Positions 1-64,000 of a stretch of 64,000 nt of DNA are shown here, piece after piece. Positions within the stretch are counted from its first letter, which is position 1. Each line of letters opens with the position of its first letter. The DNA comes from a virus (lineage: Duplodnaviria; Heunggongvirae; Uroviricota; Caudoviricetes). Below the pieces are notes generated by a model. That model made no database searches. It was not told the origin of the DNA and saw nothing but the letters and a program-made list of their open reading frames with translations. The stretch lies in IMG/VR virus record IMGVR_UViG_2711768056_000005. One strand, written 5' to 3'. The position numbers and the translations under genes are program-made.

Positions 1-333
1 AGACTGATTCTGAACAACCACCAGCTCCGATTCCTGAACTGAAGGTGCATGAATTTTTTCTGATTTAACGTTAGTTGCTTTCATTCTGTGTGCCTCCTTG
101 CGTGCTTCGGCTGCGACGGTTGCGTAATTCAGATGACCCTGTTCGAGCAGGTATTCGCGGATATCAGACAACAGGATACGGTGAACCGCGTTCTTGTCCT
201 TTCTCCGGTAAAGTTGTTTGGTGATCATGAAGTAGTTGGCAATAACGCCTGGTATATCCCTGGTACTGATACAGGCAGTGTGCTGTTCAATTGCCTCGAT
301 CATCTCTTCACGGGTGACTAATGACGTTCTCAT
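1..333 (-). CDS. Ant-like antirepressor, N-terminal 111 codons; the gene runs off the window start
   Basis: Minus-strand ATG at 333-331 gives MRTSLVTREEMIEAIEQHTACISTRDIPGVIANYFMIT..., clearly homologous by eye to the N-terminus of the 347-aa Ant at 50993..52036. Start overlaps the stop of the icd-like ORF (ATGA), as in the second copy. No stop before position 1. Confidence 0.6.
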   Translation of the reverse strand, partial: MRTSLVTREEMIEAIEQHTACISTRDIPGVIANYFMITKQLYRRKDKNAVHRILLSDIREYLLEQGHLNYATVAAEARKEAHRMKATNVKSEKIHAPSVQESELVVVQNQS

Positions 334-551
334 AGTCCCTCCTGAGCAGAAGCGTTAACAGGGAGGCACCAGTAACTGAGAGAATTGCGTGAATCAGTGG
401 AAAAACGGGCAGAGAAAATACATGGGGCGTCAGGAAGCTGAGAGCGGGCCTCATCTTCTGTTGGTGCAATAACGAAGTGATAGTGACGTTTTTGGCAGGA
501 GTAAAAGCGCCAGATAAATTCAGGATGAGTTGGGGTAGGGATAGTAGCCAT
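330..551 (-). CDS. Icd-like small protein (73 aa), paralogue of 52033..52254
   Basis: Internal Met of track ORF 330..893 gives MATIPTPTHPEFIWRFYSCQKRHYHFVIAPTEDEARSQLPDAPCIFSARFSTDSRNSLSYWCLPV, near-colinear with the 73-aa ORF upstream of ant. RBS CTAAGGAGG precedes the ATG at 551. Confidence 0.6.
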   Translation of the reverse strand: MATIPTPTHPEFIWRFYSCQKRHYHFVIAPTEDEARSQLPDAPCIFSARFSTDSRNSLSYWCLPVNASAQEGL

Positions 552-589
552 ATTGGCAGCCTCCTTAGACGTTGGTATGTAACCACCGC

Positions 590-720
590 AGAAGAGACCA
601 ATCTTGCTGGCGGTGGACTGTACGGAGTTGGCCTTACTGGCGTCCAAGGTAACCAGCCTACCCGAAGGTAGCCCCATACAGCCCACCATTGTAGAGGTGT
701 GCGTGTACGCCGATACAAAA
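590..720 (-). ncRNA. Possible c4-like antisense regulatory RNA of the second immunity module
   Basis: Non-coding stretch between a C1-operator match (870..886) and the icd-like RBS. Contains short hairpins (CTACC-CGAA-GGTAG) and a 7-nt segment (GCGGTGG) complementary to sequence by the icd-like RBS. Position mirrors c4 in the full module. Boundaries not determined. Confidence 0.25.
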
Positions 721-869
721 AAAGACGCGAGCGGCGTCTGTATCGCCTTAGACTTAAGCGGGAGGCCAATCCCGGCACCCGTTTTAATGAGGTGCCTGAT
801 AAGCATAAACCGAAAATGCCACAAGGCGCAAGAGGTCAGGTTCAATGTAACATCGGTAGCTAAAAAACA

Positions 870-886
870 CAATTTATTAGAGCAAA
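870..886 (-). promoter_or_regulatory. C1 operator match (15/17 to ATTGCTCTAATAAATTT), 4 nt downstream of the pacB stop
   Basis: Minus strand reads TTTGCTCTAATAAATTG. Positioned to control minus-strand transcription into the c4-like/icd-like/ant-like module. Confidence 0.55.
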
Positions 887-889
887 TAT

Positions 890-2374
890 TCATTCATTAA
901 GCCATGCCAGAGCTTCATCAACCTGCGCTTCGTCTTCGACGCTAAGCACTTCATCCTGGGGAACATAATCCGCCAGCATAGCGAAACAATATGTATCCCA
1001 ATGGTCTGGTGAGTGCAGGTTGAGTTTTTTCTTCATATCCTCCTTACTCATCACCTTCCATTGACCTGCGGAGTTAATCCCTACAGGGATTTTCGACGCT
1101 TCCTCAATAGTTTCATTACCCTTATCCAGTCTCATACGACCAGATTTTACGGCCTCTGCGGCTTGAACATTGGCATAAGCACGTTTATCAAAGTACAGGC
1201 TCTTATCTTCACGGCTATGCATCTTTTTACCCCAGCGTATACGCTGTACGGTAATACCATAATACTCGTACATCAGATCCGCCGTTGCTTTACCCAGGCC
1301 ATCGCCGTCTATCGCTATGGTGATATTGGGGAATCGCTCAGGATTACATTCTGCGAAAATTTTGGCGGCAAGCTGCGTTTCTGTAACGTCTGTGTATTCC
1401 AGCATTCGATAGTTGATTACACGGCGTTTATTTCGCTGGCCGGACACCATCATGATATTGATAACGGACTTATCCCGTCCCGTACCACCAGCAACGTCCA
1501 CACATGCAAGCCAGCCCCATCCTTTGGCAATCTTGACTTTCCGCCGCGTTGCACGTTCAACCTCATCACGTCCAAGAAGGAAGCCATCCTGTGATTTAGG
1601 GAATAGGCCGCGTACCTTAATCATGTACATAGGGTTATCACGCCCGCCGTACTCCGCCAGCTTCATTTTGATAAATGCTGGCGTTACCAACGGTGATTCC
1701 TCACTGTTAAGCGTGATCGCCGTATAAACGCCATCAGGGTTACCAGGACGCTTGGCCAGTTTATGGTGTGTATCGTAGAAATAGCCGCTTGGGCGTGTAG
1801 GCTGTGACAGCAATAAGATGCGGTTATCCTGTCCGGTAAGAGCACCGGTGATGATACCGAAAGCTCTATCACTGACACCGGAGGCTTCATCGATAATATA
1901 CAGAAGATGATCTGCGTGTTCACCGGCGAGAGCTTCTTCACTTCCCAGACGAAAGCCCTTCGGTACTACAGTCCATACACCTTTACCAGTAATCTCATAG
2001 AAAGCGGTTTCTGTCAGAACAAAATAATCAGCAAGCCATGGGAAACGGCTGGTGGCAGTAGCCCAGTTTATCTTGATGTACTTGAATATACCGGTCATTA
2101 CCTGCTGAATTTTGTTCGCAACGATAATGGCACAGGCACCTGGATACATGATTATGAACAACATGATCATGATAGAAGTCATGTCTGATTTCCCGGTACC
2201 GTGACCAGACGAAACAGATGTCTTGCTACCCTGTTCCTGCACAGACTCAATAATCAGATCCTGCTGCCAGGTAGGTGTTTTGCCGAACAAAACATCAGCG
2301 GCAGCAATCCAGTCATAACGATATAGCGCCACCAGCTCGCGCCAACGTGGATCCGTTACGCAACTTCTGGCCAT
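890..2374 (-). CDS. pacB: Terminase large subunit PacB (494 aa)
   Basis: 494-aa ORF whose start overlaps the pacA stop (TAATG). Size and position match P1 pacB; terminase ATPase/nuclease-like content. Confidence 0.88.
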
Positions 2375-3567
2375 TAATCATCATCCCCGTATAGCTTGCG
2401 GGTAACTTCTTCGTCTTCCTCCTCGTCTTCGTCCAGGTCTTGTTCCAGCCATGGGTCGTTTGATACACCTTCAGTATCAACATCTCCATAACCGCCTGTA
2501 TCAACGATATCGGCGATTTCTTCCCTACGCTGCTCAATCCACAATGCGGCATCGGCGCGGCGGTTGGCGGCCCGTTCTCGCGCAACTTTGTCCAGATCTT
2601 CAAGAGAAGGACCACCGACGGCAGTTTGCCTTTCCTCATCATCGGTATTGGTCTTAGGAGCACGCAGATCGGCTTTGATTTGCTCCAGCATCAGGGGCGG
2701 CACTTTCCCGCCATGCGCCTCGATAAATTCAGCTGCTTCCAGCACTGACCAGTTATTTTCACGCTTTCGTTCGTATGCCAGCTTAACAATGCCAGCTTGC
2801 CCCATAGACAAAGCGTGCTTTTCCGCCTCCCGGCTTTCTTTTCGATAGTTATTCCGGATGCTGTAAATGGTGTTGATCAGACTGCTTATCTGCGCGGAAC
2901 AGCTGTTTAGCATGCTCGCGATACGGTATTCAGGCGGAGTACCTTCATCATCGGCTTTTTGCTGATCGCGCATTTCCTGCACCAGGCGAATACACGTATC
3001 CCTGGCGTTCTCCAGCATAAGGAGATGAGAAAGAGACTTTTCCAGAAGAGTGGTTTCCAGAACATCGGCCCCGGACCGACGCAACATAGCGCGCGCGGCC
3101 TTCCGCGCTTCAACGTTATCTATCAGGTAATCGCCAGCTTCGAATTCAAAGCGTTCACCATCATCATCCAGGGTGTCGCGTTCCAGGCGATCACGCAAGG
3201 TCCGGTGGGCACGGGTGATCACGTCATGATCATCAGAACGATCATTTATGCGCTTATTTTGGCGCTTCGCATTCTCGACTGCGACACTGACAATGGCATT
3301 AACCCTTTGTTTTTCTGCTATTTCAGCCGCAATGTGATCACCGGAATGTTGATCATTAGAGTGATCAATGATCATGCTTTTTAGTGGCTTCCTGACTGGC
3401 TTATTTGGCTTGCGGCTGTCCGCTGTCCTGGTGTCTTCTTTGAAGGCACGGAGATAACGACGTGCGGTATTAGGGTTAAGATTAAACTCGGCGGCATACT
3501 GTGCGATGGTGTAACCACCATCTCGCGCCAGGCGAGCAAAATTCTTCTTGTGATCGTCCCAGGTCAC
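2374..3567 (-). CDS. pacA: Terminase small subunit / pac-recognition protein PacA (397 aa, GTG start)
   Basis: 397-aa ORF with an N-terminal helix-turn-helix-like region and an acidic C-terminus; carries the TGATCA hexamer clusters of a P1-type pac site; RBS AAAGGAAG before the GTG. Confidence 0.85.
3216..3374. promoter_or_regulatory. pac: pac packaging site: two clusters of TGATCA hexamers (Dam GATC sites) inside pacA
   Basis: Hexamers at 3216-3221, 3227-3232 and 3239-3244 (CGATCA), then four at 3335-3340, 3350-3355, 3362-3367 and 3369-3374, about 100 bp apart. This is the 3+4 arrangement known for P1 pac. Confidence 0.7.
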
Positions 3568-3652
3568 TTATGCTTCCTTTCGTAAAAACTCTTTTTGACG
3601 CGAGGGTAACGAAAGTCACATGTCAAAAGGCCCGGAACGGGCAAGCAATCAA

Positions 3653-4105
3653 TCAGATACGTGCGGATGTGGCATTACCGTAATGACGGTGCTGACGGGC
3701 CACCTTATTGAAAAGTTGACGCGCCATTACCCAAGGCTGGTGCTCCCGGCGTTCCTTTTCGTCCTGCGTCATATAGAGTTCGTTCTGGAGTTTTTCATCA
3801 AACCGGCGCGGAGCGCGGCTGCGGCGAAAGAATTCAGGATTCAGAGAGTGGATCTGAAATCTACGTGGGCGTGTACTGTCATCAATCAAAACAGACGAAT
3901 ACTTAGACACAGCGATAGCCTTTAAGCGCAGATAAACATCGCGCTTATCGACATCCAGATGCGGGTATTCCTTTTCAAGGATTGCTGCGAGTTCTTTCGC
4001 TGATAGAAGAGATTTAGTGCGGATCATGTAATCCGCAATCTCATACGATGTAATTCGTGAGTGATTTATTTCCATGAAGTGGCGTCCCTGCCAGTTAAGT
4101 AACAT
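3653..4105 (-). CDS. lpa: Late promoter activator Lpa-like protein (150 aa)
   Basis: 150-aa basic protein directly upstream of pacA, preceded by a C1 operator match; position and size as I recall for P1 lpa (gene 10). Confidence 0.6.
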   Translation of the reverse strand: MLLNWQGRHFMEINHSRITSYEIADYMIRTKSLLSAKELAAILEKEYPHLDVDKRDVYLRLKAIAVSKYSSVLIDDSTRPRRFQIHSLNPEFFRRSRAPRRFDEKLQNELYMTQDEKERREHQPWVMARQLFNKVARQHRHYGNATSARI

Positions 4106-4175
4106 CCTGTCACCTACTGATTAGCCCATGTCAACTAATCAACGACGAATATAATACCCTCGATTAAAGAAATAG

Positions 4176-4192
4176 CAATACATTAGAGCAAT
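4176..4192 (-). promoter_or_regulatory. C1 operator match (14/17) upstream of lpa
   Basis: Minus strand reads ATTGCTCTAATGTATTG, about 70 nt upstream of the lpa start. Confidence 0.5.
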
Positions 4193-4193
4193 T

Positions 4194-5237
4194 TTATCTA
4201 ACGCTCGACGAGTGACTTGTGATAACGCCGACTCCAAGCGCGTAATCAAAGAACAATCGTTGATGCATCGCCAGCCTGCCGTGCGTCTTCTCCCAATTAT
4301 CGCGGTCACGCTCAATATCACGCTGGCATGACTGGCACAGAGGAATTGCGTAAATGTCATGCGCGCATAATCGACTATGACGAACGATATAAGGCGTAAT
4401 GTGAGCGCCAGCTCCCGCAGCTCCACACCCACAGCATGGACGGGAAGCAACAAAGTCCATGTACTCAGGTAATTTTAGCGATTGCAGTTTTGGTATTTTG
4501 AAATGCGCCATGCCAGGGTCGGAGTCAACATCCACAGGGCATACTTTTGCACGCATCGGCGCGGCGCGTTCTTCCATCATCTGAACATATGCTGTAGCGC
4601 GATCGTCATACGGGCGAATATCCGCCTCTTTCAGAGGTCCGCTATCCTGCGTTGCAGCCCTCACCTTATTTATTGATATACGGCAGACTTCTTCCGGCAT
4701 GAGGTGGATCATGTTGCGCATGAAAGCCCACCAGCACAGCTCCTGAATACTTAAATCATGACCATCAGAAAGGCCCATTTCCTGACGAGCGACATCCAGT
4801 ATCCAGTTAACGCGATTATTATGCAGCGTTTCTTTCAGCTCATTAAAACCACGCATCCGGTAATGATTATCGTGATGCCAGCACAACAACACCGCGCTGT
4901 TGTCTCGTTCAGCGTGGACAATATGGTTGTCACACCAGCTACGATCTGCGGCCTGGCATTGCCCCTCTTTCCTGCGCAACCACGCCACCAGCGCGTCAAT
5001 TCCACCAATACGGCGAAACAGTTCATCGCTGTTAAAAAACGGCTGCAACGCCTCATTTGTTGCCATGGTTTGCTCGGTAACAACGAGGCCGTCTTCCATG
5101 TGCTCGATTAACTCACGCGGCACCGGCTCCATAATAAATTTACGGCCAGCCTCCACCAGCTTTCTGACCTCCTGATCCACTTTGAACGTGGCGAGGCCAA
5201 GCTCTTTCTGTACAAATGGAGTAATTACGGCTTTCAC
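4194..5237 (-). CDS. pdcB: Hypothetical protein (347 aa), pdcB position
   Basis: Long ORF between doc/pdcA and lpa; symbol assigned by synteny only; Cys-rich C-terminal segment (CCGCG...CxxC). Confidence 0.4.
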
Positions 5238-5264
5238 ATCACACCTTTAATCACTGATTGGGCT

Positions 5265-5444
5265 TTATCTGCTGCCCGGCATTCTCTGTTTAAGCACAAC
5301 CATTTCCTGACGGCATAACACAGCAATAGCTGTCCTGGCACCAATTTGCTTACCAACCAGGTATTGCTTTACCTTGCGGCGACTCACGCCATCAAGAAGC
5401 ATCTTTAACGCTTCACGGGACAACTTGTTGTATTTGCGTGCCAT
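5265..5444 (-). CDS. pdcA: Small basic protein (59 aa from internal Met), pdcA position
   Basis: Track ORF 5265..5465 trimmed to the ATG at 5444, which sits 4 nt after the doc stop with the GGAG of the doc 3' end as RBS. Confidence 0.4.
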   Translation of the reverse strand: MARKYNKLSREALKMLLDGVSRRKVKQYLVGKQIGARTAIAVLCRQEMVVLKQRMPGSR

Positions 5445-5448
5445 TAAT

Positions 5449-5829
5449 CTACTCCGCAGAACCATACAATCTACGTAACGTGTCGGCGACAGAAGATACA
5501 GATATCTCGCCAGTCGCAGCGCCTACGGTAAGGTCTGCCAGTTCAGGTGAATCAAATACCTGCACCCCGTTACGGCGTAGAAATAGCAGCGCACTGTTTA
5601 GCGCGGTACGCTTATTGGCATCATTGAATATATGCCCTCTCGCTGTAGCCACCAGGTAGGTGGCGGAGACTTCGAAAAGGTCGGTGATCTCTTCGTAGGC
5701 AACTCTGGCCTGAACTCTCCCGATAATGGCCTCTGCCCTACCCGGATCAGACATTCCCGGCAAGCCGCCGTAGCGGTTTATATTCGCATCATGAAGCGCA
5801 ATAAGTTCTTCCGGTGATATATGCCTCAT
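5449..5829 (-). CDS. doc: Doc toxin (Fic-fold kinase) of the phd-doc addiction module
   Basis: 126-aa product [25 protein letters not shown]... matches P1 Doc as I know it; start overlaps the phd stop (TAATG). Confidence 0.95.
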
Positions 5830-6050
5830 TATCGGTTAACCAGTTCCTTGTTGGTGGAGTCCAGGGTGTCAAACAGGGATGCAAATTCAGCATCCAGCGC
5901 CGCTTTTTTGTAGGCTTCAAAAGTAGCCTTGCTGACAATTACTGCTGGCTCACGGCCTCTGCGGGTGATTTCAACCTCTTCCCCGGCTTCAACATTGTTG
6001 AGCACTTCAGAAAGGTTGCCGCGCGCGGTACGGAAGTTAATGGATTGCAT
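5829..6050 (-). CDS. phd: Phd antitoxin (73 aa)
   Basis: From the third codon of track ORF 5829..6056: [49 protein letters not shown]..., the P1 Phd sequence as recalled. Confidence 0.9.
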
Positions 6051-6057
6051 AAACACC

Positions 6058-6095
6058 TCGTGTACTCGTTATGTGTACACAATTATAAACTTCAC
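6058..6095 (-). promoter_or_regulatory. phd-doc promoter/operator with GTGTAC palindromes
   Basis: GTGTACTC and GTGTACAC sites at about 6060-6080 immediately upstream of phd, plus a TATAAT on the minus strand near 6084-6089; matches the known Phd/Doc autoregulatory operator architecture. Confidence 0.6.
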
Positions 6096-6122
6096 AGGCA
6101 TAAAGCACCAGCACTTTGCAGC

Positions 6123-6512
6123 TTAAATCACCGGACAATCATCAAATTCCCCACTTCGGGTATCATTAATGACATGAGTGATCACACCAAACACAGCATT
6201 ACTCCCCGTGCATCCATCGTCATCCACTGGTAACGCCTCTTTCTTCCCGGTGCTTAAATCCTCCAGGTGCTGGCGCGGATACTTCCTGTATCTTTTTATG
6301 CGATATTCACCTTCCATAGCGCAGACAAGCAGCGAACCATCAACCGGAGTAAGCGAGGAATCAACCACCAGCAAAGCACCCTGCAATATTCCCTCACGGT
6401 GATGGCTGTCTGCCGCCCGCATGAAGTAGGTCGCTGATGGATGCCTGATTAGTTGCTGATCAAGAGAAATTCTGCTTTCAACATAATCCGCCGCAGGAGA
6501 AGGGAAGCCCAT
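6123..6512 (-). CDS. humD: HumD, UmuD-like SOS mutagenesis protein (129 aa)
   Basis: 129 aa with an S24 peptidase-like C-terminal domain; LexA box 20 bp upstream of its start. Confidence 0.85.
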   Translation of the reverse strand: MGFPSPAADYVESRISLDQQLIRHPSATYFMRAADSHHREGILQGALLVVDSSLTPVDGSLLVCAMEGEYRIKRYRKYPRQHLEDLSTGKKEALPVDDDGCTGSNAVFGVITHVINDTRSGEFDDCPVI

Positions 6513-6531
6513 AGCGTTTTCACCTCAATAA

Positions 6532-6551
6532 TACTGTTCATTTATACAGTA
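6532..6551. promoter_or_regulatory. LexA (SOS) box TACTGTTCATTTATACAGTA
   Basis: CTGT-N8-ACAG palindrome in the divergent intergenic region between humD (minus) and the plus-strand operon starting at 6687. Confidence 0.8.
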
Positions 6552-6686
6552 TACATTAAAGAGACACCTTTGGTGCAAACGCGTTACGTACATCAACCAC
6601 CGCTGATGATTTTGTGCTCTTTGCTACTATTCATCACCAACGGATCAGCGTAACCTCGTTGCCAATCAGTTAATAAGGAATTAGCT

Positions 6687-7271
6687 ATGCCTAATCGCAT
6701 TCCTCTCGATCCTGTATTGCCCAAAAATTTTGACTGCACTCCTAACGAGAAACGCTCTAAAGCTCAGCTGGACGCCTGGTGGGATCATCCCTATGGGGTT
6801 ACAGAACATGACGGGAAAATTGTTGTTTATTGTCTGAATGGTGGCGCGTGGGACCGTCCATCCGTGCTTGGTTTGGCAAATAACTATGATGAAGCCTGTG
6901 AACTTGCCGAAAGACAGCAGGCTAGATGGGTGAAAACACGTTCTGAACCGACATTCATGTTTTCAAAAGAACCGCCATTTATACTGGCGAGGATGCCGCA
7001 GCGACCGGATCATCAACAAGAAATTGTTGCTGAATTTTCCTCAAGGGATGAGATGAATCTCTTCTCATTAAAGCAGGAAGAAAGGGATCGCGTCGAAGTG
7101 TCTCCAACTCTCGACCACAACCGGATGAACCTGGCCCAACTCGCCTGGTACAGCAAAGAATTAGAGATGTCTATTGCCCGGCTTGAAAACGAAAAAGCCG
7201 CTATCCAAGTCCAGCACGAAGTAGTTCTGAACCGGATTAGAGAAATGCAAAACGATAACAGGGGATTTTGA
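6687..7271 (+). CDS. Hypothetical protein (194 aa), LexA-box-proximal; lxr-like by position
   Basis: ORF with RBS AAGGAA 8 nt upstream; divergent from humD and sharing its LexA box. Confidence 0.5.
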   Translation: MPNRIPLDPVLPKNFDCTPNEKRSKAQLDAWWDHPYGVTEHDGKIVVYCLNGGAWDRPSVLGLANNYDEACELAERQQARWVKTRSEPTFMFSKEPPFILARMPQRPDHQQEIVAEFSSRDEMNLFSLKQEERDRVEVSPTLDHNRMNLAQLAWYSKELEMSIARLENEKAAIQVQHEVVLNRIREMQNDNRGF

Positions 7272-7634
7272 ATGGCTAAAATCGAGTACCATCGCGATCG
7301 CGGTAATTACCTGGAAATATACGATCATGAATCTCTTAACGATATCAACGATGCGTTATATGAATACTGTGAAAAAATGAGCATCACAGATGCACCTGAT
7401 GCATTTGTCGAGCTACCGGTATATCTCCGCGACATCTATGCAATACGGACGCCGCCCGTATCGGTAATTCACATTGGCTATGTCCGCCTGTCCATCGAAG
7501 AAGATGAAGATCGTTATATCGTGCGCCACTATACATTGGACAGAAAAGAGCTTCCCAATGAATGGAACATGAGTAATTTCTACAACGGTGAATATGGCTT
7601 AAAACCCGCTAAGAATGGCGCGGGCATTGCGTAA
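7272..7634 (+). CDS. Hypothetical protein (120 aa), translationally coupled to the 6687 ORF
   Basis: ATG immediately follows the upstream TGA (TGAATG); acidic protein. Confidence 0.5.
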   Translation: MAKIEYHRDRGNYLEIYDHESLNDINDALYEYCEKMSITDAPDAFVELPVYLRDIYAIRTPPVSVIHIGYVRLSIEEDEDRYIVRHYTLDRKELPNEWNMSNFYNGEYGLKPAKNGAGIA

Positions 7635-7645
7635 TAGCCTAACAA

Positions 7646-7885
7646 CTATTCTGTTTTCTGATATGCTGGATCGTTCCCTTTTGGCAACTGGAGGCTTAAC
7701 TGCCGGTAGTGCCGTAACCGTTCCATGAAATAGGTGCGCAGGTTCTCTGGTTGCTCGCGGGCTACCTGTTCAGCTATGACAGGTATGTTCAATCGCTCTT
7801 TGTACGCCACACCGCTGGCAGCCAGATCAACGTTAACCTTATCCTGTTCTTCCTGACTTTTAGCTGCAATATTCCAGTCGCTCAT
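7646..7885 (-). CDS. hot: Hot, homologue of DNA polymerase III theta subunit (79 aa)
   Basis: Product ...[43 protein letters not shown]... is colinear with E. coli HolE theta as recalled. Confidence 0.8.
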
Positions 7886-7887
7886 AT

Positions 7888-8154
7888 TTAAGGCTCACAT
7901 TTCCAGATGGTATTCTGAACACCCGAACCGGGCGCTAGATGAGGGTTAGCGTTCGCGCTATGCTGATATACTGCTTTAGACTTCCCATATTGCTGACAGG
8001 CTTTATCTGCGGTTTTTTGCAGGCTATCCAGGCCATACCAACCATCTGACTGTATGCTTACCTTTTCACCGTCGTTGTATTGCACCATTGCACACCCAGA
8101 TATAGCCAGTATCGTGCCGACAATAACGCTTTCCCATAAAACTCTATGCAACAT
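7888..8154 (-). CDS. Putative lipoprotein (88 aa from internal ATG)
   Basis: Signal peptide with lipobox-like LAISGC; track ORF begins at a TTG, ATG two codons in. Confidence 0.45.
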
Positions 8155-8155
8155 A

Positions 8156-8189
8156 GACAAAAATCCCCTCTGTGAATTGAGGGGATTTT
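8156..8189 (-). terminator. Rho-independent terminator-like hairpin
   Basis: AATCCCCTC-N8-GAGGGGATT stem followed by TTTTTG on the minus strand, downstream of ORF 8200..8835. Confidence 0.45.
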
Positions 8190-8199
8190 AGCATGGTGA

Positions 8200-8835
8200 T
8201 CAGATATCGGCCTTATTCGGAATTTTATCAGCCACCAGCGGCAATAAAGCCCTGGCCATCTTATGAACCAATAGTGCATCAATAATGCCAAGCGTATGCC
8301 CTGGCTTAATGTTTAATGCCGCCTCAAGGTGACATCTTTCCAGGCCACTTTTCTCGACTTGTTTATGATGATCTGGCGTAATAACGTCGCCCAAAACACG
8401 GCTAATTTTTTCTCGTAATTGCTGGGTGCCAGCACACTTGATCGCTGTATCGTGGAGACGGTTAACCAGTTCGCGATAAACATGCGGCTTAATGCGGATA
8501 CGTTCACCGGTGACGCCCTTTCCTGGCGCTGGCACCGAACTATCCGGATAGTTGCCAGCCTCGTAAGCTACCCGCAGCCAGTGCATGAATGTTTCAGTGG
8601 ACACACAACCACAGTCCACATCGATTTTTCCGCGTTGCTGTTCCAGCCACTGCTCAAAATTCAATCTACACGTATTACTTTCATGTTGCTCTTTTTGTCT
8701 CAAGGCCAGCATCTGCTGGGCTATTTCCAATACTTCATCTGCCGTATATCCAGCACCGTGACCATACATTTCGATACGGGAAATAATCTCTGATATACGC
8801 TCTTCAGTGATTCTGGTCATTTCTTTTTGCGCCAT
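8200..8835 (-). CDS. Hypothetical protein (211 aa)
   Basis: ORF in the coupled minus-strand early block; no recognisable motif. Confidence 0.5.
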   Translation of the reverse strand: MAQKEMTRITEERISEIISRIEMYGHGAGYTADEVLEIAQQMLALRQKEQHESNTCRLNFEQWLEQQRGKIDVDCGCVSTETFMHWLRVAYEAGNYPDSSVPAPGKGVTGERIRIKPHVYRELVNRLHDTAIKCAGTQQLREKISRVLGDVITPDHHKQVEKSGLERCHLEAALNIKPGHTLGIIDALLVHKMARALLPLVADKIPNKADI

Positions 8836-9191
8836 TTCTTTTCACATTCCTTAGTCCATTTTTCAATGTTCATTTTGGCAATATCAGTCATTCCATCACC
8901 TAAGAAATACTTTTTCCGGTATGTCTTGCACTTAAACCACACTACAACAGCCACCAGCCAGAAAATAAAAGGCCATACAGCAATACCAACGACAGCCGCG
9001 ATAAAGCCCAATAGCCATAAATGAAGCTCTCCAACTTCTGTTTCCGGCAATATTCTTAAAGAATTAAACAGCAGGCTGAACGAATGGTCGTATGCATTGG
9101 CAGTATAAGACATGCAATCCATATAATTAAAGTCATAGCCTGCGGCTGCCGCCCATAATGGGCGGTCAAGAAAATGTTTTAGTGTCATCAT
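8817..9191 (-). CDS. Small membrane protein (124 aa) with a Lys-rich C-terminus; AT-rich
   Basis: One long hydrophobic segment (LWLLGFIAAVVGIAVWPFIFWLVAVVVWF) then KCKTYRKKY...KKWRKKK; lower GC than neighbours. Confidence 0.45.
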   Translation of the reverse strand: MMTLKHFLDRPLWAAAAGYDFNYMDCMSYTANAYDHSFSLLFNSLRILPETEVGELHLWLLGFIAAVVGIAVWPFIFWLVAVVVWFKCKTYRKKYFLGDGMTDIAKMNIEKWTKECEKKWRKKK

Positions 9192-9197
9192 ATAAAT

Positions 9198-9491
9198 TTA
9201 AGGTTCAGACCAGTTATCTTCAATAGCAATGCTTAATCTTTGTAGCCATTCTGCTAATTTCAGCATTGCTTCTCTTTCGCTTAAACCACGAGGAAAATCA
9301 TCAAGCGAAATTGTTGGCTTGAATCCCCCGCAATTATCCATTTCAACTGTCAGATTTTGTTCCAGCACGGTATTTCTTACGCGGCTATTGTGCCGGAGCA
9401 AATATACTGAGAGTGATTTATTGGTTTTGTGGTCTAGCTTATATTCGGTAAGTATCATCTGGCTTTTGCCATGATTATTACCTCTCCACAT
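9198..9491 (-). CDS. Hypothetical protein (97 aa from internal ATG); AT-rich
   Basis: Internal ATG at 9491 has RBS GTGAGGT and follows the stop of a 40-aa upstream peptide. Confidence 0.4.
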   Translation of the reverse strand: MWRGNNHGKSQMILTEYKLDHKTNKSLSVYLLRHNSRVRNTVLEQNLTVEMDNCGGFKPTISLDDFPRGLSEREAMLKLAEWLQRLSIAIEDNWSEP

Positions 9492-9498
9492 ACTTACC

Positions 9499-9621
9499 TC
9501 ACTTAATAAAACAACTCCATGCGTAGTTGATGATTTTTTCCCACGTAATATAAATCTGCACTCCGGCAGTAAAACCAAAGCCAACAATTGCTGAAAAAAT
9601 CAAAACATTTACTTTTGACAT
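9499..9621 (-). CDS. Possible 40-aa hydrophobic peptide (below the track length cutoff)
   Basis: MSKVNVLIFSAIVGFGFTAGVQIYITWEKIINYAWSCFIK; stop lies 8 nt before the next ATG. Confidence 0.3.
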   Translation of the reverse strand: MSKVNVLIFSAIVGFGFTAGVQIYITWEKIINYAWSCFIK

Positions 9622-9669
9622 TATAAATTTTCTCTCGGTGTCGTAGGTGATAGCACCATAATTGATAAT

Positions 9670-9903
9670 TTAGTGAGTTAGCAGTTCCATTTTTTTGATG
9701 ATTTCCGCATGAGCATCATCGTTATCAACACTTAGCTCGTTTAATGCTTCTCGCACTACATCAACTTCTTCAGGCTGAAAGAAGTCGTCGCGGTAATCAC
9801 CAAATAGAACCGAAACCAGCCTGCCACCAGCAACATCAAGATTGGCGCTAACAGGTGGCTCTTTGCCATCCTCAAATTCGACTACAAAAGTTAATTTTCC
9901 CAT
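9670..9903 (-). CDS. Hypothetical acidic protein (77 aa)
   Basis: ORF with RBS in the coupled block. Confidence 0.45.
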   Translation of the reverse strand: MGKLTFVVEFEDGKEPPVSANLDVAGGRLVSVLFGDYRDDFFQPEEVDVVREALNELSVDNDDAHAEIIKKMELLTH

Positions 9904-9979
9904 CGTTACCCCCAGAAGATAAAAATAGCGGCAATCGCCATAGCTACGCCTACAATCGCAAATGCTTCAGGCCAGCTTA

Positions 9980-10240
9980 TTACCTCACCTCCAGTCTCCA
10001 TACCGCCTGACCAATCCGGCTGGCATGTGTATCTTTGGATACTGTTCCATCTTTAGCCAGCTCCATAAGAATTTTGCGCAAATCTGCCGAACGCCATTCT
10101 TCATCAGGAAATTCCTTCTCCATTGCCAACCGCAGATTCCAGGTTGCTATCGTGAATGGATATTCCCCGCCGAGAGCTTTCTCTTGCAGGGCAGCACGGG
10201 AACGTATCACCTGCAAAACCTTCTCTTTTACATCCATCAT
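9980..10240 (-). CDS. Hypothetical protein (86 aa from internal ATG)
   Basis: ATG at 10240 preceded by GGAGG; begins 3 nt after the stop of the upstream gene. Confidence 0.45.
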   Translation of the reverse strand: MMDVKEKVLQVIRSRAALQEKALGGEYPFTIATWNLRLAMEKEFPDEEWRSADLRKILMELAKDGTVSKDTHASRIGQAVWRLEVR

Positions 10241-10935
10241 TTTGCCTCCTGCGGCGGTTCTGGTAGCGGCATCCAGTGTGATGGTATCCACGACGCACCA
10301 GGTATTACCCACCCATCATTAGCGTCAGGATGCCCCGGGATGTAAGTCGCCCATTTCATTCGCCAGTCACCTTTCCTGTCAAACTCCCTGGCAACAAGAA
10401 CGGCTGTTTTGGTATCCGGCATTCGCTCACTACAGCTTATCCAACTATCCGGAATTACCGGATAGTTGCCCGACAGCTTGTTCAACTTGTAAGTCTGGCT
10501 TACAGGTTTGGCACCATGAAGCATGGCGTCGCTCCGCTCTATGCCATCCAGCGCGATTCGCAGTGCCTGAATTGTGGTAGAGCTATCGTTTGGGGCTATT
10601 CCATATCGCTCGAATACAGCTAAATGGTTGCGCATAATCTCAGGCGTAAGCTCTTTGTAAGCATAAGCAAGAGGCTCTGATGCATTATCCGGCACAACCG
10701 ACGCAAGCGCGGCAGCATAAACAGGAATAACGTCCACTTGCTCTTTATTGCTTTCATCCGTTAAAGCCCAGAATAATTTCCCGGCCGGATGTTTGAAAAT
10801 ATAAGCAATTGGTTCTGCTTCCAGCGATGCCAGTGCAATTTCATACGACCGTCGCTCAATATTGTCTCGCACGTCCAGGCTGCTGATACGCTCTTTGATT
10901 TCTTTAATCAGTTCTTTGTCGGTTAAAGTGGTCAT
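10237..10935 (-). CDS. Hypothetical protein (232 aa) with a DUF551-like C-terminus
   Basis: C-terminal ...WVIPGASWIPSHWMPLPEPP resembles the conserved WMPLPEPP end of the phage DUF551 family. Confidence 0.5.
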   Translation of the reverse strand: MTTLTDKELIKEIKERISSLDVRDNIERRSYEIALASLEAEPIAYIFKHPAGKLFWALTDESNKEQVDVIPVYAAALASVVPDNASEPLAYAYKELTPEIMRNHLAVFERYGIAPNDSSTTIQALRIALDGIERSDAMLHGAKPVSQTYKLNKLSGNYPVIPDSWISCSERMPDTKTAVLVAREFDRKGDWRMKWATYIPGHPDANDGWVIPGASWIPSHWMPLPEPPQEAK

Positions 10936-10945
10936 AAATTATGCC

Positions 10946-11182
10946 TCAGTTGTATCCGATTGGATTAACCGCAACAAGAACGCCATCCGCGAACAAATCT
11001 TTAATGAGGTGTTCGCTCGGCTCGCCTTTTTCGTACTCTTCAATAAGGTAAGTGTCTCCATCTTCATTGATATAAACAGGAAGGATGGAGCCGTTGATAA
11101 AGTAGGTTCCGTTGTTATCGAGGATTTTTGCCTCGGCGATTTGTTTTTTGGTAAAACGCTCTTCTTTTGTCAAAGTTGCCAT
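10946..11182 (-). CDS. Hypothetical protein (78 aa from internal ATG)
   Basis: ATG at 11182 with RBS AGGAA. Confidence 0.4.
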   Translation of the reverse strand: MATLTKEERFTKKQIAEAKILDNNGTYFINGSILPVYINEDGDTYLIEEYEKGEPSEHLIKDLFADGVLVAVNPIGYN

Positions 11183-11183
11183 A

Positions 11184-11402
11184 TCAGCTTTCCTTATATG
11201 GGTTGATTTTGTTGTGCAATGTGTTGAACGACGCCCATACCACGTCGTTATACAATTCAATAACTGGCTCAATTATTTTCCCGATTCCCCATACCAGAAT
11301 TAACGGGGATATCGGTATCATCAACACGATAAACAGAATGAGAAACAGAAATTCTGTTATTCGGCTTCTTCGCGGATATTCTTTTCTGAATAATGTTGGC
11401 AC
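11184..11402 (-). CDS. Small membrane protein (72 aa, GTG start)
   Basis: GTG at 11402 preceded by AAAGGAGAGTGAT, the same initiation region as at 11625; hydrophobic core FLFLILFIVLMIPISPLILVWGIG. Confidence 0.4.
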   Translation of the reverse strand: MPTLFRKEYPRRSRITEFLFLILFIVLMIPISPLILVWGIGKIIEPVIELYNDVVWASFNTLHNKINPYKES

Positions 11403-11403
11403 A

Positions 11404-11625
11404 TCACTCTCCTTTGCCCGCAGCTTTCGCCTGCTCTTTAGCAAGTCGCTCCGCTTCTCTGAAGTCCCAATCCACTCGATGTGCGATATCAATTGCAGAA
11501 CGCACGGTTCGTTCAATTAGCGTATCCAGGTTATCAATTGTCATTGCCATATCTGGATTTCGAGATAAAATCTCCGCCCTCTGAATCTGCCAGTTGTTAC
11601 AGGTTTCAAGTAATGAGTTAGCCAT
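11404..11625 (-). CDS. Hypothetical protein (73 aa from internal ATG)
   Basis: ATG at 11625 preceded by AAAGGAGAGTGAT. Confidence 0.4.
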   Translation of the reverse strand: MANSLLETCNNWQIQRAEILSRNPDMAMTIDNLDTLIERTVRSAIDIAHRVDWDFREAERLAKEQAKAAGKGE

Positions 11626-11626
11626 A

Positions 11627-11815
11627 TCACTCTCCTTTAGTGCGCAAGTGGTTTTTCCAGCGGTTTTGCGCCGCGCTGGGCTTTTTGCAAAAACCACAAT
11701 CCATCATCCCGTAATATTTCATCAACCCCATCCGTCGGTTGCTGAGTCTCACCCACTGCCAGACGCCAGGAGCGTTTCTACGAACTAACAGAATCTTTGC
11801 TTTACGGTTTTTCAT
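11627..11815 (-). CDS. Small basic protein (62 aa)
   Basis: ATG overlaps the stop of the upstream 58-aa ORF (ATGA). Confidence 0.35.
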   Translation of the reverse strand: MKNRKAKILLVRRNAPGVWQWVRLSNRRMGLMKYYGMMDCGFCKKPSAAQNRWKNHLRTKGE

Positions 11816-11988
11816 CGTTTTGCTCTCCTGCGTCTCTTTGCTGCTCGTCGTGCCGATGCAATACCGGTATGGCGGCGCTTTGGTGCCGGGATGATGTTGT
11901 CAGCCATCAGGACATGTGGCTTTGCAATTAGCGCAGAAGCCCAAAAACGAGTCGGGTACGGTAACAAGCCGAAAAATGCCACACGCAT
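11812..11988 (-). CDS. Possible 58-aa protein with an Arg/Lys-rich tail (not in the track)
   Basis: AGGAGGTGAGTAATG start overlapping the stop of the 295-aa ORF (TAATG); stop overlaps the next ATG. Confidence 0.35.
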   Translation of the reverse strand: MRVAFFGLLPYPTRFWASALIAKPHVLMADNIIPAPKRRHTGIASARRAAKRRRRAKR

Positions 11989-12875
11989 TACTCACCTCCT
12001 TTGATGCGAATGCCAGCAAGCCAGTTTCTTATGCCGATATATTCAGCGTTCCTGAAACCGCTTTTTACATATATAAATGGCAAGCGAAGATTGTGACCAT
12101 TGACTGCCAGGTAGTCTTTACAACCCTGTTCGGTGAAACAGCAGGTAACGAATTCATCAATATCTTTCACAGCAACGCGCCGCCATTTTTCTGGTGGCTC
12201 TCGAAAGTTTTCGTGAAGTAGTTCGAGACGACGACTTTGGCGTTTATTGGCTTCATTGCCATCTTCATCAACCCAGACAATCCGGTCATAGTCATAATCA
12301 GCATCAACAACGATTTCGCGCTTTTGATACACACAAAACATAGGGTCTGACGTTATTCGATTATCCTGTGTTCGAATATTTTCACCGATGATGCCAAACG
12401 AATCTGGTGCAGATTTTGTCTGCAACTCTTCGATGCGTTCAGCCATCGCAGCACACTCTTCAAAGTTGCTTAATGCTTTTCGCTCCCATTCAGCGCATTG
12501 TTTTTCCAGTTCTGCTATGCACTTACTTCCATCCGAGATAACACCTTCGTAATACTCACGCTGCTCGTTGAGTTTTGATTTTGCTTCCTCAAGCTCAACT
12601 CTCAGCTTCCCTACCGTTAGCGCAATATCCTCGTTCTCCTGGTCACGGCGTTTGATGTATTGCTGGTTTCTTTCCCGTTCATCCAGTAGTGCCAGCACGG
12701 TTTCTGGTCCGGCCAGAAATTTGAAGGCGTTGAGCGCATCAATATCCACACCGTAATCTTTAAGTTCCTGTTCACTTAACAAATCATCATCAGCTGGCAA
12801 CATTAACAGGCGTTCCATTGCTGGAATTGCACGTTTCGCCACCTCACGCAATGCCTGGTAATTAATTTCGCTCAC
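11988..12875 (-). CDS. Hypothetical coiled-coil protein (295 aa, GTG start)
   Basis: GTG at 12875 preceded by AAAGGAGG; overlaps the upstream stop as GTGA. Confidence 0.5.
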   Translation of the reverse strand: MSEINYQALREVAKRAIPAMERLLMLPADDDLLSEQELKDYGVDIDALNAFKFLAGPETVLALLDERERNQQYIKRRDQENEDIALTVGKLRVELEEAKSKLNEQREYYEGVISDGSKCIAELEKQCAEWERKALSNFEECAAMAERIEELQTKSAPDSFGIIGENIRTQDNRITSDPMFCVYQKREIVVDADYDYDRIVWVDEDGNEANKRQSRRLELLHENFREPPEKWRRVAVKDIDEFVTCCFTEQGCKDYLAVNGHNLRLPFIYVKSGFRNAEYIGIRNWLAGIRIKGGE

Positions 12876-13111
12876 TGGTTGCCTCCTTTGCGGAGTTGCG
12901 CTGCGATGCACGAAAAAAAAGACTCCCGAGTATGACAGTTAAGAGCTGGTACGAACGCCGCGTTAAGAACGGCGGCATCACAGCCGTCATCAATATAGAG
13001 CGCAATTTTTTTCTCCAGGCGCGCTTTGGCTTCTTGCAACTGCATACCCCGGCACGCACGCGGGATATAATCAGCAATTTGAGCGATAGCTTTTTCGTTC
13101 TGTTTAAACAT
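12872..13111 (-). CDS. Hypothetical protein (79 aa)
   Basis: Coupled ORF in the early block. Confidence 0.4.
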   Translation of the reverse strand: MFKQNEKAIAQIADYIPRACRGMQLQEAKARLEKKIALYIDDGCDAAVLNAAFVPALNCHTRESFFSCIAAQLRKGGNQ

Positions 13112-13307
13112 GCTTCACCTCGATAGGCTTGATGGTGTCTAACAGCAGTCGGCGGCGCGTATTTTCTGCAAAATGGCGGCGTCCAGTTTCTTTGTGGTAA
13201 AACTCGTTTTTGCCAACGACCCACATCCGCTCTGTTTGGTGCAGTTTTTTTACCTTCGGGCCATCTTTGGTGATCACGGTACCGGTATGGGTTTTTACGA
13301 TTGTCAT
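13104..13307 (-). CDS. Hypothetical protein (67 aa)
   Basis: Coupled ORF; 4-nt overlap with the upstream PP-loop gene. Confidence 0.4.
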   Translation of the reverse strand: MTIVKTHTGTVITKDGPKVKKLHQTERMWVVGKNEFYHKETGRRHFAENTRRRLLLDTIKPIEVKHV

Positions 13308-14182
13308 TCCACTACCTCTTCGAATTTCAACTCCAATTGGTCACCCCAGATTTCACATGATTCGGAACACGAACCAGTATCAAACCGCTTGGCCAGCACC
13401 ATCGCCTGATACAAATTTCTGTAGTCACTGTTGGCATACATTCTGGCAATCCCGTCAAGCGTCAGGTGGCCACGGTACATAACGTCTTTACCTGTTCTGC
13501 GATGACCATCCCTGACGTGTTTGCCTGTAACCAGTTCATTAAAAACCCGCATCAGACCAGGTTCGTCTTTACATGCAAGCCCCAGCTTTTGCGTTGACTT
13601 TTTGATGCAAAAAACACAGTTCCCGAGGTGCTCCGGGATTTGCAAATCAAAAGGTTGTTTTCGCCACCACCGGATAACATCCGACTTATCAAAATCTGAC
13701 AGCTCGGCAAGATACCGGACGCCCGGTTTCGGTTTCAGCCTACGGGGTTCGTCCGCACGAATACCTAGCCATGTGATGTAATTCCCTCGCCCAAAATGGT
13801 CATCGCAATATTTCGTGAAAGGGGTGAGTTTTAGCCTGTCAGTACAGAACGCGCCGCCGATGTATGGCGTACCGTACTTTTTAACCATGTCCATAAACGG
13901 TTTAAGCACCGGCATTCGCGTCTGAATATCCTTTGGTTCCCATTCCGTATAACCATTTGGCTGCCCAAGTTCTGGATTTATATCGACCTGCAACACCGTT
14001 AGCGGTACGTTCCAGAACTTCACAACCTCACGAATAAAGCGATACGTCAGAGGATGTTCACAGCCGGTATCCATAAAAATGAAATGGACGCTAGCGCCAG
14101 CTTTTCGCTGTGCTTCCATCAGATGAACGAGATAAGCTGATGTTCGTCCACCTGAAAAGCTGACGACTTGATGCATACTCAC
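13304..14182 (-). CDS. PP-loop ATP pyrophosphatase / PAPS reductase-like protein (292 aa, GTG start)
   Basis: N-terminal VSFSGGRTSAYL is the SGGxDS-type PP-loop motif; size fits the PAPS-reductase/DndC-like family. Confidence 0.6.
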   Translation of the reverse strand: MSMHQVVSFSGGRTSAYLVHLMEAQRKAGASVHFIFMDTGCEHPLTYRFIREVVKFWNVPLTVLQVDINPELGQPNGYTEWEPKDIQTRMPVLKPFMDMVKKYGTPYIGGAFCTDRLKLTPFTKYCDDHFGRGNYITWLGIRADEPRRLKPKPGVRYLAELSDFDKSDVIRWWRKQPFDLQIPEHLGNCVFCIKKSTQKLGLACKDEPGLMRVFNELVTGKHVRDGHRRTGKDVMYRGHLTLDGIARMYANSDYRNLYQAMVLAKRFDTGSCSESCEIWGDQLELKFEEVVE

Positions 14183-14185
14183 GGT

Positions 14186-14914
14186 TTATTCCTGAATGCG
14201 CTTAAACTCGATTACCCACACCCAGGGATTAGCGTTCCAGCTTTCTTCACCATAGATGGATTCCCACAGGCGCTGGAACGCAACCTTGGCCATTGCGAAA
14301 TCCCCCTTGGGAGTAAGGAATGTTCCCGGGTGATCAGGAAGCAAACTTCCAGCAGGCGGAACGCCCTCATCCCTTGCATCGCATTCGCTGATATCGTTCA
14401 ACCGCTCAACGCGCACGTTGGTAATTTCCAACAGGATGCGTGATGCCCATCGCGGCATGTGAATTGATGGACGCCACCCACCATCAAACTTTTCATTCAC
14501 AGTGTGAGGTTTCCAGTCGGCATCATCGGGTATCGACCATAAACCGTAATCACCAGGCTTTTGCTCACAACTGGCCCGATAAATCCTTGCTGCGTTCTTC
14601 TCATCGCCACGACAAAGGTTGTCGTTCCAGTCCACACTGCAACCATCTTCATTGCCTAATATCGCCCATGTTTCACGAACCCAAATTCGATCGCCGACGA
14701 TACCAAAGGGGCAATTGAAAACACTGCTTACACCATCAGCCCCGTACCACTGAAAACCTGCACCAATTTCCCTAACCATCACTGGTGCTTCTGGACCAAC
14801 TTCCGCAGGCTGATTTTTCATTATCCGCCGCGTCTGCGTTTTCCTTCCTTCGAGGATGGCTCGGACCATCTCATCGTTGAAAATCATGCCGCGCTCTTTC
14901 ACTTCGCCTTTCAT
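14186..14914 (-). CDS. Hypothetical protein (242 aa) with N-terminal MVRAILEGRKTQTRR motif
   Basis: ORF directly upstream of the PP-loop gene; the GRKTQTRR motif recurs in phage proteins of unknown function that neighbour PAPS-reductase-like genes. Confidence 0.5.
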   Translation of the reverse strand: MKGEVKERGMIFNDEMVRAILEGRKTQTRRIMKNQPAEVGPEAPVMVREIGAGFQWYGADGVSSVFNCPFGIVGDRIWVRETWAILGNEDGCSVDWNDNLCRGDEKNAARIYRASCEQKPGDYGLWSIPDDADWKPHTVNEKFDGGWRPSIHMPRWASRILLEITNVRVERLNDISECDARDEGVPPAGSLLPDHPGTFLTPKGDFAMAKVAFQRLWESIYGEESWNANPWVWVIEFKRIQE

Positions 14915-14923
14915 GCATCCCCC

Positions 14924-15010
14924 TTACCCATGCGCGACGATGCCGCCAAAAGTGATAGAGAACAGCCAGAAATAGATCGCGGCCATAATGATTTTGAATG
15001 CCGTGTTCAT
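14924..15010 (-). CDS. Possible 28-aa hydrophobic leader peptide (not in the track)
   Basis: CAGGAGCTGAAAAT-ATG; MNTAFKIIMAAIYFWLFSITFGGIVAHG; first ORF after the operator at 15093. Confidence 0.3.
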   Translation of the reverse strand: MNTAFKIIMAAIYFWLFSITFGGIVAHG

Positions 15011-15092
15011 ATTTTCAGCTCCTGTGATTGATTGGATACATGCCGCGCCTTGCGGCATGTTTTTATTTTCACTTTCTCTGTTTTAAAAATCA

Positions 15093-15109
15093 ATATTTAT
15101 TAGAGCAAT
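15093..15109 (-). promoter_or_regulatory. C1 operator match (16/17), overlapping the stop of the HAD phosphatase gene
   Basis: Minus strand reads ATTGCTCTAATAAATAT; identical 17-mer to the site at 34809..34825. Confidence 0.6.
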
Positions 15110-15615
15110 TATTGTTGGTGGAGAAGCGCGTTTTCATACTCCCTGACCATTAACGTAAGTACGCCGTGACTCCTGAAAACACGCGCCACTTCAATCTTAT
15201 CTTCCAGCGCGAACGCGATTTTACTTAGACCAATTTTCTTAAGGAGATCAATCTTTGCTGGGCCGTCATTTCTGTCATCGGTGGCAGGACGCATAGATAG
15301 CAAAGGCTCAGCCCCGTTTGTTACGTACTTCCGCAGCCAGGCTAGTGTTTTATCCCTTGCGATCTCACAGCGCCCGGTTACAAACCAGACCGTGTAAACG
15401 TTAAATAACTGGCGCACCATATCAATAACTGGAGTGATGGGAGTATCGGTGTCACAGGCGAGATTAAACTCGTTCCAGTCCTTTGTTAATGCACCTTTAC
15501 CTGGTGGCGGAAGCAAATGCAGTCTGTCTTCAGTTGCCTCTGATATTGTTCCATCAATATCAACTATGACGATATACGGACGTTCCTGGTGTGCGTGTTT
15601 ATTGAAAATACTCAA
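15109..15615 (-). CDS. HAD-superfamily phosphatase (168 aa); pap-like by position
   Basis: HAD motif I IVIVDIDGTIS near the N-terminus. Confidence 0.65.
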   Translation of the reverse strand: MSIFNKHAHQERPYIVIVDIDGTISEATEDRLHLLPPPGKGALTKDWNEFNLACDTDTPITPVIDMVRQLFNVYTVWFVTGRCEIARDKTLAWLRKYVTNGAEPLLSMRPATDDRNDGPAKIDLLKKIGLSKIAFALEDKIEVARVFRSHGVLTLMVREYENALLHQQ

Positions 15616-15687
15616 ATGCCCTCCTCATTGGACGAAAAAAATGCTGGTGGGCGCACTCCACCAGCATTAAAAGTGACACTGTAACTG

Positions 15688-16950
15688 TCAGCGAACGTAA
15701 ATAGTGCCGCCGTTCTCTTTTTCCCATGCATCGCTACGTGCATAGCAAACATCGAGAAGTCTTCTTGCCGCTGTTTCCTCTAAACCCAATTCGACAACCA
15801 ACTGCTCATGACGGCGGGTAACCACATCAAACAGGGTATGCAGCCCTTTAGCTGCCAGATCATCAATAAATTCCGGTTCGAACGGCAGCTCTGCATCTGC
15901 CAACATAACCTCTTGCGCCCACTCGACACGGCGGACCAGTTCCGGGCGGCGGCTTTCCATCTCTTTACAGATCAATTCATGGAAGAACTCTACCCAACCT
16001 TCCGGCTGGAACTCGCGGAAAATGGCCAGCGGCTGGAAGTTTGGCATCAACCATTCGTTGATTCGGATATCAATGGCATAGCCCATGTCGCAGCAGAACT
16101 GATAAGCAAAGTCCAGCTTAGAAACGATATAAGGACGCTCGTTATTGAACTCTTTAGGCGATGAGATCCCATAAGCCAGGAGGCGCGGGAAGAAGGAGAT
16201 TTGCCCTAACGTCGGATGAAGTTTGCTTGCAGGGAAACGGCGCTCAGTAATGCCATACATTTCCTTCTTGAGCGTCGCAAATTTGGCATTCTCATTAACC
16301 AGCGCGGTAACCTCTGCTTTTTTATTAGCAAATGCCACGCGCGCTTCGCTTGCATCTTTAATAGTTTTTTTGAGCTGTTGGTTAAGGTCGGCGACCTGCT
16401 TACGCAGTTCCTGTCGCTCGCTTTTAGCTTTGTTATAGCGTTTCTCAAGGTTAAAAGGATCAAGTTTCATGATCTCTTTATATTGAGATTTTAGCGTTGA
16501 AATCTGTGAGTTCCGCAGTTCAACCATCGCGGTCATTTCATTGAGTTTTGTTTCCAGCTCAATGCTTATACGTTCGGCATTATCAGCACGCTGGTTGGCG
16601 TCATGCGTCGCATCGTCGATCGCGTCCTGTTGCTGGCGTTTCAAATGTTCAATTTGCAGCTGAAGCTCTTCAATTTCTTTACCCTTCAGACCGAGATCCA
16701 ACTGCATATTTTCAGCTGCATCTACCAGGGAGTTATGGCTATCAGCTTCTGCGTTATAAACATCAATAAGCTGTGCGTGAAGCATCTCCGCTGACTGAAC
16801 CGCATTATCAAAAAAACGTGCTGTGAGGTCATCACAACTAACGCGGCGTTGCGCGGCCCGGATGTTCTGGATAATGGCCGGGATACCGGCATTCAGGACG
16901 TCAGGGATAGATACATTTTCGATTGATTGGTTTTGTGCTGAAGTGATCAT
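15688..16950 (-). CDS. Hypothetical coiled-coil protein (420 aa)
   Basis: Long ORF with a Gln/Glu/Lys-rich central heptad region. Confidence 0.55.
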   Translation of the reverse strand: MITSAQNQSIENVSIPDVLNAGIPAIIQNIRAAQRRVSCDDLTARFFDNAVQSAEMLHAQLIDVYNAEADSHNSLVDAAENMQLDLGLKGKEIEELQLQIEHLKRQQQDAIDDATHDANQRADNAERISIELETKLNEMTAMVELRNSQISTLKSQYKEIMKLDPFNLEKRYNKAKSERQELRKQVADLNQQLKKTIKDASEARVAFANKKAEVTALVNENAKFATLKKEMYGITERRFPASKLHPTLGQISFFPRLLAYGISSPKEFNNERPYIVSKLDFAYQFCCDMGYAIDIRINEWLMPNFQPLAIFREFQPEGWVEFFHELICKEMESRRPELVRRVEWAQEVMLADAELPFEPEFIDDLAAKGLHTLFDVVTRRHEQLVVELGLEETAARRLLDVCYARSDAWEKENGGTIYVR

Positions 16951-16951
16951 T

Positions 16952-17170
16952 TCAAAGTTCCGTATTAGCTTGTGCTTCGGTCATTTTTCCTAAGTATGAA
17001 GGAGGAAGGACTACGCAATTTGTATCCAGTCCCTCACCTATGGCAGCCTGTAAAATTCTGGCTAAGGTGAGTCTCTTGTTGCGATACCTGGTGATGACAT
17101 GCCTGATACCGCCGGTCGGCGTAACAAAGGCGATCAGCCAGTAGTGATATTTCCGTCGGAATGGCCACAT
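16952..17170 (-). CDS. Hypothetical protein (72 aa)
   Basis: ATG 15 nt after the plus-oriented operator at 17185. Confidence 0.4.
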   Translation of the reverse strand: MWPFRRKYHYWLIAFVTPTGGIRHVITRYRNKRLTLARILQAAIGEGLDTNCVVLPPSYLGKMTEAQANTEL

Positions 17171-17184
17171 AGTGCACCTTGTAG

Positions 17185-17201
17185 ATTGCTCTAATAAAAA
17201 A
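17185..17201 (+). promoter_or_regulatory. C1 operator match (14/17), plus-oriented member of an inverted operator pair
   Basis: ATTGCTCTAATAAAAAA; faces the operator at 17234..17250 across the perfect inverted repeat AAACGTGATG-AGTGTAC-ATCACGTTT. Confidence 0.45.
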
Positions 17202-17233
17202 CGTGATGAGTGTACATCACGTTTTAAAAATAT

Positions 17234-17250
17234 GGAATTATTAGAGCAAT
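17234..17250 (-). promoter_or_regulatory. C1 operator match (14/17), minus-oriented member of the inverted pair
   Basis: Minus strand reads ATTGCTCTAATAATTCC; sits 2 nt after the stop of ORF 17252..17953. Confidence 0.45.
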
Positions 17251-17251
17251 A

Positions 17252-17953
17252 TTATTCTGATTCTCGCTCAAAAAATGAGCTGACAAGGGGAAGCCAATCC
17301 TCTGACACTTCGCGAGGTCGCGGTTTGCCGTGGAAAAAGATTATTCGGCAGTCTTTTGGTAATGCCCCATTCCCCCTGGAGTAACGCGCGCTCGCATATT
17401 TTGAACCAGGTTCCACAACATCGGCCTTGTAACTTACAAACCATCCTGGATACAGATCCTGAAATGCTGGTGTATCATCGCCCATAACCTTTCGTAAGAA
17501 CCCCTGGTCACCCCAGCACTCAGTAGTGACACAACGAGAAATCCAACCTTCCGGATCTTGCCAGAATGAACTCCAGATATGCGCTTTAACACTATTTGGT
17601 ATCCACAGGGCACCGCTGCCACGATATTGTGGATGGTAAAAATCCCTAAGCATGGTGAAGCTGGTTGGTGGATGCTCTAGGATTGGGCGTATATCACCGG
17701 CAATAACCGTGTCCAAATCCAGATAGAACAGATCATCGGTTATATCCGGTCGGAACAACTCGATTTTCGCCCACCAGCCACGGCACTTTTGCCACTGGTT
17801 GATCAATGGGATAACTTTGACGCTAGGTACATGTAAACACTTCAGGTCTGTCAGGCAAATAATTTCATAGTCTTTTGGCAGTTGATTAACCAGCCACTGC
17901 ACATCGGAAGCGTTGTAGTCACCACCAGAGCGAAGAACTAAAGCAATCTTCAT
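17252..17953 (-). CDS. Glycosyltransferase-like protein with DxD motif (233 aa)
   Basis: [11 protein letters not shown] resembles the GT-A nucleotide-sugar-binding DxD motif. Confidence 0.45.
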
Positions 17954-18642
17954 GCTGCACCATCACCTTTCACTTTCATCAATGTCAGGTTTCCGCAAAA
18001 TACGGCACCAGTGTCGATATACTGCTGATTCCAGAATGTCTTCGGGCTTTTCACCGGAGTGTGACCAAAGATAAAACGATCTGCGCCCGAAATTTCGCCA
18101 CCAATATCATCCATCGAATCACTGATACGCTCGCGCGCCCAGACAACGTTGAAAAGCGGCACCTCCTTACCGAATTGATATTCATTATCCGGATAGTCGG
18201 CATGGGCTATAACGATAGTTTCTTGCCCGGTGTTCAACTCAATGATATAGGGCAGACGTCTTACCAGCTCCACCAGCGCCCTGGCTAATATTTCCTGATC
18301 AGTGTCCAACATGAAGAACCATTGTCCACCATTCATTAGCCAGTTATTCACGTTGCCATCAGGACTTAACGCATCGAGCATCAACCGCTCATGGTTCCCC
18401 ATCACTGCCCTGAACCAGGGCATCTGCAATAGTTCCAGACATTCGACATTTTCAGTACCGCGATCGATAAGGTCGCCGACCGATATCAGTAAATCCTGCG
18501 CCGGGTCAAAATCCACACGATGGAGTTCGGACATCAGTCTGGTGTAGCAACCATGCAGATCACCAACAACCCAGACATTCCTGTATTTGGTACCGTCGAT
18601 ACGGTGATAAATTGTGGGTGCCATCATGTATTCTTCAGCCAT
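17950..18642 (-). CDS. ppp: Ser/Thr protein phosphatase, lambda-PPase type (230 aa)
   Basis: Metallophosphatase motifs GDLHG, GDLIDRG and GNHE in canonical order and spacing. Confidence 0.85.
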
Positions 18643-19250
18643 TCTTTAAGAGTCATCTGCGGAATACCTCCCATTTTCCCGCATGAAACAACGTCAATCT
18701 GTTCACGCGCAGACTGGAATAACAAAGGCAGGTGACTTAGATTTTTTGGCGTGCCGCCGGAGTGAACGCGTAGTTCTTGCGTAGCGTCAACGCCCACCAG
18801 AGCTACATGTTTGAATCCGATATGGAAAGCCAGGTTCAGAGCACCATATGCACTATTGCCGCTGGCAATTTCATTCTCATCTTCGCAAAGGCCGAAATGT
18901 CCGGACCAGCGCCATGCCCACCACTCTGGAGAATTCGTATTTTTTGGCTCAGTGCCTCGTTCAGCCACACGACGGAAGCACAGAACGCCGTCTCTGACTT
19001 CACGTTCTTTAACATCGGGTAATGCCATGCAATAACAAACACCACGGCGACGGCGGCCACGACCAACGCGCCGCATATTGTCTGGCGATGGATCAAGTGT
19101 GAAAAAATAAGAAGCGCGGTTAAGCCAGTCGATGGCCCCATTGACCGCTATAATCGGCACTCCGCGCGGCGCAACAAAGTTTGCGGCGCTTGGGCCACTG
19201 CCGACGATAATAACGCGATCACTGCCTCTAAATTTATTCTTGGGAAACAT
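18624..19250 (-). CDS. Rossmann-like protein, paralogue A (208 aa)
   Basis: [10 protein letters not shown]...IIAVNGA...ALVGVD pattern shared with the next ORF; RBS GGAG present. Confidence 0.5.
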
Positions 19251-41950: not shown

Positions 41951-43657
41951 TTGAGTAACTTACGCGAATACCAGAATCGTATTGCAGATATCGCAAAACG
42001 CTCTAAAGCTGTGCTTGGCTGGGCAAGCACTGCGCAGTTCGGTACTGATAACCAATTCATTAAAGATGATGCCGCGCGTGCCGCATCTATCCTTGAAGCT
42101 GCACGTAAAGACCCGGTTTTTGCGGGTATCTCTGATAATGCCACCGCTCAAATCGCTACAGCGTGGGCAAGTGCACTGGCTGACTACGCCGCAGCACATA
42201 AATCTATGCCGCGTCCGGAAATTCTGGCCTCCTGCCACCAGACGCTGGAAAACTGCCTGATTGAGTCCACCCGCAATAGCATGGATGCCACTAATAAAGC
42301 GATGCTGGAATCCGTCGCAGCAGAGATGATGAGCGTTTCTGACGGTGTTATGCGTCTGCCTTTATTCCTCGCGATGATCCTGCCTGTTCAGTTGGGGGCA
42401 GCTACCGCTGATGCGTGTACCTTCATTCCGGTTACGCGTGACCAGTCCGACATCTATGAAGTCTTTAACGTGGCAGGTTCATCTTTTGGTTCTTATGCTG
42501 CTGGTGATGTTCTGGACATGCAATCCGTCGGTGTGTACAGCCAGTTACGTCGCCGCTATGTGCTGGTGGCAAGCTCCGATGGCACCAGCAAAACCGCAAC
42601 CTTCAAGATGGAAGACTTCGAAGGCCAGAATGTACCAATCCGAAAAGGTCGCACTAACATCTACGTTAACCGTATTAAGTCTGTTGTTGATAACGGTTCC
42701 GGCAGCCTACTTCACTCGTTTACTAATGCTGCTGGTGAGCAAATCACTGTTACCTGCTCTCTGAACTACAACATTGGTCAGATTGCCCTGTCGTTCTCCA
42801 AAGCGCCGGATAAAGGCACTGAGATCGCAATTGAGACGGAAATCAATATTGAAGCCGCTCCTGAGCTGATCCCGCTGATCAACCACGAAATGAAGAAATA
42901 CACCCTGTTCCCAAGTCAGTTCGTTATCGCGGCTGAGCACACGGTACAGGCGGCGTATGAAGCACAGCGTGAATTTGGTCTGGACCTGGGTTCCCTACAG
43001 TTCCGCACCCTGAAGGAATACCTGTCTCATGAACAGGATATGCTGCGTCTTCGCATCATGATCTGGCGTACTCTTGCGACCGACACCTTTGACATCGCTC
43101 TGCCGGTTAACCAGTCCTTTGATGTATGGGCAACCATCATTCGTGGCAAATTCCAGACTGTATATCGCGACATTATTGAGCGCGTTAAATCTTCTGGTGC
43201 GATGGGGATGTTTGCTGGTGCTGATGCAGCATCTTTCTTCAAACAGTTGCCGAAGGATTTCTTCCAGCCAGCCGAAGACTATATCCAGACTCCGTATGTT
43301 CACTACATCGGTACCCTGTTCGGTAACGTGAAAGTGTACGAAGTACCTGCTGGTATTTGTAAGAACTTAACGACAGAGAACATTCAGTTCAGCTCGATGG
43401 ATGTGCTGTGCTACGTCCGTGATGAAAATCCGGGTAAAGCAGGCTTCGTGACTGGTGATGCTGTCCCGGCCATCCCGTTCCAGCATCCGACCACTCCGGC
43501 GCTGGTCAACCGTACCACGCTGTGGGGTTCGGCTATCAACGATATGCACCCACGCAACGGCGCTGATTACTTCACTCGTGTAACGCTGACAATGGCCAAA
43601 AAAGGCGGGCTTAACTTTATAAGCGGCGACACGATTGATGCCGGTGACTCTGAGTAA
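41951..43657 (+). CDS. Putative major head protein (568 aa from TTG)
   Basis: Large ORF immediately upstream of the sheath gene. No ATG near the 5' end; the TTG at 41951 has RBS AAGGAAG. Functional call rests on position and size only. Confidence 0.5.
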   Translation: MSNLREYQNRIADIAKRSKAVLGWASTAQFGTDNQFIKDDAARAASILEAARKDPVFAGISDNATAQIATAWASALADYAAAHKSMPRPEILASCHQTLENCLIESTRNSMDATNKAMLESVAAEMMSVSDGVMRLPLFLAMILPVQLGAATADACTFIPVTRDQSDIYEVFNVAGSSFGSYAAGDVLDMQSVGVYSQLRRRYVLVASSDGTSKTATFKMEDFEGQNVPIRKGRTNIYVNRIKSVVDNGSGSLLHSFTNAAGEQITVTCSLNYNIGQIALSFSKAPDKGTEIAIETEINIEAAPELIPLINHEMKKYTLFPSQFVIAAEHTVQAAYEAQREFGLDLGSLQFRTLKEYLSHEQDMLRLRIMIWRTLATDTFDIALPVNQSFDVWATIIRGKFQTVYRDIIERVKSSGAMGMFAGADAASFFKQLPKDFFQPAEDYIQTPYVHYIGTLFGNVKVYEVPAGICKNLTTENIQFSSMDVLCYVRDENPGKAGFVTGDAVPAIPFQHPTTPALVNRTTLWGSAINDMHPRNGADYFTRVTLTMAKKGGLNFISGDTIDAGDSE

Positions 43658-43716
43658 TCAGGGGAAGTTCTCCGTTTAACATAGCGCCCCGTGCGGGGCG
43701 CATAACAGGGAAAGTT

Positions 43717-45306
43717 ATGTCTCAATATTCAATTCAACAGTCATTAGGTAATGCATCCGGTGTCGCTGTTAGCCCGATCAATGCCGATGCGACGTTATCT
43801 ACCGGTGTTGTATTAAATAGCAGCTTGTGGGCTGGTATTGGCGTATTTGCGCGTGGCAAGCCGTTTACTGTTCTTGCGGTTACTGAGTCCAATTACGAAG
43901 ATGTTCTCGGCGAACCGCTGAAGCCGTCCTCCGGCTCACAGTTCGAACCAATTCGCCATGTGTACGAAGCTATTCAGCAAACGTCTGGTTATGTTGTCCG
44001 TGCTGTTCCGGATGATGCGAAGTTCCCGATTATTATGTTCGATGAATCAGGCGAACCGGCTTACAGTGCGTTGCCATACGGTTCTGAAATTGAACTTGAT
44101 AGCGGCGAAGCCTTTGCTATCTACGTTGATGATGGTGATCCGTGTATTTCTCCTACCCGTGAGTTAACCATCGAAACGGCAACAGCGGACAGCGCGGGTA
44201 ATGAACGCTTCCTCTTAAAACTGACCCAGACGACTTCGCTCGGTGTGGTAACGACCCTGGAGACACACACTGTGTCTTTGGCGGAAGAAGCGAAAGATGA
44301 CATGGGCCGCTTGTGTTATCTGCCTACGGCTCTGGAAGCCCGTTCTAAATATCTGCGCGCGGTTGTTAATGAAGAGCTGATTTCGACGGCGAAAGTAACA
44401 AATAAAAAATCGCTGGCGTTCACTGGCGGTACCAACGGCGATCAGTCGAACATTTCCACTGCTGCTTACCTGCGTGCGGTGAAAGTGCTGAACAATGCGC
44501 CGTACATGTACACCGCTGTTCTCGGCCTGGGTTGCTATGACAATGCGGCGATCACTGCGTTAGGTAATATCTGTTCTGATCGCTTGATTGATGGCTTCTT
44601 TGATGTCAAACCGACATTGACGTACACGGAAGCGATCTCTGCTGTTGAAGATACCGGTTTACTTGGTACCGATTATGTAAGCTGTGCTGTCTATCATTTC
44701 CCGTTCTCCTGCAAAGACAAATGGACCCAATCCCGCGTGGTCTTCGGTCTGTCTGGCGCGGCGTATGCAGCGAAAGCTCGTGGCGTCAAGAAAAACTCCG
44801 ATGTCGGCGGTTGGCATTACTCACCGGCTGGTGAAGAACGTGCCGTCATTGCTCGTGCATCACTTCAACCGCTGTATCCGGAAGACACCCCGGACGAAGA
44901 AGCTATGGTCAAGGGCCGACTCAATAAAGTATCTGTAGGTACTTCTGGCCAGATGATCATCGACGATGCTTTAACTTGCTGCACGCAGGATAACTATCTG
45001 CACTTCCAGCACGTCCCATCCCTGATGAATGCAATCAGCCGTTTCTTTGTCCAGTTAGCCCGACAGATGAAGCATAGCCCGGACGGTATTACTGCGGCTG
45101 GCCTGACTAAAGGGATGACCAAACTTTTAGATCGCTTTGTCGCCTCCGGCGCTCTGGTGGCTCCTCGTGATCCTGATGCTGACGGTACAGAACCGTATGT
45201 GCTGAAAGTTACGCAGGCGGAATTCGATAAATGGGAAGTAGTCTGGGCCTGCTGCCCGACTGGCGTAGCCCGTCGTATCCAGGGCGTACCGCTGCTTATT
45301 AAGTAA
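43717..45306 (+). CDS. Tail sheath protein (529 aa)
   Basis: Size and overall composition typical of contractile-tail sheath proteins; sits in a structural operon. Confidence 0.6.
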   Translation: MSQYSIQQSLGNASGVAVSPINADATLSTGVVLNSSLWAGIGVFARGKPFTVLAVTESNYEDVLGEPLKPSSGSQFEPIRHVYEAIQQTSGYVVRAVPDDAKFPIIMFDESGEPAYSALPYGSEIELDSGEAFAIYVDDGDPCISPTRELTIETATADSAGNERFLLKLTQTTSLGVVTTLETHTVSLAEEAKDDMGRLCYLPTALEARSKYLRAVVNEELISTAKVTNKKSLAFTGGTNGDQSNISTAAYLRAVKVLNNAPYMYTAVLGLGCYDNAAITALGNICSDRLIDGFFDVKPTLTYTEAISAVEDTGLLGTDYVSCAVYHFPFSCKDKWTQSRVVFGLSGAAYAAKARGVKKNSDVGGWHYSPAGEERAVIARASLQPLYPEDTPDEEAMVKGRLNKVSVGTSGQMIIDDALTCCTQDNYLHFQHVPSLMNAISRFFVQLARQMKHSPDGITAAGLTKGMTKLLDRFVASGALVAPRDPDADGTEPYVLKVTQAEFDKWEVVWACCPTGVARRIQGVPLLIK

Positions 45307-45315
45307 GGGAATACA

Positions 45316-46131
45316 ATGAGCAAAAACTTTTTTCAATCCGGGGCATTTTTGGGGAATGGACTGTCTCGTTTCGCTTTGAACTCTGATCCTGTGCAGCTGA
45401 TGGAGTCTGCCCGAGCAAGCGCCGAACCGCCAACAGATCCGGTTATTAATAATAATCCGGAACCGGCGGCACAGACTTACGATAACGTTCCATCTGCCCC
45501 GGCTCCTGAGCAAATCCTGGAAGGGAAAGACGGTAAAGAATGGACCGTCGAACAGGCGCACCAGATGATTCTGGAAGCCGCAAATCGAAGTGCTATGCAG
45601 AATGCGTTGAGTGATGCGGCCGACGCCGTTTTCGCCTGGGCTGATAGCGGTGATCTGACTTTCGACTCCCTTGATGGTTTCGTTCAGGCTATCGCTGGTA
45701 TCTCTGATGACGACGACTCCGAAGTTACAGAAGAACAGGACGATGCCTATAACGAAGCATGGGCAAATGTTGCTGACTTCCTCGCAGCATGCGGTGTAGA
45801 TGATGACCTGATCGAAGCACTGGCTGACGATGAAGACGACGACGCAGCTGCTGATGTTGGTGCCTCTATCGCTGGTTTAGATAGCGACGACCGCGACGAA
45901 CTGGAAGCGGCGTTTGTTGTTGCTGGCACTTCTGATGAAATGCTGACTGAAGCATTTAAGAAGGTTGTTCGTAACGGTGAGATCAAACTCATCCGTAAAC
46001 GCCTGCGTAAAAAACGTCTGACTGCGGCTCAAAAATCGGCGCTGAAAAAAGCGCGTCGAAAAGCCCAGACCGGCGCGGCAAAACTTGCCCGCAAAAAGTC
46101 AATGAAACTGCGCCGTAAGCGCCTTGGCTAA
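45316..46131 (+). CDS. Acidic protein with strongly basic C-terminal tail (271 aa)
   Basis: Asp/Glu-rich body then KRLRKKRLTAAQKSALKKARRKAQTGAAKLARKKSMKLRRKRLG; followed by a GC hairpin. Confidence 0.5.
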   Translation: MSKNFFQSGAFLGNGLSRFALNSDPVQLMESARASAEPPTDPVINNNPEPAAQTYDNVPSAPAPEQILEGKDGKEWTVEQAHQMILEAANRSAMQNALSDAADAVFAWADSGDLTFDSLDGFVQAIAGISDDDDSEVTEEQDDAYNEAWANVADFLAACGVDDDLIEALADDEDDDAAADVGASIAGLDSDDRDELEAAFVVAGTSDEMLTEAFKKVVRNGEIKLIRKRLRKKRLTAAQKSALKKARRKAQTGAAKLARKKSMKLRRKRLG

Positions 46132-46138
46132 AGGAGGA

Positions 46139-46160
46139 GGCCGGAGAACTCCGGCCTTTA
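46139..46160 (+). terminator. Terminator-like or attenuating GC hairpin
   Basis: GGCCGGA-GAACT-TCCGGCC followed by TTTA. Confidence 0.4.
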
Positions 46161-46166
46161 ACTTGA

Positions 46167-46748
46167 ATGGCACCTATTCCTTATGGGGTTTACAGCCAGG
46201 CTGACGGTGTATCGCCATTTCTGAAAGTTACTTTAACGAACTCTCAGTACCAGGTTACCGGATATATCAGCCAGGGGGCGGCAATGAACATGGCCCAGAA
46301 TTGGGAAGCGCCGTTTACCGGTATGTCCATGGGATCTGTTGCTGGTGCCTTCAGTGGTTTTGCGCAGGTTGGTACTGAAACAACGTCGGTTGCCCGTTGG
46401 AACAGCTTAATGGTTTGGGAAGGGGGAACACCGCCGACTTTCACGCTGCCAGTAACTTTCATCGCTTTGTTTGACCCATTCACGGAGGTTTCAGGAGCTA
46501 TCGCCGCATTGTCAGCGATGATTAGCCCGGAACTTAAAGATGCCAGTATTGGTGGTCGAATCCCGGAGCGCGTGACGCTAAACATTGGTCGCCGGATCAA
46601 CATCATTGATGTCGCTATCCAGGACATAAGTTTCGATCTCGATGCGCCCAGGGACAGCAATGGGCATTTCCTGAAAAACACCGTCAACCTCCAGTTGACC
46701 GGTTCTTCGATATATAACAGCTCCGATATTGTTCGGGCGTTCCAGTAA
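46167..46748 (+). CDS. Putative tail tube or tail-associated protein (193 aa)
   Basis: ORF in the sheath-proximal structural operon; assignment by position. Confidence 0.4.
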   Translation: MAPIPYGVYSQADGVSPFLKVTLTNSQYQVTGYISQGAAMNMAQNWEAPFTGMSMGSVAGAFSGFAQVGTETTSVARWNSLMVWEGGTPPTFTLPVTFIALFDPFTEVSGAIAALSAMISPELKDASIGGRIPERVTLNIGRRINIIDVAIQDISFDLDAPRDSNGHFLKNTVNLQLTGSSIYNSSDIVRAFQ

Positions 46749-46759
46749 AAGGATTTTAT

Positions 46760-47269
46760 ATGGGGCACAATAACACTAAGGGAAACCGTAAATTTATTAA
46801 GGGCCGCTATACTGCCAACGCGGCCAAAGGCGAACGACTGGTATCTTCTGAATTCCAGCTCACTTTTGCAGGCCATGAAGATATCAGCGTACTGGTTCGC
46901 ACGTCGCAAATTCCTGAAATGACCCGCGAGGATGTGGAGGACTATGGTCCGAATGGTGTGAAGTTCAACCAGCACGGTCCAATTCGAAACTCTGGGGAAA
47001 TCCAGGTCCAGTGCGTGGAGACTATCGAAGGCGATATTCTTCAGTTCATTAAAGATCGCATTGCGGCGAAGGACTATGTTGATATCACGATGGCTGCGAC
47101 CCCTGAATCCAAATCTTCCGGGGTTAATGCTGTGACAAAAGCTGCTACAACAATTGAAATGTTGGACTGCAAAATCTACAGTGATGCAATCGACTTTAGT
47201 ACCGAAGATGTGACTGCCGCTGTGCGCCCGTCACTTCGTATCGTTTACAACTGGATTGAGTGGGATTAA
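46760..47269 (+). CDS. Putative tail-associated structural protein (169 aa)
   Basis: RBS AAAGGA; followed by a strong terminator. Confidence 0.4.
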   Translation: MGHNNTKGNRKFIKGRYTANAAKGERLVSSEFQLTFAGHEDISVLVRTSQIPEMTREDVEDYGPNGVKFNQHGPIRNSGEIQVQCVETIEGDILQFIKDRIAAKDYVDITMAATPESKSSGVNAVTKAATTIEMLDCKIYSDAIDFSTEDVTAAVRPSLRIVYNWIEWD

Positions 47270-47288
47270 GAGTCATCCCTTGTATTTT

Positions 47289-47312
47289 AAAGCTCCTTCG
47301 GGAGCTTTTTTG
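47289..47312 (+). terminator. Rho-independent terminator
   Basis: AGCTCC-TTCG-GGAGCT followed by TTTTTTG. Confidence 0.75.
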
Positions 47313-47352
47313 CGCTTAAATTATGCCGGTATAGATAGATTTTGAGCATGTT

Positions 47353-47649
47353 ATGGAAATTGATTTTTCATACTCTCCTGAGACGATAGAAAGAAGATTC
47401 GAAATAATTGGATGCATAACTATTTCAGATGAGCATTATTGGGTTCTCTATGATGCCAATACATGGTTATGTGCCTTAGCAGAATGTCAGCCATCGTTAT
47501 GTGTAGGGGAGGGGGCTTTTCGACATAAGGTGCTGGCTACACTTGAAGTGAACACGTTACGATATTGGTGTGTAGAAATACTTAGTGATAACAAAGAATT
47601 GCATTTATTATTGCTGAATAAGTGTGCTTCTCTGCGCAGAAACGCATGA
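47353..47649 (+). CDS. Hypothetical Cys-containing protein (98 aa)
   Basis: Isolated ORF between two terminators. Confidence 0.4.
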   Translation: MEIDFSYSPETIERRFEIIGCITISDEHYWVLYDANTWLCALAECQPSLCVGEGAFRHKVLATLEVNTLRYWCVEILSDNKELHLLLLNKCASLRRNA

Positions 47650-47775
47650 GAAAACCCAACCGCTCTCCAGGAATTATCAGAAGAATATATGCGGAAAGTT
47701 ATAGCTAGCTATTGAAAAGCTAAAGTAGATCGGTTAGATTTGCCTTACTCATCTACCATGTGTAGAAAGAGCGAT

Positions 47776-47818
47776 CGAACCCGATACATAGCAATATGTG
47801 TCGGGTTCAGCTTTTTTA
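47776..47818 (+). terminator. Rho-independent terminator
   Basis: GAACCCGAT-N14-GTCGGGTTC followed by AGCTTTTTTAT. Confidence 0.6.
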
Positions 47819-48280
47819 TGTCCCAAGTGCTCTTTTTCTGCTTTGTTTGAGTGTTCTGATTTTACTGTCATAGGTTACAACATAGGCTGTTTTGAGAAGC
47901 CAATAGTCTCTACGTGCGGATAGCACAACAACGTAGTTTTCACACTCATTCCAGATTACCCACTCTTCAGTTGGTCCTCGTCTTTCAGACCAACATGATA
48001 TATCGCAATGGTTATAATTCCTTATCATATGCGCGATCCAGCGAATTCGCTTGCACCGTTCAAGATCGGGTATACGTTCTTCTTCTTTTTTTCCCTCTGA
48101 TACTAAATGCCAAAATCCGAACTCTTTCCCATCATATTCCGGTGAATAACGTAATCGAACAGGGAGACCCTTAAACGTTATATTAGAGATTAAAATGTCT
48201 TCTCTGACAACATCATATACATCGTCTATATACTCTTGCCAACTTCCATTGAAGTACAATAAATCTGGCATTTGAAGCAT
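47816..48280 (-). CDS. Hypothetical protein (154 aa), second gene of an AT-rich two-gene cassette
   Basis: ATG overlaps the upstream stop (TGATG) with GGAGG RBS; Trp/Cys/Tyr-rich. Confidence 0.5.
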   Translation of the reverse strand: MLQMPDLLYFNGSWQEYIDDVYDVVREDILISNITFKGLPVRLRYSPEYDGKEFGFWHLVSEGKKEEERIPDLERCKRIRWIAHMIRNYNHCDISCWSERRGPTEEWVIWNECENYVVVLSARRDYWLLKTAYVVTYDSKIRTLKQSRKRALGT

Positions 48281-48984
48281 CAGCGAGCCTCCCACACGAA
48301 AATATTAAATTTACTTTCTGTTGGAAGAGTGCTTTTTAGTAACTCCCTGTTTGTATGTGATTTTATCCTGTTTATGACTTGGATTTTTCCCGCGTTGCTA
48401 TTCATTCCTCGATGAACGTAGCCTAACGCACCAATGAAAAGATCCGTTAGCTGCAATTGTTGCACTTCATGAGATCGTATATGTTGAATTCTGTTTATCG
48501 ACTCATGATTGTAATCATAGCGATCATTGTGAAGAACCCCTCTTAATTTCTCAATTTTTTCAATACCTAAAGTATCTTTTATATCTAGGTAGATATTGTA
48601 TGTGTTGTTACTTTCTATTATGTTTTTTAAGACATAAAAAAACATCTTATAATAGAAAGTATTATGATCTTGATGGAATCGAGCATGGTCCAGTTGCTCT
48701 TTATCAGGAACAACAACACCTCTAAAGCGCAATGCTGGGTTGCTGAAGAAGTAATCTACGACATCTAAGTAAAATTCAACTTTGGACGCAGATACTTTAG
48801 TCCACTTGATTTCGAAATCAGGTTTTAGATTGTGTTTTAATTTTAATTCCTTGATGTCTCTAGCAATTTTTTTTGTGATAGAGCCAGGACACCAAAGTGC
48901 ACCCAATACCATGACTTTATTATGATCATTTAGTAGGTGACAGGATTCATCGCAGAATACATTAAATGTTCTTCGGTTCAACAT
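48280..48984 (-). CDS. DUF3800-like protein (234 aa), first gene of the AT-rich cassette
   Basis: N-terminal VFCDESCH and C-terminal LQLTDLFIGAL resemble the DUF3800 signature by eye. Confidence 0.45.
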   Translation of the reverse strand: MLNRRTFNVFCDESCHLLNDHNKVMVLGALWCPGSITKKIARDIKELKLKHNLKPDFEIKWTKVSASKVEFYLDVVDYFFSNPALRFRGVVVPDKEQLDHARFHQDHNTFYYKMFFYVLKNIIESNNTYNIYLDIKDTLGIEKIEKLRGVLHNDRYDYNHESINRIQHIRSHEVQQLQLTDLFIGALGYVHRGMNSNAGKIQVINRIKSHTNRELLKSTLPTESKFNIFVWEAR

Positions 48985-49132
48985 GTTAACTCCACTTATT
49001 GTTAGGTAGAATTGTCCGTTAGTTGTTTATTAATTGCAATAAAGGGACGTCCAGATTTGACAACTATGTCCTCTTACTAGGACACCTATGAGTTTGCCTC
49101 ATGGCAAACTAGAGGTGTTGAAAGTATGCATG

Positions 49133-49149
49133 GTTATAATTAGAGCAAT
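49133..49149 (-). promoter_or_regulatory. Weak C1 operator-like match (12/17), 3 nt downstream of the repL stop
   Basis: Minus strand reads ATTGCTCTAATTATAAC; conserved ATTGCTCTAAT half intact. Confidence 0.3.
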
Positions 49150-49152
49150 TCA

Positions 49153-49998
49153 TTACCCTCTGAATCCTGCCGGTATACCCCATTGTTCGTTATCTTTATT
49201 TTTGGCTAAAACCGCATTAAGAGCTTCGTTTACCGTCATGCAATGCGGCAGATTATCGAAGTTTGATATCCCGCCAATATCAGGAGAACGCTTGTTCTTC
49301 AGGAAAGCATATTTCCGCGAAGCCGCCTCTACTTTCTGCTTGAACTCATGTTTTTGAGCGCGTTTTTTGGATAACCGCAGATTGTCTGCCTTTGCTTTTG
49401 CCTCAGCGATCCAGGAAGTCAAATTTTTGAGCCTGGTCGTTCCGGCACCGCCGGAAACTGATCTTTTTGTTTTTTTAATTTGTGACTTCTTATTCTTTAT
49501 TGCCACGTCATCCTGACAGGGGGAGGGGGTATCATTTTGACATGGGGGTGTGGATAAAAAATTAAATAAAGCCAATGTCTTAGCGAGAACAGCTTTAACC
49601 TTGGTTGCCGCTGAAGAGATCTTTAATTTGCTTTCAATCAGCGCATTTTTGGCTTGTTGTGCGAAGGCCAAAAAGGATGGTGTAAACCGGTACAGGTTAG
49701 CGCGACGTTCATGGTGATCGCCGATAACAATCTCTACAGACAGAATTCCTTTGTTTACAGCTTCACGGAATGCACGAACGACGGTTGATTGGCTATAACC
49801 AGTTTCTGCCGCGATCAGGCGGTGAGGCTTGTGAATGAAGTATTCACTGGTTGTTGCCGCGAGATTTGCACATTGCGACAGGATATGCCCGGCGCTACGG
49901 GATAGACCGGAGTGTGTTACAAAGCAGGCCAATTCATAGCCAGAAAAAGTAAAATCGCTCATCGTTATACAGCTCAGGAAAGTGACTTTAGCCAGCAT
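49153..49998 (-). CDS. repL: Lytic replication protein RepL-like (281 aa; start may be the internal ATG at 49962)
   Basis: Directly downstream of kilA in the C1-controlled operon. Confidence 0.55.
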   Translation of the reverse strand: MLAKVTFLSCITMSDFTFSGYELACFVTHSGLSRSAGHILSQCANLAATTSEYFIHKPHRLIAAETGYSQSTVVRAFREAVNKGILSVEIVIGDHHERRANLYRFTPSFLAFAQQAKNALIESKLKISSAATKVKAVLAKTLALFNFLSTPPCQNDTPSPCQDDVAIKNKKSQIKKTKRSVSGGAGTTRLKNLTSWIAEAKAKADNLRLSKKRAQKHEFKQKVEAASRKYAFLKNKRSPDIGGISNFDNLPHCMTVNEALNAVLAKNKDNEQWGIPAGFRG

Positions 49999-50027
49999 TA
50001 CAATGCTGGTGGTTCTTACTACGTTTG

Positions 50028-50828
50028 TTAGCGCGTTGCCGCGACAGGTACCAGCACACCAGCATCAAGCAATCGCTTCATAAGCCACTGCTGACCTTTG
50101 CCGGTTATACGAGTCGTGAAAGAAATCCTGCTTCCATTGCTTGTATCGATCACGGTTTCTTTGAGGGTGAAGTACCCACGGGATATGTATTCTTGTTTTG
50201 GGACGTTCCTGCGCTCACCGGTTGCGATCAGAATTCCGTTATCACGCAACCAGGTGAAGAGATAGTTTTGGCCCAGGCCGAGCACTTTGGCATAGTTGCC
50301 GATTAGAACCCCGCTGGCGGTAGCAACGCGTTCGGCAAATTCGACTTTAGGGGCATCCAGAAGCATTTTTTGCTCCAGCCGTTGCTTTTGCTCTGCCAGA
50401 TCGGCAGCCAAACGGAGAGCTTCAGGGAGACTCTGCGGAATAGCAGGTTGTAATCTTCCGGCTCGATAGTCGATAAATGTCTGGTTTACCTTCAGCCGAA
50501 ACGCGGGAGAAATCCAGCCTGCGTACTCCACTGCGAGCAATTCATGGGCAAAAGTGCCGCCGCCACGGCCTTCGAACGAAACTATGCAATTCTGCATAGT
50601 TTCTTTTTCAAGCTCTTCGATGAGCTGTTTAGCTGACAGCGTTCTTAGCCATTGAGCTGGCGCTTTATGGGCACCGAGTCCGCTCGCTCTGTGTAGAGCA
50701 TTAAGGTTGTAACGGCCAACGCGGTCGGTCGTAATTTCAACACCACAAATAACGGGCAGAGTGGTTGAAGGATCGACATTTTGATGAAGGTTTGATATAT
50801 TCATATCCGCATTGAATGTTTGTTGCAT
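50028..50828 (-). CDS. kilA: KilA (266 aa): KilA-N domain plus a C-terminal domain shared with Ant
   Basis: N-terminal domain (...RYNLNALHRASG...) of KilA-N type; C-terminal 140 aa colinear with the Ant C-terminus; preceded by an operator. Confidence 0.75.
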   Translation of the reverse strand: MQQTFNADMNISNLHQNVDPSTTLPVICGVEITTDRVGRYNLNALHRASGLGAHKAPAQWLRTLSAKQLIEELEKETMQNCIVSFEGRGGGTFAHELLAVEYAGWISPAFRLKVNQTFIDYRAGRLQPAIPQSLPEALRLAADLAEQKQRLEQKMLLDAPKVEFAERVATASGVLIGNYAKVLGLGQNYLFTWLRDNGILIATGERRNVPKQEYISRGYFTLKETVIDTSNGSRISFTTRITGKGQQWLMKRLLDAGVLVPVAATR

Positions 50829-50896
50829 TTTTTCTCCAAATTTGCATCAACCTTCAATCATCAGCTCGAAATGGTGATTCTTTGCACTTAGAAAAC

Positions 50897-50913
50897 GAAA
50901 TTTATTAGAGCAA
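50897..50913 (-). promoter_or_regulatory. C1 operator match (16/17) upstream of kilA-repL
   Basis: Minus strand reads TTTGCTCTAATAAATTT, about 70-85 nt upstream of the kilA start. Confidence 0.65.
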
Positions 50914-50992
50914 ATTTTTCTAACTCGATCCAGATCGGGTTGGATGATCTGCTCAGAAACCTGCCAGTTTGCTGGCAGGTTTTTTTCTTTTG

Positions 50993-52036
50993 TTAACCTA
51001 TTGCTACTGGTTTTAACAAACCAGCATCAAGTAGCTTGCGAGTTAACCACTGCTGGCCTTTACCCGTTAATTGGGGCGTCAGCCGTATCTGGTAGCCATT
51101 TTCATCATCCAGCACCACTTCTTTCACCGTGAAATACCCCGCGTTGATGTACTGTTGGCGCGGTACGTTTTTGCGCGCTCCAAAAGCCATGAGAATGCCA
51201 TTCTGGCGCAACCATGAGAAAAGGGCGTTTTGCTTAAGTCCAACAACCTTTGCAAAGTTCCCGATCAGGATTCCATTGGCCACTGATACCCGGTCGGCAA
51301 AATCGACTTTAGGGGCTGCGGCCACCAGCTGTTGTTCCAACTGCATTTTCTGTTCTGCTAACTCGGCAGCCAGGCGTAGGGCTTCTGGTAATGTCTGGGG
51401 GATCGATGGGGTAGGGGAGTTTGCCTGCTGTAATTCTTCCAGTTTGTCGATCAGCGAACGGCGGACCGCTTTTGACTCGCGCGCGGCGACTCGCAGGGCT
51501 TGTTTGTAGGTCATGGTTATGACAACCATAGGCGTACCGCCACCTGGCGGCACGGTTGCACTTTTTGTGTAACCGTCCTCACCTTCTAATTCGTCGAGTA
51601 TTTTTTCGATGAATTTGTTGTTCCGAACCTCTGGTTCCCCACATAACTTACGCGCTTCATTGACCATCTTTAACAGTGTCTGGCTGTCGATTGTGTCTCC
51701 AGTGTTGGAGATAACATTCACAGCTGGTGATGGCGTAGCTGAAGCAACAGGTGCTGGTTTTTCAGCATTCAAATTATTACCGGTCATTCTGCGTGCCTCC
51801 TTTCTCATTTCTGCTGCCACCGTTGCGTAACGTAGACGTCCTTGTTCAATCAAATAATCCCTGATCTCGGCTATCAGTAGCCTGTTGATCACAGCCTTAT
51901 CTGTTCGGGTATAAAAACGTCTGGTTATCATGAAATAGTTGGCAATTGCGCCGGGGATCTCCCGTGTCGGCATACAGGTTGTATGCAGGGCGATCGCTTC
52001 GGCTATTTCATTACGGGTGACGAGAGGTTTTTTCAT
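50993..52036 (-). CDS. ant: Antirepressor Ant (347 aa)
   Basis: Start overlaps the icd stop (ATGA); C-terminal KilAC-type domain; immediately downstream of icd and the c4 region. Confidence 0.8.
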   Translation of the reverse strand: MKKPLVTRNEIAEAIALHTTCMPTREIPGAIANYFMITRRFYTRTDKAVINRLLIAEIRDYLIEQGRLRYATVAAEMRKEARRMTGNNLNAEKPAPVASATPSPAVNVISNTGDTIDSQTLLKMVNEARKLCGEPEVRNNKFIEKILDELEGEDGYTKSATVPPGGGTPMVVITMTYKQALRVAARESKAVRRSLIDKLEELQQANSPTPSIPQTLPEALRLAAELAEQKMQLEQQLVAAAPKVDFADRVSVANGILIGNFAKVVGLKQNALFSWLRQNGILMAFGARKNVPRQQYINAGYFTVKEVVLDDENGYQIRLTPQLTGKGQQWLTRKLLDAGLLKPVAIG

Positions 52037-52254
52037 AAATCCCCCTGAACGTCGGCAGAGAAGGGGAGGTTCCAGTAACTAAGTGAATTGCGCGAGTTAG
52101 TTGAAAAACGGGCAGTAAAAATGCAGGGGCCATCAGGCAATTGAGAGCGTGCTTCGTCTTCTGTTGCTGCGATGACGAAGTGATAGTGGTGTTTTTTACA
52201 GGAATAGAAACGCCAGATGAATTCTTGGCGTGCGCAAGGATTGGCATTAACCAT
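52033..52254 (-). CDS. icd: Icd (73 aa), small protein translationally coupled to ant
   Basis: 73-aa ORF MVNANPCARQEFIWRFYSCKKHHYHFVIAATEDEARSQLPDGPCIFTARFSTNSRNSLSYWNLPF; size and position as recalled for P1 icd. Confidence 0.7.
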   Translation of the reverse strand: MVNANPCARQEFIWRFYSCKKHHYHFVIAATEDEARSQLPDGPCIFTARFSTNSRNSLSYWNLPFSADVQGDL

Positions 52255-52289
52255 AGTTACGGCCTCACAATCAGGTTTAACAACCTGCT

Positions 52290-52400
52290 ACCCGCTGCTA
52301 AACAGGTGGCAGGACGTGACGGGGTTAGCAGACTGGCGATTGTGAAACCAGCAGGCCGAAGCCTCCCCATCACGCCCCACCATAATTTGGGCGTAACGCG
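52290..52400 (-). ncRNA. c4: c4-like antisense repressor RNA region of the immunity module
   Basis: Non-coding stretch between the operator at 52569 and icd; GATTGTGA at 52338-52345 is complementary to TCACAATC at 52265-52272 beside the icd RBS. Boundaries not determined. Confidence 0.4.
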
Positions 52401-52568
52401 GTTTTACGGACACAAAAATACCGCAATATCGGATATCTGCGGCTGTCCGCACAATCATTCAGGCTGCTAAACCCGGTCGCAGAATTTGCTACGACGGCGA
52501 AACTATAAGCCTGAACGATTAAAAGGTCAATATGATGCGAAAAGATAGCATTCGCGACTTAAAAATAC

Positions 52569-52585
52569 AAATTTATTAGAGCAGG
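52569..52585 (-). promoter_or_regulatory. C1 operator match (15/17) upstream of the c4-icd-ant operon
   Basis: Minus strand reads CCTGCTCTAATAAATTT. Confidence 0.6.
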
Positions 52586-52866
52586 TGAGTGTCGTGCAAT
52601 AGATGTATTATTTGTGATGAAAAATAATGCAGAGGGATATTGTTACTTTAAGATGGATATCAATAGTCGATACATAAATTAAGTTAGCAATAAACTATTA
52701 ACTTAAGAAATAATGCAGGTGGTGAACTTATCTCTGACTTTTCAGCTATACACAATAAGTTAGGGATAGCTTATAAAAAGTTGATTATTTGATATAAGTC
52801 AATGGGAGTATTCTTGTTTACTTTCCGTTCTCGTGGTAACTTCTCGCCGGTTTTTGTTTTTCTGGG

Positions 52867-53388
52867 ATGATTCTTATGTCTAAAAAGTATACTTTATGCG
52901 CTCTTGTTGTATCTGCAATTCTTCTTTCTGGGTGTCAATCTAGCGGTGCTGATTATGCTGCCGATGTTTATGATACCGCTCAATTGAATTCGAAGCAGGA
53001 AACAAAGACAGTCAATATTATCTCTGTGCTTCCTGCTAAAGTGAAAGTTGATAATAAAGCTAATAAAGAAGCGGCACAGACATTTGGTGCGGTACTGGGA
53101 GCTGTTGCTGGGGGCGTTGCCGGTTATAATGTTAAAGGCACATCGACACTGGGTGCTGTAGCTGGCGGTACTGGTGGTGCGGCTCTTGGTGCAGCGGCTG
53201 GTTCTTTGGTTAGTGATAAAACAATTGTTGAAGGTGTTTCACTGACTTATAAAGAAGGAACTAAGGTGTTCACTTCAACTCAAGTTGGTAAAGCATGCCA
53301 GTTTACAACGGGGCTTGCTGTGCTTATTTCAACTAAAGATAATGAAACTCGAATTCAGCCAAATGCTACTTGTCCAGAAAAGAAATAA
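52867..53388 (+). CDS. Glycine-zipper lipoprotein (173 aa)
   Basis: Lipobox ILLSGC, then GAVLGAVAGGVAGY...GAVAGGTGGAALGAAAGS glycine-zipper segment. Confidence 0.55.
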   Translation: MILMSKKYTLCALVVSAILLSGCQSSGADYAADVYDTAQLNSKQETKTVNIISVLPAKVKVDNKANKEAAQTFGAVLGAVAGGVAGYNVKGTSTLGAVAGGTGGAALGAAAGSLVSDKTIVEGVSLTYKEGTKVFTSTQVGKACQFTTGLAVLISTKDNETRIQPNATCPEKK

Positions 53389-53391
53389 TTT

Positions 53392-53931
53392 ATGAATAAA
53401 ATTATTTTATTTCTAATCTTTTCTACGTTTAGTGTAGGCACTGCCTTGGCTAACTCGTTGCAAAGTCAAATTGCTGCTATTGCTCAGGCGGAAAATGAAG
53501 GGCGAGCTAAAGAGCAGCAAGCTGAGGATGCCAGAAAAGAACTTATTCGCCAACAAGCACAAGCTGAACGTATTAGAAGAGAAAAAGCAGCATCTGCCGC
53601 TGCTGCACGCGAAAAACAGCGTGTTGCTGCAGAAAATGAACGTAGAGCGAAACGAGAAGCCGAGCTAGCAAATGACAAGAAGCGAGATCAAGCTTATGAG
53701 GATGAGCTTCGCAAGCTGCAACTCGAAAGCATGAAACTCGAACTGCAAGCAAAAGCGGCTCGTGTCCAGCGAGAAAACGATTTTATAGAGCAGGAGTTGA
53801 AGGAGAGAGCAGCTAAGACAGATGTAATTCAGTCTGAGGCTGATGCAAATAGAAATATTTCTACAGGAAGTAAAGATTTACTGCAAAGCGAAGGAAAAGC
53901 TAGAGAGAAGAAAGCTAGCAGTTGGTGGTAG
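53392..53931 (+). CDS. Secreted Lys/Ala/Glu/Arg-rich coiled-coil protein (179 aa)
   Basis: N-terminal signal peptide then low-complexity charged repeats; starts 4 nt after the lipoprotein gene. Confidence 0.5.
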   Translation: MNKIILFLIFSTFSVGTALANSLQSQIAAIAQAENEGRAKEQQAEDARKELIRQQAQAERIRREKAASAAAAREKQRVAAENERRAKREAELANDKKRDQAYEDELRKLQLESMKLELQAKAARVQRENDFIEQELKERAAKTDVIQSEADANRNISTGSKDLLQSEGKAREKKASSWW

Positions 53932-53970
53932 TAATCACTACGATTGCGAGCATACTGTCACAAATGACAA

Positions 53971-54578
<608 letters not shown>

Positions 54579-54588
54579 GGGAGCTGAT

Positions 54589-55200
54589 ATGGGGTTTAAT
54601 GTTGCTTCAGTAAAGTCTTATGTATCTTCGGCATTAACGACGACATTATTTGGCTCCGGCGTTGGTGAGCGGGAAGTTGGTAAGCTGACGTCAATCATCA
54701 TGAACAAAATGCTGTTCGCGCAAGGATGGCAGTTCTCTGTCGAAGTTGATGGACTGGAGGGGGCAGACTTCTTTGCCAAAGATATTACCTACCACGATTA
54801 CAGCATCGAATATGAAACGATTAAAATCGGCGGAGGGAATATCCTTCAACCAACGGAGCGTTCGCCAGGGCAGATAACAATGATGGTCAGGGATACCGTT
54901 GATGGCCTCGTTTTGGACTGGTTTAAGACGGCAAAAAGTCGGGTGATCAATCCTGACGGCACCGGGAACATACCATCTAAATATTTGCTCAATGTGCGTA
55001 TTTATCGGTTGCTGTCTTCCGGTTTAACCAAACTGGAAAATGAGATGACGGTATTCCCGGTCACTACCGGCGATGTCACCTATGCGCGAGATCAGGTTAC
55101 GGAATTTAAGTCATTCCCAATGACCTTCGCATTGCACAGCACGTTTAACCAATCCTCAAGTTCTTTGGCTTCCCTTCTGGGCTTTAGTTTTTCTCTTTGA
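54589..55200 (+). CDS. Putative tail tube or baseplate structural protein (203 aa)
   Basis: RBS GAGGGAG; beta-rich composition. Confidence 0.4.
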   Translation: MGFNVASVKSYVSSALTTTLFGSGVGEREVGKLTSIIMNKMLFAQGWQFSVEVDGLEGADFFAKDITYHDYSIEYETIKIGGGNILQPTERSPGQITMMVRDTVDGLVLDWFKTAKSRVINPDGTGNIPSKYLLNVRIYRLLSSGLTKLENEMTVFPVTTGDVTYARDQVTEFKSFPMTFALHSTFNQSSSSLASLLGFSFSL

Positions 55201-55214
55201 ATTAAGGAGCAAGG

Positions 55215-56096
55215 ATGCTTTTACCCCTTTTTCCGCTACCATCGCGGCCAACTGAATTGATCCAGTTCCGTCAGCCAAATATTGCTGATGCGATGCGTTT
55301 CAACTCGATAACACCGGAGGAACAAGAACAACAGACAACGGCGTATTTAAAAGCCTTGCTGGCTGAACCCGCGAAACATGATCCCCTGACATGGACGGCG
55401 CAGGACCGGATTACCGCGTTATGGTGGATATTTACCGGCTCCCGTGAAACACCGGTCGAGACATTCACCTACACCTGTAAACATTGCGGTAAAGAGCATT
55501 ATTACGATTGCGATATGAATGCTCTGGCTGAAGATATCCAGGTCCTGGAAGTGGAACCTTTCATTGACGATATTGAGGTGTCTGTAGAGGGAGTGCCTTA
55601 TCAATGGCGTATCGTGCCGCTTGATGGTTGGGCAATGGAAATGCTGGAGATGCGCCGTGCAGCATTGCCACCTGAAGACGACGCGGAATTCAAAGAAGCG
55701 ATCGTTGATTTGCGTTTTTGGGAATTCGCTTATCAGTGTGAACTTTATAACGATGTTAGCGGTACTCGTGAAGAGCAGGCTGAGCGTCGTTATGAAACGA
55801 TCAAACGGATGGCCATTGATACTGAATTTATGAAGCTGGCGGCACACATCCGGCTGGCTCATGAAAAGCTCGAACATGGTTTACCGTGCTACATCGATAA
55901 AGGCGAAATGCGTCTTCGTCTCCCGCAGCACAAATGCCCAAACCAGGATACAAAGGAGTCCACAGAGGGTGCGTATACCCGTCTGTGGGTGCCCTTTCGG
56001 GCTACCGACTTCATTCCACAGGTGGGGATTGAAAAGCTATCAGACCTTAGTGTCCAACCTGGTTTTGTATGGGGGTATACCGATTCAGGACGCTGA
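55215..56096 (+). CDS. Tail-module protein (293 aa)
   Basis: RBS AAGGAG; contains CxxC pairs (CKHCG ... CPNQ). Confidence 0.45.
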   Translation: MLLPLFPLPSRPTELIQFRQPNIADAMRFNSITPEEQEQQTTAYLKALLAEPAKHDPLTWTAQDRITALWWIFTGSRETPVETFTYTCKHCGKEHYYDCDMNALAEDIQVLEVEPFIDDIEVSVEGVPYQWRIVPLDGWAMEMLEMRRAALPPEDDAEFKEAIVDLRFWEFAYQCELYNDVSGTREEQAERRYETIKRMAIDTEFMKLAAHIRLAHEKLEHGLPCYIDKGEMRLRLPQHKCPNQDTKESTEGAYTRLWVPFRATDFIPQVGIEKLSDLSVQPGFVWGYTDSGR

Positions 56097-56177
56097 AAGG
56101 CTCACTGAATCCTATGCGTTTTTCCTGTTGGAGAAACTGGAAGAAAAACTTAAACCGAAGCGGTAGGCGATAAGATC

Positions 56178-59100
56178 ATGGAAAGAAAAAACGCCAACAT
56201 TGACGATGTGATAAGGACGGTTGAAACCGCCAGCGCAAAAGAGCTGGAAGAGCTTGCAGGTATTCGGGAAGCCGTTGAAGATTTGAAAGGGGGGCGAGTT
56301 GCTACAGTTGATCCTGTCTCTCGCAGTGTGTCGGCATTAAATCGCACAATCGAAAATTCCCGGCCAGACTTTGTGGCCAATGCGCCATCTGTGGACCCTA
56401 TTGTTGAGGCAATGAAACGGCTTAATTTAGGGGACGTTTCTCGTGTAGTTCAGGAGGATGTTGCTCTACAGGAACCGCAGGCCAAATCAACTACGCGAAA
56501 GGGTAAAAAACGACGCAAGAAGGCTATAACAGAAGATGTAAAGGCGCAACGGACCGAAGCAGCCGAACACGCTCGCGAAATGTTCGGTCAAAAAGGCGGT
56601 GCGCAAAAAAGCCAAAACCAACGCGATGCGCGTGGTCGTTTTATTGGAAAGTCAGGGAGTAAGGCCGCAGCGGAAGAAGCCCGTGCTGAACGAGCAGAAA
56701 AGGCCAGGCGCAAAGATGATGATGAGCGTCTAAATGCTGAATCAGGTTTATTAAAAAAACTGTCAAAAGTAGCTGAAGGCATAGGTAACCCTTCAGAGAC
56801 TCGTGCCGTCGATGCTTTAGGTTATGCCGTTGCTGGTCCATTGTGGGCGGCAGGAAAGGAGCTTGGCGGGATATCAAAAGAAGTTGGCGGATCGCTTAAT
56901 GGTGCCAGAAAGTCAATTGCTGATGTGATTCGTGGTAATGACGATAACAGCCGTAGAAAAGGTTTTTTTAGGCGTAAATCGCAAAGTAGTGCCGATGTCG
57001 TTCAGGTTAACACCCAAAAACGGACGGTTCAGGAACTTCAGGATCAGACCAGCGAAATTAAAGAGAGCAATGACAAGATTCTCAGCGCCCTTGATCAGAT
57101 AGCCAAAAACACCGGGAAAAAGAAGGGCGGCTTGCTGTCCAAATTATTTAGCCTGTTAGGGAAGGGGGCCGGTGGTATTGCTTCCCTTATTTTTGGCCGT
57201 GGGGCACTAAAGAAAGTTGGCTCGATGGCACTCGGCGCTTTAGGTATTAAGGGGGTAGGGAAACTAGGGATTAAGGCGGTCGCAAAAGGCGCTTTACGTG
57301 CAATTCCGCTAGTCGGCACGGTGGCTGGAGGTATCTATGATGCGGTAACCGGTTGGAATGATATAGAAGCGCAACGCCGAGCGTTTGGGCTTAAAGATGG
57401 AGAAGAACCGTCTTTTCAGCAAAAAGCAGCCTATACGCTGGCTAATGTTCTCGATATGGGGGGGCTGGTATCTGGTATTAGCAGCGCCATTGGTGAGGTT
57501 CTCAAATCACTTGGATTTGAGGATATCGGCAATATGTTGCAATCATTTTCGACGGAAAATATTGCCCAGGCCATTGATAGCGGGGTTACCAACTTAGAAA
57601 CATATATTTCTAATCTTGGCGACACCATTTCTACCAAGTTCGATGATTACACAACAAAGATTGGTGATGCTATTTCTGCATGGTTCAGTGACACCACAAA
57701 GAATCTGAACGAAAAATTAGACGCCATCAAAAACTTCTTTACTGTCGATAACCTGAAACAGGTTTTCAGTGATGCAATTGATAGTGCAATTGATTTCATT
57801 AAGAATCCTGGGAAATACATTAAAGAGGCTGGCAGTAATTTATGGCATACCGTAAAAGAACATGCGGGCGAGGCAATGGATAAGACAGCAGATGCTGTTA
57901 TTCAGAGTACCCCTCTTGGCTTAGTTGCATCAACATTAGTCAATAAAGCGAATGCGAAAGAGGTCACGCCTGAATTAAAAACACCTGCTAAAGAAAGTCA
58001 GGAGAGGAATACTCCTAAGTCTGAAGATATCCCTAAAAAGGCTAATATTGTCACTCGTGTTGTAAATGCATCCCTGGATACGGCTCAGAATGGCAATAAA
58101 ACAGTTAAAGAGACAGCCAATCAGATAATCAATGCAAATGCCGTAGAAACAGGAAATAAAGCGGCACAAACAATTGATGCTGCTTTGGGCCAGTCTGCTA
58201 CAGGCAAGGAGGAAGCATTAAGTGCATATGAGATAGATAAACGTCGATTTAACAACGGCAAGGATGTTTCTTTGCCAAAATTAAATGCTGCCGGATACCA
58301 ATGGATTTCTGACAATGCCGATTATTTTGATGAGCTTGAACGTAAGTATAGGCTTGAAAAAGGGATTCTGTCGGCAGTTGCATCCGCAGAGTCTAGTGCT
58401 GGCCAGAGAACTGGAAATCCAGTAGACAAAAACGGAAACAAACTTTCATCTGCCCTTGGGGCTTTTCAGATCACTAAAGGTACAAGGGAGGATCTTGGAC
58501 TCAGCGATGCTGATGCCATGGATACACGAAAAGCAGCTGATGGTGCCGCCAGATACCTAAGTATGCTGATGAACCGTTATAACGGTGATCAGGGGCGTGC
58601 AATAGCTGCCTATCATGCTGGTATGGGGCATGTTGATAAGGGGAGAGTAGTCGCCGGTACCGGCGAATATGTGACTCGTGTCAGAGGGTATCAGCAGATG
58701 CTCAATAATGGTGCCGTCTATGGCTCTAAGGTAGATCATAGCGCACCAGCAATTTACGAAAAGATACCTGATAACGCCGTTATCGATCAGTCTACTGGTC
58801 TGGCGTTTACCCCTGGTGATAGCCCGTTTGAGAAAGGCGGTTTGGTAGACAAAATCGGTAATGCTGTTGGCGTTAACGATCTGGTCAACAAATTCATGAA
58901 TGGTCGGGGGATGCGTCGGGAAGTCGTTCAGGGAACCCTCGAAGAACGTGCACGAGGAAGGGGAACCGCAACGGCTGCTGGCAATGTGTATGTTGATACA
59001 CCTATGCCAGTTGAAGAGGCACGTCCGGTAGCAAACAACTCAAGTTACTTTGACCAACTCGGTGCACAAATGGGGATTGATGGGCTGTATGACAAACTCA

Positions 59101-59474
59101 TTAATGCCCGGGGAATGCGCTCAAATAACTCTCCTCAACCAGCCTCCACGTCCCAGGTGACGACTGCCGCCAACGATTTGCAGCAACCAACCGGTCGTAT
59201 GCAGATAGACGGACAGGTTATTAGTGACCTTGGCGGCTCCGGTGCTAAGCCGACAATGCAGTTGGCTGATAATACCGTTTCACTTGATGGTGAAACGAAG
59301 CGGCTGTTTGCGCAGATGACCTCATTGCTTGCCAGGATTGAAGAGCACACTAAAGACTCGGCGAAAGGCCAGGGAACTGTCGTAAAGGTCAGCACGCCTC
59401 AACCGGGCGTTATGCGCACGGTGCCACTGTCAATTGATGATCCGTTGATGAATGACTACGCGAGAGTTGATTGA
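56178..59474 (+). CDS. sit: Sit-like tail tape-measure/injection protein with soluble lytic transglycosylase domain (1098 aa)
   Basis: Very long ORF with Gly/Lys-rich low-complexity segments and an SLT-type domain (ESSAGQ...GAFQITKGT...AYHAGMG). Confidence 0.75.
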   Translation: MERKNANIDDVIRTVETASAKELEELAGIREAVEDLKGGRVATVDPVSRSVSALNRTIENSRPDFVANAPSVDPIVEAMKRLNLGDVSRVVQEDVALQEPQAKSTTRKGKKRRKKAITEDVKAQRTEAAEHAREMFGQKGGAQKSQNQRDARGRFIGKSGSKAAAEEARAERAEKARRKDDDERLNAESGLLKKLSKVAEGIGNPSETRAVDALGYAVAGPLWAAGKELGGISKEVGGSLNGARKSIADVIRGNDDNSRRKGFFRRKSQSSADVVQVNTQKRTVQELQDQTSEIKESNDKILSALDQIAKNTGKKKGGLLSKLFSLLGKGAGGIASLIFGRGALKKVGSMALGALGIKGVGKLGIKAVAKGALRAIPLVGTVAGGIYDAVTGWNDIEAQRRAFGLKDGEEPSFQQKAAYTLANVLDMGGLVSGISSAIGEVLKSLGFEDIGNMLQSFSTENIAQAIDSGVTNLETYISNLGDTISTKFDDYTTKIGDAISAWFSDTTKNLNEKLDAIKNFFTVDNLKQVFSDAIDSAIDFIKNPGKYIKEAGSNLWHTVKEHAGEAMDKTADAVIQSTPLGLVASTLVNKANAKEVTPELKTPAKESQERNTPKSEDIPKKANIVTRVVNASLDTAQNGNKTVKETANQIINANAVETGNKAAQTIDAALGQSATGKEEALSAYEIDKRRFNNGKDVSLPKLNAAGYQWISDNADYFDELERKYRLEKGILSAVASAESSAGQRTGNPVDKNGNKLSSALGAFQITKGTREDLGLSDADAMDTRKAADGAARYLSMLMNRYNGDQGRAIAAYHAGMGHVDKGRVVAGTGEYVTRVRGYQQMLNNGAVYGSKVDHSAPAIYEKIPDNAVIDQSTGLAFTPGDSPFEKGGLVDKIGNAVGVNDLVNKFMNGRGMRREVVQGTLEERARGRGTATAAGNVYVDTPMPVEEARPVANNSSYFDQLGAQMGIDGLYDKLINARGMRSNNSPQPASTSQVTTAANDLQQPTGRMQIDGQVISDLGGSGAKPTMQLADNTVSLDGETKRLFAQMTSLLARIEEHTKDSAKGQGTVVKVSTPQPGVMRTVPLSIDDPLMNDYARVD

Positions 59475-59830
59475 TGGCCAACAATAACGAAATTGATCCT
59501 TTACTGACGCTGGAGTTATCCGGCGTAAAAACGTATGAGTCCCAGGAGGAGGCCTGGGGCGCTCGTTTATATGAGTGGCTAAACACTTATCAGGGTGAGG
59601 TATACGGAGATCCGTCATGGGGCAATGTTTTACCGCAGTTTAAACACGAACCGACCAACTTGTCGCATGTTCAAATTGCGGTTGAGGCAATGCTTTTGCA
59701 AAAACTGACGGTAGATTTACCCGACATACCGATTTCTGGCTTGTCAGTAGCCGAGGGAGATGCTTTTGATAAGTTGAAAATATCCATTCGTATCAGGGAT
59801 ATAACTATCACACAGGACGTGGTGCTATGA
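59471..59830 (+). CDS. Putative baseplate wedge protein, gpW/gp25-like (119 aa)
   Basis: Size and position directly after the tape-measure-like gene; start overlaps the sit stop. Confidence 0.4.
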   Translation: MMANNNEIDPLLTLELSGVKTYESQEEAWGARLYEWLNTYQGEVYGDPSWGNVLPQFKHEPTNLSHVQIAVEAMLLQKLTVDLPDIPISGLSVAEGDAFDKLKISIRIRDITITQDVVL

Positions 59831-61260
59831 GTAAAACAACACCGACTAAAGACAGTATTCGTGCAGAGTTTGAAGAGCTTGTCGAGAAAGATTCATTCTG
59901 GTCGAAGTTTGTCGGCTCTCAATTTGTCTCGATGCTGATATTGTTTATTACCCAGATTGTGTACAGGTGTTTTCAATATGCCGATGCGGCGCTGGCTGAA
60001 GGCTTTATATCGACCGCGACGCGGCGTTCCTCTATCCTGGCTGCGGCAGAAACGAACAATTATGTTGGTACCAAGCCAACACCGTCATCGGGGATGATTG
60101 AGATCACCGCCACAAGTGAAGATGCCCCAGCGGTAATTCCCAAAAACATGCCTTTAATATCTGACGACCAGTACCCTTACATGACTATGGATGTATGCAG
60201 GTTGGTTGACGGCACCGGTACGGTAGAAGTGGCACAGTTGGAAATCCAAGAGGTGACATATACCGTTACGGCTGCCAAAGAATTTCTGGAAGTCGTGTTA
60301 TCAAAGGCTCTCACTGCTGTCTGCTATAAGCTGGAAGTATTCGTGACGACCGATGGTAAGACCACGCAGTGGTCTTCCGGCACAATGTTCCGGTTAGCTG
60401 GTAGTAAAAGCCAGGTCTACGTTGAGTTTTATAAACCATCCGAACAGTTGGGTGTCCGATTCGGCGATGGGCTAATTGGGCAAATACCGCCAGAAGGTTC
60501 GACAATTACGCTTAAGGTATGGTGCACCAACGGCGATATAACCCTGGTTGCTGGCCAAAACCTGACGCCTGTCGATTCTGCGGCTAATTTAGCTAATTTG
60601 ATTTCAGTTAAGACAACGACACCTATAACCGCAGGTACCGATGCTGAAACAACGGAGATCACACGTAACCGTGCACAATATTACCTTGCCTATGATGATC
60701 AGGTCGTATGGGGCGGGGACTATACGTATTTTCTGGTTCGTAACATCCCGGGGCTGTCCTGGGTAAAGGCATGGGGCGAAGGCCAGCAAGAGAAATTAGA
60801 TGGTGCTTATAATGTTCAGAATATCAATAAGATATTTATTTCAGGATGGCATCCGAATAAAAGTCAGTCAGAGCTTGAAGAAATGATCCTGACCGCCTTT
60901 AAGAAGGTGCCGAATGAGTTGAACAAGAAATTCTCGTATAAAGAGGTCAGAAAACTACCATTTAAGATAACCATCACCGGACGGATATCGGCAAGCCTGA
61001 CCATTGAGAATGTGACCGATGAGCTGAAGTCGGCACTGGAAACAAAATTTGGGCGCGATTCAACTTTCTTTGATCCGAACCGCGTCGGAAAGTACATCCT
61101 GATTAAGAAAAAAGACGTTTGGGCGTTTATCGAAACGCTGGGTTATTTCCGCGACTTTTATCTGGAATTTGTCGAGTGGAATGAGTCCAACGGCTTTTAC
61201 GATTTCGTTTATCTGGATACAGAAAACTCCACCTTTAATATTTCGTATGAGGAGGAGTGA
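59827..61260 (+). CDS. Putative baseplate protein (477 aa)
   Basis: Overlapping start/stop coupling with both flanking genes. Confidence 0.45.
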   Translation: MSKTTPTKDSIRAEFEELVEKDSFWSKFVGSQFVSMLILFITQIVYRCFQYADAALAEGFISTATRRSSILAAAETNNYVGTKPTPSSGMIEITATSEDAPAVIPKNMPLISDDQYPYMTMDVCRLVDGTGTVEVAQLEIQEVTYTVTAAKEFLEVVLSKALTAVCYKLEVFVTTDGKTTQWSSGTMFRLAGSKSQVYVEFYKPSEQLGVRFGDGLIGQIPPEGSTITLKVWCTNGDITLVAGQNLTPVDSAANLANLISVKTTTPITAGTDAETTEITRNRAQYYLAYDDQVVWGGDYTYFLVRNIPGLSWVKAWGEGQQEKLDGAYNVQNINKIFISGWHPNKSQSELEEMILTAFKKVPNELNKKFSYKEVRKLPFKITITGRISASLTIENVTDELKSALETKFGRDSTFFDPNRVGKYILIKKKDVWAFIETLGYFRDFYLEFVEWNESNGFYDFVYLDTENSTFNISYEEE

Positions 61261-62096
61261 TGCAGCGTTCCTGGTTTAATAACCGGCTTACATCAGCTAA
61301 GCAAAAGTCATTGCTCTATAAATCATTGGCTGATTTGGTTCAGTCAATGATGGACACCTTTGTTGACCCATGGTTGGAGCGAATTACCAACCGGAAGTCT
61401 ATTTTCTCCATGAGCAAGGAGGATCTGGAGACCAGGACAAATGAACTTGGCCAGTTCTTTACTATCAGAACCTCGAACTCATCTTCCGTTCCGATGTTGT
61501 TACAACAGCGGCTTGATGAGATCCACTTTAAGGGAACTGAACGTCCTATAAACCAGACAATTTACCGCGAATTTAACGGTATTTCTGTTTTATGGGATCC
61601 GATATATGCACCGGTGGACCTTGAGCGTCATCCCTATGGCACAGTTCTAATACCAGAAAGCACACTGGAGACTACCGGCGGCACATTCGGCGAGATGTTT
61701 CTGACTTCCAGAGGGATGATCAGTATTCCCATAAACGACCTGGCCCGGACAATGGGTATTACTGGCACGATAGATCAGTCCGCAATTACAGAAGAAATTC
61801 TCAGAAAGTTTAATCAGTTCGTAAAGCCTCTACTGCCACTGCATATAGTGTTTGATGGGCTTACGCTCTATTTGTCAGTTGTTGTAAATGAACAGGCCGA
61901 CATGATCACTTTGAACGAGATTTCTGATACCGAAAAAGCGTACTGCTGGTTTGAAACTTCGGATACAACTTCGCTTGCCGGAGTTACGTCGATTAGTGCC
62001 CCGATCACTGCAACGCCGGGCGGCACTATTGTGAAAGCAACGCCTACGTTTGATCGCTCCCGCGCAGATGATTTGCTGCTGGATAGCGATGCCTGA
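61257..62096 (+). CDS. Putative baseplate or tail-fibre-associated protein (279 aa)
   Basis: Coupled ORF upstream of the fibre genes. Confidence 0.4.
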   Translation: MMQRSWFNNRLTSAKQKSLLYKSLADLVQSMMDTFVDPWLERITNRKSIFSMSKEDLETRTNELGQFFTIRTSNSSSVPMLLQQRLDEIHFKGTERPINQTIYREFNGISVLWDPIYAPVDLERHPYGTVLIPESTLETTGGTFGEMFLTSRGMISIPINDLARTMGITGTIDQSAITEEILRKFNQFVKPLLPLHIVFDGLTLYLSVVVNEQADMITLNEISDTEKAYCWFETSDTTSLAGVTSISAPITATPGGTIVKATPTFDRSRADDLLLDSDA

Positions 62097-62174
62097 CAAT
62101 TACCCCGTCCGCAGGGCGGGGTGACAAGTTACTTCTCTTACAATGAGGCTTCACAACATTGATTAGGGAAAATC

Positions 62175-62609
62175 ATGTCTGACGTCTCAACAAATCTCTA
62201 TAAGAGTCAGTTGTTGGATTATTACTATCAGCGACGCGCTGAATCGTCCATTAACAAAGGCTCTCGATTTTTAATCAGCAAGGCCGTTTTCGGCACCAGT
62301 TCGCTGGTTACCAAAAATGAAGATGGTACTTATGACATTGGAGAACTGCCAAAGACTTTCGAGTTGGCAGAACTGACCAGTCAATTTTGCACCATCAACC
62401 TCGTCCCAACCTACTCTGGCGGGATAATTACTGTCCGAATGGACCTTGATCAAAGCCAGTTGCAGGAAGGGAAAAACTACCCATTCAACACTCTGGTTGT
62501 TCTGGATAACGAGAATAAGCCCATCGCAATTATTTGTGTTCAGGAAGACTCGCTGTATGTGGGAAAAACATATACCGCAGTTATGGCCATCAACACGACT
62601 ATAGCATAA
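62175..62609 (+). CDS. Putative tail-fibre-associated protein (144 aa); R-like by position
   Basis: ORF immediately upstream of the tail fibre gene. Confidence 0.45.
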   Translation: MSDVSTNLYKSQLLDYYYQRRAESSINKGSRFLISKAVFGTSSLVTKNEDGTYDIGELPKTFELAELTSQFCTINLVPTYSGGIITVRMDLDQSQLQEGKNYPFNTLVVLDNENKPIAIICVQEDSLYVGKTYTAVMAINTTIA

Positions 62610-62620
62610 GGATATGCTTG

Positions 62621-64000
62621 ATGAATGACGTTACAGTTGTTACATCAGTTACTTACCCATCGCCCGAGTCACTGGCTCTGGTGGCTGATGTGCAATACCA
62701 CGAACCATATCTGTCAGCCGCGCTAAACCGAAAATTCAGGGGAATTGTTGATCCTGGGTTTTATGCCGGTTTCCTGCCGAAGCCTGGCGGTGGTATGAAC
62801 CTGTTAATCACCTCAGTGGATGGTGATAAAACTGCTGGCGCTGCGTCAGTGGATATTGGTGAATTCTACCAGGTAACTATTCAGCACCGTAAGGATATTT
62901 CTCTTGCACTTAGTGCAGGCAAGAAATATGCAATTGTGCTGAAGGGAAGATACCTCCTTGGAGAGGATACCTATCAGGTTAATACCGCGTCACATATTCA
63001 TGCGGCTGAATTTGTTGCCAGAACCTATACCGATTCATATCAGTTAGGAGATGGAGAGCTGCTTGTTTGTACGGTGAATATCCCTGCTGGCGTATCAGCC
63101 ATTACCCAGGAGATGATTGATACATCCGAGCGTATTAACCGCACGATCGGCATTGATATTTCAGACTCTGTAACCAGTAGCAGAAGTGATGTTGCTGCAA
63201 GTTCGCTGGCAGTTAAAAAAGCCTACGATCTGGCGAAAAGCAAGTATACGGCGCAGGATGCAAGCACAACGCAAAAGGGATTAGTTCAGCTCAGTAGCGA
63301 AACTAACAGCGACAGCGAAACAATGGCGGCTACCCCTAAAGCCGTTAAGTCTGTAAAAGATCTTGCTGATACCAAAGCGCCAATAGAAAGCCCGAGTCTG
63401 ACAGGAACGCCAACCGCGCCGACGGCAGCGCAAGGTACAAATAGCACGCAGATCGCAAATACAGCCTTTGTTAAGTCAGCTATAACGGCACTTATCAACG
63501 GTGCACCTGGCACACTGGATACGCTTAAAGAAATAGCTGCTGCGATCAATAACGACCCGAATTTCAGCACAACTATCAACAATGCTCTGGCTCTTAAAGC
63601 TCCTTTAGCAAGTCCTGCATTAACGGGAATACCTACTGCTCCTACCGCTGCACAGGGTACGAATAACACGCAGATTGCTACGACCGCTTATGTAAGAGCT
63701 GCTATATCCGCATTGGTTGGTTCATCACCAGAAGCTCTTGATACCCTGAATGAGCTTGCCGCAGCACTTGGTAATGACCCTAACTTTGCGACAACAATGA
63801 CTAATGCGCTGGCAGGCAAACAGCCTCTGGATGCAACTTTAACCGCGCTTGCTGGTCTTGCTACAGGCGCAAATAAATTGCCGTACTTTACCGGTACAGA
63901 CACTGTTTCTCAGACTGACTTAACGTCAGTCGGTCGCGATATTCTGGCCAAAACAAGCGTCCTTGCTGTTATCCAATACCTTGGTTTAAGAGAACTCGGC
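62621..64000 (+). CDS. Tail fibre protein, N-terminal constant part (S-like); first 460 codons, continues past the window end
   Basis: Frame from ATG 62621 (RBS AAGGA) is open to position 64000; two copies of the phage tail-fibre repeat (SPxLTG(T/I)PTAPTAAQGTN(S/N)TQIA(N/T)TA(F/Y)V). Confidence 0.75.
   Translation, partial: MNDVTVVTSVTYPSPESLALVADVQYHEPYLSAALNRKFRGIVDPGFYAGFLPKPGGGMNLLITSVDGDKTAGAASVDIGEFYQVTIQHRKDISLALSAGKKYAIVLKGRYLLGEDTYQVNTASHIHAAEFVARTYTDSYQLGDGELLVCTVNIPAGVSAITQEMIDTSERINRTIGIDISDSVTSSRSDVAASSLAVKKAYDLAKSKYTAQDASTTQKGLVQLSSETNSDSETMAATPKAVKSVKDLADTKAPIESPSLTGTPTAPTAAQGTNSTQIANTAFVKSAITALINGAPGTLDTLKEIAAAINNDPNFSTTINNALALKAPLASPALTGIPTAPTAAQGTNNTQIATTAYVRAAISALVGSSPEALDTLNELAAALGNDPNFATTMTNALAGKQPLDATLTALAGLATGANKLPYFTGTDTVSQTDLTSVGRDILAKTSVLAVIQYLGLRELG

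Follow-up and report, generated by a model that had tools for sequence, protein, structure and literature searches.

The first 890 positions of the window, by which we mean the whole stretch of 64,000 nucleotides of viral DNA that was analysed, raise the question of whether a P1-like element with one complete c4/icd/ant immunity module carries a second, diverged one right after pacB. Such a module had been proposed in a preliminary description of this DNA, and all of the elements named there were found at that place on the minus strand. Judging from the sequence, positions 1-890 (minus strand) probably hold the regulatory half of an accessory immunity cassette of 1.7 kb, together with the opening third of its effector gene. 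The whole is in all likelihood best explained as a second antisense lock that acts on an antirepressor and is orthogonal to the first, a reading based on the sequence elements, the RNA families to which they belong, their complementarity and three-way covariation, and the distribution of the cassette.

In P1-like phage-plasmids of the RCS47 lineage the cassette takes the place of the 24 bp that otherwise separate the stop codons of the convergent genes pacB and c1. Homology to cassette-free P1-like phages breaks exactly at the stop codon of pacB (890..2374, minus strand), where the matches to P1, P7, SJ46 and phiW39 end; all four, canonical P1 included, lack the module after pacB. The sequence beyond position 1 was supplied by pE2-2, which is 100% identical to positions 1-1400 of the window, and the full ant-like gene of 372 aa was recovered from it. 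In pE2-2 the c1 gene lies about 820 bp past position 1, convergent with this ant gene. It had been remarked that the window holds no c1; this is right for the 64,000 nucleotides themselves, in which tblastn found no C1 homologue (best E 2.8), but not as a real absence, since the window edge cuts before a c1 that in pE2-2 lies just past it. In both pE2-2 and RCS47 the cassette is directly followed by c1/coi, convergent with the ant paralogue. The P1 order pacB - c1 - coi, given correctly in the preliminary description, is preserved around the cassette, which sits between the stop codons of the first two genes. The cassette ends at ant, is not followed by kilA-repL and does not lie 3' of sim. 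The 3' end of c1 is identical in elements with and without it, which indicates that it is not coupled to c1 alleles. The terminator scan found none between pacB and the cassette.

The complete c4-icd-ant-kilA-repL module reported earlier at 50.0-52.6 kb is present as described. Rfam, operator and homology identify it as a canonical ImmI module (50993..52585, minus strand) with an Op51-like site matching the C1-operator consensus (Op, 52569-52585), a1b1 (52456-52508; c4-a1b1 motif, RF03163), a C4 RNA (52302-52387; Rfam C4), icd (52033-52254) and ant1 (50993-52036), all on the minus strand; kilA is found at 50028-50828 and repL at 49153-49998. The cassette follows the same order and strand logic as P1/P7 ImmI (Op51 - a1 b1 - c4 - a2 b2 - icd - ant1/ant2), the 'immunity I' circuit made up of a small antisense RNA, an inhibitor of cell division and an antirepressor. 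Both carry a 5' C1 operator (putative in the cassette) and a C4-family RNA whose a' element is single-stranded and whose b' element forms a loop, and in both the targets are duplicated and b2 falls on the icd Shine-Dalgarno sequence. Also common to them are a 73-aa Icd, an ATGA-coupled ant with an internal Ant2-type start, and a KilAC C-terminus. The two differ in place, P1/P7 ImmI lying after sim and being followed by kilA-repL, whereas pacB and c1 flank the cassette; its divergent location is a positional, not a mechanistic, feature.

The icd-like gene (330..551, minus strand; 73 aa) scores 49.8 bits with NCBIfam NF033153, is 95-100% conserved across 79 IMG/VR loci, and encodes a protein with 79% identity to the Icd of the ImmI copy. 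Its TGA overlaps the ATG of the ant paralogue in ATGA at 333..330. The 5' end of this paralogue, recognised by homology to Ant1, occupies 1..333 (minus strand) and comprises 111 of its 372 codons before the window edge cuts it; the gene runs another 786 bp past the window and ends at a distance of 32 bp from the stop codon of c1. At the N-terminus the identity to ImmI Ant1 is 59% over 93 aa (E 3e-40). Both the ATGA coupling of the 73-aa ORF and the homology with divergence of the two Icd and Ant pairs had been described correctly. An internal Shine-Dalgarno sequence with ATG at 84..82 (minus strand; M84) is an Ant2-type start found by nucleotide conservation with the ImmI ant, AAGGAGG-N7-ATG being kept in both copies. 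In the full protein from pE2-2, Pfam places ORF6N at 116-202 and KilAC at 260-361. Both ends of the protein are clearly Ant1-like, over 95 aa at the N-terminus and 140 aa at the C-terminus, with about 90% identity to the ImmI Ant in the KilAC domain and 81% identity in the C-terminal DNA. The ORF6N middle is unrelated to the middle segment of P1 Ant, and the target of the paralogue could be other than C1. The Ant of P1/P7 ImmI binds and inactivates C1; the paralogue, homologous to ImmI Ant at its two ends, presumably would do so too.

The claimed C1 operator match upstream of the second module was confirmed as TTTGCTCTAATAAATTG at 870..886 (minus strand), 3 nt past the stop codon of pacB, with 15 of 17 consensus positions matched. 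Over the whole window 12 such matches occur (0.43 expected by chance), and the site at 870-886 is kept, with 2-3 mismatches, in all 61 related loci. It is positioned as Op51/Oc4 in P1 ImmI, the P1 annotation of Oc4 having been used for the analogy, and constitutes a putative C1 operator controlling the promoter of the cassette. Abutting it, a candidate C1-controlled promoter, TTGTGT-17-TACATT (844..872, minus strand), was read from the sequence; it may be the positional analogue of P1 P2c4/P51a, as suggested by the promoter annotated in NC_005856. A candidate constitutive promoter, TTGCGC-18-TATGCT (802..831, minus strand; start at about G795), is the possible analogue of P51b, PisrK and P4 PLE. 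This element is present in 61 of 61 related loci (as TTGCGT/TATCCT in the most divergent), and the Rfam IsrK model begins at 795, like the transcription start predicted for it. Neither candidate passes a promoter scan at 9 of 12 consensus positions.

The region from 718 to 795 (minus strand) is an IsrK/seqA-type leader RNA, scoring 60.8 bits with Rfam RF01394 against a gathering score of 50. It contains the decoy target sites a1, UUGGCCU (769..763), complementary to the C4 a' element, and b1, GUCUAAGG (753..746), complementary to the C4 b' loop, and is closed by an intrinsic terminator found in the terminator scan (stem 739..723, followed by a U-run), all on the minus strand. The leader is predicted to fold with a1 exposed in the loop of a hairpin. 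For the read-through leader, the MFE structure pairs a1/b1 in cis with a'/b', which resembles 'structure A' of the Gifsy-1 isrK locus (PMC4825925). The sites a1/b1 are present and covary, but by its score the motif around them is IsrK (RF01394); the c4-a1b1 motif (RF03163), which forms the leader in P1/P7 ImmI, was detected in the window only in the ImmI copy. As the terminator between a1b1 and C4 is strong and could stop most transcripts, the regulatory logic may be nearer to that of IsrK/P4 than to that of P1.

The non-coding stretch noted for its c4-like position does encode a C4 RNA: positions 606..693 (minus strand) score 75.9 bits with the C4/CI-family antisense RNA model RF01695, against a gathering score of 45. 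Its MFE fold is the family structure, and compensatory changes were seen at 15 of 28 base pairs when seven homologues were compared. Within it, CCUUGGACG (649..641) forms the b' recognition loop, and AGGCCAA (634..628) is the single-stranded a' element. The mRNA targets follow as a2, UUGGUCU (601..595), with 7 bp complementary to a', and b2, CGUCUAAGG (571..563), with 9 bp complementary to b'; these too are on the minus strand, and b2 reaches into AAGGAGG (566..560), the Shine-Dalgarno sequence of icd. The code of this second copy is thus UUGGYCU for a and GUCUAAGG for b, with G-U pairs in the window's allele, one in a2 and one each in b1 and b2. Folding and complementarity, which the preliminary description had put forward for checking, bear it out with the family fold, the 7-bp and 9-bp pairings and covariation in the alleles. 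Its statement that the upstream RNA regions of the two modules are unrelated stands for primary sequence only (no match by blastn), but not for the RNAs, which are both Rfam C4 RNAs of the same fold with only about 50% of scaffold positions in common.

Among 79 related loci we found 11 specificity alleles, 5 at the pacB-c1 site and 6 in ImmI. In all 11, a'/a1/a2 and b'/b1/b2 covary perfectly and are fully complementary, and the a and b elements are combined in shuffled fashion across the alleles; one of them, L030, has b' CCUUUGAC and a' GUUCCAA. In shuffled controls the fraction as good as a single short a or b duplex was 0.00-0.3, i.e. marginal, and because single duplexes barely beat the shuffles the case rests on the comparative covariation. 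Whole-molecule RNAduplex of each C4 against each leader was uninformative, as it ignores intramolecular structure and all energies are large. An alignment of the two C4 RNAs by MAFFT was structurally unsound as a seed for a covariance model and was replaced by Rfam scans and anchored pattern extraction.

The ImmI copy in the window carries the P7 code (a UUAGCAG, b GAUUGUG), and the P1 code is a third one, distinct from both this and the pacB-c1 copy; the code of the cassette is wholly unlike that of P1/P7 ImmI. No cross-complementarity longer than 5-6 bp was found between the two circuits of the window. The different antisense specificities presumed for them are borne out in this way, and since the two codes share nothing, the element would carry two orthogonal antisense locks.

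By analogy, the cassette most likely works like P1/P7 ImmI, and for promoter use, RNA processing, the mechanism of repression and the protein target of Ant we infer the following. Transcription would start from the C1-operator-controlled promoter, from the conserved constitutive promoter or from both, and the transcript would cross the IsrK-type leader (a1, b1, terminator), the C4-type RNA, a2/b2, icd and ant. Processed C4 RNA would bind a2 and b2 via a' and b'; as b2 covers the icd ribosome-binding site, icd would stay untranslated and the ATGA-coupled ant would therefore be silent. In P1, C4 pairing additionally causes premature termination. The a1/b1/a2/b2 sites of P1 annotated in NC_005856 are an experimental precedent for those of the cassette. 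The short terminated leader with a1/b1 could bind C4 either in cis or in trans; for IsrK in Gifsy-1, pairing of the leader with the downstream RNA in cis or in trans has been shown (PMC4825925). The lock might fail on infection of a cell without the cognate C4 allele, on loss of C1 or on titration of C4, upon which Ant would be made and a repressor, presumably C1, would be inactivated.

Two other systems resemble the cassette. At the Gifsy-1 locus isrK - orf45/STnc1160 - anrP, as in the cassette, an IsrK-family RNA with its own terminator is read through into a complementary structured RNA, and the stop of a small ORF overlaps the antirepressor start (AUGA); there, the antirepressor needs the small ORF for its translation (PMC4825925). 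The 45-codon ORF of Gifsy-1 overlaps the structured RNA, whereas the small ORF of the cassette is a separate Icd-like gene 3' of the C4 RNA; the cassette also differs by its upstream C1 operator and by its host replicon, a P1-like plasmid. P4-like satellites (seqA - CI RNA - seqC, kil/eta) have a leader and C4 scaffold 83-88% identical to those of the cassette, the same a' element (AAGGCCAA), an Icd-like ORF downstream and a Pfam Ash signature over the RNA. In chromosomal P4-like elements the order is integrase - HTH - AntA/B - (isrK-C4) - Icd-like - primase. Their b' loop and b1/b2 targets are unlike those of the cassette, and a primase operon lies downstream where the cassette has the antirepressor ant. 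A full a'+b' code shared with these chromosomal satellites, which would mean cross-repression, was considered and rejected, as the two that were examined share a' only. The exact a'+b' code, searched as a 41-mer, occurs at 129 plasmid and 5 chromosomal places and is nearly confined to P1-like elements; the single chromosomal place inspected is an integrated P1-like element.

These likenesses bear on what the Ant paralogue acts upon. Under the same RNA lock it might hit the repressors of other resident elements and not its own C1, possible targets being other P1-like alleles, lambdoid prophages and P4-like satellites; the cassette would then be a tool for inter-element induction and competition and not a second self-immunity circuit. 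The ORF6N domain in place of the P1 Ant middle segment, the satellite-like leader and C4 scaffold with the common a', the c1 3' end that is the same with or without the cassette, and the precedent of AnrP, which acts on the antQ pathway in Gifsy-1, all point in this direction. We nevertheless regard it as unlikely, given the Ant1-like N- and C-terminal parts of the protein with their closely related C-terminal DNA, a C1 operator in the promoter that ties the cassette to the C1 regulon, and an exact code that hardly occurs outside P1-like elements.

It is highly improbable that 552-893 instead codes for protein, as an Ash/eta-like segment that lengthens Icd at its N-terminus, is coupled in translation to pacB and, when translated from late transcripts, would override immunity like the nested eta/kil genes of P4. 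An ORF of 187 aa (893..330) does run in the icd frame with its ATG overlapping the pacB TGA and without a terminator between pacB and the cassette, Pfam Phage_ASH matches over the RNA region at 44.5 bits, and PGAP annotates an 'ash family protein' there. However, a stop lies six codons before the icd ATG in 35 of 35 loci of the other four alleles, internal stops occur in most loci of the window's own allele, and conservation falls on the RNA pairs and the covarying a/b sites and not on codons. The 187-aa ORF as a P4 eta-like immunity-overriding frame was rejected, the long frame not being conserved across the cassette alleles.

That the module is an assembly artefact or a decaying, functionless duplicate, an a priori suspicion raised by its position beside the window edge, has a negligible probability, as the preliminary description had also held in respect of an assembly duplicate: identical junctions are found in independent complete genomes (three phage genomes and more than 250 complete plasmids), the ORFs are intact, the DNA of the two copies is 70-81% identical where it codes for protein but shows no identity in the RNA region, and the covariation and compensatory changes indicate purifying selection.

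A second antisense lock between pacB and c1, our preferred reading, would be widespread. The cassette is found in the databases in phages RCS47, JL22 and 673R5, and at least 80% of positions 1-890 is present in 255 of 5426 complete E. coli genomes, 541 of which have pacB, i.e. in about half of the P1-like elements among these genomes. In the literature searched, the insertion at pacB-c1 is mentioned only in PMC6906374, in passing, and the JL22 paper is silent on it; the cassette is already in the databases and not rare, and no functional study of it is known.

In E. coli and Salmonella, resistance genes such as ESBL and mcr are frequently found on P1-like phage-plasmids, and immunity partly governs whether two P1-like elements coexist, exclude or induce each other. 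With about half of the natural elements carrying a probable second antisense-locked antirepressor, in at least 5 recognition alleles, heteroimmunity typing by ImmI only (P1 vs P7) would be incomplete. A possible, though doubtful, extension is that P1-like phage-plasmids bear a two-locus combinatorial RNA 'immunity barcode', of which at least 6 ImmI and at least 5 pacB-c1 alleles have been seen, all of them shuffled combinations of a and b elements, together with an Ant paralogue that perhaps hits a repressor other than its own. If true, it would depend on the barcode which relatives can switch each other on when they infect or reside in the same cell, and a second Ant (ORF6N middle, P4-satellite-type RNA scaffold) acting on another repressor would join P1-like plasmids, P4-like satellites and other prophages into one induction network.

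The general picture of how such circuits work is unchanged by the cassette, which is of a kind already known. It joins three systems that are usually treated apart, namely P1 c4, Gifsy-1 IsrK and P4 CI, and the 'ash family protein' annotations at such sites overlie RNA genes.

The cassette lies on the minus strand directly downstream of pacA (3567..2374) and pacB (2374..890), and is read leftwards to position 1, where the window cuts it. The preliminary description had proposed a second c4/icd/ant module after pacB, and each of the elements it named was found in its place. Three bases past the pacB stop codon begins a candidate C1 operator (886..870) that agrees with the consensus at 15 of 17 positions; 12 such 17-mer consensus matches occur in the window versus 0.43 expected. 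An Rfam match to IsrK RNA (795..718; 60.8 bits, gathering score 50) ends with a predicted intrinsic terminator (stem 739..723 and a U-run), and is followed by a match to C4 antisense RNA (693..606; 75.9 bits, gathering score 45). Next comes an icd-like ORF of 73 codons (551..330) with a strong AAGGAGG Shine-Dalgarno sequence ahead of it. Its product shows 79% identity to canonical Icd and matches the NCBIfam 'Icd-like' family. The ATG of an ant paralogue overlaps the TGA of this ORF (ATGA) and the frame leaves the window; the product shares 59% identity with the N-terminus of canonical Ant1 across 93 residues. The canonical immunity I (ImmI) module of the same genome occupies 49.15-52.6 kb of the window, in agreement with the earlier location.

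For the sequence past the window edge we used plasmid pE2-2 (NZ_CP048917), which is identical across window 1-1400, together with phage RCS47. The full ant paralogue has 372 codons in pE2-2 and 371 in RCS47. In both, 32 bp separate its end from the stop codon of a convergent c1, and coi comes after c1 in the P1-like order. The preliminary description had noted the lack of a c1 gene; no C1 homologue was found within the window, but c1 is present just past its edge in both references, and its absence is an effect of the window edge. SJ46, a relative without the cassette, has a c1-pacB spacer of 24 bp. When aligned with SJ46, homology breaks exactly at the stop codons of pacB and c1, with 1707 bp in place of the 24 bp. 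For P1, P7, SJ46 and phiW39, matching to the query begins only at 892.

The elements a1, b1, c4, a2 and b2 are annotated in the P1 record, and their counterparts were read off the cassette (all on the minus strand). The cassette C4 carries b' (CCUUGGACG, 649..641) in its second hairpin loop and a' (AGGCCAA, 634..628) in the single strand following that hairpin. Downstream of C4, a2 (UUGGUCU, 601..595) is complementary to a', and b2 (CGUCUAAGG, 571..563) is complementary to b' and overlaps the icd Shine-Dalgarno sequence. The upstream target repeats a1 (UUGGCCU, 769..763) and b1 (GUCUAAGG, 753..746) both fall within the IsrK match; IsrK (RF01394) stands outside the Rfam C4 clan, though it takes the a1b1 role here. 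The ImmI copy of the same genome reads UUAGCAG for a and GAUUGUG for b, which is the P7 code; the P1 code is UUGACAG and GUUAGUG. The code is read from the C4 (52302-52387, minus strand), which is 98.9% identical to P7, and from its flanks. Further ImmI alleles occur among related loci, some of them recombinants that join the P7 a element to the P1 b element. Between a'/b' of one circuit and the annotated a and b sites of the other, no complementarity exceeded 5-6 bp, and the differing antisense specificities expected at the outset are therefore borne out. The two RNA regions had also been called unrelated; this holds for primary sequence, where blastn gives no alignment, but both belong to the C4 family and have the same fold.

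Individual a/b duplexes of 7-9 bp were only marginally better than shuffled controls, and a comparison across loci was therefore used. Scanning IMG/VR with the Icd protein gave 79 loci (Icd 95-100% identical), whose leaders follow two architectures, IsrK+C4 and a1b1+C4, with 11 distinct (a', b') combinations. All 11 show full complementarity of a' to a1 and a2 and of b' to b1 and b2. Five are of the IsrK type and located between pacB and c1, a site where three a types and three b types have recombined with complementarity kept despite the shuffling. In the C4 scaffold, 15 of the 28 pairs are backed by compensatory changes. The operator and a promoter-like element, TTGCGC-18-TATGCT, are kept in 61/61 loci; this element puts the predicted start at G795, the first position of the IsrK model match. 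The covariation, the compensatory pairs and the kept operator and promoter-like element are strong evidence for a working antisense system under selection. The cassette is a real, intact second c4/icd/ant circuit with orthogonal specificity, as the preliminary description correctly recognised. The circuit type, the presence of the cassette in databases and a passing mention in the literature are already known; what is new is the RNA anatomy, the P4/IsrK-type leader and a series of alleles in which a'/a1/a2 and b'/b1/b2 covary perfectly.

The cassette most likely works by the ImmI mechanism. C4 would pair with a2/b2 and block icd translation, a scheme that sequence and covariation show as far as the RNA pairing. 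With icd untranslated, ant would stay silent through translational coupling (in P1 also through Rho-dependent termination). C1 at the operator would add transcriptional control, and a short leader RNA with a1/b1 could compete for C4; here we infer both promoter use and RNA processing. Ant, once made, would inactivate a repressor, most probably C1. The N-terminal 95 residues of the paralogue are Ant1-like, a KilAC domain (PF03374) covers residues 260-361, and over the ~424 bp at its 3' end the gene shares 81% DNA identity with ImmI ant. In P1, Ant2 is made from an internal ribosome-binding site and ATG; both are kept here almost base for base, with the ATG (M84) at 84..82 on the minus strand. 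The centre of the protein is an ORF6N domain (PF10543, residues 116-202), which is not related to the central segment of P1 Ant, and on this account the target may be a repressor other than C1.

The leader resembles that of P4-like satellites on chromosomes, whose IsrK+C4 part is 83-88% identical to that of the cassette. These have their own order (integrase, HTH, AntA/B, RNA region, Icd-like, primase); they have the scaffold and a' in common with the cassette, whereas their b' loops differ and have their own matching b1/b2. Two such satellites on E. coli chromosomes (L086, 3137-4165; L087, 3342-3650) carry the cassette-type scaffold and a', other b' loops, and an Icd-like ORF followed by the primase operon; they link the immunity regions of P4 CI, Gifsy-1 IsrK and P1 c4. 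In Gifsy-1, IsrK was shown experimentally to be a short terminated RNA, with read-through yielding isrK-orf45-anrP (PMC4825925). The same study showed a stable, processed downstream RNA (STnc1160), AUGA coupling between the small ORF and the antirepressor, and activation of translation by IsrK supplied in trans. Its authors pointed out the resemblance to P4 seqA/CI (PMC4825925). The predicted fold of the cassette read-through leader, with a1/b1 paired in cis with a'/b', is like 'structure A' of Gifsy-1. The cassette is therefore a mosaic of a P4/IsrK-type regulatory leader and a P1-type icd-ant.

An ORF of 187 codons (893..330, minus strand), in frame with icd and with its ATG overlapping the pacB stop codon, matches Pfam Phage_ASH (44.5 bits) exactly across the IsrK/C4/a2b2 region, where the PGAP annotation has an 'ash family protein' pseudogene (within 330-893, minus strand). 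As a nested gene like P4 eta/kil it was rejected, since stop codons close the frame at every locus with one of the other four alleles and at most loci with the window's own allele; the ORF is therefore regarded as incidental, and the best explanation for the 'Ash' annotation at this site is that RNA genes were read as protein.

The cassette is found in phages vB_EcoM-673R5 (99.3%), RCS47 and JL22 (95.2%). For window 1-1400, i.e. the cassette with the adjoining 3' end of pacB, PLSDB contains 261 plasmids with a match to 80% or more. Among 5426 complete E. coli genomes, 255 carry the cassette and 541 carry pacB. The exact a'+b' allele of the window occurs in 132 genomes, nearly always on plasmids; the one chromosomal copy inspected lies in an integrated P1-like element. 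The site is annotated as 'ant' in RCS47 and as an Icd-like protein and KilAC antirepressor by PGAP. Venturini et al. mention the insertion in passing, naming RCS47 (PMC6906374). Our literature search, whose coverage did not extend to the original description of RCS47, found no account of the C4/IsrK RNAs, specificity or alleles of the cassette.

Some related loci depart from this arrangement. L055 (IMGVR_UViG_2609459791_000005) is a deletion variant in which, around its position 2477, window position 1787 (within pacB) is fused directly to 575. Along with the 3' end of pacB it has lost the operator, IsrK, C4 and a2, and only b2/SD-icd-ant is left; here the antirepressor would be without its antisense lock. 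The 42-kb contig IMGVR_UViG_2698536372_000019 holds three icd modules (L011, L077 and L082) within about 22 kb, with three different C4 codes (one IsrK-type, one P7-type and one further type); it represents either one element with three locks or two P1-like plasmids assembled together. In the vB_EcoM-673R5 record (L001, 8560-9333) the ant paralogue is annotated with 257 aa only, as 'Roi', and c1 is broken up into short ORFs, which points to frameshifts or sequencing errors in the record or to an immunity region that is defective. The window also carries three tRNA genes (28395-28467, 30471-30543 and 30549-30621, minus strand), as expected in a P1-like genome.

Follow-up and report, generated by a model that had tools for sequence, protein, structure and literature searches.

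Known C1 operators of phage P1 in a P1-like plasmid-prophage and an additional operator-like site before a second antirepressor cassette

We analysed a stretch of viral DNA of 64,000 nucleotides, called the window below, over which a 17-base motif is scattered at thirteen sites. The window is a P1-like (Punavirus) plasmid-prophage, and the motif is, as far as sequence can tell, the known C1 operator set of phage P1. In total, twelve of the thirteen sites are already known: they belong to the textbook P1/P7 C1 operator network, annotated base by base in GenBank, and they confirm only that the immunity circuit of P1 is retained in this plasmid-prophage. The thirteenth, at 870-886 on the minus strand, is a new but modest addition to the set, with no earlier mention in the literature found. 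We are highly confident that C1, the immunity repressor of phage P1, has its operators at these sites, with 870-886 as a duplicated Op51/P51a arrangement; the repressor gene itself probably lies just beyond the window. The DNA of the window and of its relatives shows that the sites exist and are enriched, and it shows their orthology and conservation.

The window and its relatives

Phage P1 and the window are collinear, with 93-99% identity across most of the window length, the window being in reverse orientation relative to P1, and the gene order at the operators is the same in both. Among the relatives, pE2-2 (NZ_CP048917) is 100% identical to window positions 1-900 and 98.7% identical (4834/4900) to positions 1-4900. 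Further along its coordinates diverge from those of the window, which has about 3 kb extra before the Op86 region. For positions 7000-16000, a match of 99.7-100% was found in NZ_CP098199 and NZ_KP453775.

The initial annotation, made from the letters of the window, had stated that the repressor gene is not in the window, and this was borne out. A c1 or coi gene hidden there was rejected, as tblastn of the window with C1 and Coi came back empty, with nothing better than E = 2.8. Since c1 lies outside the window, it is the relatives that point to its presence in this element: in those sharing the first 0.9-1.5 kb of the window, c1 is found just beyond the window start, about 0.8 kb upstream. The C1 of pE2-2 is identical to P1 C1 at 280/283 residues (99%).

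Operators with counterparts in P1 and P7

Sites were compared with the asymmetric 17-mer ATTGCTCTAATAAATTT, used as the reference motif, whose conserved core is TGC(T/A)CTAAT (TGCWCTAAT). Operator names and promoter positions were taken from the P1 GenBank record AF234172 / NC_005856, which uses new names for the operators; the former Op names are given here in brackets. All thirteen sites score 12-16/17 against the reference, and twelve of them are positional orthologues of an operator annotated in P1 or P7, the exception being 870-886. The orthologous 17-mer is identical to that of P1 in eight cases out of twelve (Op53, 55, 68, 72b, 82, 86a, 86b and 94), and the core is untouched by the four single-base changes (Op51, Op72a, Op83 and Op88), each of which occurs at position 1, 2 or 16. 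The P1 C1 operators (Op2-Op99) share with the window the 17-bp asymmetric consensus, the positions relative to the same genes, and both the monovalent and the bivalent types.

Olpa (Op94; 4176..4192, minus strand, 14/17) lies between pdcB and lpa, carries the exact P1 17-mer and overlaps the -35 of Plpa as annotated in P1. OpmgT (Op88; 15093..15109, minus strand, 16/17) is found at the end of pap, upstream of pmgT, and differs from P1 by one base (position 16, C->A). Odmt (Op68; 34809..34825, minus strand, 16/17) stands upstream of uhr-hrdC-dmt, and as had been noticed earlier its 17-mer is identical to that of OpmgT, both being ATTGCTCTAATAAATAT. The homologue of Oppp (Op83; TATGCACTAATTAATTT, 19951..19967, plus strand, 4 mismatches) lies between pmgM and pmgN, and O26 (Op82; 20858..20874, plus strand, 15/17) lies in the divergent gp26 / pmgL intergenic region. 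Orlf (Op55; 49133..49149, minus strand) is located 3 nt past the repL stop codon, upstream of rlfA; it matches at only 12/17 but has the exact ATTGCTCTAAT core and is exactly P1 Op55. OrepL (Op53; 50898..50914, minus strand, 16/17) overlaps the -10 of PkilA and would control kilA-repL. Finally, Oc4 (Op51; CCTGCTCTAATAAATTT, 52569..52585, minus strand, 15/17) precedes c4-icd-ant1/2 and is a P7-type variant. The window copy of the immI region, at 52230-52640, is 98.8% identical to that of P7 and departs from the P1 type in its C4 loops and targets; the P7 record has an operator annotated at the same Oc4 position, with T at position 1 where the window has C.

The initial annotation had spoken of thirteen matches, almost all oriented with minus-strand operons. 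All 12 positions that it listed exist, and eleven of them coincide with AF234172 features annotated 'phage repressor C1' (protein_bind). However, only twelve were listed, Op83 (19951-19967) having been overlooked. The listed starts were exact in 11 of 12 cases, 50897 being off by one base (the correct start is 50898), and the orientation was overstated, since 9/13 sites are on the minus strand and 4/13 on the plus strand.

The sites that had been described as two palindromic pairs correspond to two arrangements already known, the Op86a/b pair and the bivalent Op72ab. OpmgRb (Op86b; 17185..17201, plus strand, 14/17, the P1 17-mer) and OpmgRa (Op86a; 17234..17250, minus strand, 14/17, overlapping the predicted PpmgR -35) do form an inverted pair around a perfect hairpin, with 13-nt arms that are 100% complementary, in a region of 126 bp that is 100% identical to P1. 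The hairpin itself (17198..17225, minus strand), which lies after pmgQ and between both Op86 sites, consists of a perfect 11-bp stem and a 6-nt loop, then a U-run, and looks like an intrinsic terminator. The overlapping inverted pair at 31276-31303, across the dmt stop codon (31294-31296), was also recovered as described. It is made of Obanb (Op72b; 31276..31292, plus strand, 15/17) and Obana (Op72a; 31287..31303, minus strand, 16/17; position 1 A->G relative to P1), the two halves of the bivalent ban operator, which are inverted 17-mers with an 11 bp offset and 6 bp in common, as in the bivalent Op72ab / Op99ab. Obana overlaps the dmt stop codon as well as the P1ban/P2ban promoters. Op83 was considered as a third bivalent operator and rejected: its partner at 19962-19978 has the same offset but matches at only 11/17, which is not significant.

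By analogy with established P1 biology, C1 would bind each of these asymmetric 17-bp operators, single or paired, and bound C1 would block the sigma-70 promoters lying under or beside them. The genes expected to be silenced in the plasmid prophage are lpa (the late-gene activator) and the lytic replication genes kilA-repL and rlfAB, together with the ban helicase operon, dmt, several early 'pmg' operons and the antirepressor operon c4-icd-ant.

An additional operator-like site beside pacB

The site at 870-886 (TTTGCTCTAATAAATTG, minus strand), a putative operator, matches the reference at 15/17 and has a PWM score of 21.4, within the range of true operators. Its deviations from the reference are T at position 1, as also in OrepL, and G at position 17, as also in Olpa, both of which are annotated P1 operators. 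It is one site more than P1 has: it is paralogous to Op51 and orthologous to no P1 site, and its absence in P1 is explained by P1 c1 directly adjoining pacB. The description of this site as lying after pacB was right as to position but misleading as to meaning, for it fronts a second c4-type antirepressor cassette and is not associated with pacB. The site aligns with Op51 together with the adjoining GT(R)TTTTT(W)AG of P51a, and by this alignment the Op51/P51a arrangement has been duplicated before a second isrK/C4-icd-ant cassette.

A standard promoter scan around 870 found no promoter. A lenient scan gave hexamers of 7/12 each, below the threshold of the standard scan, namely a candidate -35 TTGTGT (872->867, minus strand) and a candidate -10 TACATT (849->844, minus strand), which may form a weak P51a-like promoter whose -35 is overlapped by the last 3 nt of the site. 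We lean towards 870-886 being a working C1 operator that would place the second antirepressor cassette (isrK/C4-2, icd-2 and an ORF6N-KilAC Ant-2) under C1 control, and the role that we propose for it draws, like the binding and promoter occlusion by C1 set out above, on what is established for P1.

Alternatively, the other twelve sites would be true operators and 870-886 a non-functional relic of the copying of an immI-like cassette, or of recombination, between c1 and pacB. The location of the site would fit such an origin, as it lies 3 nt past the pacB stop codon, exactly where homology to P1 ends (window 892), and so would the weakness of the overlapping promoter. Nevertheless, the 16-nt core of the site does not change in any of the 7 relatives, some of them variants with about 88% identity, while both flanks differ across alleles that are 88-100% identical, although this conservation is only modest evidence of selection since the relatives sampled are few and close to each other. 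Moreover, the operator/-35 geometry is the same as in P1 Op51/P51a, the cassette downstream is intact with its C4 loops and targets matched, and an unrepressed antirepressor would be expected to be counter-selected in a prophage. We consider a relic unlikely and favour a working operator, which most likely would subject the second cassette, gated by its own antisense RNA, to the same C1 control.

The second antirepressor cassette

The cassette behind the 870 site (1..795, minus strand) is immI-like and inserted between c1 and pacB. It comprises, all on the minus strand, an isrK-type leader (795-718; Rfam isrK, 60.8 bits), a C4 antisense RNA (693-606; Rfam C4, 75.9 bits against a gathering score of 45), an icd-like ORF (551-330; an Icd-like CDS in pE2-2) and an ant-like ORF that starts at 333 and runs past the window start (a KilAC antirepressor CDS in pE2-2). 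The encoded Ant is 56% identical to P1 Ant1 and has ORF6N and ANT domains. The C4 of the cassette itself is complementary, G.U pairs being allowed, to the targets a1 (TTGGCCT), a2 (TTGGTCT) and b1/b2 (GTCTAAGG). The cassette has all the parts of the immI-type c4-icd-ant class, that is, a C4 RNA, loop-complementary targets in the leader and at the icd ribosome-binding site, and icd and ant ORFs.

The same parts in the same order are found in P1 immI c4-icd-ant and in the Gifsy-1/Stx-phage isrK-C4-antirepressor modules (RF01695, RF01394, RF03163): a leader with the a1/b1 targets, a C4-type RNA, the a2/b2 targets over the ribosome-binding site, an icd-like ORF and a KilAC antirepressor. The second cassette differs from P1 immI in its isrK-family leader, in the ORF6N middle domain of its Ant and in its C4 recognition loops, which are also unrelated to those of the antisense RNA of the window's immI copy. 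In contrast to the Stx-phage copies of the isrK-C4 cassette, where a site of the 870 type is absent, the second cassette has a putative C1 operator of the P1 type at its candidate promoter. P7 appears to lack a second cassette beside pacB, since it was not among the phage matches covering window 1-891.

An antirepressor gene (ant) with two short hypothetical orfs, inserted between pacB and c1, has been described in the P1-like plasmids pTZ20_1P and RCS47 (PMC6906374), and it is the same insert at the same place. The word "operator" has 0 occurrences in that paper, and its passages on the insert leave the C4/isrK RNAs unmentioned; nor did the literature found describe an operator at the pacB-c1 insert.

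The cassette is present in at least 271 PLSDB plasmids (at least 80% coverage), and P1-like phage-plasmids of this common cassette-bearing variant often carry resistance genes. By means of an operator copy of its own, the second cassette appears to be tied to the same repressor. If this is true, a large subgroup of P1-like phage-plasmids would have a second, independent immI-type locus, which could change how they are induced, their superinfection immunity and their cross-talk with lambdoid prophages bearing isrK-type modules. Were the locus functional, models of the lysis-lysogeny decision built on P1 only would leave out part of the control in many natural P1-like plasmids.

Specificity of the motif

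In the window, 12 sites come within 3 mismatches of the reference, against 0.2-0.43 expected, and the core TGCWCTAAT gave 13 matches against 1.02 expected. The exact core is present in 12 of the 13 operator sites, the core of Op72b being TACACTAAT, as in P1. Once the orthologous sites are taken out, the classes with 3 to 5 mismatches are at or near the shuffle expectation. For Op55 (12/17) and Op83 (13/17), the motif count alone gives no significance. In particular, 23 sites were observed in the five-mismatch class against 16 expected, a class in which 49133 is not separable from chance by mismatch count, and this site was accepted only because it has the exact core and is the same 17-mer as P1 Op55.

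The PWM scan that had been proposed as a check agrees with this picture. A weight matrix trained on five Op99 sites alone, all located outside the window, recovered 12 of the 13 sites with scores of 13.0-24.2, and Orlf/Op55 scored under 9, the limit for reporting. With this matrix 9172 (14.7) and 26736 (13.4), both presumed to be chance sites, score inside the range of the weaker true sites; with 5 mismatches each, they were set at chance. Two other candidates were also left at chance level: 57055, which has 3 mismatches and a broken core, and 29299, a core match only, within the signal-peptide coding sequence of an SPFH lipoprotein.

It had been proposed that the C1 reading would fall if the motif were a generic AT-rich promoter element; as a rival we weighed a generic element of promoters or terminators in place of a repressor binding site. 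The composition of the motif would suit this, as 13 of its 17 bases are AT, and so would the position of most copies, which are intergenic and beside predicted promoters; in the P1 annotation a promoter lies over or beside every orthologous operator. However, the invariant part is the G/C-containing core, with 13 matches against 1 expected, the sites occur in both orientations, and their register to the promoter varies, from over the -35 (lpa) or over the -10 (kilA) to upstream of the -35 (dmt, c4) or downstream (Op86b). The 17-mer is also kept in a related phage (see below), and a generic element is very improbable. That the sites are chance matches picked out through familiarity with P1 deserves practically no credence and is already refuted by the shuffle (0/100 shuffles reach 12 matches), mismatch-class and core counts, to which the exact coincidence with annotated operators adds, even though the basis of the initial annotation was mixed, with P1 gene names used, and its weakest site (12/17) sits in the class with 16 expected by chance.

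Conservation in Cronobacter phage JK004

Cronobacter phage JK004 has about 70% DNA identity to the window across the pmgQ-pmgR region, and its C1 is 77% identical. It contains 18 sites that differ from the reference at no more than 3 positions, where 0.1 would be expected, placed before uhr, ban and lpa, after pap, at the Op86 pair and in the c1/coi region. The full 17-mer is kept at orthologous places despite diverged intergenic flanks, which argues against a generic element and for repressor binding sites. In the comparison of the hairpin at 17198..17225 with JK004, 98.5% of the cells are paired, with 2 compensatory pairs and G.U changes.

C1 operators of phage P1 in the window

We compared the window with phage P1 (AF234172 / NC_005856), whose GenBank record lists 'phage repressor C1' binding sites individually. 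By megablast, window 30000-36000 was 99.7% identical to P1 on the opposite strand, with other opposite-strand matches to the Punaviruses RCS47, JL22, 673R5 and P7. When the entire window was searched by blastn, collinear blocks of 93-99% identity were found with P1 30000-94800: window 892-7254 corresponds to P1 93204-86842, 14220-28476 to 85182-70924, 30375-37158 to 69594-62807, 39409-52583 to 61315-48142, and 53960-63999 to 46628-36463.

Window sites were assigned to P1 operators with the blastn coordinate map and exact 17-mer look-ups. The 17-mers of Olpa/Op94 (4176), OpmgRb/Op86b (17185), OpmgRa/Op86a (17234), O26/Op82 (20858), Obanb/Op72b (31276), Odmt/Op68 (34809), Orlf/Op55 (49133) and OrepL/Op53 (50898) were exact. 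Substitutions relative to P1 lay at edge positions in every case: position 16 C->A in OpmgT/Op88 (15093), position 1 C->T in Oppp/Op83 (19951), position 1 A->G in Obana/Op72a (31287) and positions 1-2 AA->CC in Oc4/Op51 (52569). The neighbours of the sites are also those of P1, namely pdcB/lpa, pap/pmgT, pmgQ/pmgR, pmgM/pmgN, pmgL/gp26, the dmt/ban operon, upfC/uhr, repL/rlfA, ant/kilA and c4-icd.

The initial annotation had announced thirteen matches to the motif. The sites are real, although twelve were listed and not thirteen. All twelve were present on rescan, with matches in the reported range of 12-16 of 17 and with identical 17-mers at 15093 and 34809, as claimed; the site placed at 50897 starts at 50898, and a genuine site at 19951-19967 (plus strand, TATGCACTAATTAATTT) had been overlooked. 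Allowing at most 3 mismatches to the consensus ATTGCTCTAATAAATTT, we found 12 matches against 0.43 expected, a number reached in 0 of 100 shuffles; a block-shuffle control gave an expectation of 0.2 for the same search. The core TGCWCTAAT occurred 13 times against 1.02 expected. Mismatch count alone does not support the 49133 site (12/17), since 23 five-mismatch sites were seen against 16 expected.

We asked whether the motif is no more than a generic AT-rich promoter element. A weight matrix trained solely on the five Op99 sites, all outside the window, gave scores of 13.0-24.2 for 12 of 13 sites; Orlf/Op55 fell under the reporting threshold of 9, and the presumed chance sites 9172 (14.7) and 26736 (13.4) overlapped in score with the weaker true sites. 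The sites occur in both orientations and in varying registers relative to annotated promoters. In JK004, a distant P1-like Cronobacter phage with 70% DNA identity over the pmgQ-pmgR region and a C1 77% identical, 18 sites had 3 mismatches or fewer, against 0.1 expected; they precede uhr, ban and lpa, follow pap, form the inverted Op86 pair and also occur in the c1/coi region. Both operators of the Op86 region are intact in the alignment with JK004 while their surroundings have diverged. The motif thus goes beyond an AT-rich element and matches the sites annotated in P1: the observation is real and its interpretation as C1 operators is correct. It is a rediscovery, in a P1-like plasmid, of the annotated and already known P1/P7 operator network, for which the consensus and 22 dispersed C1 operators have been stated (PMC8546580). 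The sole increment is a thirteenth, unannotated and putative operator linked to a second antirepressor cassette.

At JK004 29881-29925, the ban operator consists of two direct copies 28 nt apart; in P1 and the window it is instead a pair of inverted sites that overlap. A weak inverted partner of the Op83 homologue, CGTGAAATAATAAATTA, lies at 19962-19978 (minus strand) and is not significant alone; it shares the 11-nt offset of the bivalent operators Op72ab and Op99ab and resembles the degenerate Op99b (ACGAAAATAATAGATTT). Op83 is annotated as monovalent in P1.

A probable operator at a second antirepressor cassette

In P1, c1 abuts pacB, whereas the first 891 bases of the window differ. On the minus strand of window 1-886, between pacB and the off-window c1, lies a second cassette resembling immI, the c4-icd-ant antirepressor region. 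It comprises an isrK-type leader (795-718; Rfam, 60.8 bits), a C4 antisense RNA (693-606; Rfam, 75.9 bits), an icd-like ORF (551-330) and an antirepressor ORF (ORF6N and KilAC) running from 333 off the window start. The antirepressor is 56% identical to P1 Ant1: the N-termini are similar and the KilAC C-termini almost the same, while its central part holds an ORF6N domain.

We aligned window 905->540 with the immI regions of the window and of P1. The 870-886 site (minus strand) and the following bases (TGCTCTAATAAA-TTGTGTTTTTTAG) align with Op51 and the start of the P51a promoter (TGCTCTAATAAATTTGTATTTTTAAG). A -35-like TTGTGT starts with the last three bases of the site and is followed after 17 nt by TACATT. 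For a second weak promoter (TTGCGC, 18 nt spacer, TATGCT), the predicted start is at ~795, the exact beginning of the isrK model. Both promoters, each only 7/12, are putative; their layout mirrors the operator-overlapped P2c4 and P1c4 of P1. The deviations of the site from the consensus occur in annotated P1 operators (T1 in OrepL, G17 in Olpa), and its 16-nt core TTGCTCTAATAAATTG is unchanged across seven relatives, even in cassette alleles just ~88% identical, while flanking bases vary. In Stx-phage isrK-C4 copies, homology is confined to window 580-794, and the operator core was not found within 2.6 kb in the one copy examined (phage F039). JK004 is like P1, with c1 adjoining pacB and no second cassette.

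The C4 loops of the cassette show complementarity to the cassette's own targets (a1 TTGGCCT, a2 TTGGTCT and b GTCTAAGG, of which b overlaps the icd ribosome-binding site) and none to those of the immI copy. Because of this, the cassette appears to be an intact unit of separate specificity. At >=80% coverage, 271 PLSDB plasmids carry it. The insert had been noted earlier, as an antirepressor gene (ant) and two short hypothetical orfs located between pacB and c1 (PMC6906374); in the literature as far as it was accessible to our search, we found no mention of its operator.

The repressor and the proposed circuit

The initial annotation placed the repressor gene outside the window, and tblastn bore this out: C1 and Coi queries gave no match there better than E = 2.8. 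In relatives sharing its first 0.9-1.5 kb (673R5, 99.3%; RCS47, 93%; plasmid pE2-2, 100%), c1 is convergent with the window-start ant gene and ends ~0.8 kb before the window start. The C1 of pE2-2 is identical to that of P1 at 280/283 positions, and the same operator specificity as in P1 is expected.

In P1, C1 binds asymmetric operators, its binding is strengthened by Lxc/Bof, Coi and Ant1/2 inactivate it, and C4 RNA blocks icd-ant translation. This picture comes from the work of Schuster, Sternberg and Yarmolinsky and is partly restated in PMC8546580. Given this established biology, the window would show the target side of the C1 circuit: lpa, master activator of the late promoters; kilA-repL and rlfAB, for lytic replication; and ban, uhr-hrdC-dmt, several early pmg operons and c4-icd-ant. 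Most likely, the same logic would apply to the second antirepressor, with C1 at 870-886 occluding the P51a-like promoter, and a constitutive downstream promoter supplying isrK/C4 RNA that would keep icd-2/ant-2 untranslated. From our analysis, such control is probably functional.

A hairpin between Op86b and Op86a

As claimed, the inverted pair 17185/17234, whose 13-nt arms are perfectly complementary, encloses a perfect hairpin (17198-17225; 11-bp stem, 6-nt loop). The composite of pair and hairpin folds at -26.9 kcal/mol (z = -10.9). On the minus strand, in the pmgQ -> pmgR direction, the stem is followed by UUUUUUAUU, a U-run overlapping Op86b. In JK004, both partners differ in two stem pairs (A-U to G-C, G-C to A-U), and three further pairs are now G.U, a pairing that works solely on the minus strand. 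In a small alignment of six sequences, 98.5% of stem cells pair, with one disruptive change. These patterns favour an intrinsic terminator acting at the RNA level, placed between the two operators where the pmgN-pmgQ operon ends. The Op86 region (126 bp, hairpin included) is 100% identical to P1, whose record holds no feature for the hairpin.

Other differences from P1

The main immI region (50996-52640, minus strand) is P7-type and not P1-type, with 98.8% identity to P7. Here the C4 loops and targets are a TTAGCAG and b GATTGTGA, against a TTGACAG and b GTTAGTGA in P1, with matching changes at a1, b1, a2 and b2. By blastn, window 1-891, 8566-14220, 28476-29565, 37158-39409 and 52583-53960 had no P1 match; the last three and 57175-58767 are further replacements. 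The 5.6-kb stretch 8566-14220, downstream of OpmgT/pmgT, carries small lambdoid-type genes (ead/Ea22-like, PAPS-reductase family, DUF551, ASCH, eaa) and is presumably part of the Op88-controlled early transcription unit. No homologue of simA or simC was found within the window, and tciA is missing, the replaced segment holding an SPFH-domain lipoprotein ORF (28495-29322) instead. Divergence from P1 is also seen in the segment adjoining the plasmid replicon and in part of the sit/tail region. Three minus-strand tRNA genes (28395-28467, 30471-30543 and 30549-30621) lie in the ban operon region, as do tRNA-Ile, Thr and Asn in the P1 record.

Follow-up and report, generated by a model that had tools for sequence, protein, structure and literature searches.

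A LexA box between humD and the divergent lxr-upf93.6 pair of a P1-like phage-plasmid, and its likely assignment to humD

In Escherichia coli, the umuDC operon carries a high-affinity LexA box over the core promoter of a UmuD-family gene, and this promoter is released when RecA stimulates the cleavage of LexA. A LexA site next to a gene of this family is also annotated in bacteriophage P1, the genome of which was reportedly described by Lobocka and colleagues in 2004. The GenBank record of P1 (AF234172) contains a protein_bind feature described as "LexA binding site in the regulatory region of lxr and humD", and the plus-strand gene is annotated lxr, "LexA regulated function". The P7 record (AF503408) annotates the same LexA site for "regulation of humD expression" and has two genes, upf94.2 and, directly downstream of it, upf93.6. 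The name lxr was given because the P1 annotators inferred shared control, there being no other recognisable site in the 174-bp intergenic region. The searchable literature yielded neither gel-shift, ChIP or expression data for the humD-lxr box nor experimental work on the expression of lxr. The feature described here is this already known P1/P7 humD-lxr LexA site and not a new one.

The analysed stretch of 64,000 nucleotides (the window) belongs to a P1-like (Punavirus) phage-plasmid with ~97% DNA identity to P1, P7 and SJ46 by megablast. Across positions 5449-8160 the order is doc, phd and humD (all on the minus strand), the 174-bp intergenic region, two plus-strand ORFs, and hot on the minus strand. 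Two plasmids, NZ_CP098199.1 and NZ_KP453775.1, have exactly this arrangement at 100% identity. The humD gene (6123-6512, minus strand) encodes a 129-aa UmuD'-type homologue (Pfam Peptidase_S24, E=5.7e-9) and shares ~97% DNA identity with the humD annotated in P1, P7 and SJ46. Unlike umuDC, it encodes a protein of the UmuD' type, which is truncated from the outset. A umuC partner is missing from the humD locus of the window, P1 and P7, and P1 as a whole is not known to carry umuC.

The first plus-strand ORF (ORF-A, 6687-7271, 194 aa; phrog_6164, E=1e-134) is the orthologue of P1 Lxr and P7 Upf94.2, with ~97% DNA identity across humD-lxr and the same slot between humD and hot; it carries these names in the P1 and P7 annotations. 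The second (ORF-B, 7272-7634, plus strand, 120 aa; phrog_5797, E=1.2e-76) is the orthologue of P7 Upf93.6, as the megablast match to P7 (96.9% DNA identity) covers both upf94.2 and upf93.6. Shine-Dalgarno sequences precede both genes (AAGGA for lxr and GGGGA for upf93.6). At the junction between them, TGAATG at 7269-7274, the TGA stop lies directly before the ATG, so that the codons are adjacent with no overlap; the two tightly coupled plus-strand genes described in an earlier note on this DNA are thus present as claimed. Comparison with homologues at 53-68% amino-acid identity gave dN values of 0.22-0.34 with saturated dS, and dN/dS was 0.09-0.24 where computable. By these substitution patterns, both ORFs are real genes, under purifying selection relative to homologues at 53-78% identity.

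Convergent with upf93.6 lies hot (7646-7885, minus strand), a homologue of the DNA polymerase III theta subunit gene (Pfam DNA_pol3_theta, E=2e-34) that is annotated hot in P1. Just downstream of the hot stop, within the 3' end of upf93.6, the minus strand contains a hairpin (CCCGC-N10-GCGGG followed by TTTT, 7600-7630), which is likely the intrinsic terminator of hot. Upstream of hot, a 90-aa minus-strand ORF with a lipoprotein-like signal (…LAISGC…) is located at 7888-8160. It replaces upfO/upfN/upfM of the reference P1 and belongs to the humD-lxr-hot hypervariable region.

The core of this locus is closely shared with the described phages. P1 and P7 carry the identical 20-bp box at the same distances as the window, 19 nt from the humD ATG and 135 nt from the lxr ATG, and the 97% DNA identity extends over humD, the intergenic region and lxr. 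P1 lacks upf93.6, and its lxr abuts hot, whereas the window has a P7-type upf93.6 followed by hot; in P7, upf93.6 is followed by IS903 instead. The C-terminus of Lxr differs between the window and P1 over the last ~15-20 residues.

The box itself, TACTGTTCATTTATACAGTA, is located at 6532-6551 and contains a perfect CTGT-N8-ACAG core at 6534-6549. It agrees at 17/20 positions with the E. coli LexA consensus (the 20-mer TACTGTATATATATACAGTA was used here, the criterion being a palindrome with an AT-rich spacer and TA flanks). When the window was searched with this 20-mer allowing up to three mismatches, the humD-lxr box was the single match, compared to 0.00 expected from 100 shuffles. The bare 16-mer core is less discriminating: it occurs three times against 0.77 expected, a count reached by 4 of the 100 shuffles, and this count alone is a weak, marginal enrichment. 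The two other cores (12126-12141 and 31223-31238) have GC-rich spacers, CTGTTCGGTGAAACAG and CTGTCGCGGCTAACAG, and neither falls within three mismatches of the 20-mer; they are therefore probably chance matches.

The marginal core count would fit an explanation in which the humD-lxr palindrome, too, is a chance match or the site of another protein rather than a functional LexA operator. We regard this as extremely improbable, given that matches to the 20-mer never arose in the shuffled sequences, that the position before humD is conserved in eight phages, including Cyrano, and that the literature treats humD as LexA-regulated (PMC9603915). The strong LexA box that the earlier note placed between humD and the plus-strand pair is borne out by its fit to the consensus, perfect core, unique match and conservation before humD; as far as sequence can tell, the palindrome is that of a genuine E. 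coli-type LexA operator.

A motif scan of the humD-lxr intergenic region revealed neither a C1 operator nor a late-promoter (Lpa) -22 box. Elsewhere in the window, the P1 C1-repressor operator consensus was matched 12 times with up to three mismatches, compared to 0.43 expected. These matches are located at 870, 4176, 15093, 17185, 17234 and 20858, and further at 31276, 31287, 34809, 50898, 52569 and 57055, hence a P1-type immunity network across the window is confirmed.

Promoters were called with a simple sigma-70 position-weight matrix and are thus predictions rather than mapped promoters. The top minus-strand score (7.4) falls on a predicted humD promoter at 6548-6578, consisting of a -35 TTGCAC (6578-6573), a 19-nt spacer and a -10 TATACT (6553-6548). 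The -10 overlaps or abuts the box, and the predicted start (~6541) lies within it, a placement that is classical for repression. The same geometry of a predicted promoter over the box is seen in RCS47, Cyrano and the Logan contig discussed below (L024). Seven of the eight humD loci retain the TATACT hexamer (the window, P7, L014, RCS47, D6, 813R1 and Cyrano), while in the reference P1 a T-to-C change makes it TGTACT. The "predicted PhumD" of the GenBank P1 record maps elsewhere, to a poorly matching TTGTTG...CATCCT inside lxr (window 6990-7016, minus strand), which lies ~480 bp upstream of humD. This placement may be due to the TGTACT reading of the reference P1. Our prediction is that TTGCAC-19-TATACT over the LexA box is the better humD promoter candidate.

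A box over the predicted core promoter resembles the umuDC operator, although at humD the promoter is known by prediction. LexA bound at the box would block RNA polymerase at the humD core promoter until DNA is damaged, and RecA-stimulated self-cleavage of LexA would then free the promoter, as at the host umuDC operon.

The plus-strand side offers a less clear picture. The best candidate promoter for the lxr-upf93.6 unit, with the top plus-strand score of 7.25, is located at 6603-6630, 52-79 bp beyond the box. It consists of CTGATG, a 16-nt spacer and an extended -10 TGcTACTAT (6622-6630), the latter ~75 bp past the box, with a predicted start at ~6637; the box centre is thus near -95 relative to this start. 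Since a score of 7.25 is reached about twice per kb in the window, the evidence for this promoter is weak. P1, P7 and L014 share the extended -10, but L014 has a degraded -35.

The earlier note had proposed that humD and the plus-strand pair share the box, both being damage-induced. This corresponds to a truly shared operator, in which back-to-back humD and lxr promoters would overlap the box and DNA damage would co-induce humD and lxr-upf93.6, as implied by the GenBank P1 annotation of the site as regulating both genes. We consider this possible, but doubtful. The box is the sole recognisable regulatory site in the intergenic region, given the absence of a C1 operator and a -22 box, and weak plus-strand -10-like sequences, TATACA (6543-6548) and TACATT (6552-6557), overlap or abut it. 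However, the corresponding candidates (TTCACC-18-TATACA and ATAATA-18-TACATT) score only 3.6-4.2, which is background, with more than 13 such matches per kb, and TACATT reads CACATT in P1. Furthermore, the box is positioned far closer to the humD ATG than to that of lxr. The claim of sharing is thus supported in part, for humD, of which the box is the predicted operator.

Relatives of the locus allow the box to be followed with and without each neighbour. In all eight humD loci examined, it lies 16-19 nt from the humD ATG. Four of the phages (RCS47, D6, vB_EcoM-813R1 and Cyrano) have humD but no lxr, and all keep the box 16-18 nt from the humD ATG; the position is conserved even in Cyrano, a distant humD locus at 86% identity. 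Homology between lxr-bearing and lxr-lacking phages stops ~10 nt past the box.

The converse applies to Lxr-domain genes without humD, where no box was found within 400 bp upstream in ~60 loci, with L024 as the sole exception. The boxless set includes full-length enterobacterial homologues from Enterobacter (L011), Salmonella P1-like elements (L012, L013 and L025) and Klebsiella grimontii (L026), as well as short ~133-aa homologues in more than 50 loci. The alphaproteobacterial LexA motif GTTC-N7-GTTC is likewise absent upstream of Lxr homologues. Alignment of the regions upstream of humD-less lxr homologues did not reveal a shared lxr promoter, as these regions are not alignable. A LexA site is hence conserved upstream of humD orthologues (8/8) and not upstream of those of lxr. 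The box remains with humD despite the absence of lxr and is missing at humD-less lxr genes, both of which speak against a shared operator; it therefore tracks the divergent partner and not lxr.

The exception is a 27-kb Logan contig (SRR19918180; L024), which carries a near-perfect box, TACTGTATACATATACAGTA, at 3293-3312. This second, independent lxr-upf93.6 locus with a box upstream favours a shared operator, and the caveat applies that the L024 box may have been selected for placing the pair under SOS control. The box is located 20 nt from a divergent, unrelated 84-aa gene and 106 nt from the lxr homologue, and it overlies a strong minus-strand promoter (TTGACA-17-CATACT) of the 84-aa gene. 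It sits within a 36-bp palindrome, CAAACACATACTGTATACATATACAGTATGTGTTTG. The 84-aa gene, for which no Pfam match was found, fills the slot beside the lxr-upf93.6 pair that humD occupies in P1, and is possibly another SOS-controlled cargo gene.

On balance, we lean towards the box being the operator of humD, with lxr-upf93.6 most likely expressed from its own promoter and not directly occluded by LexA. Under this humD-operator reading, the pair would be an accessory cargo module in a recombination-prone slot, most likely transcribed from the weak extended -10 promoter ~75 bp beyond the operator. At that distance, the pair would therefore not be directly occluded by LexA. Any response of lxr-upf93.6 to damage would then come about indirectly, for instance if the two divergent promoters were coupled. 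That LexA acts directly on the pair is possible but unsupported, and comparative and geometric evidence somewhat disfavours direct SOS control. The accessory nature of the pair is supported by lxr being non-essential in a P1 CRISPRi screen (PMC10695390), by surveys of P1-like plasmids that count hot-lxr-humD as a hypervariable region (PMC9603915; PMC6906374), and by the absence of upf93.6 in P1. We tentatively conclude that lxr and upf93.6 do not serve structural or essential phage functions.

What the two proteins do was approached through profile and fold comparisons. Neither Lxr nor Upf93.6 matched a PADLOC, Pfam or NCBIfam family at E<=1 above curated cut-offs, and their PHROGs matches are solely to families of unknown function (phrog_6164 and phrog_5797). 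When solved structures were searched by profile, the best E was 0.059, which is not significant, and neither protein matches any solved structure. The AlphaFold2 model of Lxr (pLDDT 88) displays a conserved N-terminal domain (~aa 1-130) and a long C-terminal helix (aa 149-192). Alignment identified the invariant N-domain motifs WWDHP, CLNGGAWDR and QRPD, and protein identity to the nearest homologue clusters is 93-97%. The C-terminal helix is found in P1-like Lxr versions only, and it is tentatively assigned a probable role in dimerisation.

The Lxr domain also occurs as a stand-alone protein of ~133 aa in alpha-, beta- and gammaproteobacteria, with 50-68% identity over aa 1-126, and 904 plasmid records contain it, of which 564 are conjugative. 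We tentatively describe the N-domain as a widespread, well-conserved alpha/beta family of ~130 aa on conjugative plasmids and phage-plasmids. Members of the stand-alone family differ from P1-like Lxr in that they lack the C-terminal helix, the Upf93.6 partner, humD and the LexA box. NCBI labels them 'DNA-binding protein', a label for which no reproducible basis was found.

The genomic contexts of the domain are diverse. In Pseudomonas plasmids of ~47-64 kb (L007-L010:5790-7040), a 66-67-aa ORF, an Lxr-domain gene (135 aa) and a serine resolvase gene follow one another as what looks like a three-gene unit, within which the stop of the Lxr-domain gene overlaps the resolvase start. For those plasmids, a function connected with site-specific recombination or with the resolution of multimers is hinted at. 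The domain is also found among hypothetical genes, on an IncFIB/IncHI1B Klebsiella plasmid and on a MOBH Salmonella plasmid. In alphaproteobacteria, conjugation regions are hinted at by TraG-like, SNase-like and WGR-like sequences recognised by eye. Clustering of neighbours over 52 genome loci was naive and was swamped by spurious ORFs in high-GC genomes.

Upf93.6 belongs to a tiny enterobacterial family, with 16 homologues and 30 clusters in an exhaustive HMMER profile search. Giant BspA-type leucine-rich-repeat proteins were rejected as homologues, their matches being judged repeat-driven. The model of Upf93.6 is a small alpha/beta fold of moderate confidence (pLDDT 70), for which a structural match was sought and none obtained. 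Both partners are retained in L024 and L025, where identity is 53-68%. Lxr is found alone in P1, in L011 and L012 and in ~900 plasmids, and on a Salmonella plasmid (L021) an upf93.6 homologue lies behind an unrelated 320-aa gene. Since either gene occurs without the other, and upf93.6 is missing in P1, the pair is not obligate. Upf93.6 may be best viewed as a small, optional alpha/beta protein translated right behind Lxr.

Small, adjacent genes in a hypervariable accessory region near phd-doc could also constitute a pair of the toxin-antitoxin or abortive-infection (defence) type, which DNA damage or an attacking phage would activate. A short Lxr homologue located beside a HEPN/Toprim gene in Klebsiella phage-plasmids would agree with such a function. 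We nevertheless consider this very unlikely, as the PADLOC, Pfam and NCBIfam searches were negative, the fold searches returned nothing toxin-like, and each gene occurs without the other, Lxr alone in P1, L011, L012 and hundreds of plasmids, and Upf93.6 in L021. With low confidence, we suggest instead that Lxr and Upf93.6 act as a factor of the binding or adaptor kind, by which DNA transactions of the host or the plasmid would be modulated.

For annotation, these observations suggest placing the humD promoter under the box rather than at the PhumD annotated inside lxr. The name lxr has been copied for two decades, and the comparative evidence suggests that it may be a misnomer. The biological stakes for the phage are modest, lxr being dispensable for P1 lytic growth by CRISPRi and the region a cargo hotspot. 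It is rather unlikely, in our estimate, that Lxr and Upf93.6 are SOS-controlled in P1-like phage-plasmids and thereby represent a damage-induced effector with an uncharacterised, plasmid-wide domain. If this were true, Lxr could modulate host DNA repair or replication, or another mobile element, and would represent a new family of accessory factors carried by mobile elements. The Lxr N-domain family, which is large, strongly conserved and plasmid-borne, is the only element of the locus with wider interest.

Follow-up and report, generated by a model that had tools for sequence, protein, structure and literature searches.

Three small AT-rich genes of a P1-like phage-plasmid as probable independently exchanged accessory genes of a predicted C1-controlled early operon

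Three short open reading frames lying in series in a tailed-phage genome raise the question of whether such close neighbours form one functional system or have merely come to lie side by side. The window examined here is a stretch of 64,000 nucleotides (IMG/VR record IMGVR_UViG_2711768056_000005, Caudoviricetes), and the ORFs within it encode proteins of 40, 97 and 124 amino acids (Table 1). A preliminary description of this DNA had read them as a serially coupled three-gene membrane mini-cassette within the early block, markedly more AT-rich than the flanking genes. The ORFs themselves were confirmed, as three serial and tightly spaced frames on the minus strand. Their base composition was also as described, with a GC content of 38.4% for 8817-9625 compared to 47.3% for the whole window (the 1.7th percentile among windows of the same size), and GC3 values of 0.34-0.42 for the three ORFs versus 0.45-0.54 for the downstream genes.

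Table 1. Positions of the three ORFs, their neighbours and the putative control elements in the window.
Feature	Position	Strand	Remarks
hot	7646-7885		Flanks operon
Terminator-like hairpin, 11 pairs then TTTTTGTCT	8160-8189	-	Directly past 211-aa gene
211-aa gene, mosaic	8200-8835	-	C-terminal part resembles P1 PmgT/PmgU; overlaps 124-aa gene
124-aa bitopic inner-membrane protein gene (predicted N-out/C-in, basic C-terminal tail)	8817-9191	-	PHROG 2638
97-aa soluble protein gene	9198-9491	-	ATG start; PHROG 1258; N15 gp44 / phiKO2 gp43 family
40-aa single-TM peptide gene (MSKVNVLIFSAIVGFGFTAGVQIYITWEKIINYAWSCFIK)	9499-9621	-	PHROG 5525
77-aa acidic protein gene	9670-9903	-	Swapped together with 40-aa gene
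Candidate 31-aa hydrophobic ORF	9906-10001	-	Swapped together with 40-aa gene
C1 repressor operator and promoter region equivalent to P1 OpmgT/P1pmgT/P2pmgT	15093-15109	-	1 mismatch to consensus; operon head
pap-like phosphatase	15109-15615		Flanks operon

By sequence comparison the source element is a P1-like (SJ46-type) phage-plasmid. DNA matches at 95-100% identity were found with SJ46, with RCS47 and with over 300 phage-plasmids of E. coli, and the gene order reads pacA-lpa-pdcB-doc-phd-humD-hot ... pap-pmgS. The three ORFs sit in the pap-hot interval, in synteny with SJ46, RCS47 and RefSeq plasmids, while the same interval of reference P1 is filled by different cargo (pmgT-upfO). This interval, which is prone to recombination, is the published low-GC variable region 8 (PMC9603915), and the variable region is non-essential in P1 (PMC10695390). 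Features of region-8 cargo were found at the present locus, namely the pap-hot location, a PpmgT-like control region, low GC and a content that varies between elements. The first three of these are shared with the region-8 cargo of the Punavirus SJ46 and RCS47 types, whereas the likeness to the region-8 cargo of P1 is limited to the PmgT/PmgU resemblance of part of the 211-aa neighbour. Copies with 95-100% identity were observed in hundreds of Escherichia, Salmonella, Shigella and Klebsiella phage-plasmids, and approximately 5% of complete E. coli genomes have these genes. P1-like phage-plasmids are frequently carried by E. coli and Salmonella from clinical and livestock sources, and resistance genes spread via the same variable regions. 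Searches of 7500-10500 against Rfam returned no RNA family at E <= 1, and a repeat search gave only short matches at chance level.

A pattern search for the C1 operator gave 12 matches in the window versus 0.43 expected, and the DNA around the operator at the operon head was near-identical to the annotated P1 OpmgT/P1pmgT/P2pmgT. This near-identity supports an early, C1-repressed assignment for the genes behind it, and the early-block placement in the preliminary description was upheld on these sequence grounds. Taken together, consensus scans and analogy to P1 suggest a minus-strand operon of approximately 7 kb, extending from ~15.09 kb to ~8.16 kb, which would start at a sigma-70 promoter under a C1 operator, the equivalent of P1 PpmgT, and hold the three ORFs in its distal part. 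An operon under such a promoter is expected to be silent in the plasmid prophage and to be switched on early once C1 is lost. The consensus scan found no promoter-like site on the coding strand across the three ORFs, and they would be read from a single polycistronic mRNA with close translational coupling. The stop codon of the 40-aa gene lies 7 nt from the ATG of the 97-aa gene, with a GAGG Shine-Dalgarno sequence beside the stop, and 6 nt separate the 97-aa stop from the 124-aa ATG, here with no obvious Shine-Dalgarno sequence. The 124-aa and 211-aa genes overlap by 19 nt, or by ATGA if the 211-aa gene starts at its second Met. Within the operon, the hairpin of Table 1 is the one terminator-like structure on the coding strand that is well formed, and it probably marks the end of the operon, as a consensus match in a setting where the overall count of terminator-like sites equals the chance expectation. 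Three weaker 6-pair terminator-like sites were also flagged (13638-13621, 9941-9925, 8305-8287).

The three ORFs look like real protein genes, since their alleles are intact, their pN/pS values lie between 0.21 and 0.56, and every one of them has a PHROG match and distant homologues in further phages. The 40-aa peptide has a maximum Kyte-Doolittle hydropathy of 1.83 over 19 residues, which fits one TM segment at approximately residues 6-26, and it matches PHROG 5525 (annotated as unknown function) over 40 of 40 positions with E = 1.2e-24. The ORF was intact in all 11 distinct P1-like alleles, and its pN/pS of 0.56 is a sign of weak purifying selection, measured on few alleles. The preliminary description had stated that this ORF would be missed by standard annotation. 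This held for the PGAP-annotated RefSeq records, as all six inspected had no CDS at the ORF, and the membrane peptide omitted there is now flagged. It did not hold for GenBank SJ46, which annotates the gene as J46_0090, for the epsilon15-like phages, which annotate the homologue, or for PHROG, which includes the family.

These annotation differences lead to another reading of the 40-aa ORF, in which it is an untranslated spacer or part of an extended 97-aa protein of 129 aa (TTG start) or 140 aa. Metagenome gene callers often stretch the 97-aa gene across the ORF to these lengths, PGAP makes no call there, the pN/pS is 0.56, and close alleles differ from one another at all three codon positions. 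Outside the P1-like elements, however, the 97-aa family starts at a conserved Met-Trp-Arg-Gly and has a length of 97-100 aa, and RCS47-type elements keep the 97-aa gene even though the upstream sequence is missing altogether. Homologues of the 40-aa peptide in the epsilon15-like phages EC.W1-9 and phiv142-3 are also 40 aa long (50-53% identity) and share the motif GFGxxAGxxxYI(T/A)WExxINxxWS, so that frame, length and motif are kept in unrelated, GC-richer phages with a different downstream gene. In this comparison amino-acid identity was 49% in-frame versus 20-25% off-frame, with a nucleotide identity of 56%. Given also the end-to-end PHROG match and the GAGG sequence ahead of the 97-aa ATG, we consider a non-coding or extended reading highly improbable. 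A type I toxin of the Hok, Ldr or TisB kind was rejected as an identity for the peptide, with no catalogued RNA matched in Rfam in the interval searched and no promoter-like site of its own; its gene is part of a polycistronic operon, where it is coupled to its downstream neighbour, and does not stand alone.

The 97-aa protein matches PHROG 1258, likewise annotated as unknown function, over 97 of 97 positions (E = 6.4e-49). It is predicted to be soluble because its maximum hydropathy is only 0.21, and the AlphaFold model (pLDDT 79) consists of four beta strands forming a beta-meander and a C-terminal helix. The gene has a pN/pS of 0.21, with all alleles intact, and the family comprises 126 homologue clusters in Enterobacterales prophages, nearly all of 97-100 aa and with the same start Met. 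N15 gp44 and phiKO2 gp43, uncharacterised small proteins of telomere phages, have full-length identities of 56-67% to it, equal size and the same near-invariant C-terminal helix, and PHROG 1258 also occurs in many enterobacterial prophages. The setting in N15 and phiKO2 differs, as the homologue comes after a methyltransferase/gp43 within another operon and no membrane-protein gene adjoins it. Most likely the 97-aa protein would bind a conserved host or defence protein via its near-invariant C-terminal helix.

Membership of PHROG 2638, a third family of unknown function, was assigned to the 124-aa protein with E = 2e-63 over 120 of 120 positions. Its maximum hydropathy is 2.60, and the AlphaFold model (pLDDT 89.8) has one long helix at residues 53-97 holding the sole hydrophobic span (~57-87). 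The charges of +3/-7 before the TM segment and +13/-5 after it predict an N-out/C-in orientation, with a cytoplasmic tail containing 13 K/R in 37 residues and the sequence KKWRKKK. The most conserved part of the protein is the predicted periplasmic N-terminal head of approximately 55 residues (MLTLKHFxDRPxWAAAAGYDFNxxDC at the N-terminus of the family), and not the basic tail. All alleles are intact (pN/pS 0.26), and the family is rare, with 26 representatives among 1.84 billion proteins. The earlier characterization of the three products as a hydrophobic peptide, a soluble protein and a single-pass membrane protein was upheld by these predictions. Downstream, residues 76-201 of the 211-aa protein showed 80% identity to the P1 pmgT/pmgU region by tblastn, and the gene is annotated as a putative morphogenetic protein in RCS47. 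The identical 19-nt overlap was observed with the 124-aa homologue in a Pseudocitrobacter prophage.

The distribution of the genes bears directly on whether they form a unit. Counts of E. coli records gave 312 with the 97-aa gene, 272 with the 124-aa gene and ~205 with the 40-aa gene; approximately one third of the P1-like carriers of the 97-aa and 124-aa genes were without the 40-aa gene, and from these counts ~40 records with the 97-aa gene seem to lack the 124-aa gene. Recombination breakpoints fall at gene boundaries (9497/9498, 9978/9979, 9200/9210). The 40-aa gene was exchanged together with the 77-aa and 31-aa ORFs as a block (9498-9978, from co-occurrence in 80 IMG/VR loci), and this block is absent from RCS47-type elements. 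Within the inspected neighbourhoods of 40-aa, 97-aa and 124-aa homologues outside the P1-like elements, the three families were never neighbours together. A three-gene cassette is therefore not borne out by these separate distributions, gene-boundary breakpoints and lack of joint occurrence outside P1-like elements, and such a mosaic warns against taking the adjacency of genes as a sign that they form a functional system. Our preferred reading, to which we assign a probability of roughly 60%, is that the three are independently exchanged accessory genes in a C1-controlled early operon and not one system, each presumably encoding a dispensable host-directed early protein.

The strongest association was found between the 97-aa and 124-aa genes, for which the preliminary description had proposed the soluble protein as a partner of the membrane proteins. 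In P1-like elements the 124-aa gene was always observed with the 97-aa gene upstream, with a fixed 6-nt spacing in 73 of 77 IMG/VR loci, so that the two may be functionally linked there. SJ46-type and RCS47-type elements exchange the two genes together, with homology running through 8225-9497. Such observations could fit a module in which the 124-aa protein, the 40-aa peptide or both are membrane-damaging toxins or effectors and the 97-aa protein is an antitoxin, chaperone or regulator, with tight coupling fixing the stoichiometry. Four of the 77 loci, however, had an extra gene inserted between the two, and the ~40 records above would hold the 97-aa gene without the other. The 97-aa family is also far wider (126 clusters versus 16), and its inspected non-P1 members in N15, phiKO2 and Proteus phage Isfahan had no adjoining 124-aa partner. 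Conversely, no 124-aa homologue outside P1-like elements was found adjoining a 97-aa homologue, as seen in Yersinia, Klebsiella and Proteus phages and in Pseudocitrobacter and Dryocola prophages. The proposed partnership is thus not supported, and neither PADLOC nor NCBIfam gave a toxin-antitoxin match. A weak resemblance of the TM region to CptA/YgfX (PF07254, E = 0.08) would favour a toxin, but at 13.5 bits it is below the cutoff of 27.3 and confined to the hydrophobic span, and family membership was rejected. The likeness involves this span and the basic juxtamembrane region, whereas CptA/YgfX has two N-terminal TM helices and an adjacent CptB/SdhE-type antitoxin, compared to one central TM helix in the 124-aa protein; no CptB/SdhE-like family was matched among the neighbours in Pfam, NCBIfam or PADLOC. 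On balance a toxin and partner module appears quite unlikely.

Under the preferred reading of separate accessory genes, each protein would work independently, as an early product that is dispensable and directed at the host. We favour an inner-membrane role during early lytic growth for the 124-aa protein and perhaps also for the 40-aa peptide; there the 124-aa protein might exclude superinfecting phage DNA or neutralise a host factor of the envelope or membrane. The superinfection-exclusion proteins T4 Imm and Sp and HK97 gp15 are small early inner-membrane phage proteins. The present proteins are alike in small size, one TM segment, a non-essential region and a predicted early timing, which makes this a functional analogy only, as no sequence or fold similarity to these exclusion proteins was detected. 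In Pfam, NCBIfam and PADLOC neither the three proteins nor their neighbours had a hit above threshold, and PADLOC returned no defence-protein match at E <= 0.1 for the six proteins tested. Sequence and profile searches of the PDB gave no match (best KCNE2, E = 0.64, driven by the TM segment), and no study of the function of these proteins came up in the literature by protein accession, for N15 gp44 / phiKO2 gp43 or for P1 transcriptomics.

Two other roles for the 124-aa protein were weighed against its gene contexts. As a holin-like or lysis-timing protein or an abortive-infection effector, it would cause lesions in the membrane or control the holin of P1. Its length, single TM segment and basic charged C-terminus agree with this but are generic and non-discriminating, and the two consecutive Met codons that begin the window copy are not conserved, because most homologues start ML. 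The gene lies in a C1-controlled early operon with no late promoter and no endolysin nearby, its homologues occur in early replication, recombination or nin modules, and no holin family was matched in Pfam, PHROGs or NCBIfam, which leaves this role very unlikely. The preliminary description had named homology to virion or lysis proteins as evidence against its reading; sequence, profile and fold searches found no lysis, virion, toxin or defence relative for any of the three proteins. The same early-module contexts (exo/methyltransferase, nin and helicase-primase neighbourhoods) could instead suit a membrane tether, in which the basic cytoplasmic helix would tie phage DNA, or complexes for its replication or recombination, to the inner membrane, with phi29 p16.7 as the comparison. 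Homologues lie between exonuclease and primase in a Proteus phage, near exo and methyltransferase in a Yersinia phage and beside NinB in a Klebsiella phage, and the K/R-rich tail would also be suitable. However, it is the predicted periplasmic head and not this tail that is most conserved, no DNA-binding domain was matched, and little weight can be placed on gene context where early regions are mosaic, so we give a tether very little credence.

Another view of the locus, which we regard as unlikely, is that the 97-aa and 124-aa pair, with or without the 40-aa peptide, forms an undescribed early-lytic membrane-directed module, and separately that the 40-aa peptide represents a micropeptide family conserved between P1-type myoviruses and epsilon15-type podoviruses. 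In such a module a periplasmic-headed bitopic protein, for example, might keep competing phages out or disable a host defence bound to the membrane, with its soluble partner tuning this activity, and the micropeptide family could be one that is systematically missed by genome pipelines. A role of any of the three proteins in exclusion, anti-defence or host shutoff would, if established, add to the catalogue of small phage effectors. There is no pointer to a new principle among these findings.

The arrangement resembles the ea/nin-type arrays of lambdoid, P22-like and epsilon15-like phages, which likewise consist of short, packed, overlapping and non-essential early genes with mosaic borders at gene ends. 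These arrays are under lambda CI/N control, whereas the present one belongs to the plasmid prophage of a P1-type myovirus and is controlled by C1. The resemblance extends to gene content: ead/Ea22-like and DUF551 proteins are neighbours in the present element, P22-like phages have 97-aa homologues near EaD, and epsilon15-like phages place the 40-aa homologue right behind ea22/Eaa.

The window is a P1-like (Punavirus, SJ46-type) phage-plasmid. Matches to the 1-kb region at 90-100% identity were found in SJ46, vB_EcoM-813R1 and RCS47 and in 313 complete-genome records of E. coli, nearly all of them plasmids of about 90-100 kb, and the 124-aa gene was observed in 257 PLSDB plasmids from Escherichia, Salmonella, Shigella and Klebsiella. 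[quoted passage not shown] Eight highly variable regions, linked to low GC, have been described in P1-like phage-plasmids, and the pmgT-humD interval is among them (PMC9603915); the pap-hot genes are non-essential in P1 (PMC10695390). The preliminary description had proposed an AT-rich three-gene membrane mini-cassette within an early block. We found real, probably early, AT-rich genes, two of them encoding membrane proteins, but no three-gene unit; the products are catalogued but uncharacterised hypothetical proteins, encoded in a hotspot already known for its mosaicism, and are ordinary in kind. The larger neighbours combine ea22-like, DUF551 and PmgT-like modules in mosaic fashion and gave many partial PHROG matches, and only the C-terminal two thirds of the 211-aa protein are shared with P1 PmgT/PmgU. 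A TnpB/InsQ-family gene was also observed between the terminase (pac) genes and lpa in a close relative, pLH10-b-1-B (locus L001, 404-1579), and was unseen in the other relatives inspected.

Features of the interval and its surroundings, in window coordinates
Feature	Position	Strand	Remark
40-aa gene	9621 to 9499	minus	first in transcription order
97-aa gene	9491 to 9198	minus	second
124-aa gene	9191 to 8817	minus	third
211-aa gene	8835 to 8200	minus	next after 124-aa gene; mosaic neighbour
Larger upstream neighbour	10237-10935	minus	mosaic neighbour
77-aa gene	9670-9903	minus	PHROG 3876
Candidate 31-aa ORF	9906-10001	minus	METGGEVISWPEAFAIVGVAMAIAAIFIFWG
90-aa ORF (88 aa from ATG)	7888-8160	minus	PHROG 7757, unknown function
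28-aa ORF	14924-15010	minus	MNTAFKIIMAAIYFWLFSITFGGIVAHG
C1 operator-like site	15093-15109		1 mismatch
Terminator-like hairpin	8189-8160	minus	just past 211-aa gene
Weaker 6-pair terminator-like sites	13638-13621, 9941-9925, 8305-8287	minus	

The positions first described were exact for all three ORFs. Each matched a PHROG end to end (40 aa, PHROG 5525, E = 1e-24; 97 aa, PHROG 1258, 6e-49; 124 aa, PHROG 2638, 2e-63), all annotated as unknown function. Every distinct allele among the P1-like loci was intact for all three genes, with pN/pS values of 0.21 (97-aa), 0.26 (124-aa) and 0.56 (40-aa), in support of three real genes. Only the 40-aa ORF is open to doubt: PGAP called no such gene in 6 of 6 RefSeq records inspected, and metagenome gene callers often stretch the 97-aa gene over it to give 129 or 140 aa. 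A spurious ORF is nevertheless the less likely reading, and the sequence evidence favours a real gene because the Met-Trp-Arg-Gly start and length (97-100 aa) of the 97-aa protein are conserved in non-P1 family members, RCS47-type elements keep the 97-aa gene in the absence of the upstream sequence, SJ46 annotates the ORF (J46_0090), and epsilon15-like phages annotate a 40-codon homologue. This homologue (50-53% identity, same GFGxxAG...YI(T/A)WE..IN..WS motif) is located after ea22/Eaa and before an unrelated basic protein, and its identity to the ORF was 49% in-frame against 20-25% off-frame and 56% at the nucleotide level.

Between the stop of the 40-aa gene and the ATG of the 97-aa gene lie 7 nt, with a GAGG Shine-Dalgarno adjoining the stop, and 6 nt separate the stop of the 97-aa gene from the ATG of the 124-aa gene; the 124-aa and 211-aa genes overlap by 19 nt, or as ATGA if the latter uses its second Met. 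The GC content of the segment was 38.4% compared with 47.3% for the window (1.7th percentile among equal-sized windows), bearing out its AT-richness, and GC3 across it was 0.34-0.42.

A three-gene cassette was not sustained by the distribution of the genes. Counts within 5,426 complete E. coli genomes were nested, with 312 records containing the 97-aa 5' end, 272 the 124-aa gene and about 205 the 40-aa region. Homology breakpoints coincided with gene ends (9497/9498, 9978/9979, 9200/9210 and about 8717-8726). Block 9498-9978, which carries the 40-aa and 77-aa genes and the 31-aa ORF, was absent from RCS47-type elements. At 9200/9210 an additional gene of ~54 aa is inserted precisely at the junction of the 97-aa and 124-aa genes in some P1-like elements (locus L019, 1094-1258; also L090 and L093). 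The 40-aa gene was almost always accompanied by the 77-aa gene across 80 IMG/VR loci and was not tied specifically to the 97-aa or 124-aa genes. The 97-aa gene is always upstream of the 124-aa gene within P1-like elements, the one residual link among the families; given 90-99% identity, this pairing is best explained by common descent. A toxin/partner pair is a less likely reading. Outside P1-like elements the three families are unlinked.

The 77-aa protein is strongly acidic (7 K/R and 18 D/E), a composition reminiscent of DNA-mimic or anti-restriction proteins, and its gene showed the strongest purifying selection of the neighbourhood (pN/pS 0.07). The candidate 31-aa hydrophobic ORF, found together with the 77-aa and 40-aa genes, shares 22 nt with the end of the upstream 86/110-aa gene and terminates 2 nt ahead of the 77-aa gene; it had no PHROG match and was unannotated in all records inspected.

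The 97-aa family includes N15 gp44 and phiKO2 gp43; further members were observed in P22-like and lambdoid phages, as well as in numerous prophages of Klebsiella, Salmonella and Citrobacter. A set of 1.84 billion proteins held just 26 representatives of the 124-aa family, which is therefore rare. Its members belong to early modules in Yersinia phage P840, Klebsiella phiKp_30 and Proteus phages and also occur in Pseudocitrobacter and Dryocola prophages, and in none of these was a 97-aa homologue found beside them. Both families are present in Proteus phage Isfahan, 6 kb apart on opposite strands. Several homologues appear misnamed in public records (locus L008, 2501-2860; locus L100, 1156-1509 and 7301-7567): 124-aa members as 'conotoxin' (P840) and 'ribonucleotide reductase large subunit' (Isfahan), and 97-aa members as 'portal protein' in Proteus phages.

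In P1 the C1 operator OpmgT and promoters P1pmgT/P2pmgT stand at the head of the interval, and the sequence around the operator-like site in the window is almost identical to that region, so by analogy with P1 the placement in an early block is probably correct. Operator-like sites in the window numbered 12, against 0.43 expected. A consensus scan flagged no minus-strand sigma-70-like site inside the three-gene segment, and the hairpin past the 211-aa gene was the sole well-formed terminator-like one on the coding strand. Directly 3' of the operator/promoter and a GC-rich hairpin is a 28-aa hydrophobic ORF, conserved in reference P1 but unannotated there; it had no PHROG match, and SJ46 has a 'membrane protein' at the equivalent relative position.

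Hydropathy and AlphaFold results agreed with the protein descriptions first given. A single hydrophobic span is present in the 40-aa product. The 97-aa product is soluble and modelled as four antiparallel strands plus a C-terminal helix (pLDDT 79); this helix is near-invariant in the family (DDFPxGLSERESMLKLADWLHRLGVAIEDNWSxP), a pattern typical of surfaces that bind a conserved partner protein. The 124-aa product was modelled with a single long helix (53-97, pLDDT 89.8) bearing the sole TM span, with charges of +3/-7 ahead of it and +13/-5 behind, and is therefore predicted to be N-out/C-in. Its predicted periplasmic N-terminal head of ~30 residues (MLTLKHFxDRPxWAAAAGYDFNxxDC) is the best-conserved part of the family, and a Pro is conserved within the TM helix. 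The basic cytoplasmic tail, ending in KKWRKKK, is only loosely conserved, and a DNA-membrane tether is a less likely role.

No informative similarity for the three proteins was found using Pfam, NCBIfam, PADLOC, PDB sequence and profile searches, or Rfam. Homology to virion or lysis proteins was looked for and not found in the Pfam, NCBIfam, PADLOC and PDB searches, and a holin-like protein is likewise less probable. The sole Pfam hint, CptA_toxin, reached 13.5 bits where the cutoff is 27.3, covered the hydrophobic span only and was rejected on a membership test. We suggest that the three are dispensable, early, host-directed accessory proteins, each acting separately, and give this reading, in its structural and evolutionary aspects, a probability of about 0.6. 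Topology, timing and analogy further suggest, as a tentative and rather unlikely guess, that the inner membrane might be where the 124-aa protein, perhaps together with the 40-aa peptide, acts during early lytic growth, either keeping out superinfecting phage or counteracting a host factor of the membrane or envelope. The 90-aa ORF, carried by only some P1-like elements, directly follows the terminator-like hairpin and lies 2 nt upstream of hot; it has a lipoprotein signal peptide and lipobox (LAISG|C) and could encode a putative Cor/Llp-type exclusion lipoprotein.

Follow-up and report, generated by a model that had tools for sequence, protein, structure and literature searches.

The question raised by this locus is what an AT-rich pair of genes next to repL does for the phage-plasmid that carries it, and whether the name under which the pair has long been filed describes its function. 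The pair occupies positions 47816-48984 of the window, by which we mean the whole 64,000-nucleotide stretch of viral DNA analysed here (IMG/VR record IMGVR_UViG_2711768056_000005, Caudoviricetes). Sequence comparison identifies the cassette as the rlfA-rlfB pair of P1, known as rapA-rapB in P7, and its carrier as a P1/P7-like phage-plasmid. Nucleotide identity to the two reference cassettes is 98.2-98.8% over 1601 bp of the cassette region, the order repL, Orlf, rlfA, rlfB and convergent pmgF is common to the window, P1 (AF234172) and P7 (AF503408), and no difference of substance separates the window from the P1/P7 cassette. The window copy is slightly nearer to P7 than to P1. Copies that are 100% identical reside on many E. 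coli and Salmonella plasmids, and a 100%-identical cassette protein is present on 112 contigs.

The cassette is already known, having been in annotations as rlfA-rlfB and rapA-rapB since 2004, and the low GC content and variability of rlfA, rlfB and pmgF have been published as "variable region 5" (PMC9603915). The name rlf, for 'replication-linked function', derives solely from the position of the genes. Database labels have spread from this name, with "replication protein" among them, and RlfB is also tagged "oxidoreductase". In the literature searched, we found no experimental test of rlfAB, or of the PADLOC candidate system PDC-M04, for defence or toxicity. New here are the A-B pairing in 80/80 loci, a linkage to restriction-modification (R-M) genes in ~54% of them, and an occupancy of ~20% among repL-positive P1-like plasmids. 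On balance, we lean towards rlfAB being an accessory, horizontally acquired module with a defence, abortive-infection or toxin-antitoxin-like function, and not one in replication.

Layout, composition and signals of the cassette

The first-pass annotation had described two tightly coupled minus-strand genes with a TGATG overlap and a GGAGG ribosome-binding site, and this description holds (Table 1). The stop codon of rlfA and the ATG of rlfB overlap by 1 nt (cgcTGATGctt), and the ribosome-binding sites are GGGAGG, 7 nt 5' of the rlfB ATG, and GTGGAG, 6 nt 5' of the rlfA ATG. In the program-made list of open reading frames rlfB starts at a GTG and spans 47816-48295, whereas annotation puts its start at the ATG at 48280. 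A larger gene in first place, joined to the second by a stop/start overlap, fits antitoxin-toxin operons. The lower GC content and foreign composition claimed for the pair are borne out quantitatively: the GC content is 36.6% in the cassette and 47.3% in the window as a whole (z = -3.59 relative to all windows of equal size, 0.56% of which are equally low), and the cassette is the deepest trough of the 64 kb, with a GC3 of 0.34 for rlfA and rlfB alike and of 0.44-0.55 for repL, kilA, bplB and pmgG.

Table 1. Features of the cassette and its flanks, in window coordinates
Feature	Position	Strand	Description
pmgF	47353-47649	+	98-aa ORF; as AT-rich as the cassette; same variable region
Hairpin	47777-47808	.	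14-bp GC-rich stem between convergent pmgF and rlfB; T-run on + strand only
rlfB (P7 rapB)	47816-48280	-	154 aa from annotated ATG; family without a Pfam model
rlfA (P7 rapA)	48280-48984	-	234 aa; DUF3800 protein
rlfA leader	48985-49132	-	PrlfA transferred from P1 annotation by alignment
C1 operator Orlf (former Op55; P7 Op(rap))	49133-49149	-	ATTGCTCTAATTATAAC; protein_bind annotation in P1 and P7

The flanks differ somewhat from their first description. The cassette had been placed between the structural operon and repL; repL does adjoin it, but pmgF intervenes on the structural-operon side. In other loci pmgF lies outside the two-gene module, and it has neither a family match nor a PADLOC match. 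The stem taken to be a bounding terminator is present, and the fold z-score of 47650-47815 is -4.2 (against -2.5 for the rlfA leader), but its T-run is on the plus strand, so that the pmgF transcript is its main target; it is mainly a pmgF terminator and, for rlfB, at best a weak bidirectional one.

On the upstream side, the weak operator-like site proved to be the annotated C1 operator Orlf, which lies 3 bp past the repL stop codon and does not differ between the window, P1 and P7. Its first 11 bases fit the C1 operator consensus and its 3' half has 5 mismatches; a consensus scan at ≤3 mismatches did not recover it. PrlfA is a weak predicted sigma-70 promoter (TTGCAA at 49034-49039, a 17-nt spacer and GACAAT at 49011-49016) that scores 8/12 and was not called by our own promoter scan. 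A promoter overlapping the operator was considered and rejected, since visual inspection showed no acceptable -35 element at a distance of 16-18 nt.

The rlfA leader is predicted to form an 8-bp hairpin at ~49090-49109 and possibly a second one that masks the Shine-Dalgarno sequence; it folds moderately better than its shuffles (z -2.5) and is without sequence variation. DUF3800-associated RNAs (the Weinberg 2017 motifs, drum and skipping-rope) were absent from an Rfam search of 47000-50500 at E ≤ 10, and the same motifs were absent from 20 homologous loci at the Rfam gathering score, where the single match was a group II intron (locus L088). With Rfam negative and the leader z only -2.5, a DUF3800-associated structured RNA at rlfAB was dropped as a candidate.

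The two encoded proteins

The DUF3800-like signature read in the first gene is genuine: RlfA matches Pfam DUF3800 (PF12686) with E = 3.5e-14 and 54.2 bits (cut-off 21), its residues 8-189 spanning profile positions 1-148 of 149. Two motifs stand out, a DE motif at D12-E13 (FCDESCH) and a QxxD motif at Q178-L-T-D181. D12, E13 and D181 are 99% conserved among 81 sequences, and Q178 is invariant in a 38-sequence alignment, falling under the 90% cut-off over the 81. The invariant set comprises D12, E13, D134, D137 and D181, plus C11, C15, H16 and C32. In its structural model RlfA has an RNase HII/H2-like fold with the D-E...D...D carboxylate set intact. RlfA is fold-related to type 2 RNase H and is not a member of that family; its identity to RNase HII, H2A and HIII is 7-13%, with no sequence-level kinship, it has no match to Pfam RNase_HII and no meaningful match in PDB sequence and profile searches, and, unlike these enzymes, it carries the additional invariant C11, C15, H16 and C32 and the QxxD helix. 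Its relatives fall into >5400 clusters at 90% identity.

The second protein has no match in Pfam at all, and none was found in Pfam or NCBIfam for RlfB together with 23 homologues (24 members). RlfB is predicted to consist of an N-terminal helix followed by further helices and a 4-stranded antiparallel sheet. Near-invariant in the family are F56, H58, R69, R75, R78, W81, W97 and T131, among which H58, R69, R75 and R78 are conserved at 93-100% in 230 RlfB sequences. The modelled fold matches mostly one RNase-toxin superfamily, of the colicin D/RelE type, with modest scores and a weak resemblance. Because a Foldseek search of RlfB against the PDB gave nothing significant, we have lowered this claim, from an assigned RNase-toxin fold to one that the models suggest. 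Sequence searches of the PDB returned no meaningful match for RlfB and none for the RlfB-family profile, and RlfB has no sequence similarity to the colicin D, CdiA-CT and RelE-ParE (BECR) toxins. Unlike BECR toxins, it carries ~50 additional residues at the N-terminus as well as a C-terminal helix, and the partner encoded upstream is an enzyme-like protein of 234 aa, whereas that of a BECR toxin is a small DNA-binding antitoxin. At 50% identity, the relatives of RlfB fall into 1780 clusters.

Distribution of the pair and its bearing on function

Among P1-like elements the cassette is far from universal, being found in 8/21 repL-positive phage records and 101/516 repL-positive plasmids (~20%). 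The repL-bplB slot is a variable, exchangeable cargo site, which in other P1-like elements holds an 81-aa ORF with hokD (hokD occupies it in 3/4 sampled P1-like plasmids), an Ail/Lom protein, IS605 tnpB or unknown genes. Calling the slot a "defence hotspot" was rejected, since PADLOC gave no matches for the alternative slot genes of SJ46, RCS47 and 673R5. CRISPRi knock-down of rlfA or rlfB leaves the plating efficiency of P1 at about 1 (1.3 and 0.88), that is, not reduced (PMC10695390). Taken together, the GC trough, the partial occupancy, the tolerated knock-down and the exchange of slot cargo argue that the cassette is accessory. The first-pass annotation had asked whether both proteins might be conserved core genes of all P1-like phages with no shift in composition, and the occupancy and the trough answer this in the negative.

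The same observations bear on the reading carried by the name, in which RlfA, aided by RlfB as cofactor, would process the repL/oriL transcript or an R-loop and in this way prime or control the lytic replication of P1; the two would be switched on with kilA-repL once C1 is lifted. The genes do follow repL/oriL immediately downstream and in the same orientation, separated from it by the C1 operator, the modelled fold of RlfA is that of a type 2 RNase H with catalytic carboxylates, rlfA/B transcripts shift together with repL in P1vir infection, and oriL reportedly requires transcription through repL. However, repL is near-identical in the ~80% of repL-carrying P1-like plasmids that are without the cassette, plating survives the knock-downs, and PAC vectors, which are P1-derived, end repL one base before rlfA and replicate from oriL (misc_feature notes). 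Furthermore, none of the 80 homologous loci described below has replication genes nearby, and the pair sits inside R-M operons in many phyla. We thus regard a role in replication as highly improbable.

We surveyed 80 homologous A-B loci from >12 phyla. In every one rlfB directly follows rlfA, with overlaps of 4 nt (37 loci), 1 nt (12 loci) and 8 nt (10 loci) among them, and a stop/start overlap with A first is seen in ~70/78; throughout these bacterial phyla RlfA and RlfB form an obligate pair with coupled translation. Type I hsd genes are nearby in 33/80 loci, always on the same strand, and in 15/80 the pair is strictly enclosed by hsdM/S on one side and hsdR on the other. In 9 further loci the pair is bordered by mod and/or res of type III systems, both genes being present in 6-7, so that the R-M-linked loci (type I, type III and locus L072) number ~43/80. 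Other neighbours include MmeI/Eco57I, GmrSD, AbiEii-like ATPases, mad5 and pAgo. Prophages and integrative elements also carry homologous pairs at their cargo ends. The nearest non-P1 copies lie in a lambdoid prophage between the integrase and the prophage end, in an integrative mobilisable element beside its integrase, and by symE. The pair is mobile cargo, with a preference for type I/III R-M operons and the vicinity of integrases.

Such strict same-strand placement between methylase/specificity and restriction genes, in type I and type III systems alike, could mean that the pair modulates the adjacent restriction enzyme, through alleviation or establishment in a new host, and that the P1 copy is a stray without independent function. 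Yet copies without nearby R-M genes are intact and highly conserved in P1, where the neighbours are repL and pmgF, in an Enterobacter prophage, in an E. coli integrative element and in Klebsiella, and the 100%-identical protein on 112 contigs is a further point against it; this explanation we hold to be improbable. A better candidate, though still an unlikely one, is addiction or post-segregational killing, in which RlfB would be a stable RNase toxin and RlfA its antidote, stabilizing the P1 prophage-plasmid with no anti-phage role. Gene order, overlap and gene sizes resemble those of antitoxin-toxin operons, hokD takes the same slot in most of the sampled plasmids, RlfB has its modest RelE/colicin D-like fold matches, and the module is mobile cargo beside integrases. 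Set against these points, RlfA at 234 aa is highly conserved and enzyme-like, atypical of a labile antitoxin, P1 already carries phd-doc, and it is defence genes that are more typically embedded in chromosomal R-M operons. Addiction and defence are compatible, many toxin-antitoxin modules also aborting phage infection.

A possible mechanism and comparison with known systems

The link to defence is drawn because both proteins match the PDC-M04 models, homologues are embedded in R-M operons and other neighbours are defence genes. The suggestion that the cassette is host-benefit or anti-phage cargo thus gains from the R-M embedding and from the cargo-end location of homologues, while its anti-phage part is still inferred. 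In the defence-like reading that we favour, RlfA would recognize or cut a nucleic acid that comes with the invader, the most plausible targets being RNA:DNA hybrids and structured RNAs. The effector would be RlfB, as an endoribonuclease like colicin D and RelE that needs no metal; bound to RlfA it would stay inactive, and once triggered it would cut tRNA or mRNA and stop the growth of the infected cell or the competing element. The P1 phage-plasmid would gain by competitor exclusion or by addiction, and the C1 operator, together with read-through from kilA-repL, would raise rlfAB expression on induction.

Some points speak against this reading. The P1 copy has no R-M gene beside it. With an annotated C1 operator upstream, rlfAB may be repressed in lysogens, and a defence that protects the lysogen therefore fits less easily than a function in the lytic phase. 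Such a function, on host or competitor nucleic acids and only after C1 inactivation, could be that of an anti-defence nuclease against RNA:DNA hybrids (retron msDNA or reverse-transcriptase cDNA) or of an mRNA-processing RNase like T4 RegB. Homologous pairs, however, are mostly chromosomal and in R-M operons, the site of defence and not of anti-defence genes, and rlfAB is dispensable for plating on the laboratory host, although that host is without most defence systems; we give this alternative a small chance. Within the same genomes identity is 52% for RlfA and 36% for RlfB, RlfA being the higher in 78/78 loci, which reverses the pattern of a conserved effector and a fast-evolving sensor, so that the assigned roles could be swapped.

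A close counterpart is PDC-M04 (PDC-M04A and PDC-M04B), a computational candidate system of PADLOC. The PADLOC check proposed at the outset gave strong matches of both proteins to its models (PDLC04353, E = 8e-96; PDLC04355, E = 1e-52), end-to-end, adjacent and in A-B order. We found no mention of PDC-M04 in the literature searched. PADLOC candidates, when tested, succeed only about half the time, with 4/8 validated in one study (PMC12881386) and 0/2 in another (PMC12409345).

RlfA shares DUF3800 and a defence context with retron type VII (reverse transcriptase plus DUF3800) and with the TPR-DUF3800/Csx32 proteins of Cas12a2/a3 and Cas13 loci. Retron-type DUF3800 proteins are without the conserved Q of QxxD, which RlfA keeps, and the RlfB partner is specific to RlfA's subfamily of DUF3800. 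Membership of retron type VII was rejected, as both the reverse transcriptase and the ncRNA are absent: 47000-50500 holds no reverse transcriptase ORF and no Rfam retron/DUF3800 RNA, and there is no CRISPR array next to P1 rlfAB. A reverse transcriptase stands beside the pair only in isolated loci (L003 and L029).

A bolder proposal, tentative and in our estimate rather doubtful, is that rlfAB is the model-phage copy of a widespread class of two-protein immune modules, in which an RNase H2-like DUF3800 sensor licenses colicin D/RelE-like RNases of a new family. Across bacterial phyla these modules would form a back-up layer tied to R-M operons of types I and III, comparable to PrrC but made of two components and far more widespread. 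RlfA would in this case respond either to RNA:DNA hybrids of the invader or to the state of the restriction enzyme next to it. P1 is among the most used phages in genetics, the names rlfA and rlfB are 20 years old, and the P1 copy, a non-essential 1.2-kb segment native to E. coli, offers the easiest entry point. Through it one could learn what DUF3800 does, a domain also found in retron type VII and in accessory proteins of Cas12a2/a3 and Cas13, whether RlfB represents a new family of RNase toxins, and what leads defence modules to settle between modification and restriction genes.

PrrC is reportedly a latent anticodon nuclease in a type I R-M locus. It is a single protein that combines an ABC-ATPase with a nuclease, and rlfAB has no homology to it: neither cassette protein contains an ABC-ATPase N-domain or an anticodon nuclease domain, many rlfAB copies, that of P1 included, are free of R-M genes, and the pair also occurs in type III systems. 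The likeness to PrrC/RloC lies in a latent nuclease module that shares the strand of hsdS and hsdR and is inserted between the two, an arrangement found in many rlfAB homologues and not in the P1 copy. By analogy, if RlfB is a colicin D-like tRNase, its mode of action could be PrrC-like.

An annotated, accessory cassette of P1-like phage-plasmids

The AT-rich minus-strand pair, which the first-pass annotation put forward as a cassette of possible anti-phage function, is the already annotated pair of P1 and P7, also catalogued as rlfAB/PDC-M04 and known as a feature. Since the pair is annotated in these phages, that reading rediscovered a known pair and is partly supported; its direction was right but the cassette is not new. 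In a megablast of 47600-49200 against phage records, identity is 98.8% to P7 and 98.2% to P1, and the features annotated in the matching records are rapA/rapB (P7), rlfA/rlfB (P1), pmgF and repL. The proposed coupling through a TGATG overlap and a GGAGG ribosome-binding site is borne out, as the ATG of rlfB and the stop codon of rlfA have one base in common (cgcTGATGctt) and GGGAGG precedes the ATG; the ORF listing starts rlfB at a GTG at 48295, the annotation at the ATG further in. The lower GC is also real, with 36.6% in the cassette versus 47.3% in the window (z = -3.59). A GC content this low recurs in just 0.56% of windows of equal size, and the 64 kb contains no deeper trough; GC3 of the cassette is 0.34 versus 0.44-0.55 for repL, kilA, bplB and pmgG. 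The terminator proposed as a boundary stands as a hairpin between rlfB and the convergent pmgF, but its T-run is on the plus strand, whereas rlfB is on the minus strand. No family match was found for pmgF, which disappears along with rlfAB in other P1-like elements and is absent from the two-gene module elsewhere. Two further AT-rich troughs with short ORFs, at ~8600-9970 (GC ~0.39) and ~52400-53700 (GC 0.34-0.39), may be more accessory cargo of the phage-plasmid.

Features of the cassette region and of the corresponding slot in cassette-free plasmids
Feature	Position	Strand	Remarks
pmgF	47353-47649	+	98 aa; GC 38.7%, GC3 32%; as AT-rich as the cassette
Hairpin, 14 bp	47777-47808		between rlfB and convergent pmgF; T-run on + strand
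rlfB	47816-48280	-	154 aa; annotated start ATG
rlfA	48280-48984	-	234 aa
rlfA leader	48985-49132	-	
Hairpin in rlfA leader, 8 bp (predicted)	~49090-49109	-	AGTTTGCC-ATGA-GGCAAACT
C1 operator Orlf	49133-49149	-	ATTGCTCTAATTATAAC; 3 bases past repL stop codon; P1 annotation
C1 operator consensus sites (examples)	15093, 31287, 34809, 50898		
81-aa ORF + hokD	3866-4448 of fetched loci L096-L098		downstream of repL; P1-like plasmids NZ_CP122909, NZ_MH844525, NZ_CP102674

P1-like phage-plasmids contain eight highly variable low-GC regions, rlfA-rlfB-pmgF among them (PMC9603915), and in pSvP1 and pTZ20_1P these genes are replaced (PMC6906374). In our survey of phage records and PLSDB plasmids at ≥95% identity, repL is present in 21 and 516 records, respectively, and the cassette accompanies it in 8/21 and 101/516. 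The cassette is accessory, not core, and is absent from most P1-like elements. It is also dispensable for P1 lytic growth, as CRISPRi knock-down leaves P1 plating unchanged (rlfA 1.3, rlfB 0.88; PMC10695390). In three of four sampled cassette-free plasmids, the repL-bplB slot holds an 81-aa ORF with hokD, a toxin module at the position held elsewhere by rlfAB; another cassette-free slot holds an 81-aa and a 198-aa ORF, that of SJ46 an Ail/Lom outer-membrane protein and that of RCS47 an IS605-family tnpB. PADLOC models found no match in this alternative cargo, and we thus speak of a variable cargo slot rather than a proven defence hotspot.

Regulatory sites upstream of rlfA

The weak operator-like site noticed at 49133 is an annotated C1 operator, labelled "monovalent C1-controlled operator Orlf; former Op55" in the P1 record and Op(rap) in that of P7. 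Its first 11 bases agree with the P1 C1-operator consensus and its five mismatches all lie in the 3' half, which is why a consensus search with ≤3 mismatches misses it; that search returns 12 sites in the window versus 0.43 expected by chance. The predicted promoter PrlfA, annotated in the P1 record ~95 bp further downstream than Orlf, is weak (8/12 matches), and no convincing promoter overlapping Orlf was found. The rlfA leader is near-identical across the window, P1 and P7. Besides the 8-bp hairpin, a second, 3' hairpin is predicted, in which UUCUACCU pairs with the Shine-Dalgarno sequence of rlfA, AAGUGGAG, and could exert translational control; folding is modest (z-score -2.5), with no sequence variation relative to P1 and P7 for covariation. 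Neither the cassette region of the window nor 20 homologous loci yielded a DUF3800-associated RNA motif or any other Rfam family, save for one group II intron (RF00029, 63 bits) directly preceding an rlfAB homologue on a Bacteroidales contig (locus L088, 65-140).

Given the C1 operator upstream, the P1 copy may be induced together with the lytic genes, and such expression suits competitor exclusion during induction, addiction or a lytic-phase role no less than it suits lysogen protection. A lytic-phase anti-defence or RNA-processing function is a rival to defence.

Conservation and genomic neighbourhoods of the pair

RlfA relatives are abundant (5467 clusters at 90% identity) and unusually well conserved, those in Bacteroidota, Nitrospirota and Burkholderia retaining 52-55% identity. 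When one genome per species was scanned, at least 581 genomes gave matches, and we analysed the best 80 loci, which come from Bacteroidota, Nitrospirota, Chloroflexota, Cyanobacteria, Acidobacteriota, Desulfobacterota, Verrucomicrobiota, Lentisphaerota, Bipolaricaulota, Calditrichota, Ignavibacteria and Gammaproteobacteria. Among these best 80 loci, an RlfB homologue directly follows RlfA on the same strand in 80/80; overlap of stop and start codons is usual, with lengths of 4 nt (37 loci), 1 nt (12) and 8 nt (10), and a frameshifted copy occurs in two. Mean identity to the P1 proteins is 52% for RlfA versus 36% for RlfB, RlfA being more conserved in 78/78 loci. rlfA and rlfB are shown to form a two-gene module that is obligate, coupled in translation and horizontally mobile. 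In Methylomonas sp. 11b (loci L009/L010, 10699-10872), the gene after the rlfA homologue is called at 57 aa and is possibly a decayed rlfB within an hsdMS...hsdR operon.

Within the same best 80 loci, type I hsd genes lie in the available flank of 33, always on the pair's strand, with strict embedding (hsdM/S upstream, hsdR downstream) in 15; where at least 5 kb is available on each side, hsd genes occur in 18/36. Type III mod (DPPY motif) and/or res flank nine further loci (both in 6-7), and one additional locus has a long hsdS upstream. Restriction-modification linkage thus amounts to ~43/80, whereas for a random gene we would roughly expect something near 1%. Also found directly beside the pair are MmeI/Eco57I-type enzymes, GmrSD, AbiEii-like ATPases and mad5. 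The closest non-P1 relatives sit at classic cargo positions: the Enterobacter ludwigii copy (87% identity) in a Rac-like prophage, between integrase and prophage end, the E. coli copy next to the integrase of an integrative mobilisable element, the Burkholderia copy next to an integrase and the Klebsiella copy next to symE. Restriction-modification operons and the cargo edges of mobile elements are the preferred locations of the pair; a role as restriction-modification accessory or regulator is a rival reading. In Algoriphagus pacificus (locus L003, 6183-17617), hsdM/S, a reverse transcriptase, an rlfA-/rlfB-like pair, hsdR, an unknown gene and a pAgo (Piwi) are densely packed into a defence island carried by an integrative element, with 23 nt between the end of the reverse transcriptase and the DUF3800 gene.

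In PADLOC-DB both proteins match the candidate system PDC-M04 (E = 8e-96 and 1e-52), of which we found no mention in the literature searched. Among PADLOC candidates tested elsewhere, 4/8 (PMC12881386) and 0/2 (PMC12409345) worked.

The two proteins and their proposed roles

The DUF3800 assignment of RlfA holds in Pfam (E = 3.5e-14). Its AlphaFold2 model (pLDDT 88.5) best matches type 2 RNases H, then PIWI domains. Conserved at 99% in 81 sequences from many phyla are D12-E13, D134/D137 and D181, placed on the model at the end of strand 1, the end of strand 4 and in the QxxD helix; Q178 of this motif is invariant in a 38-sequence alignment. As modelled, RlfA is shown as an RNase H2-like enzyme with its acidic site intact. 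Pfam, sequence and profile searches found no sequence-level link to RNase HII. An RNase H-like fold has already been proposed for DUF3800 in retron type VII and Cas12a2-associated proteins (PMC7736814, PMC10910872). Also conserved are many Lys, His and Tyr as well as C11, C15, H16 and C32; these four are near-invariant in the RlfA subfamily around the catalytic DE motif (CDESCH ... C32) and, judging from the alignment, may form a metal site, of which the DUF3800 literature examined makes no mention.

RlfB, as single sequence or profile, has no match in Pfam, NCBIfam or PDB sequences. The names "replication protein" (PHROG 16230, RefSeq) and "oxidoreductase" (NCBI), carried by homologues such as P0002, P0007, P0008, P0012 and P0016, have no domain match behind them and look like propagated annotation errors. 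A replication-linked function, suggested by the name of rlfAB, is disfavoured by patchy distribution, non-essentiality and the non-replicative contexts of homologues. An exhaustive profile search yields 1780 cluster representatives, nearly all stand-alone and of 150-190 aa. The RlfB model, of high confidence (pLDDT 92), begins with a long N-terminal helix; short helices and an antiparallel sheet of four strands follow, and another helix forms the C-terminus. Structural matches include YafQ, HigB1, RelE, MqsR, BrnT, YoeB and T4 RegB; Foldseek gives no significant match, with colicin D (probability 0.57) and HigB1 (0.33) among the best. This fold evidence, weak as it is, is suggestive of an RNase toxin, and the residues conserved in 230 sequences (H58 100%, R75 99%, F56 98%, R69 96%, R78 93%) are compatible with a colicin D/RelE-type RNase.

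We infer that rlfAB acts in defence, in abortive infection or in the manner of a toxin-antitoxin system. RlfA would bind or cut invader-derived nucleic acid (RNA:DNA hybrid or structured RNA) and control RlfB, the effector, which would be a colicin D/RelE-like endoribonuclease. Since RlfA, not RlfB, evolves slowly, RlfB could instead be the sensor and RlfA the effector. A pure plasmid-addiction toxin-antitoxin module is plausible and compatible with defence. As for known systems, the anticodon nuclease PrrC sits between hsdS and hsdR, a position that it has in common with rlfAB homologues by analogy, not homology, and which suggests that rlfAB may provide a back-up layer when restriction fails.
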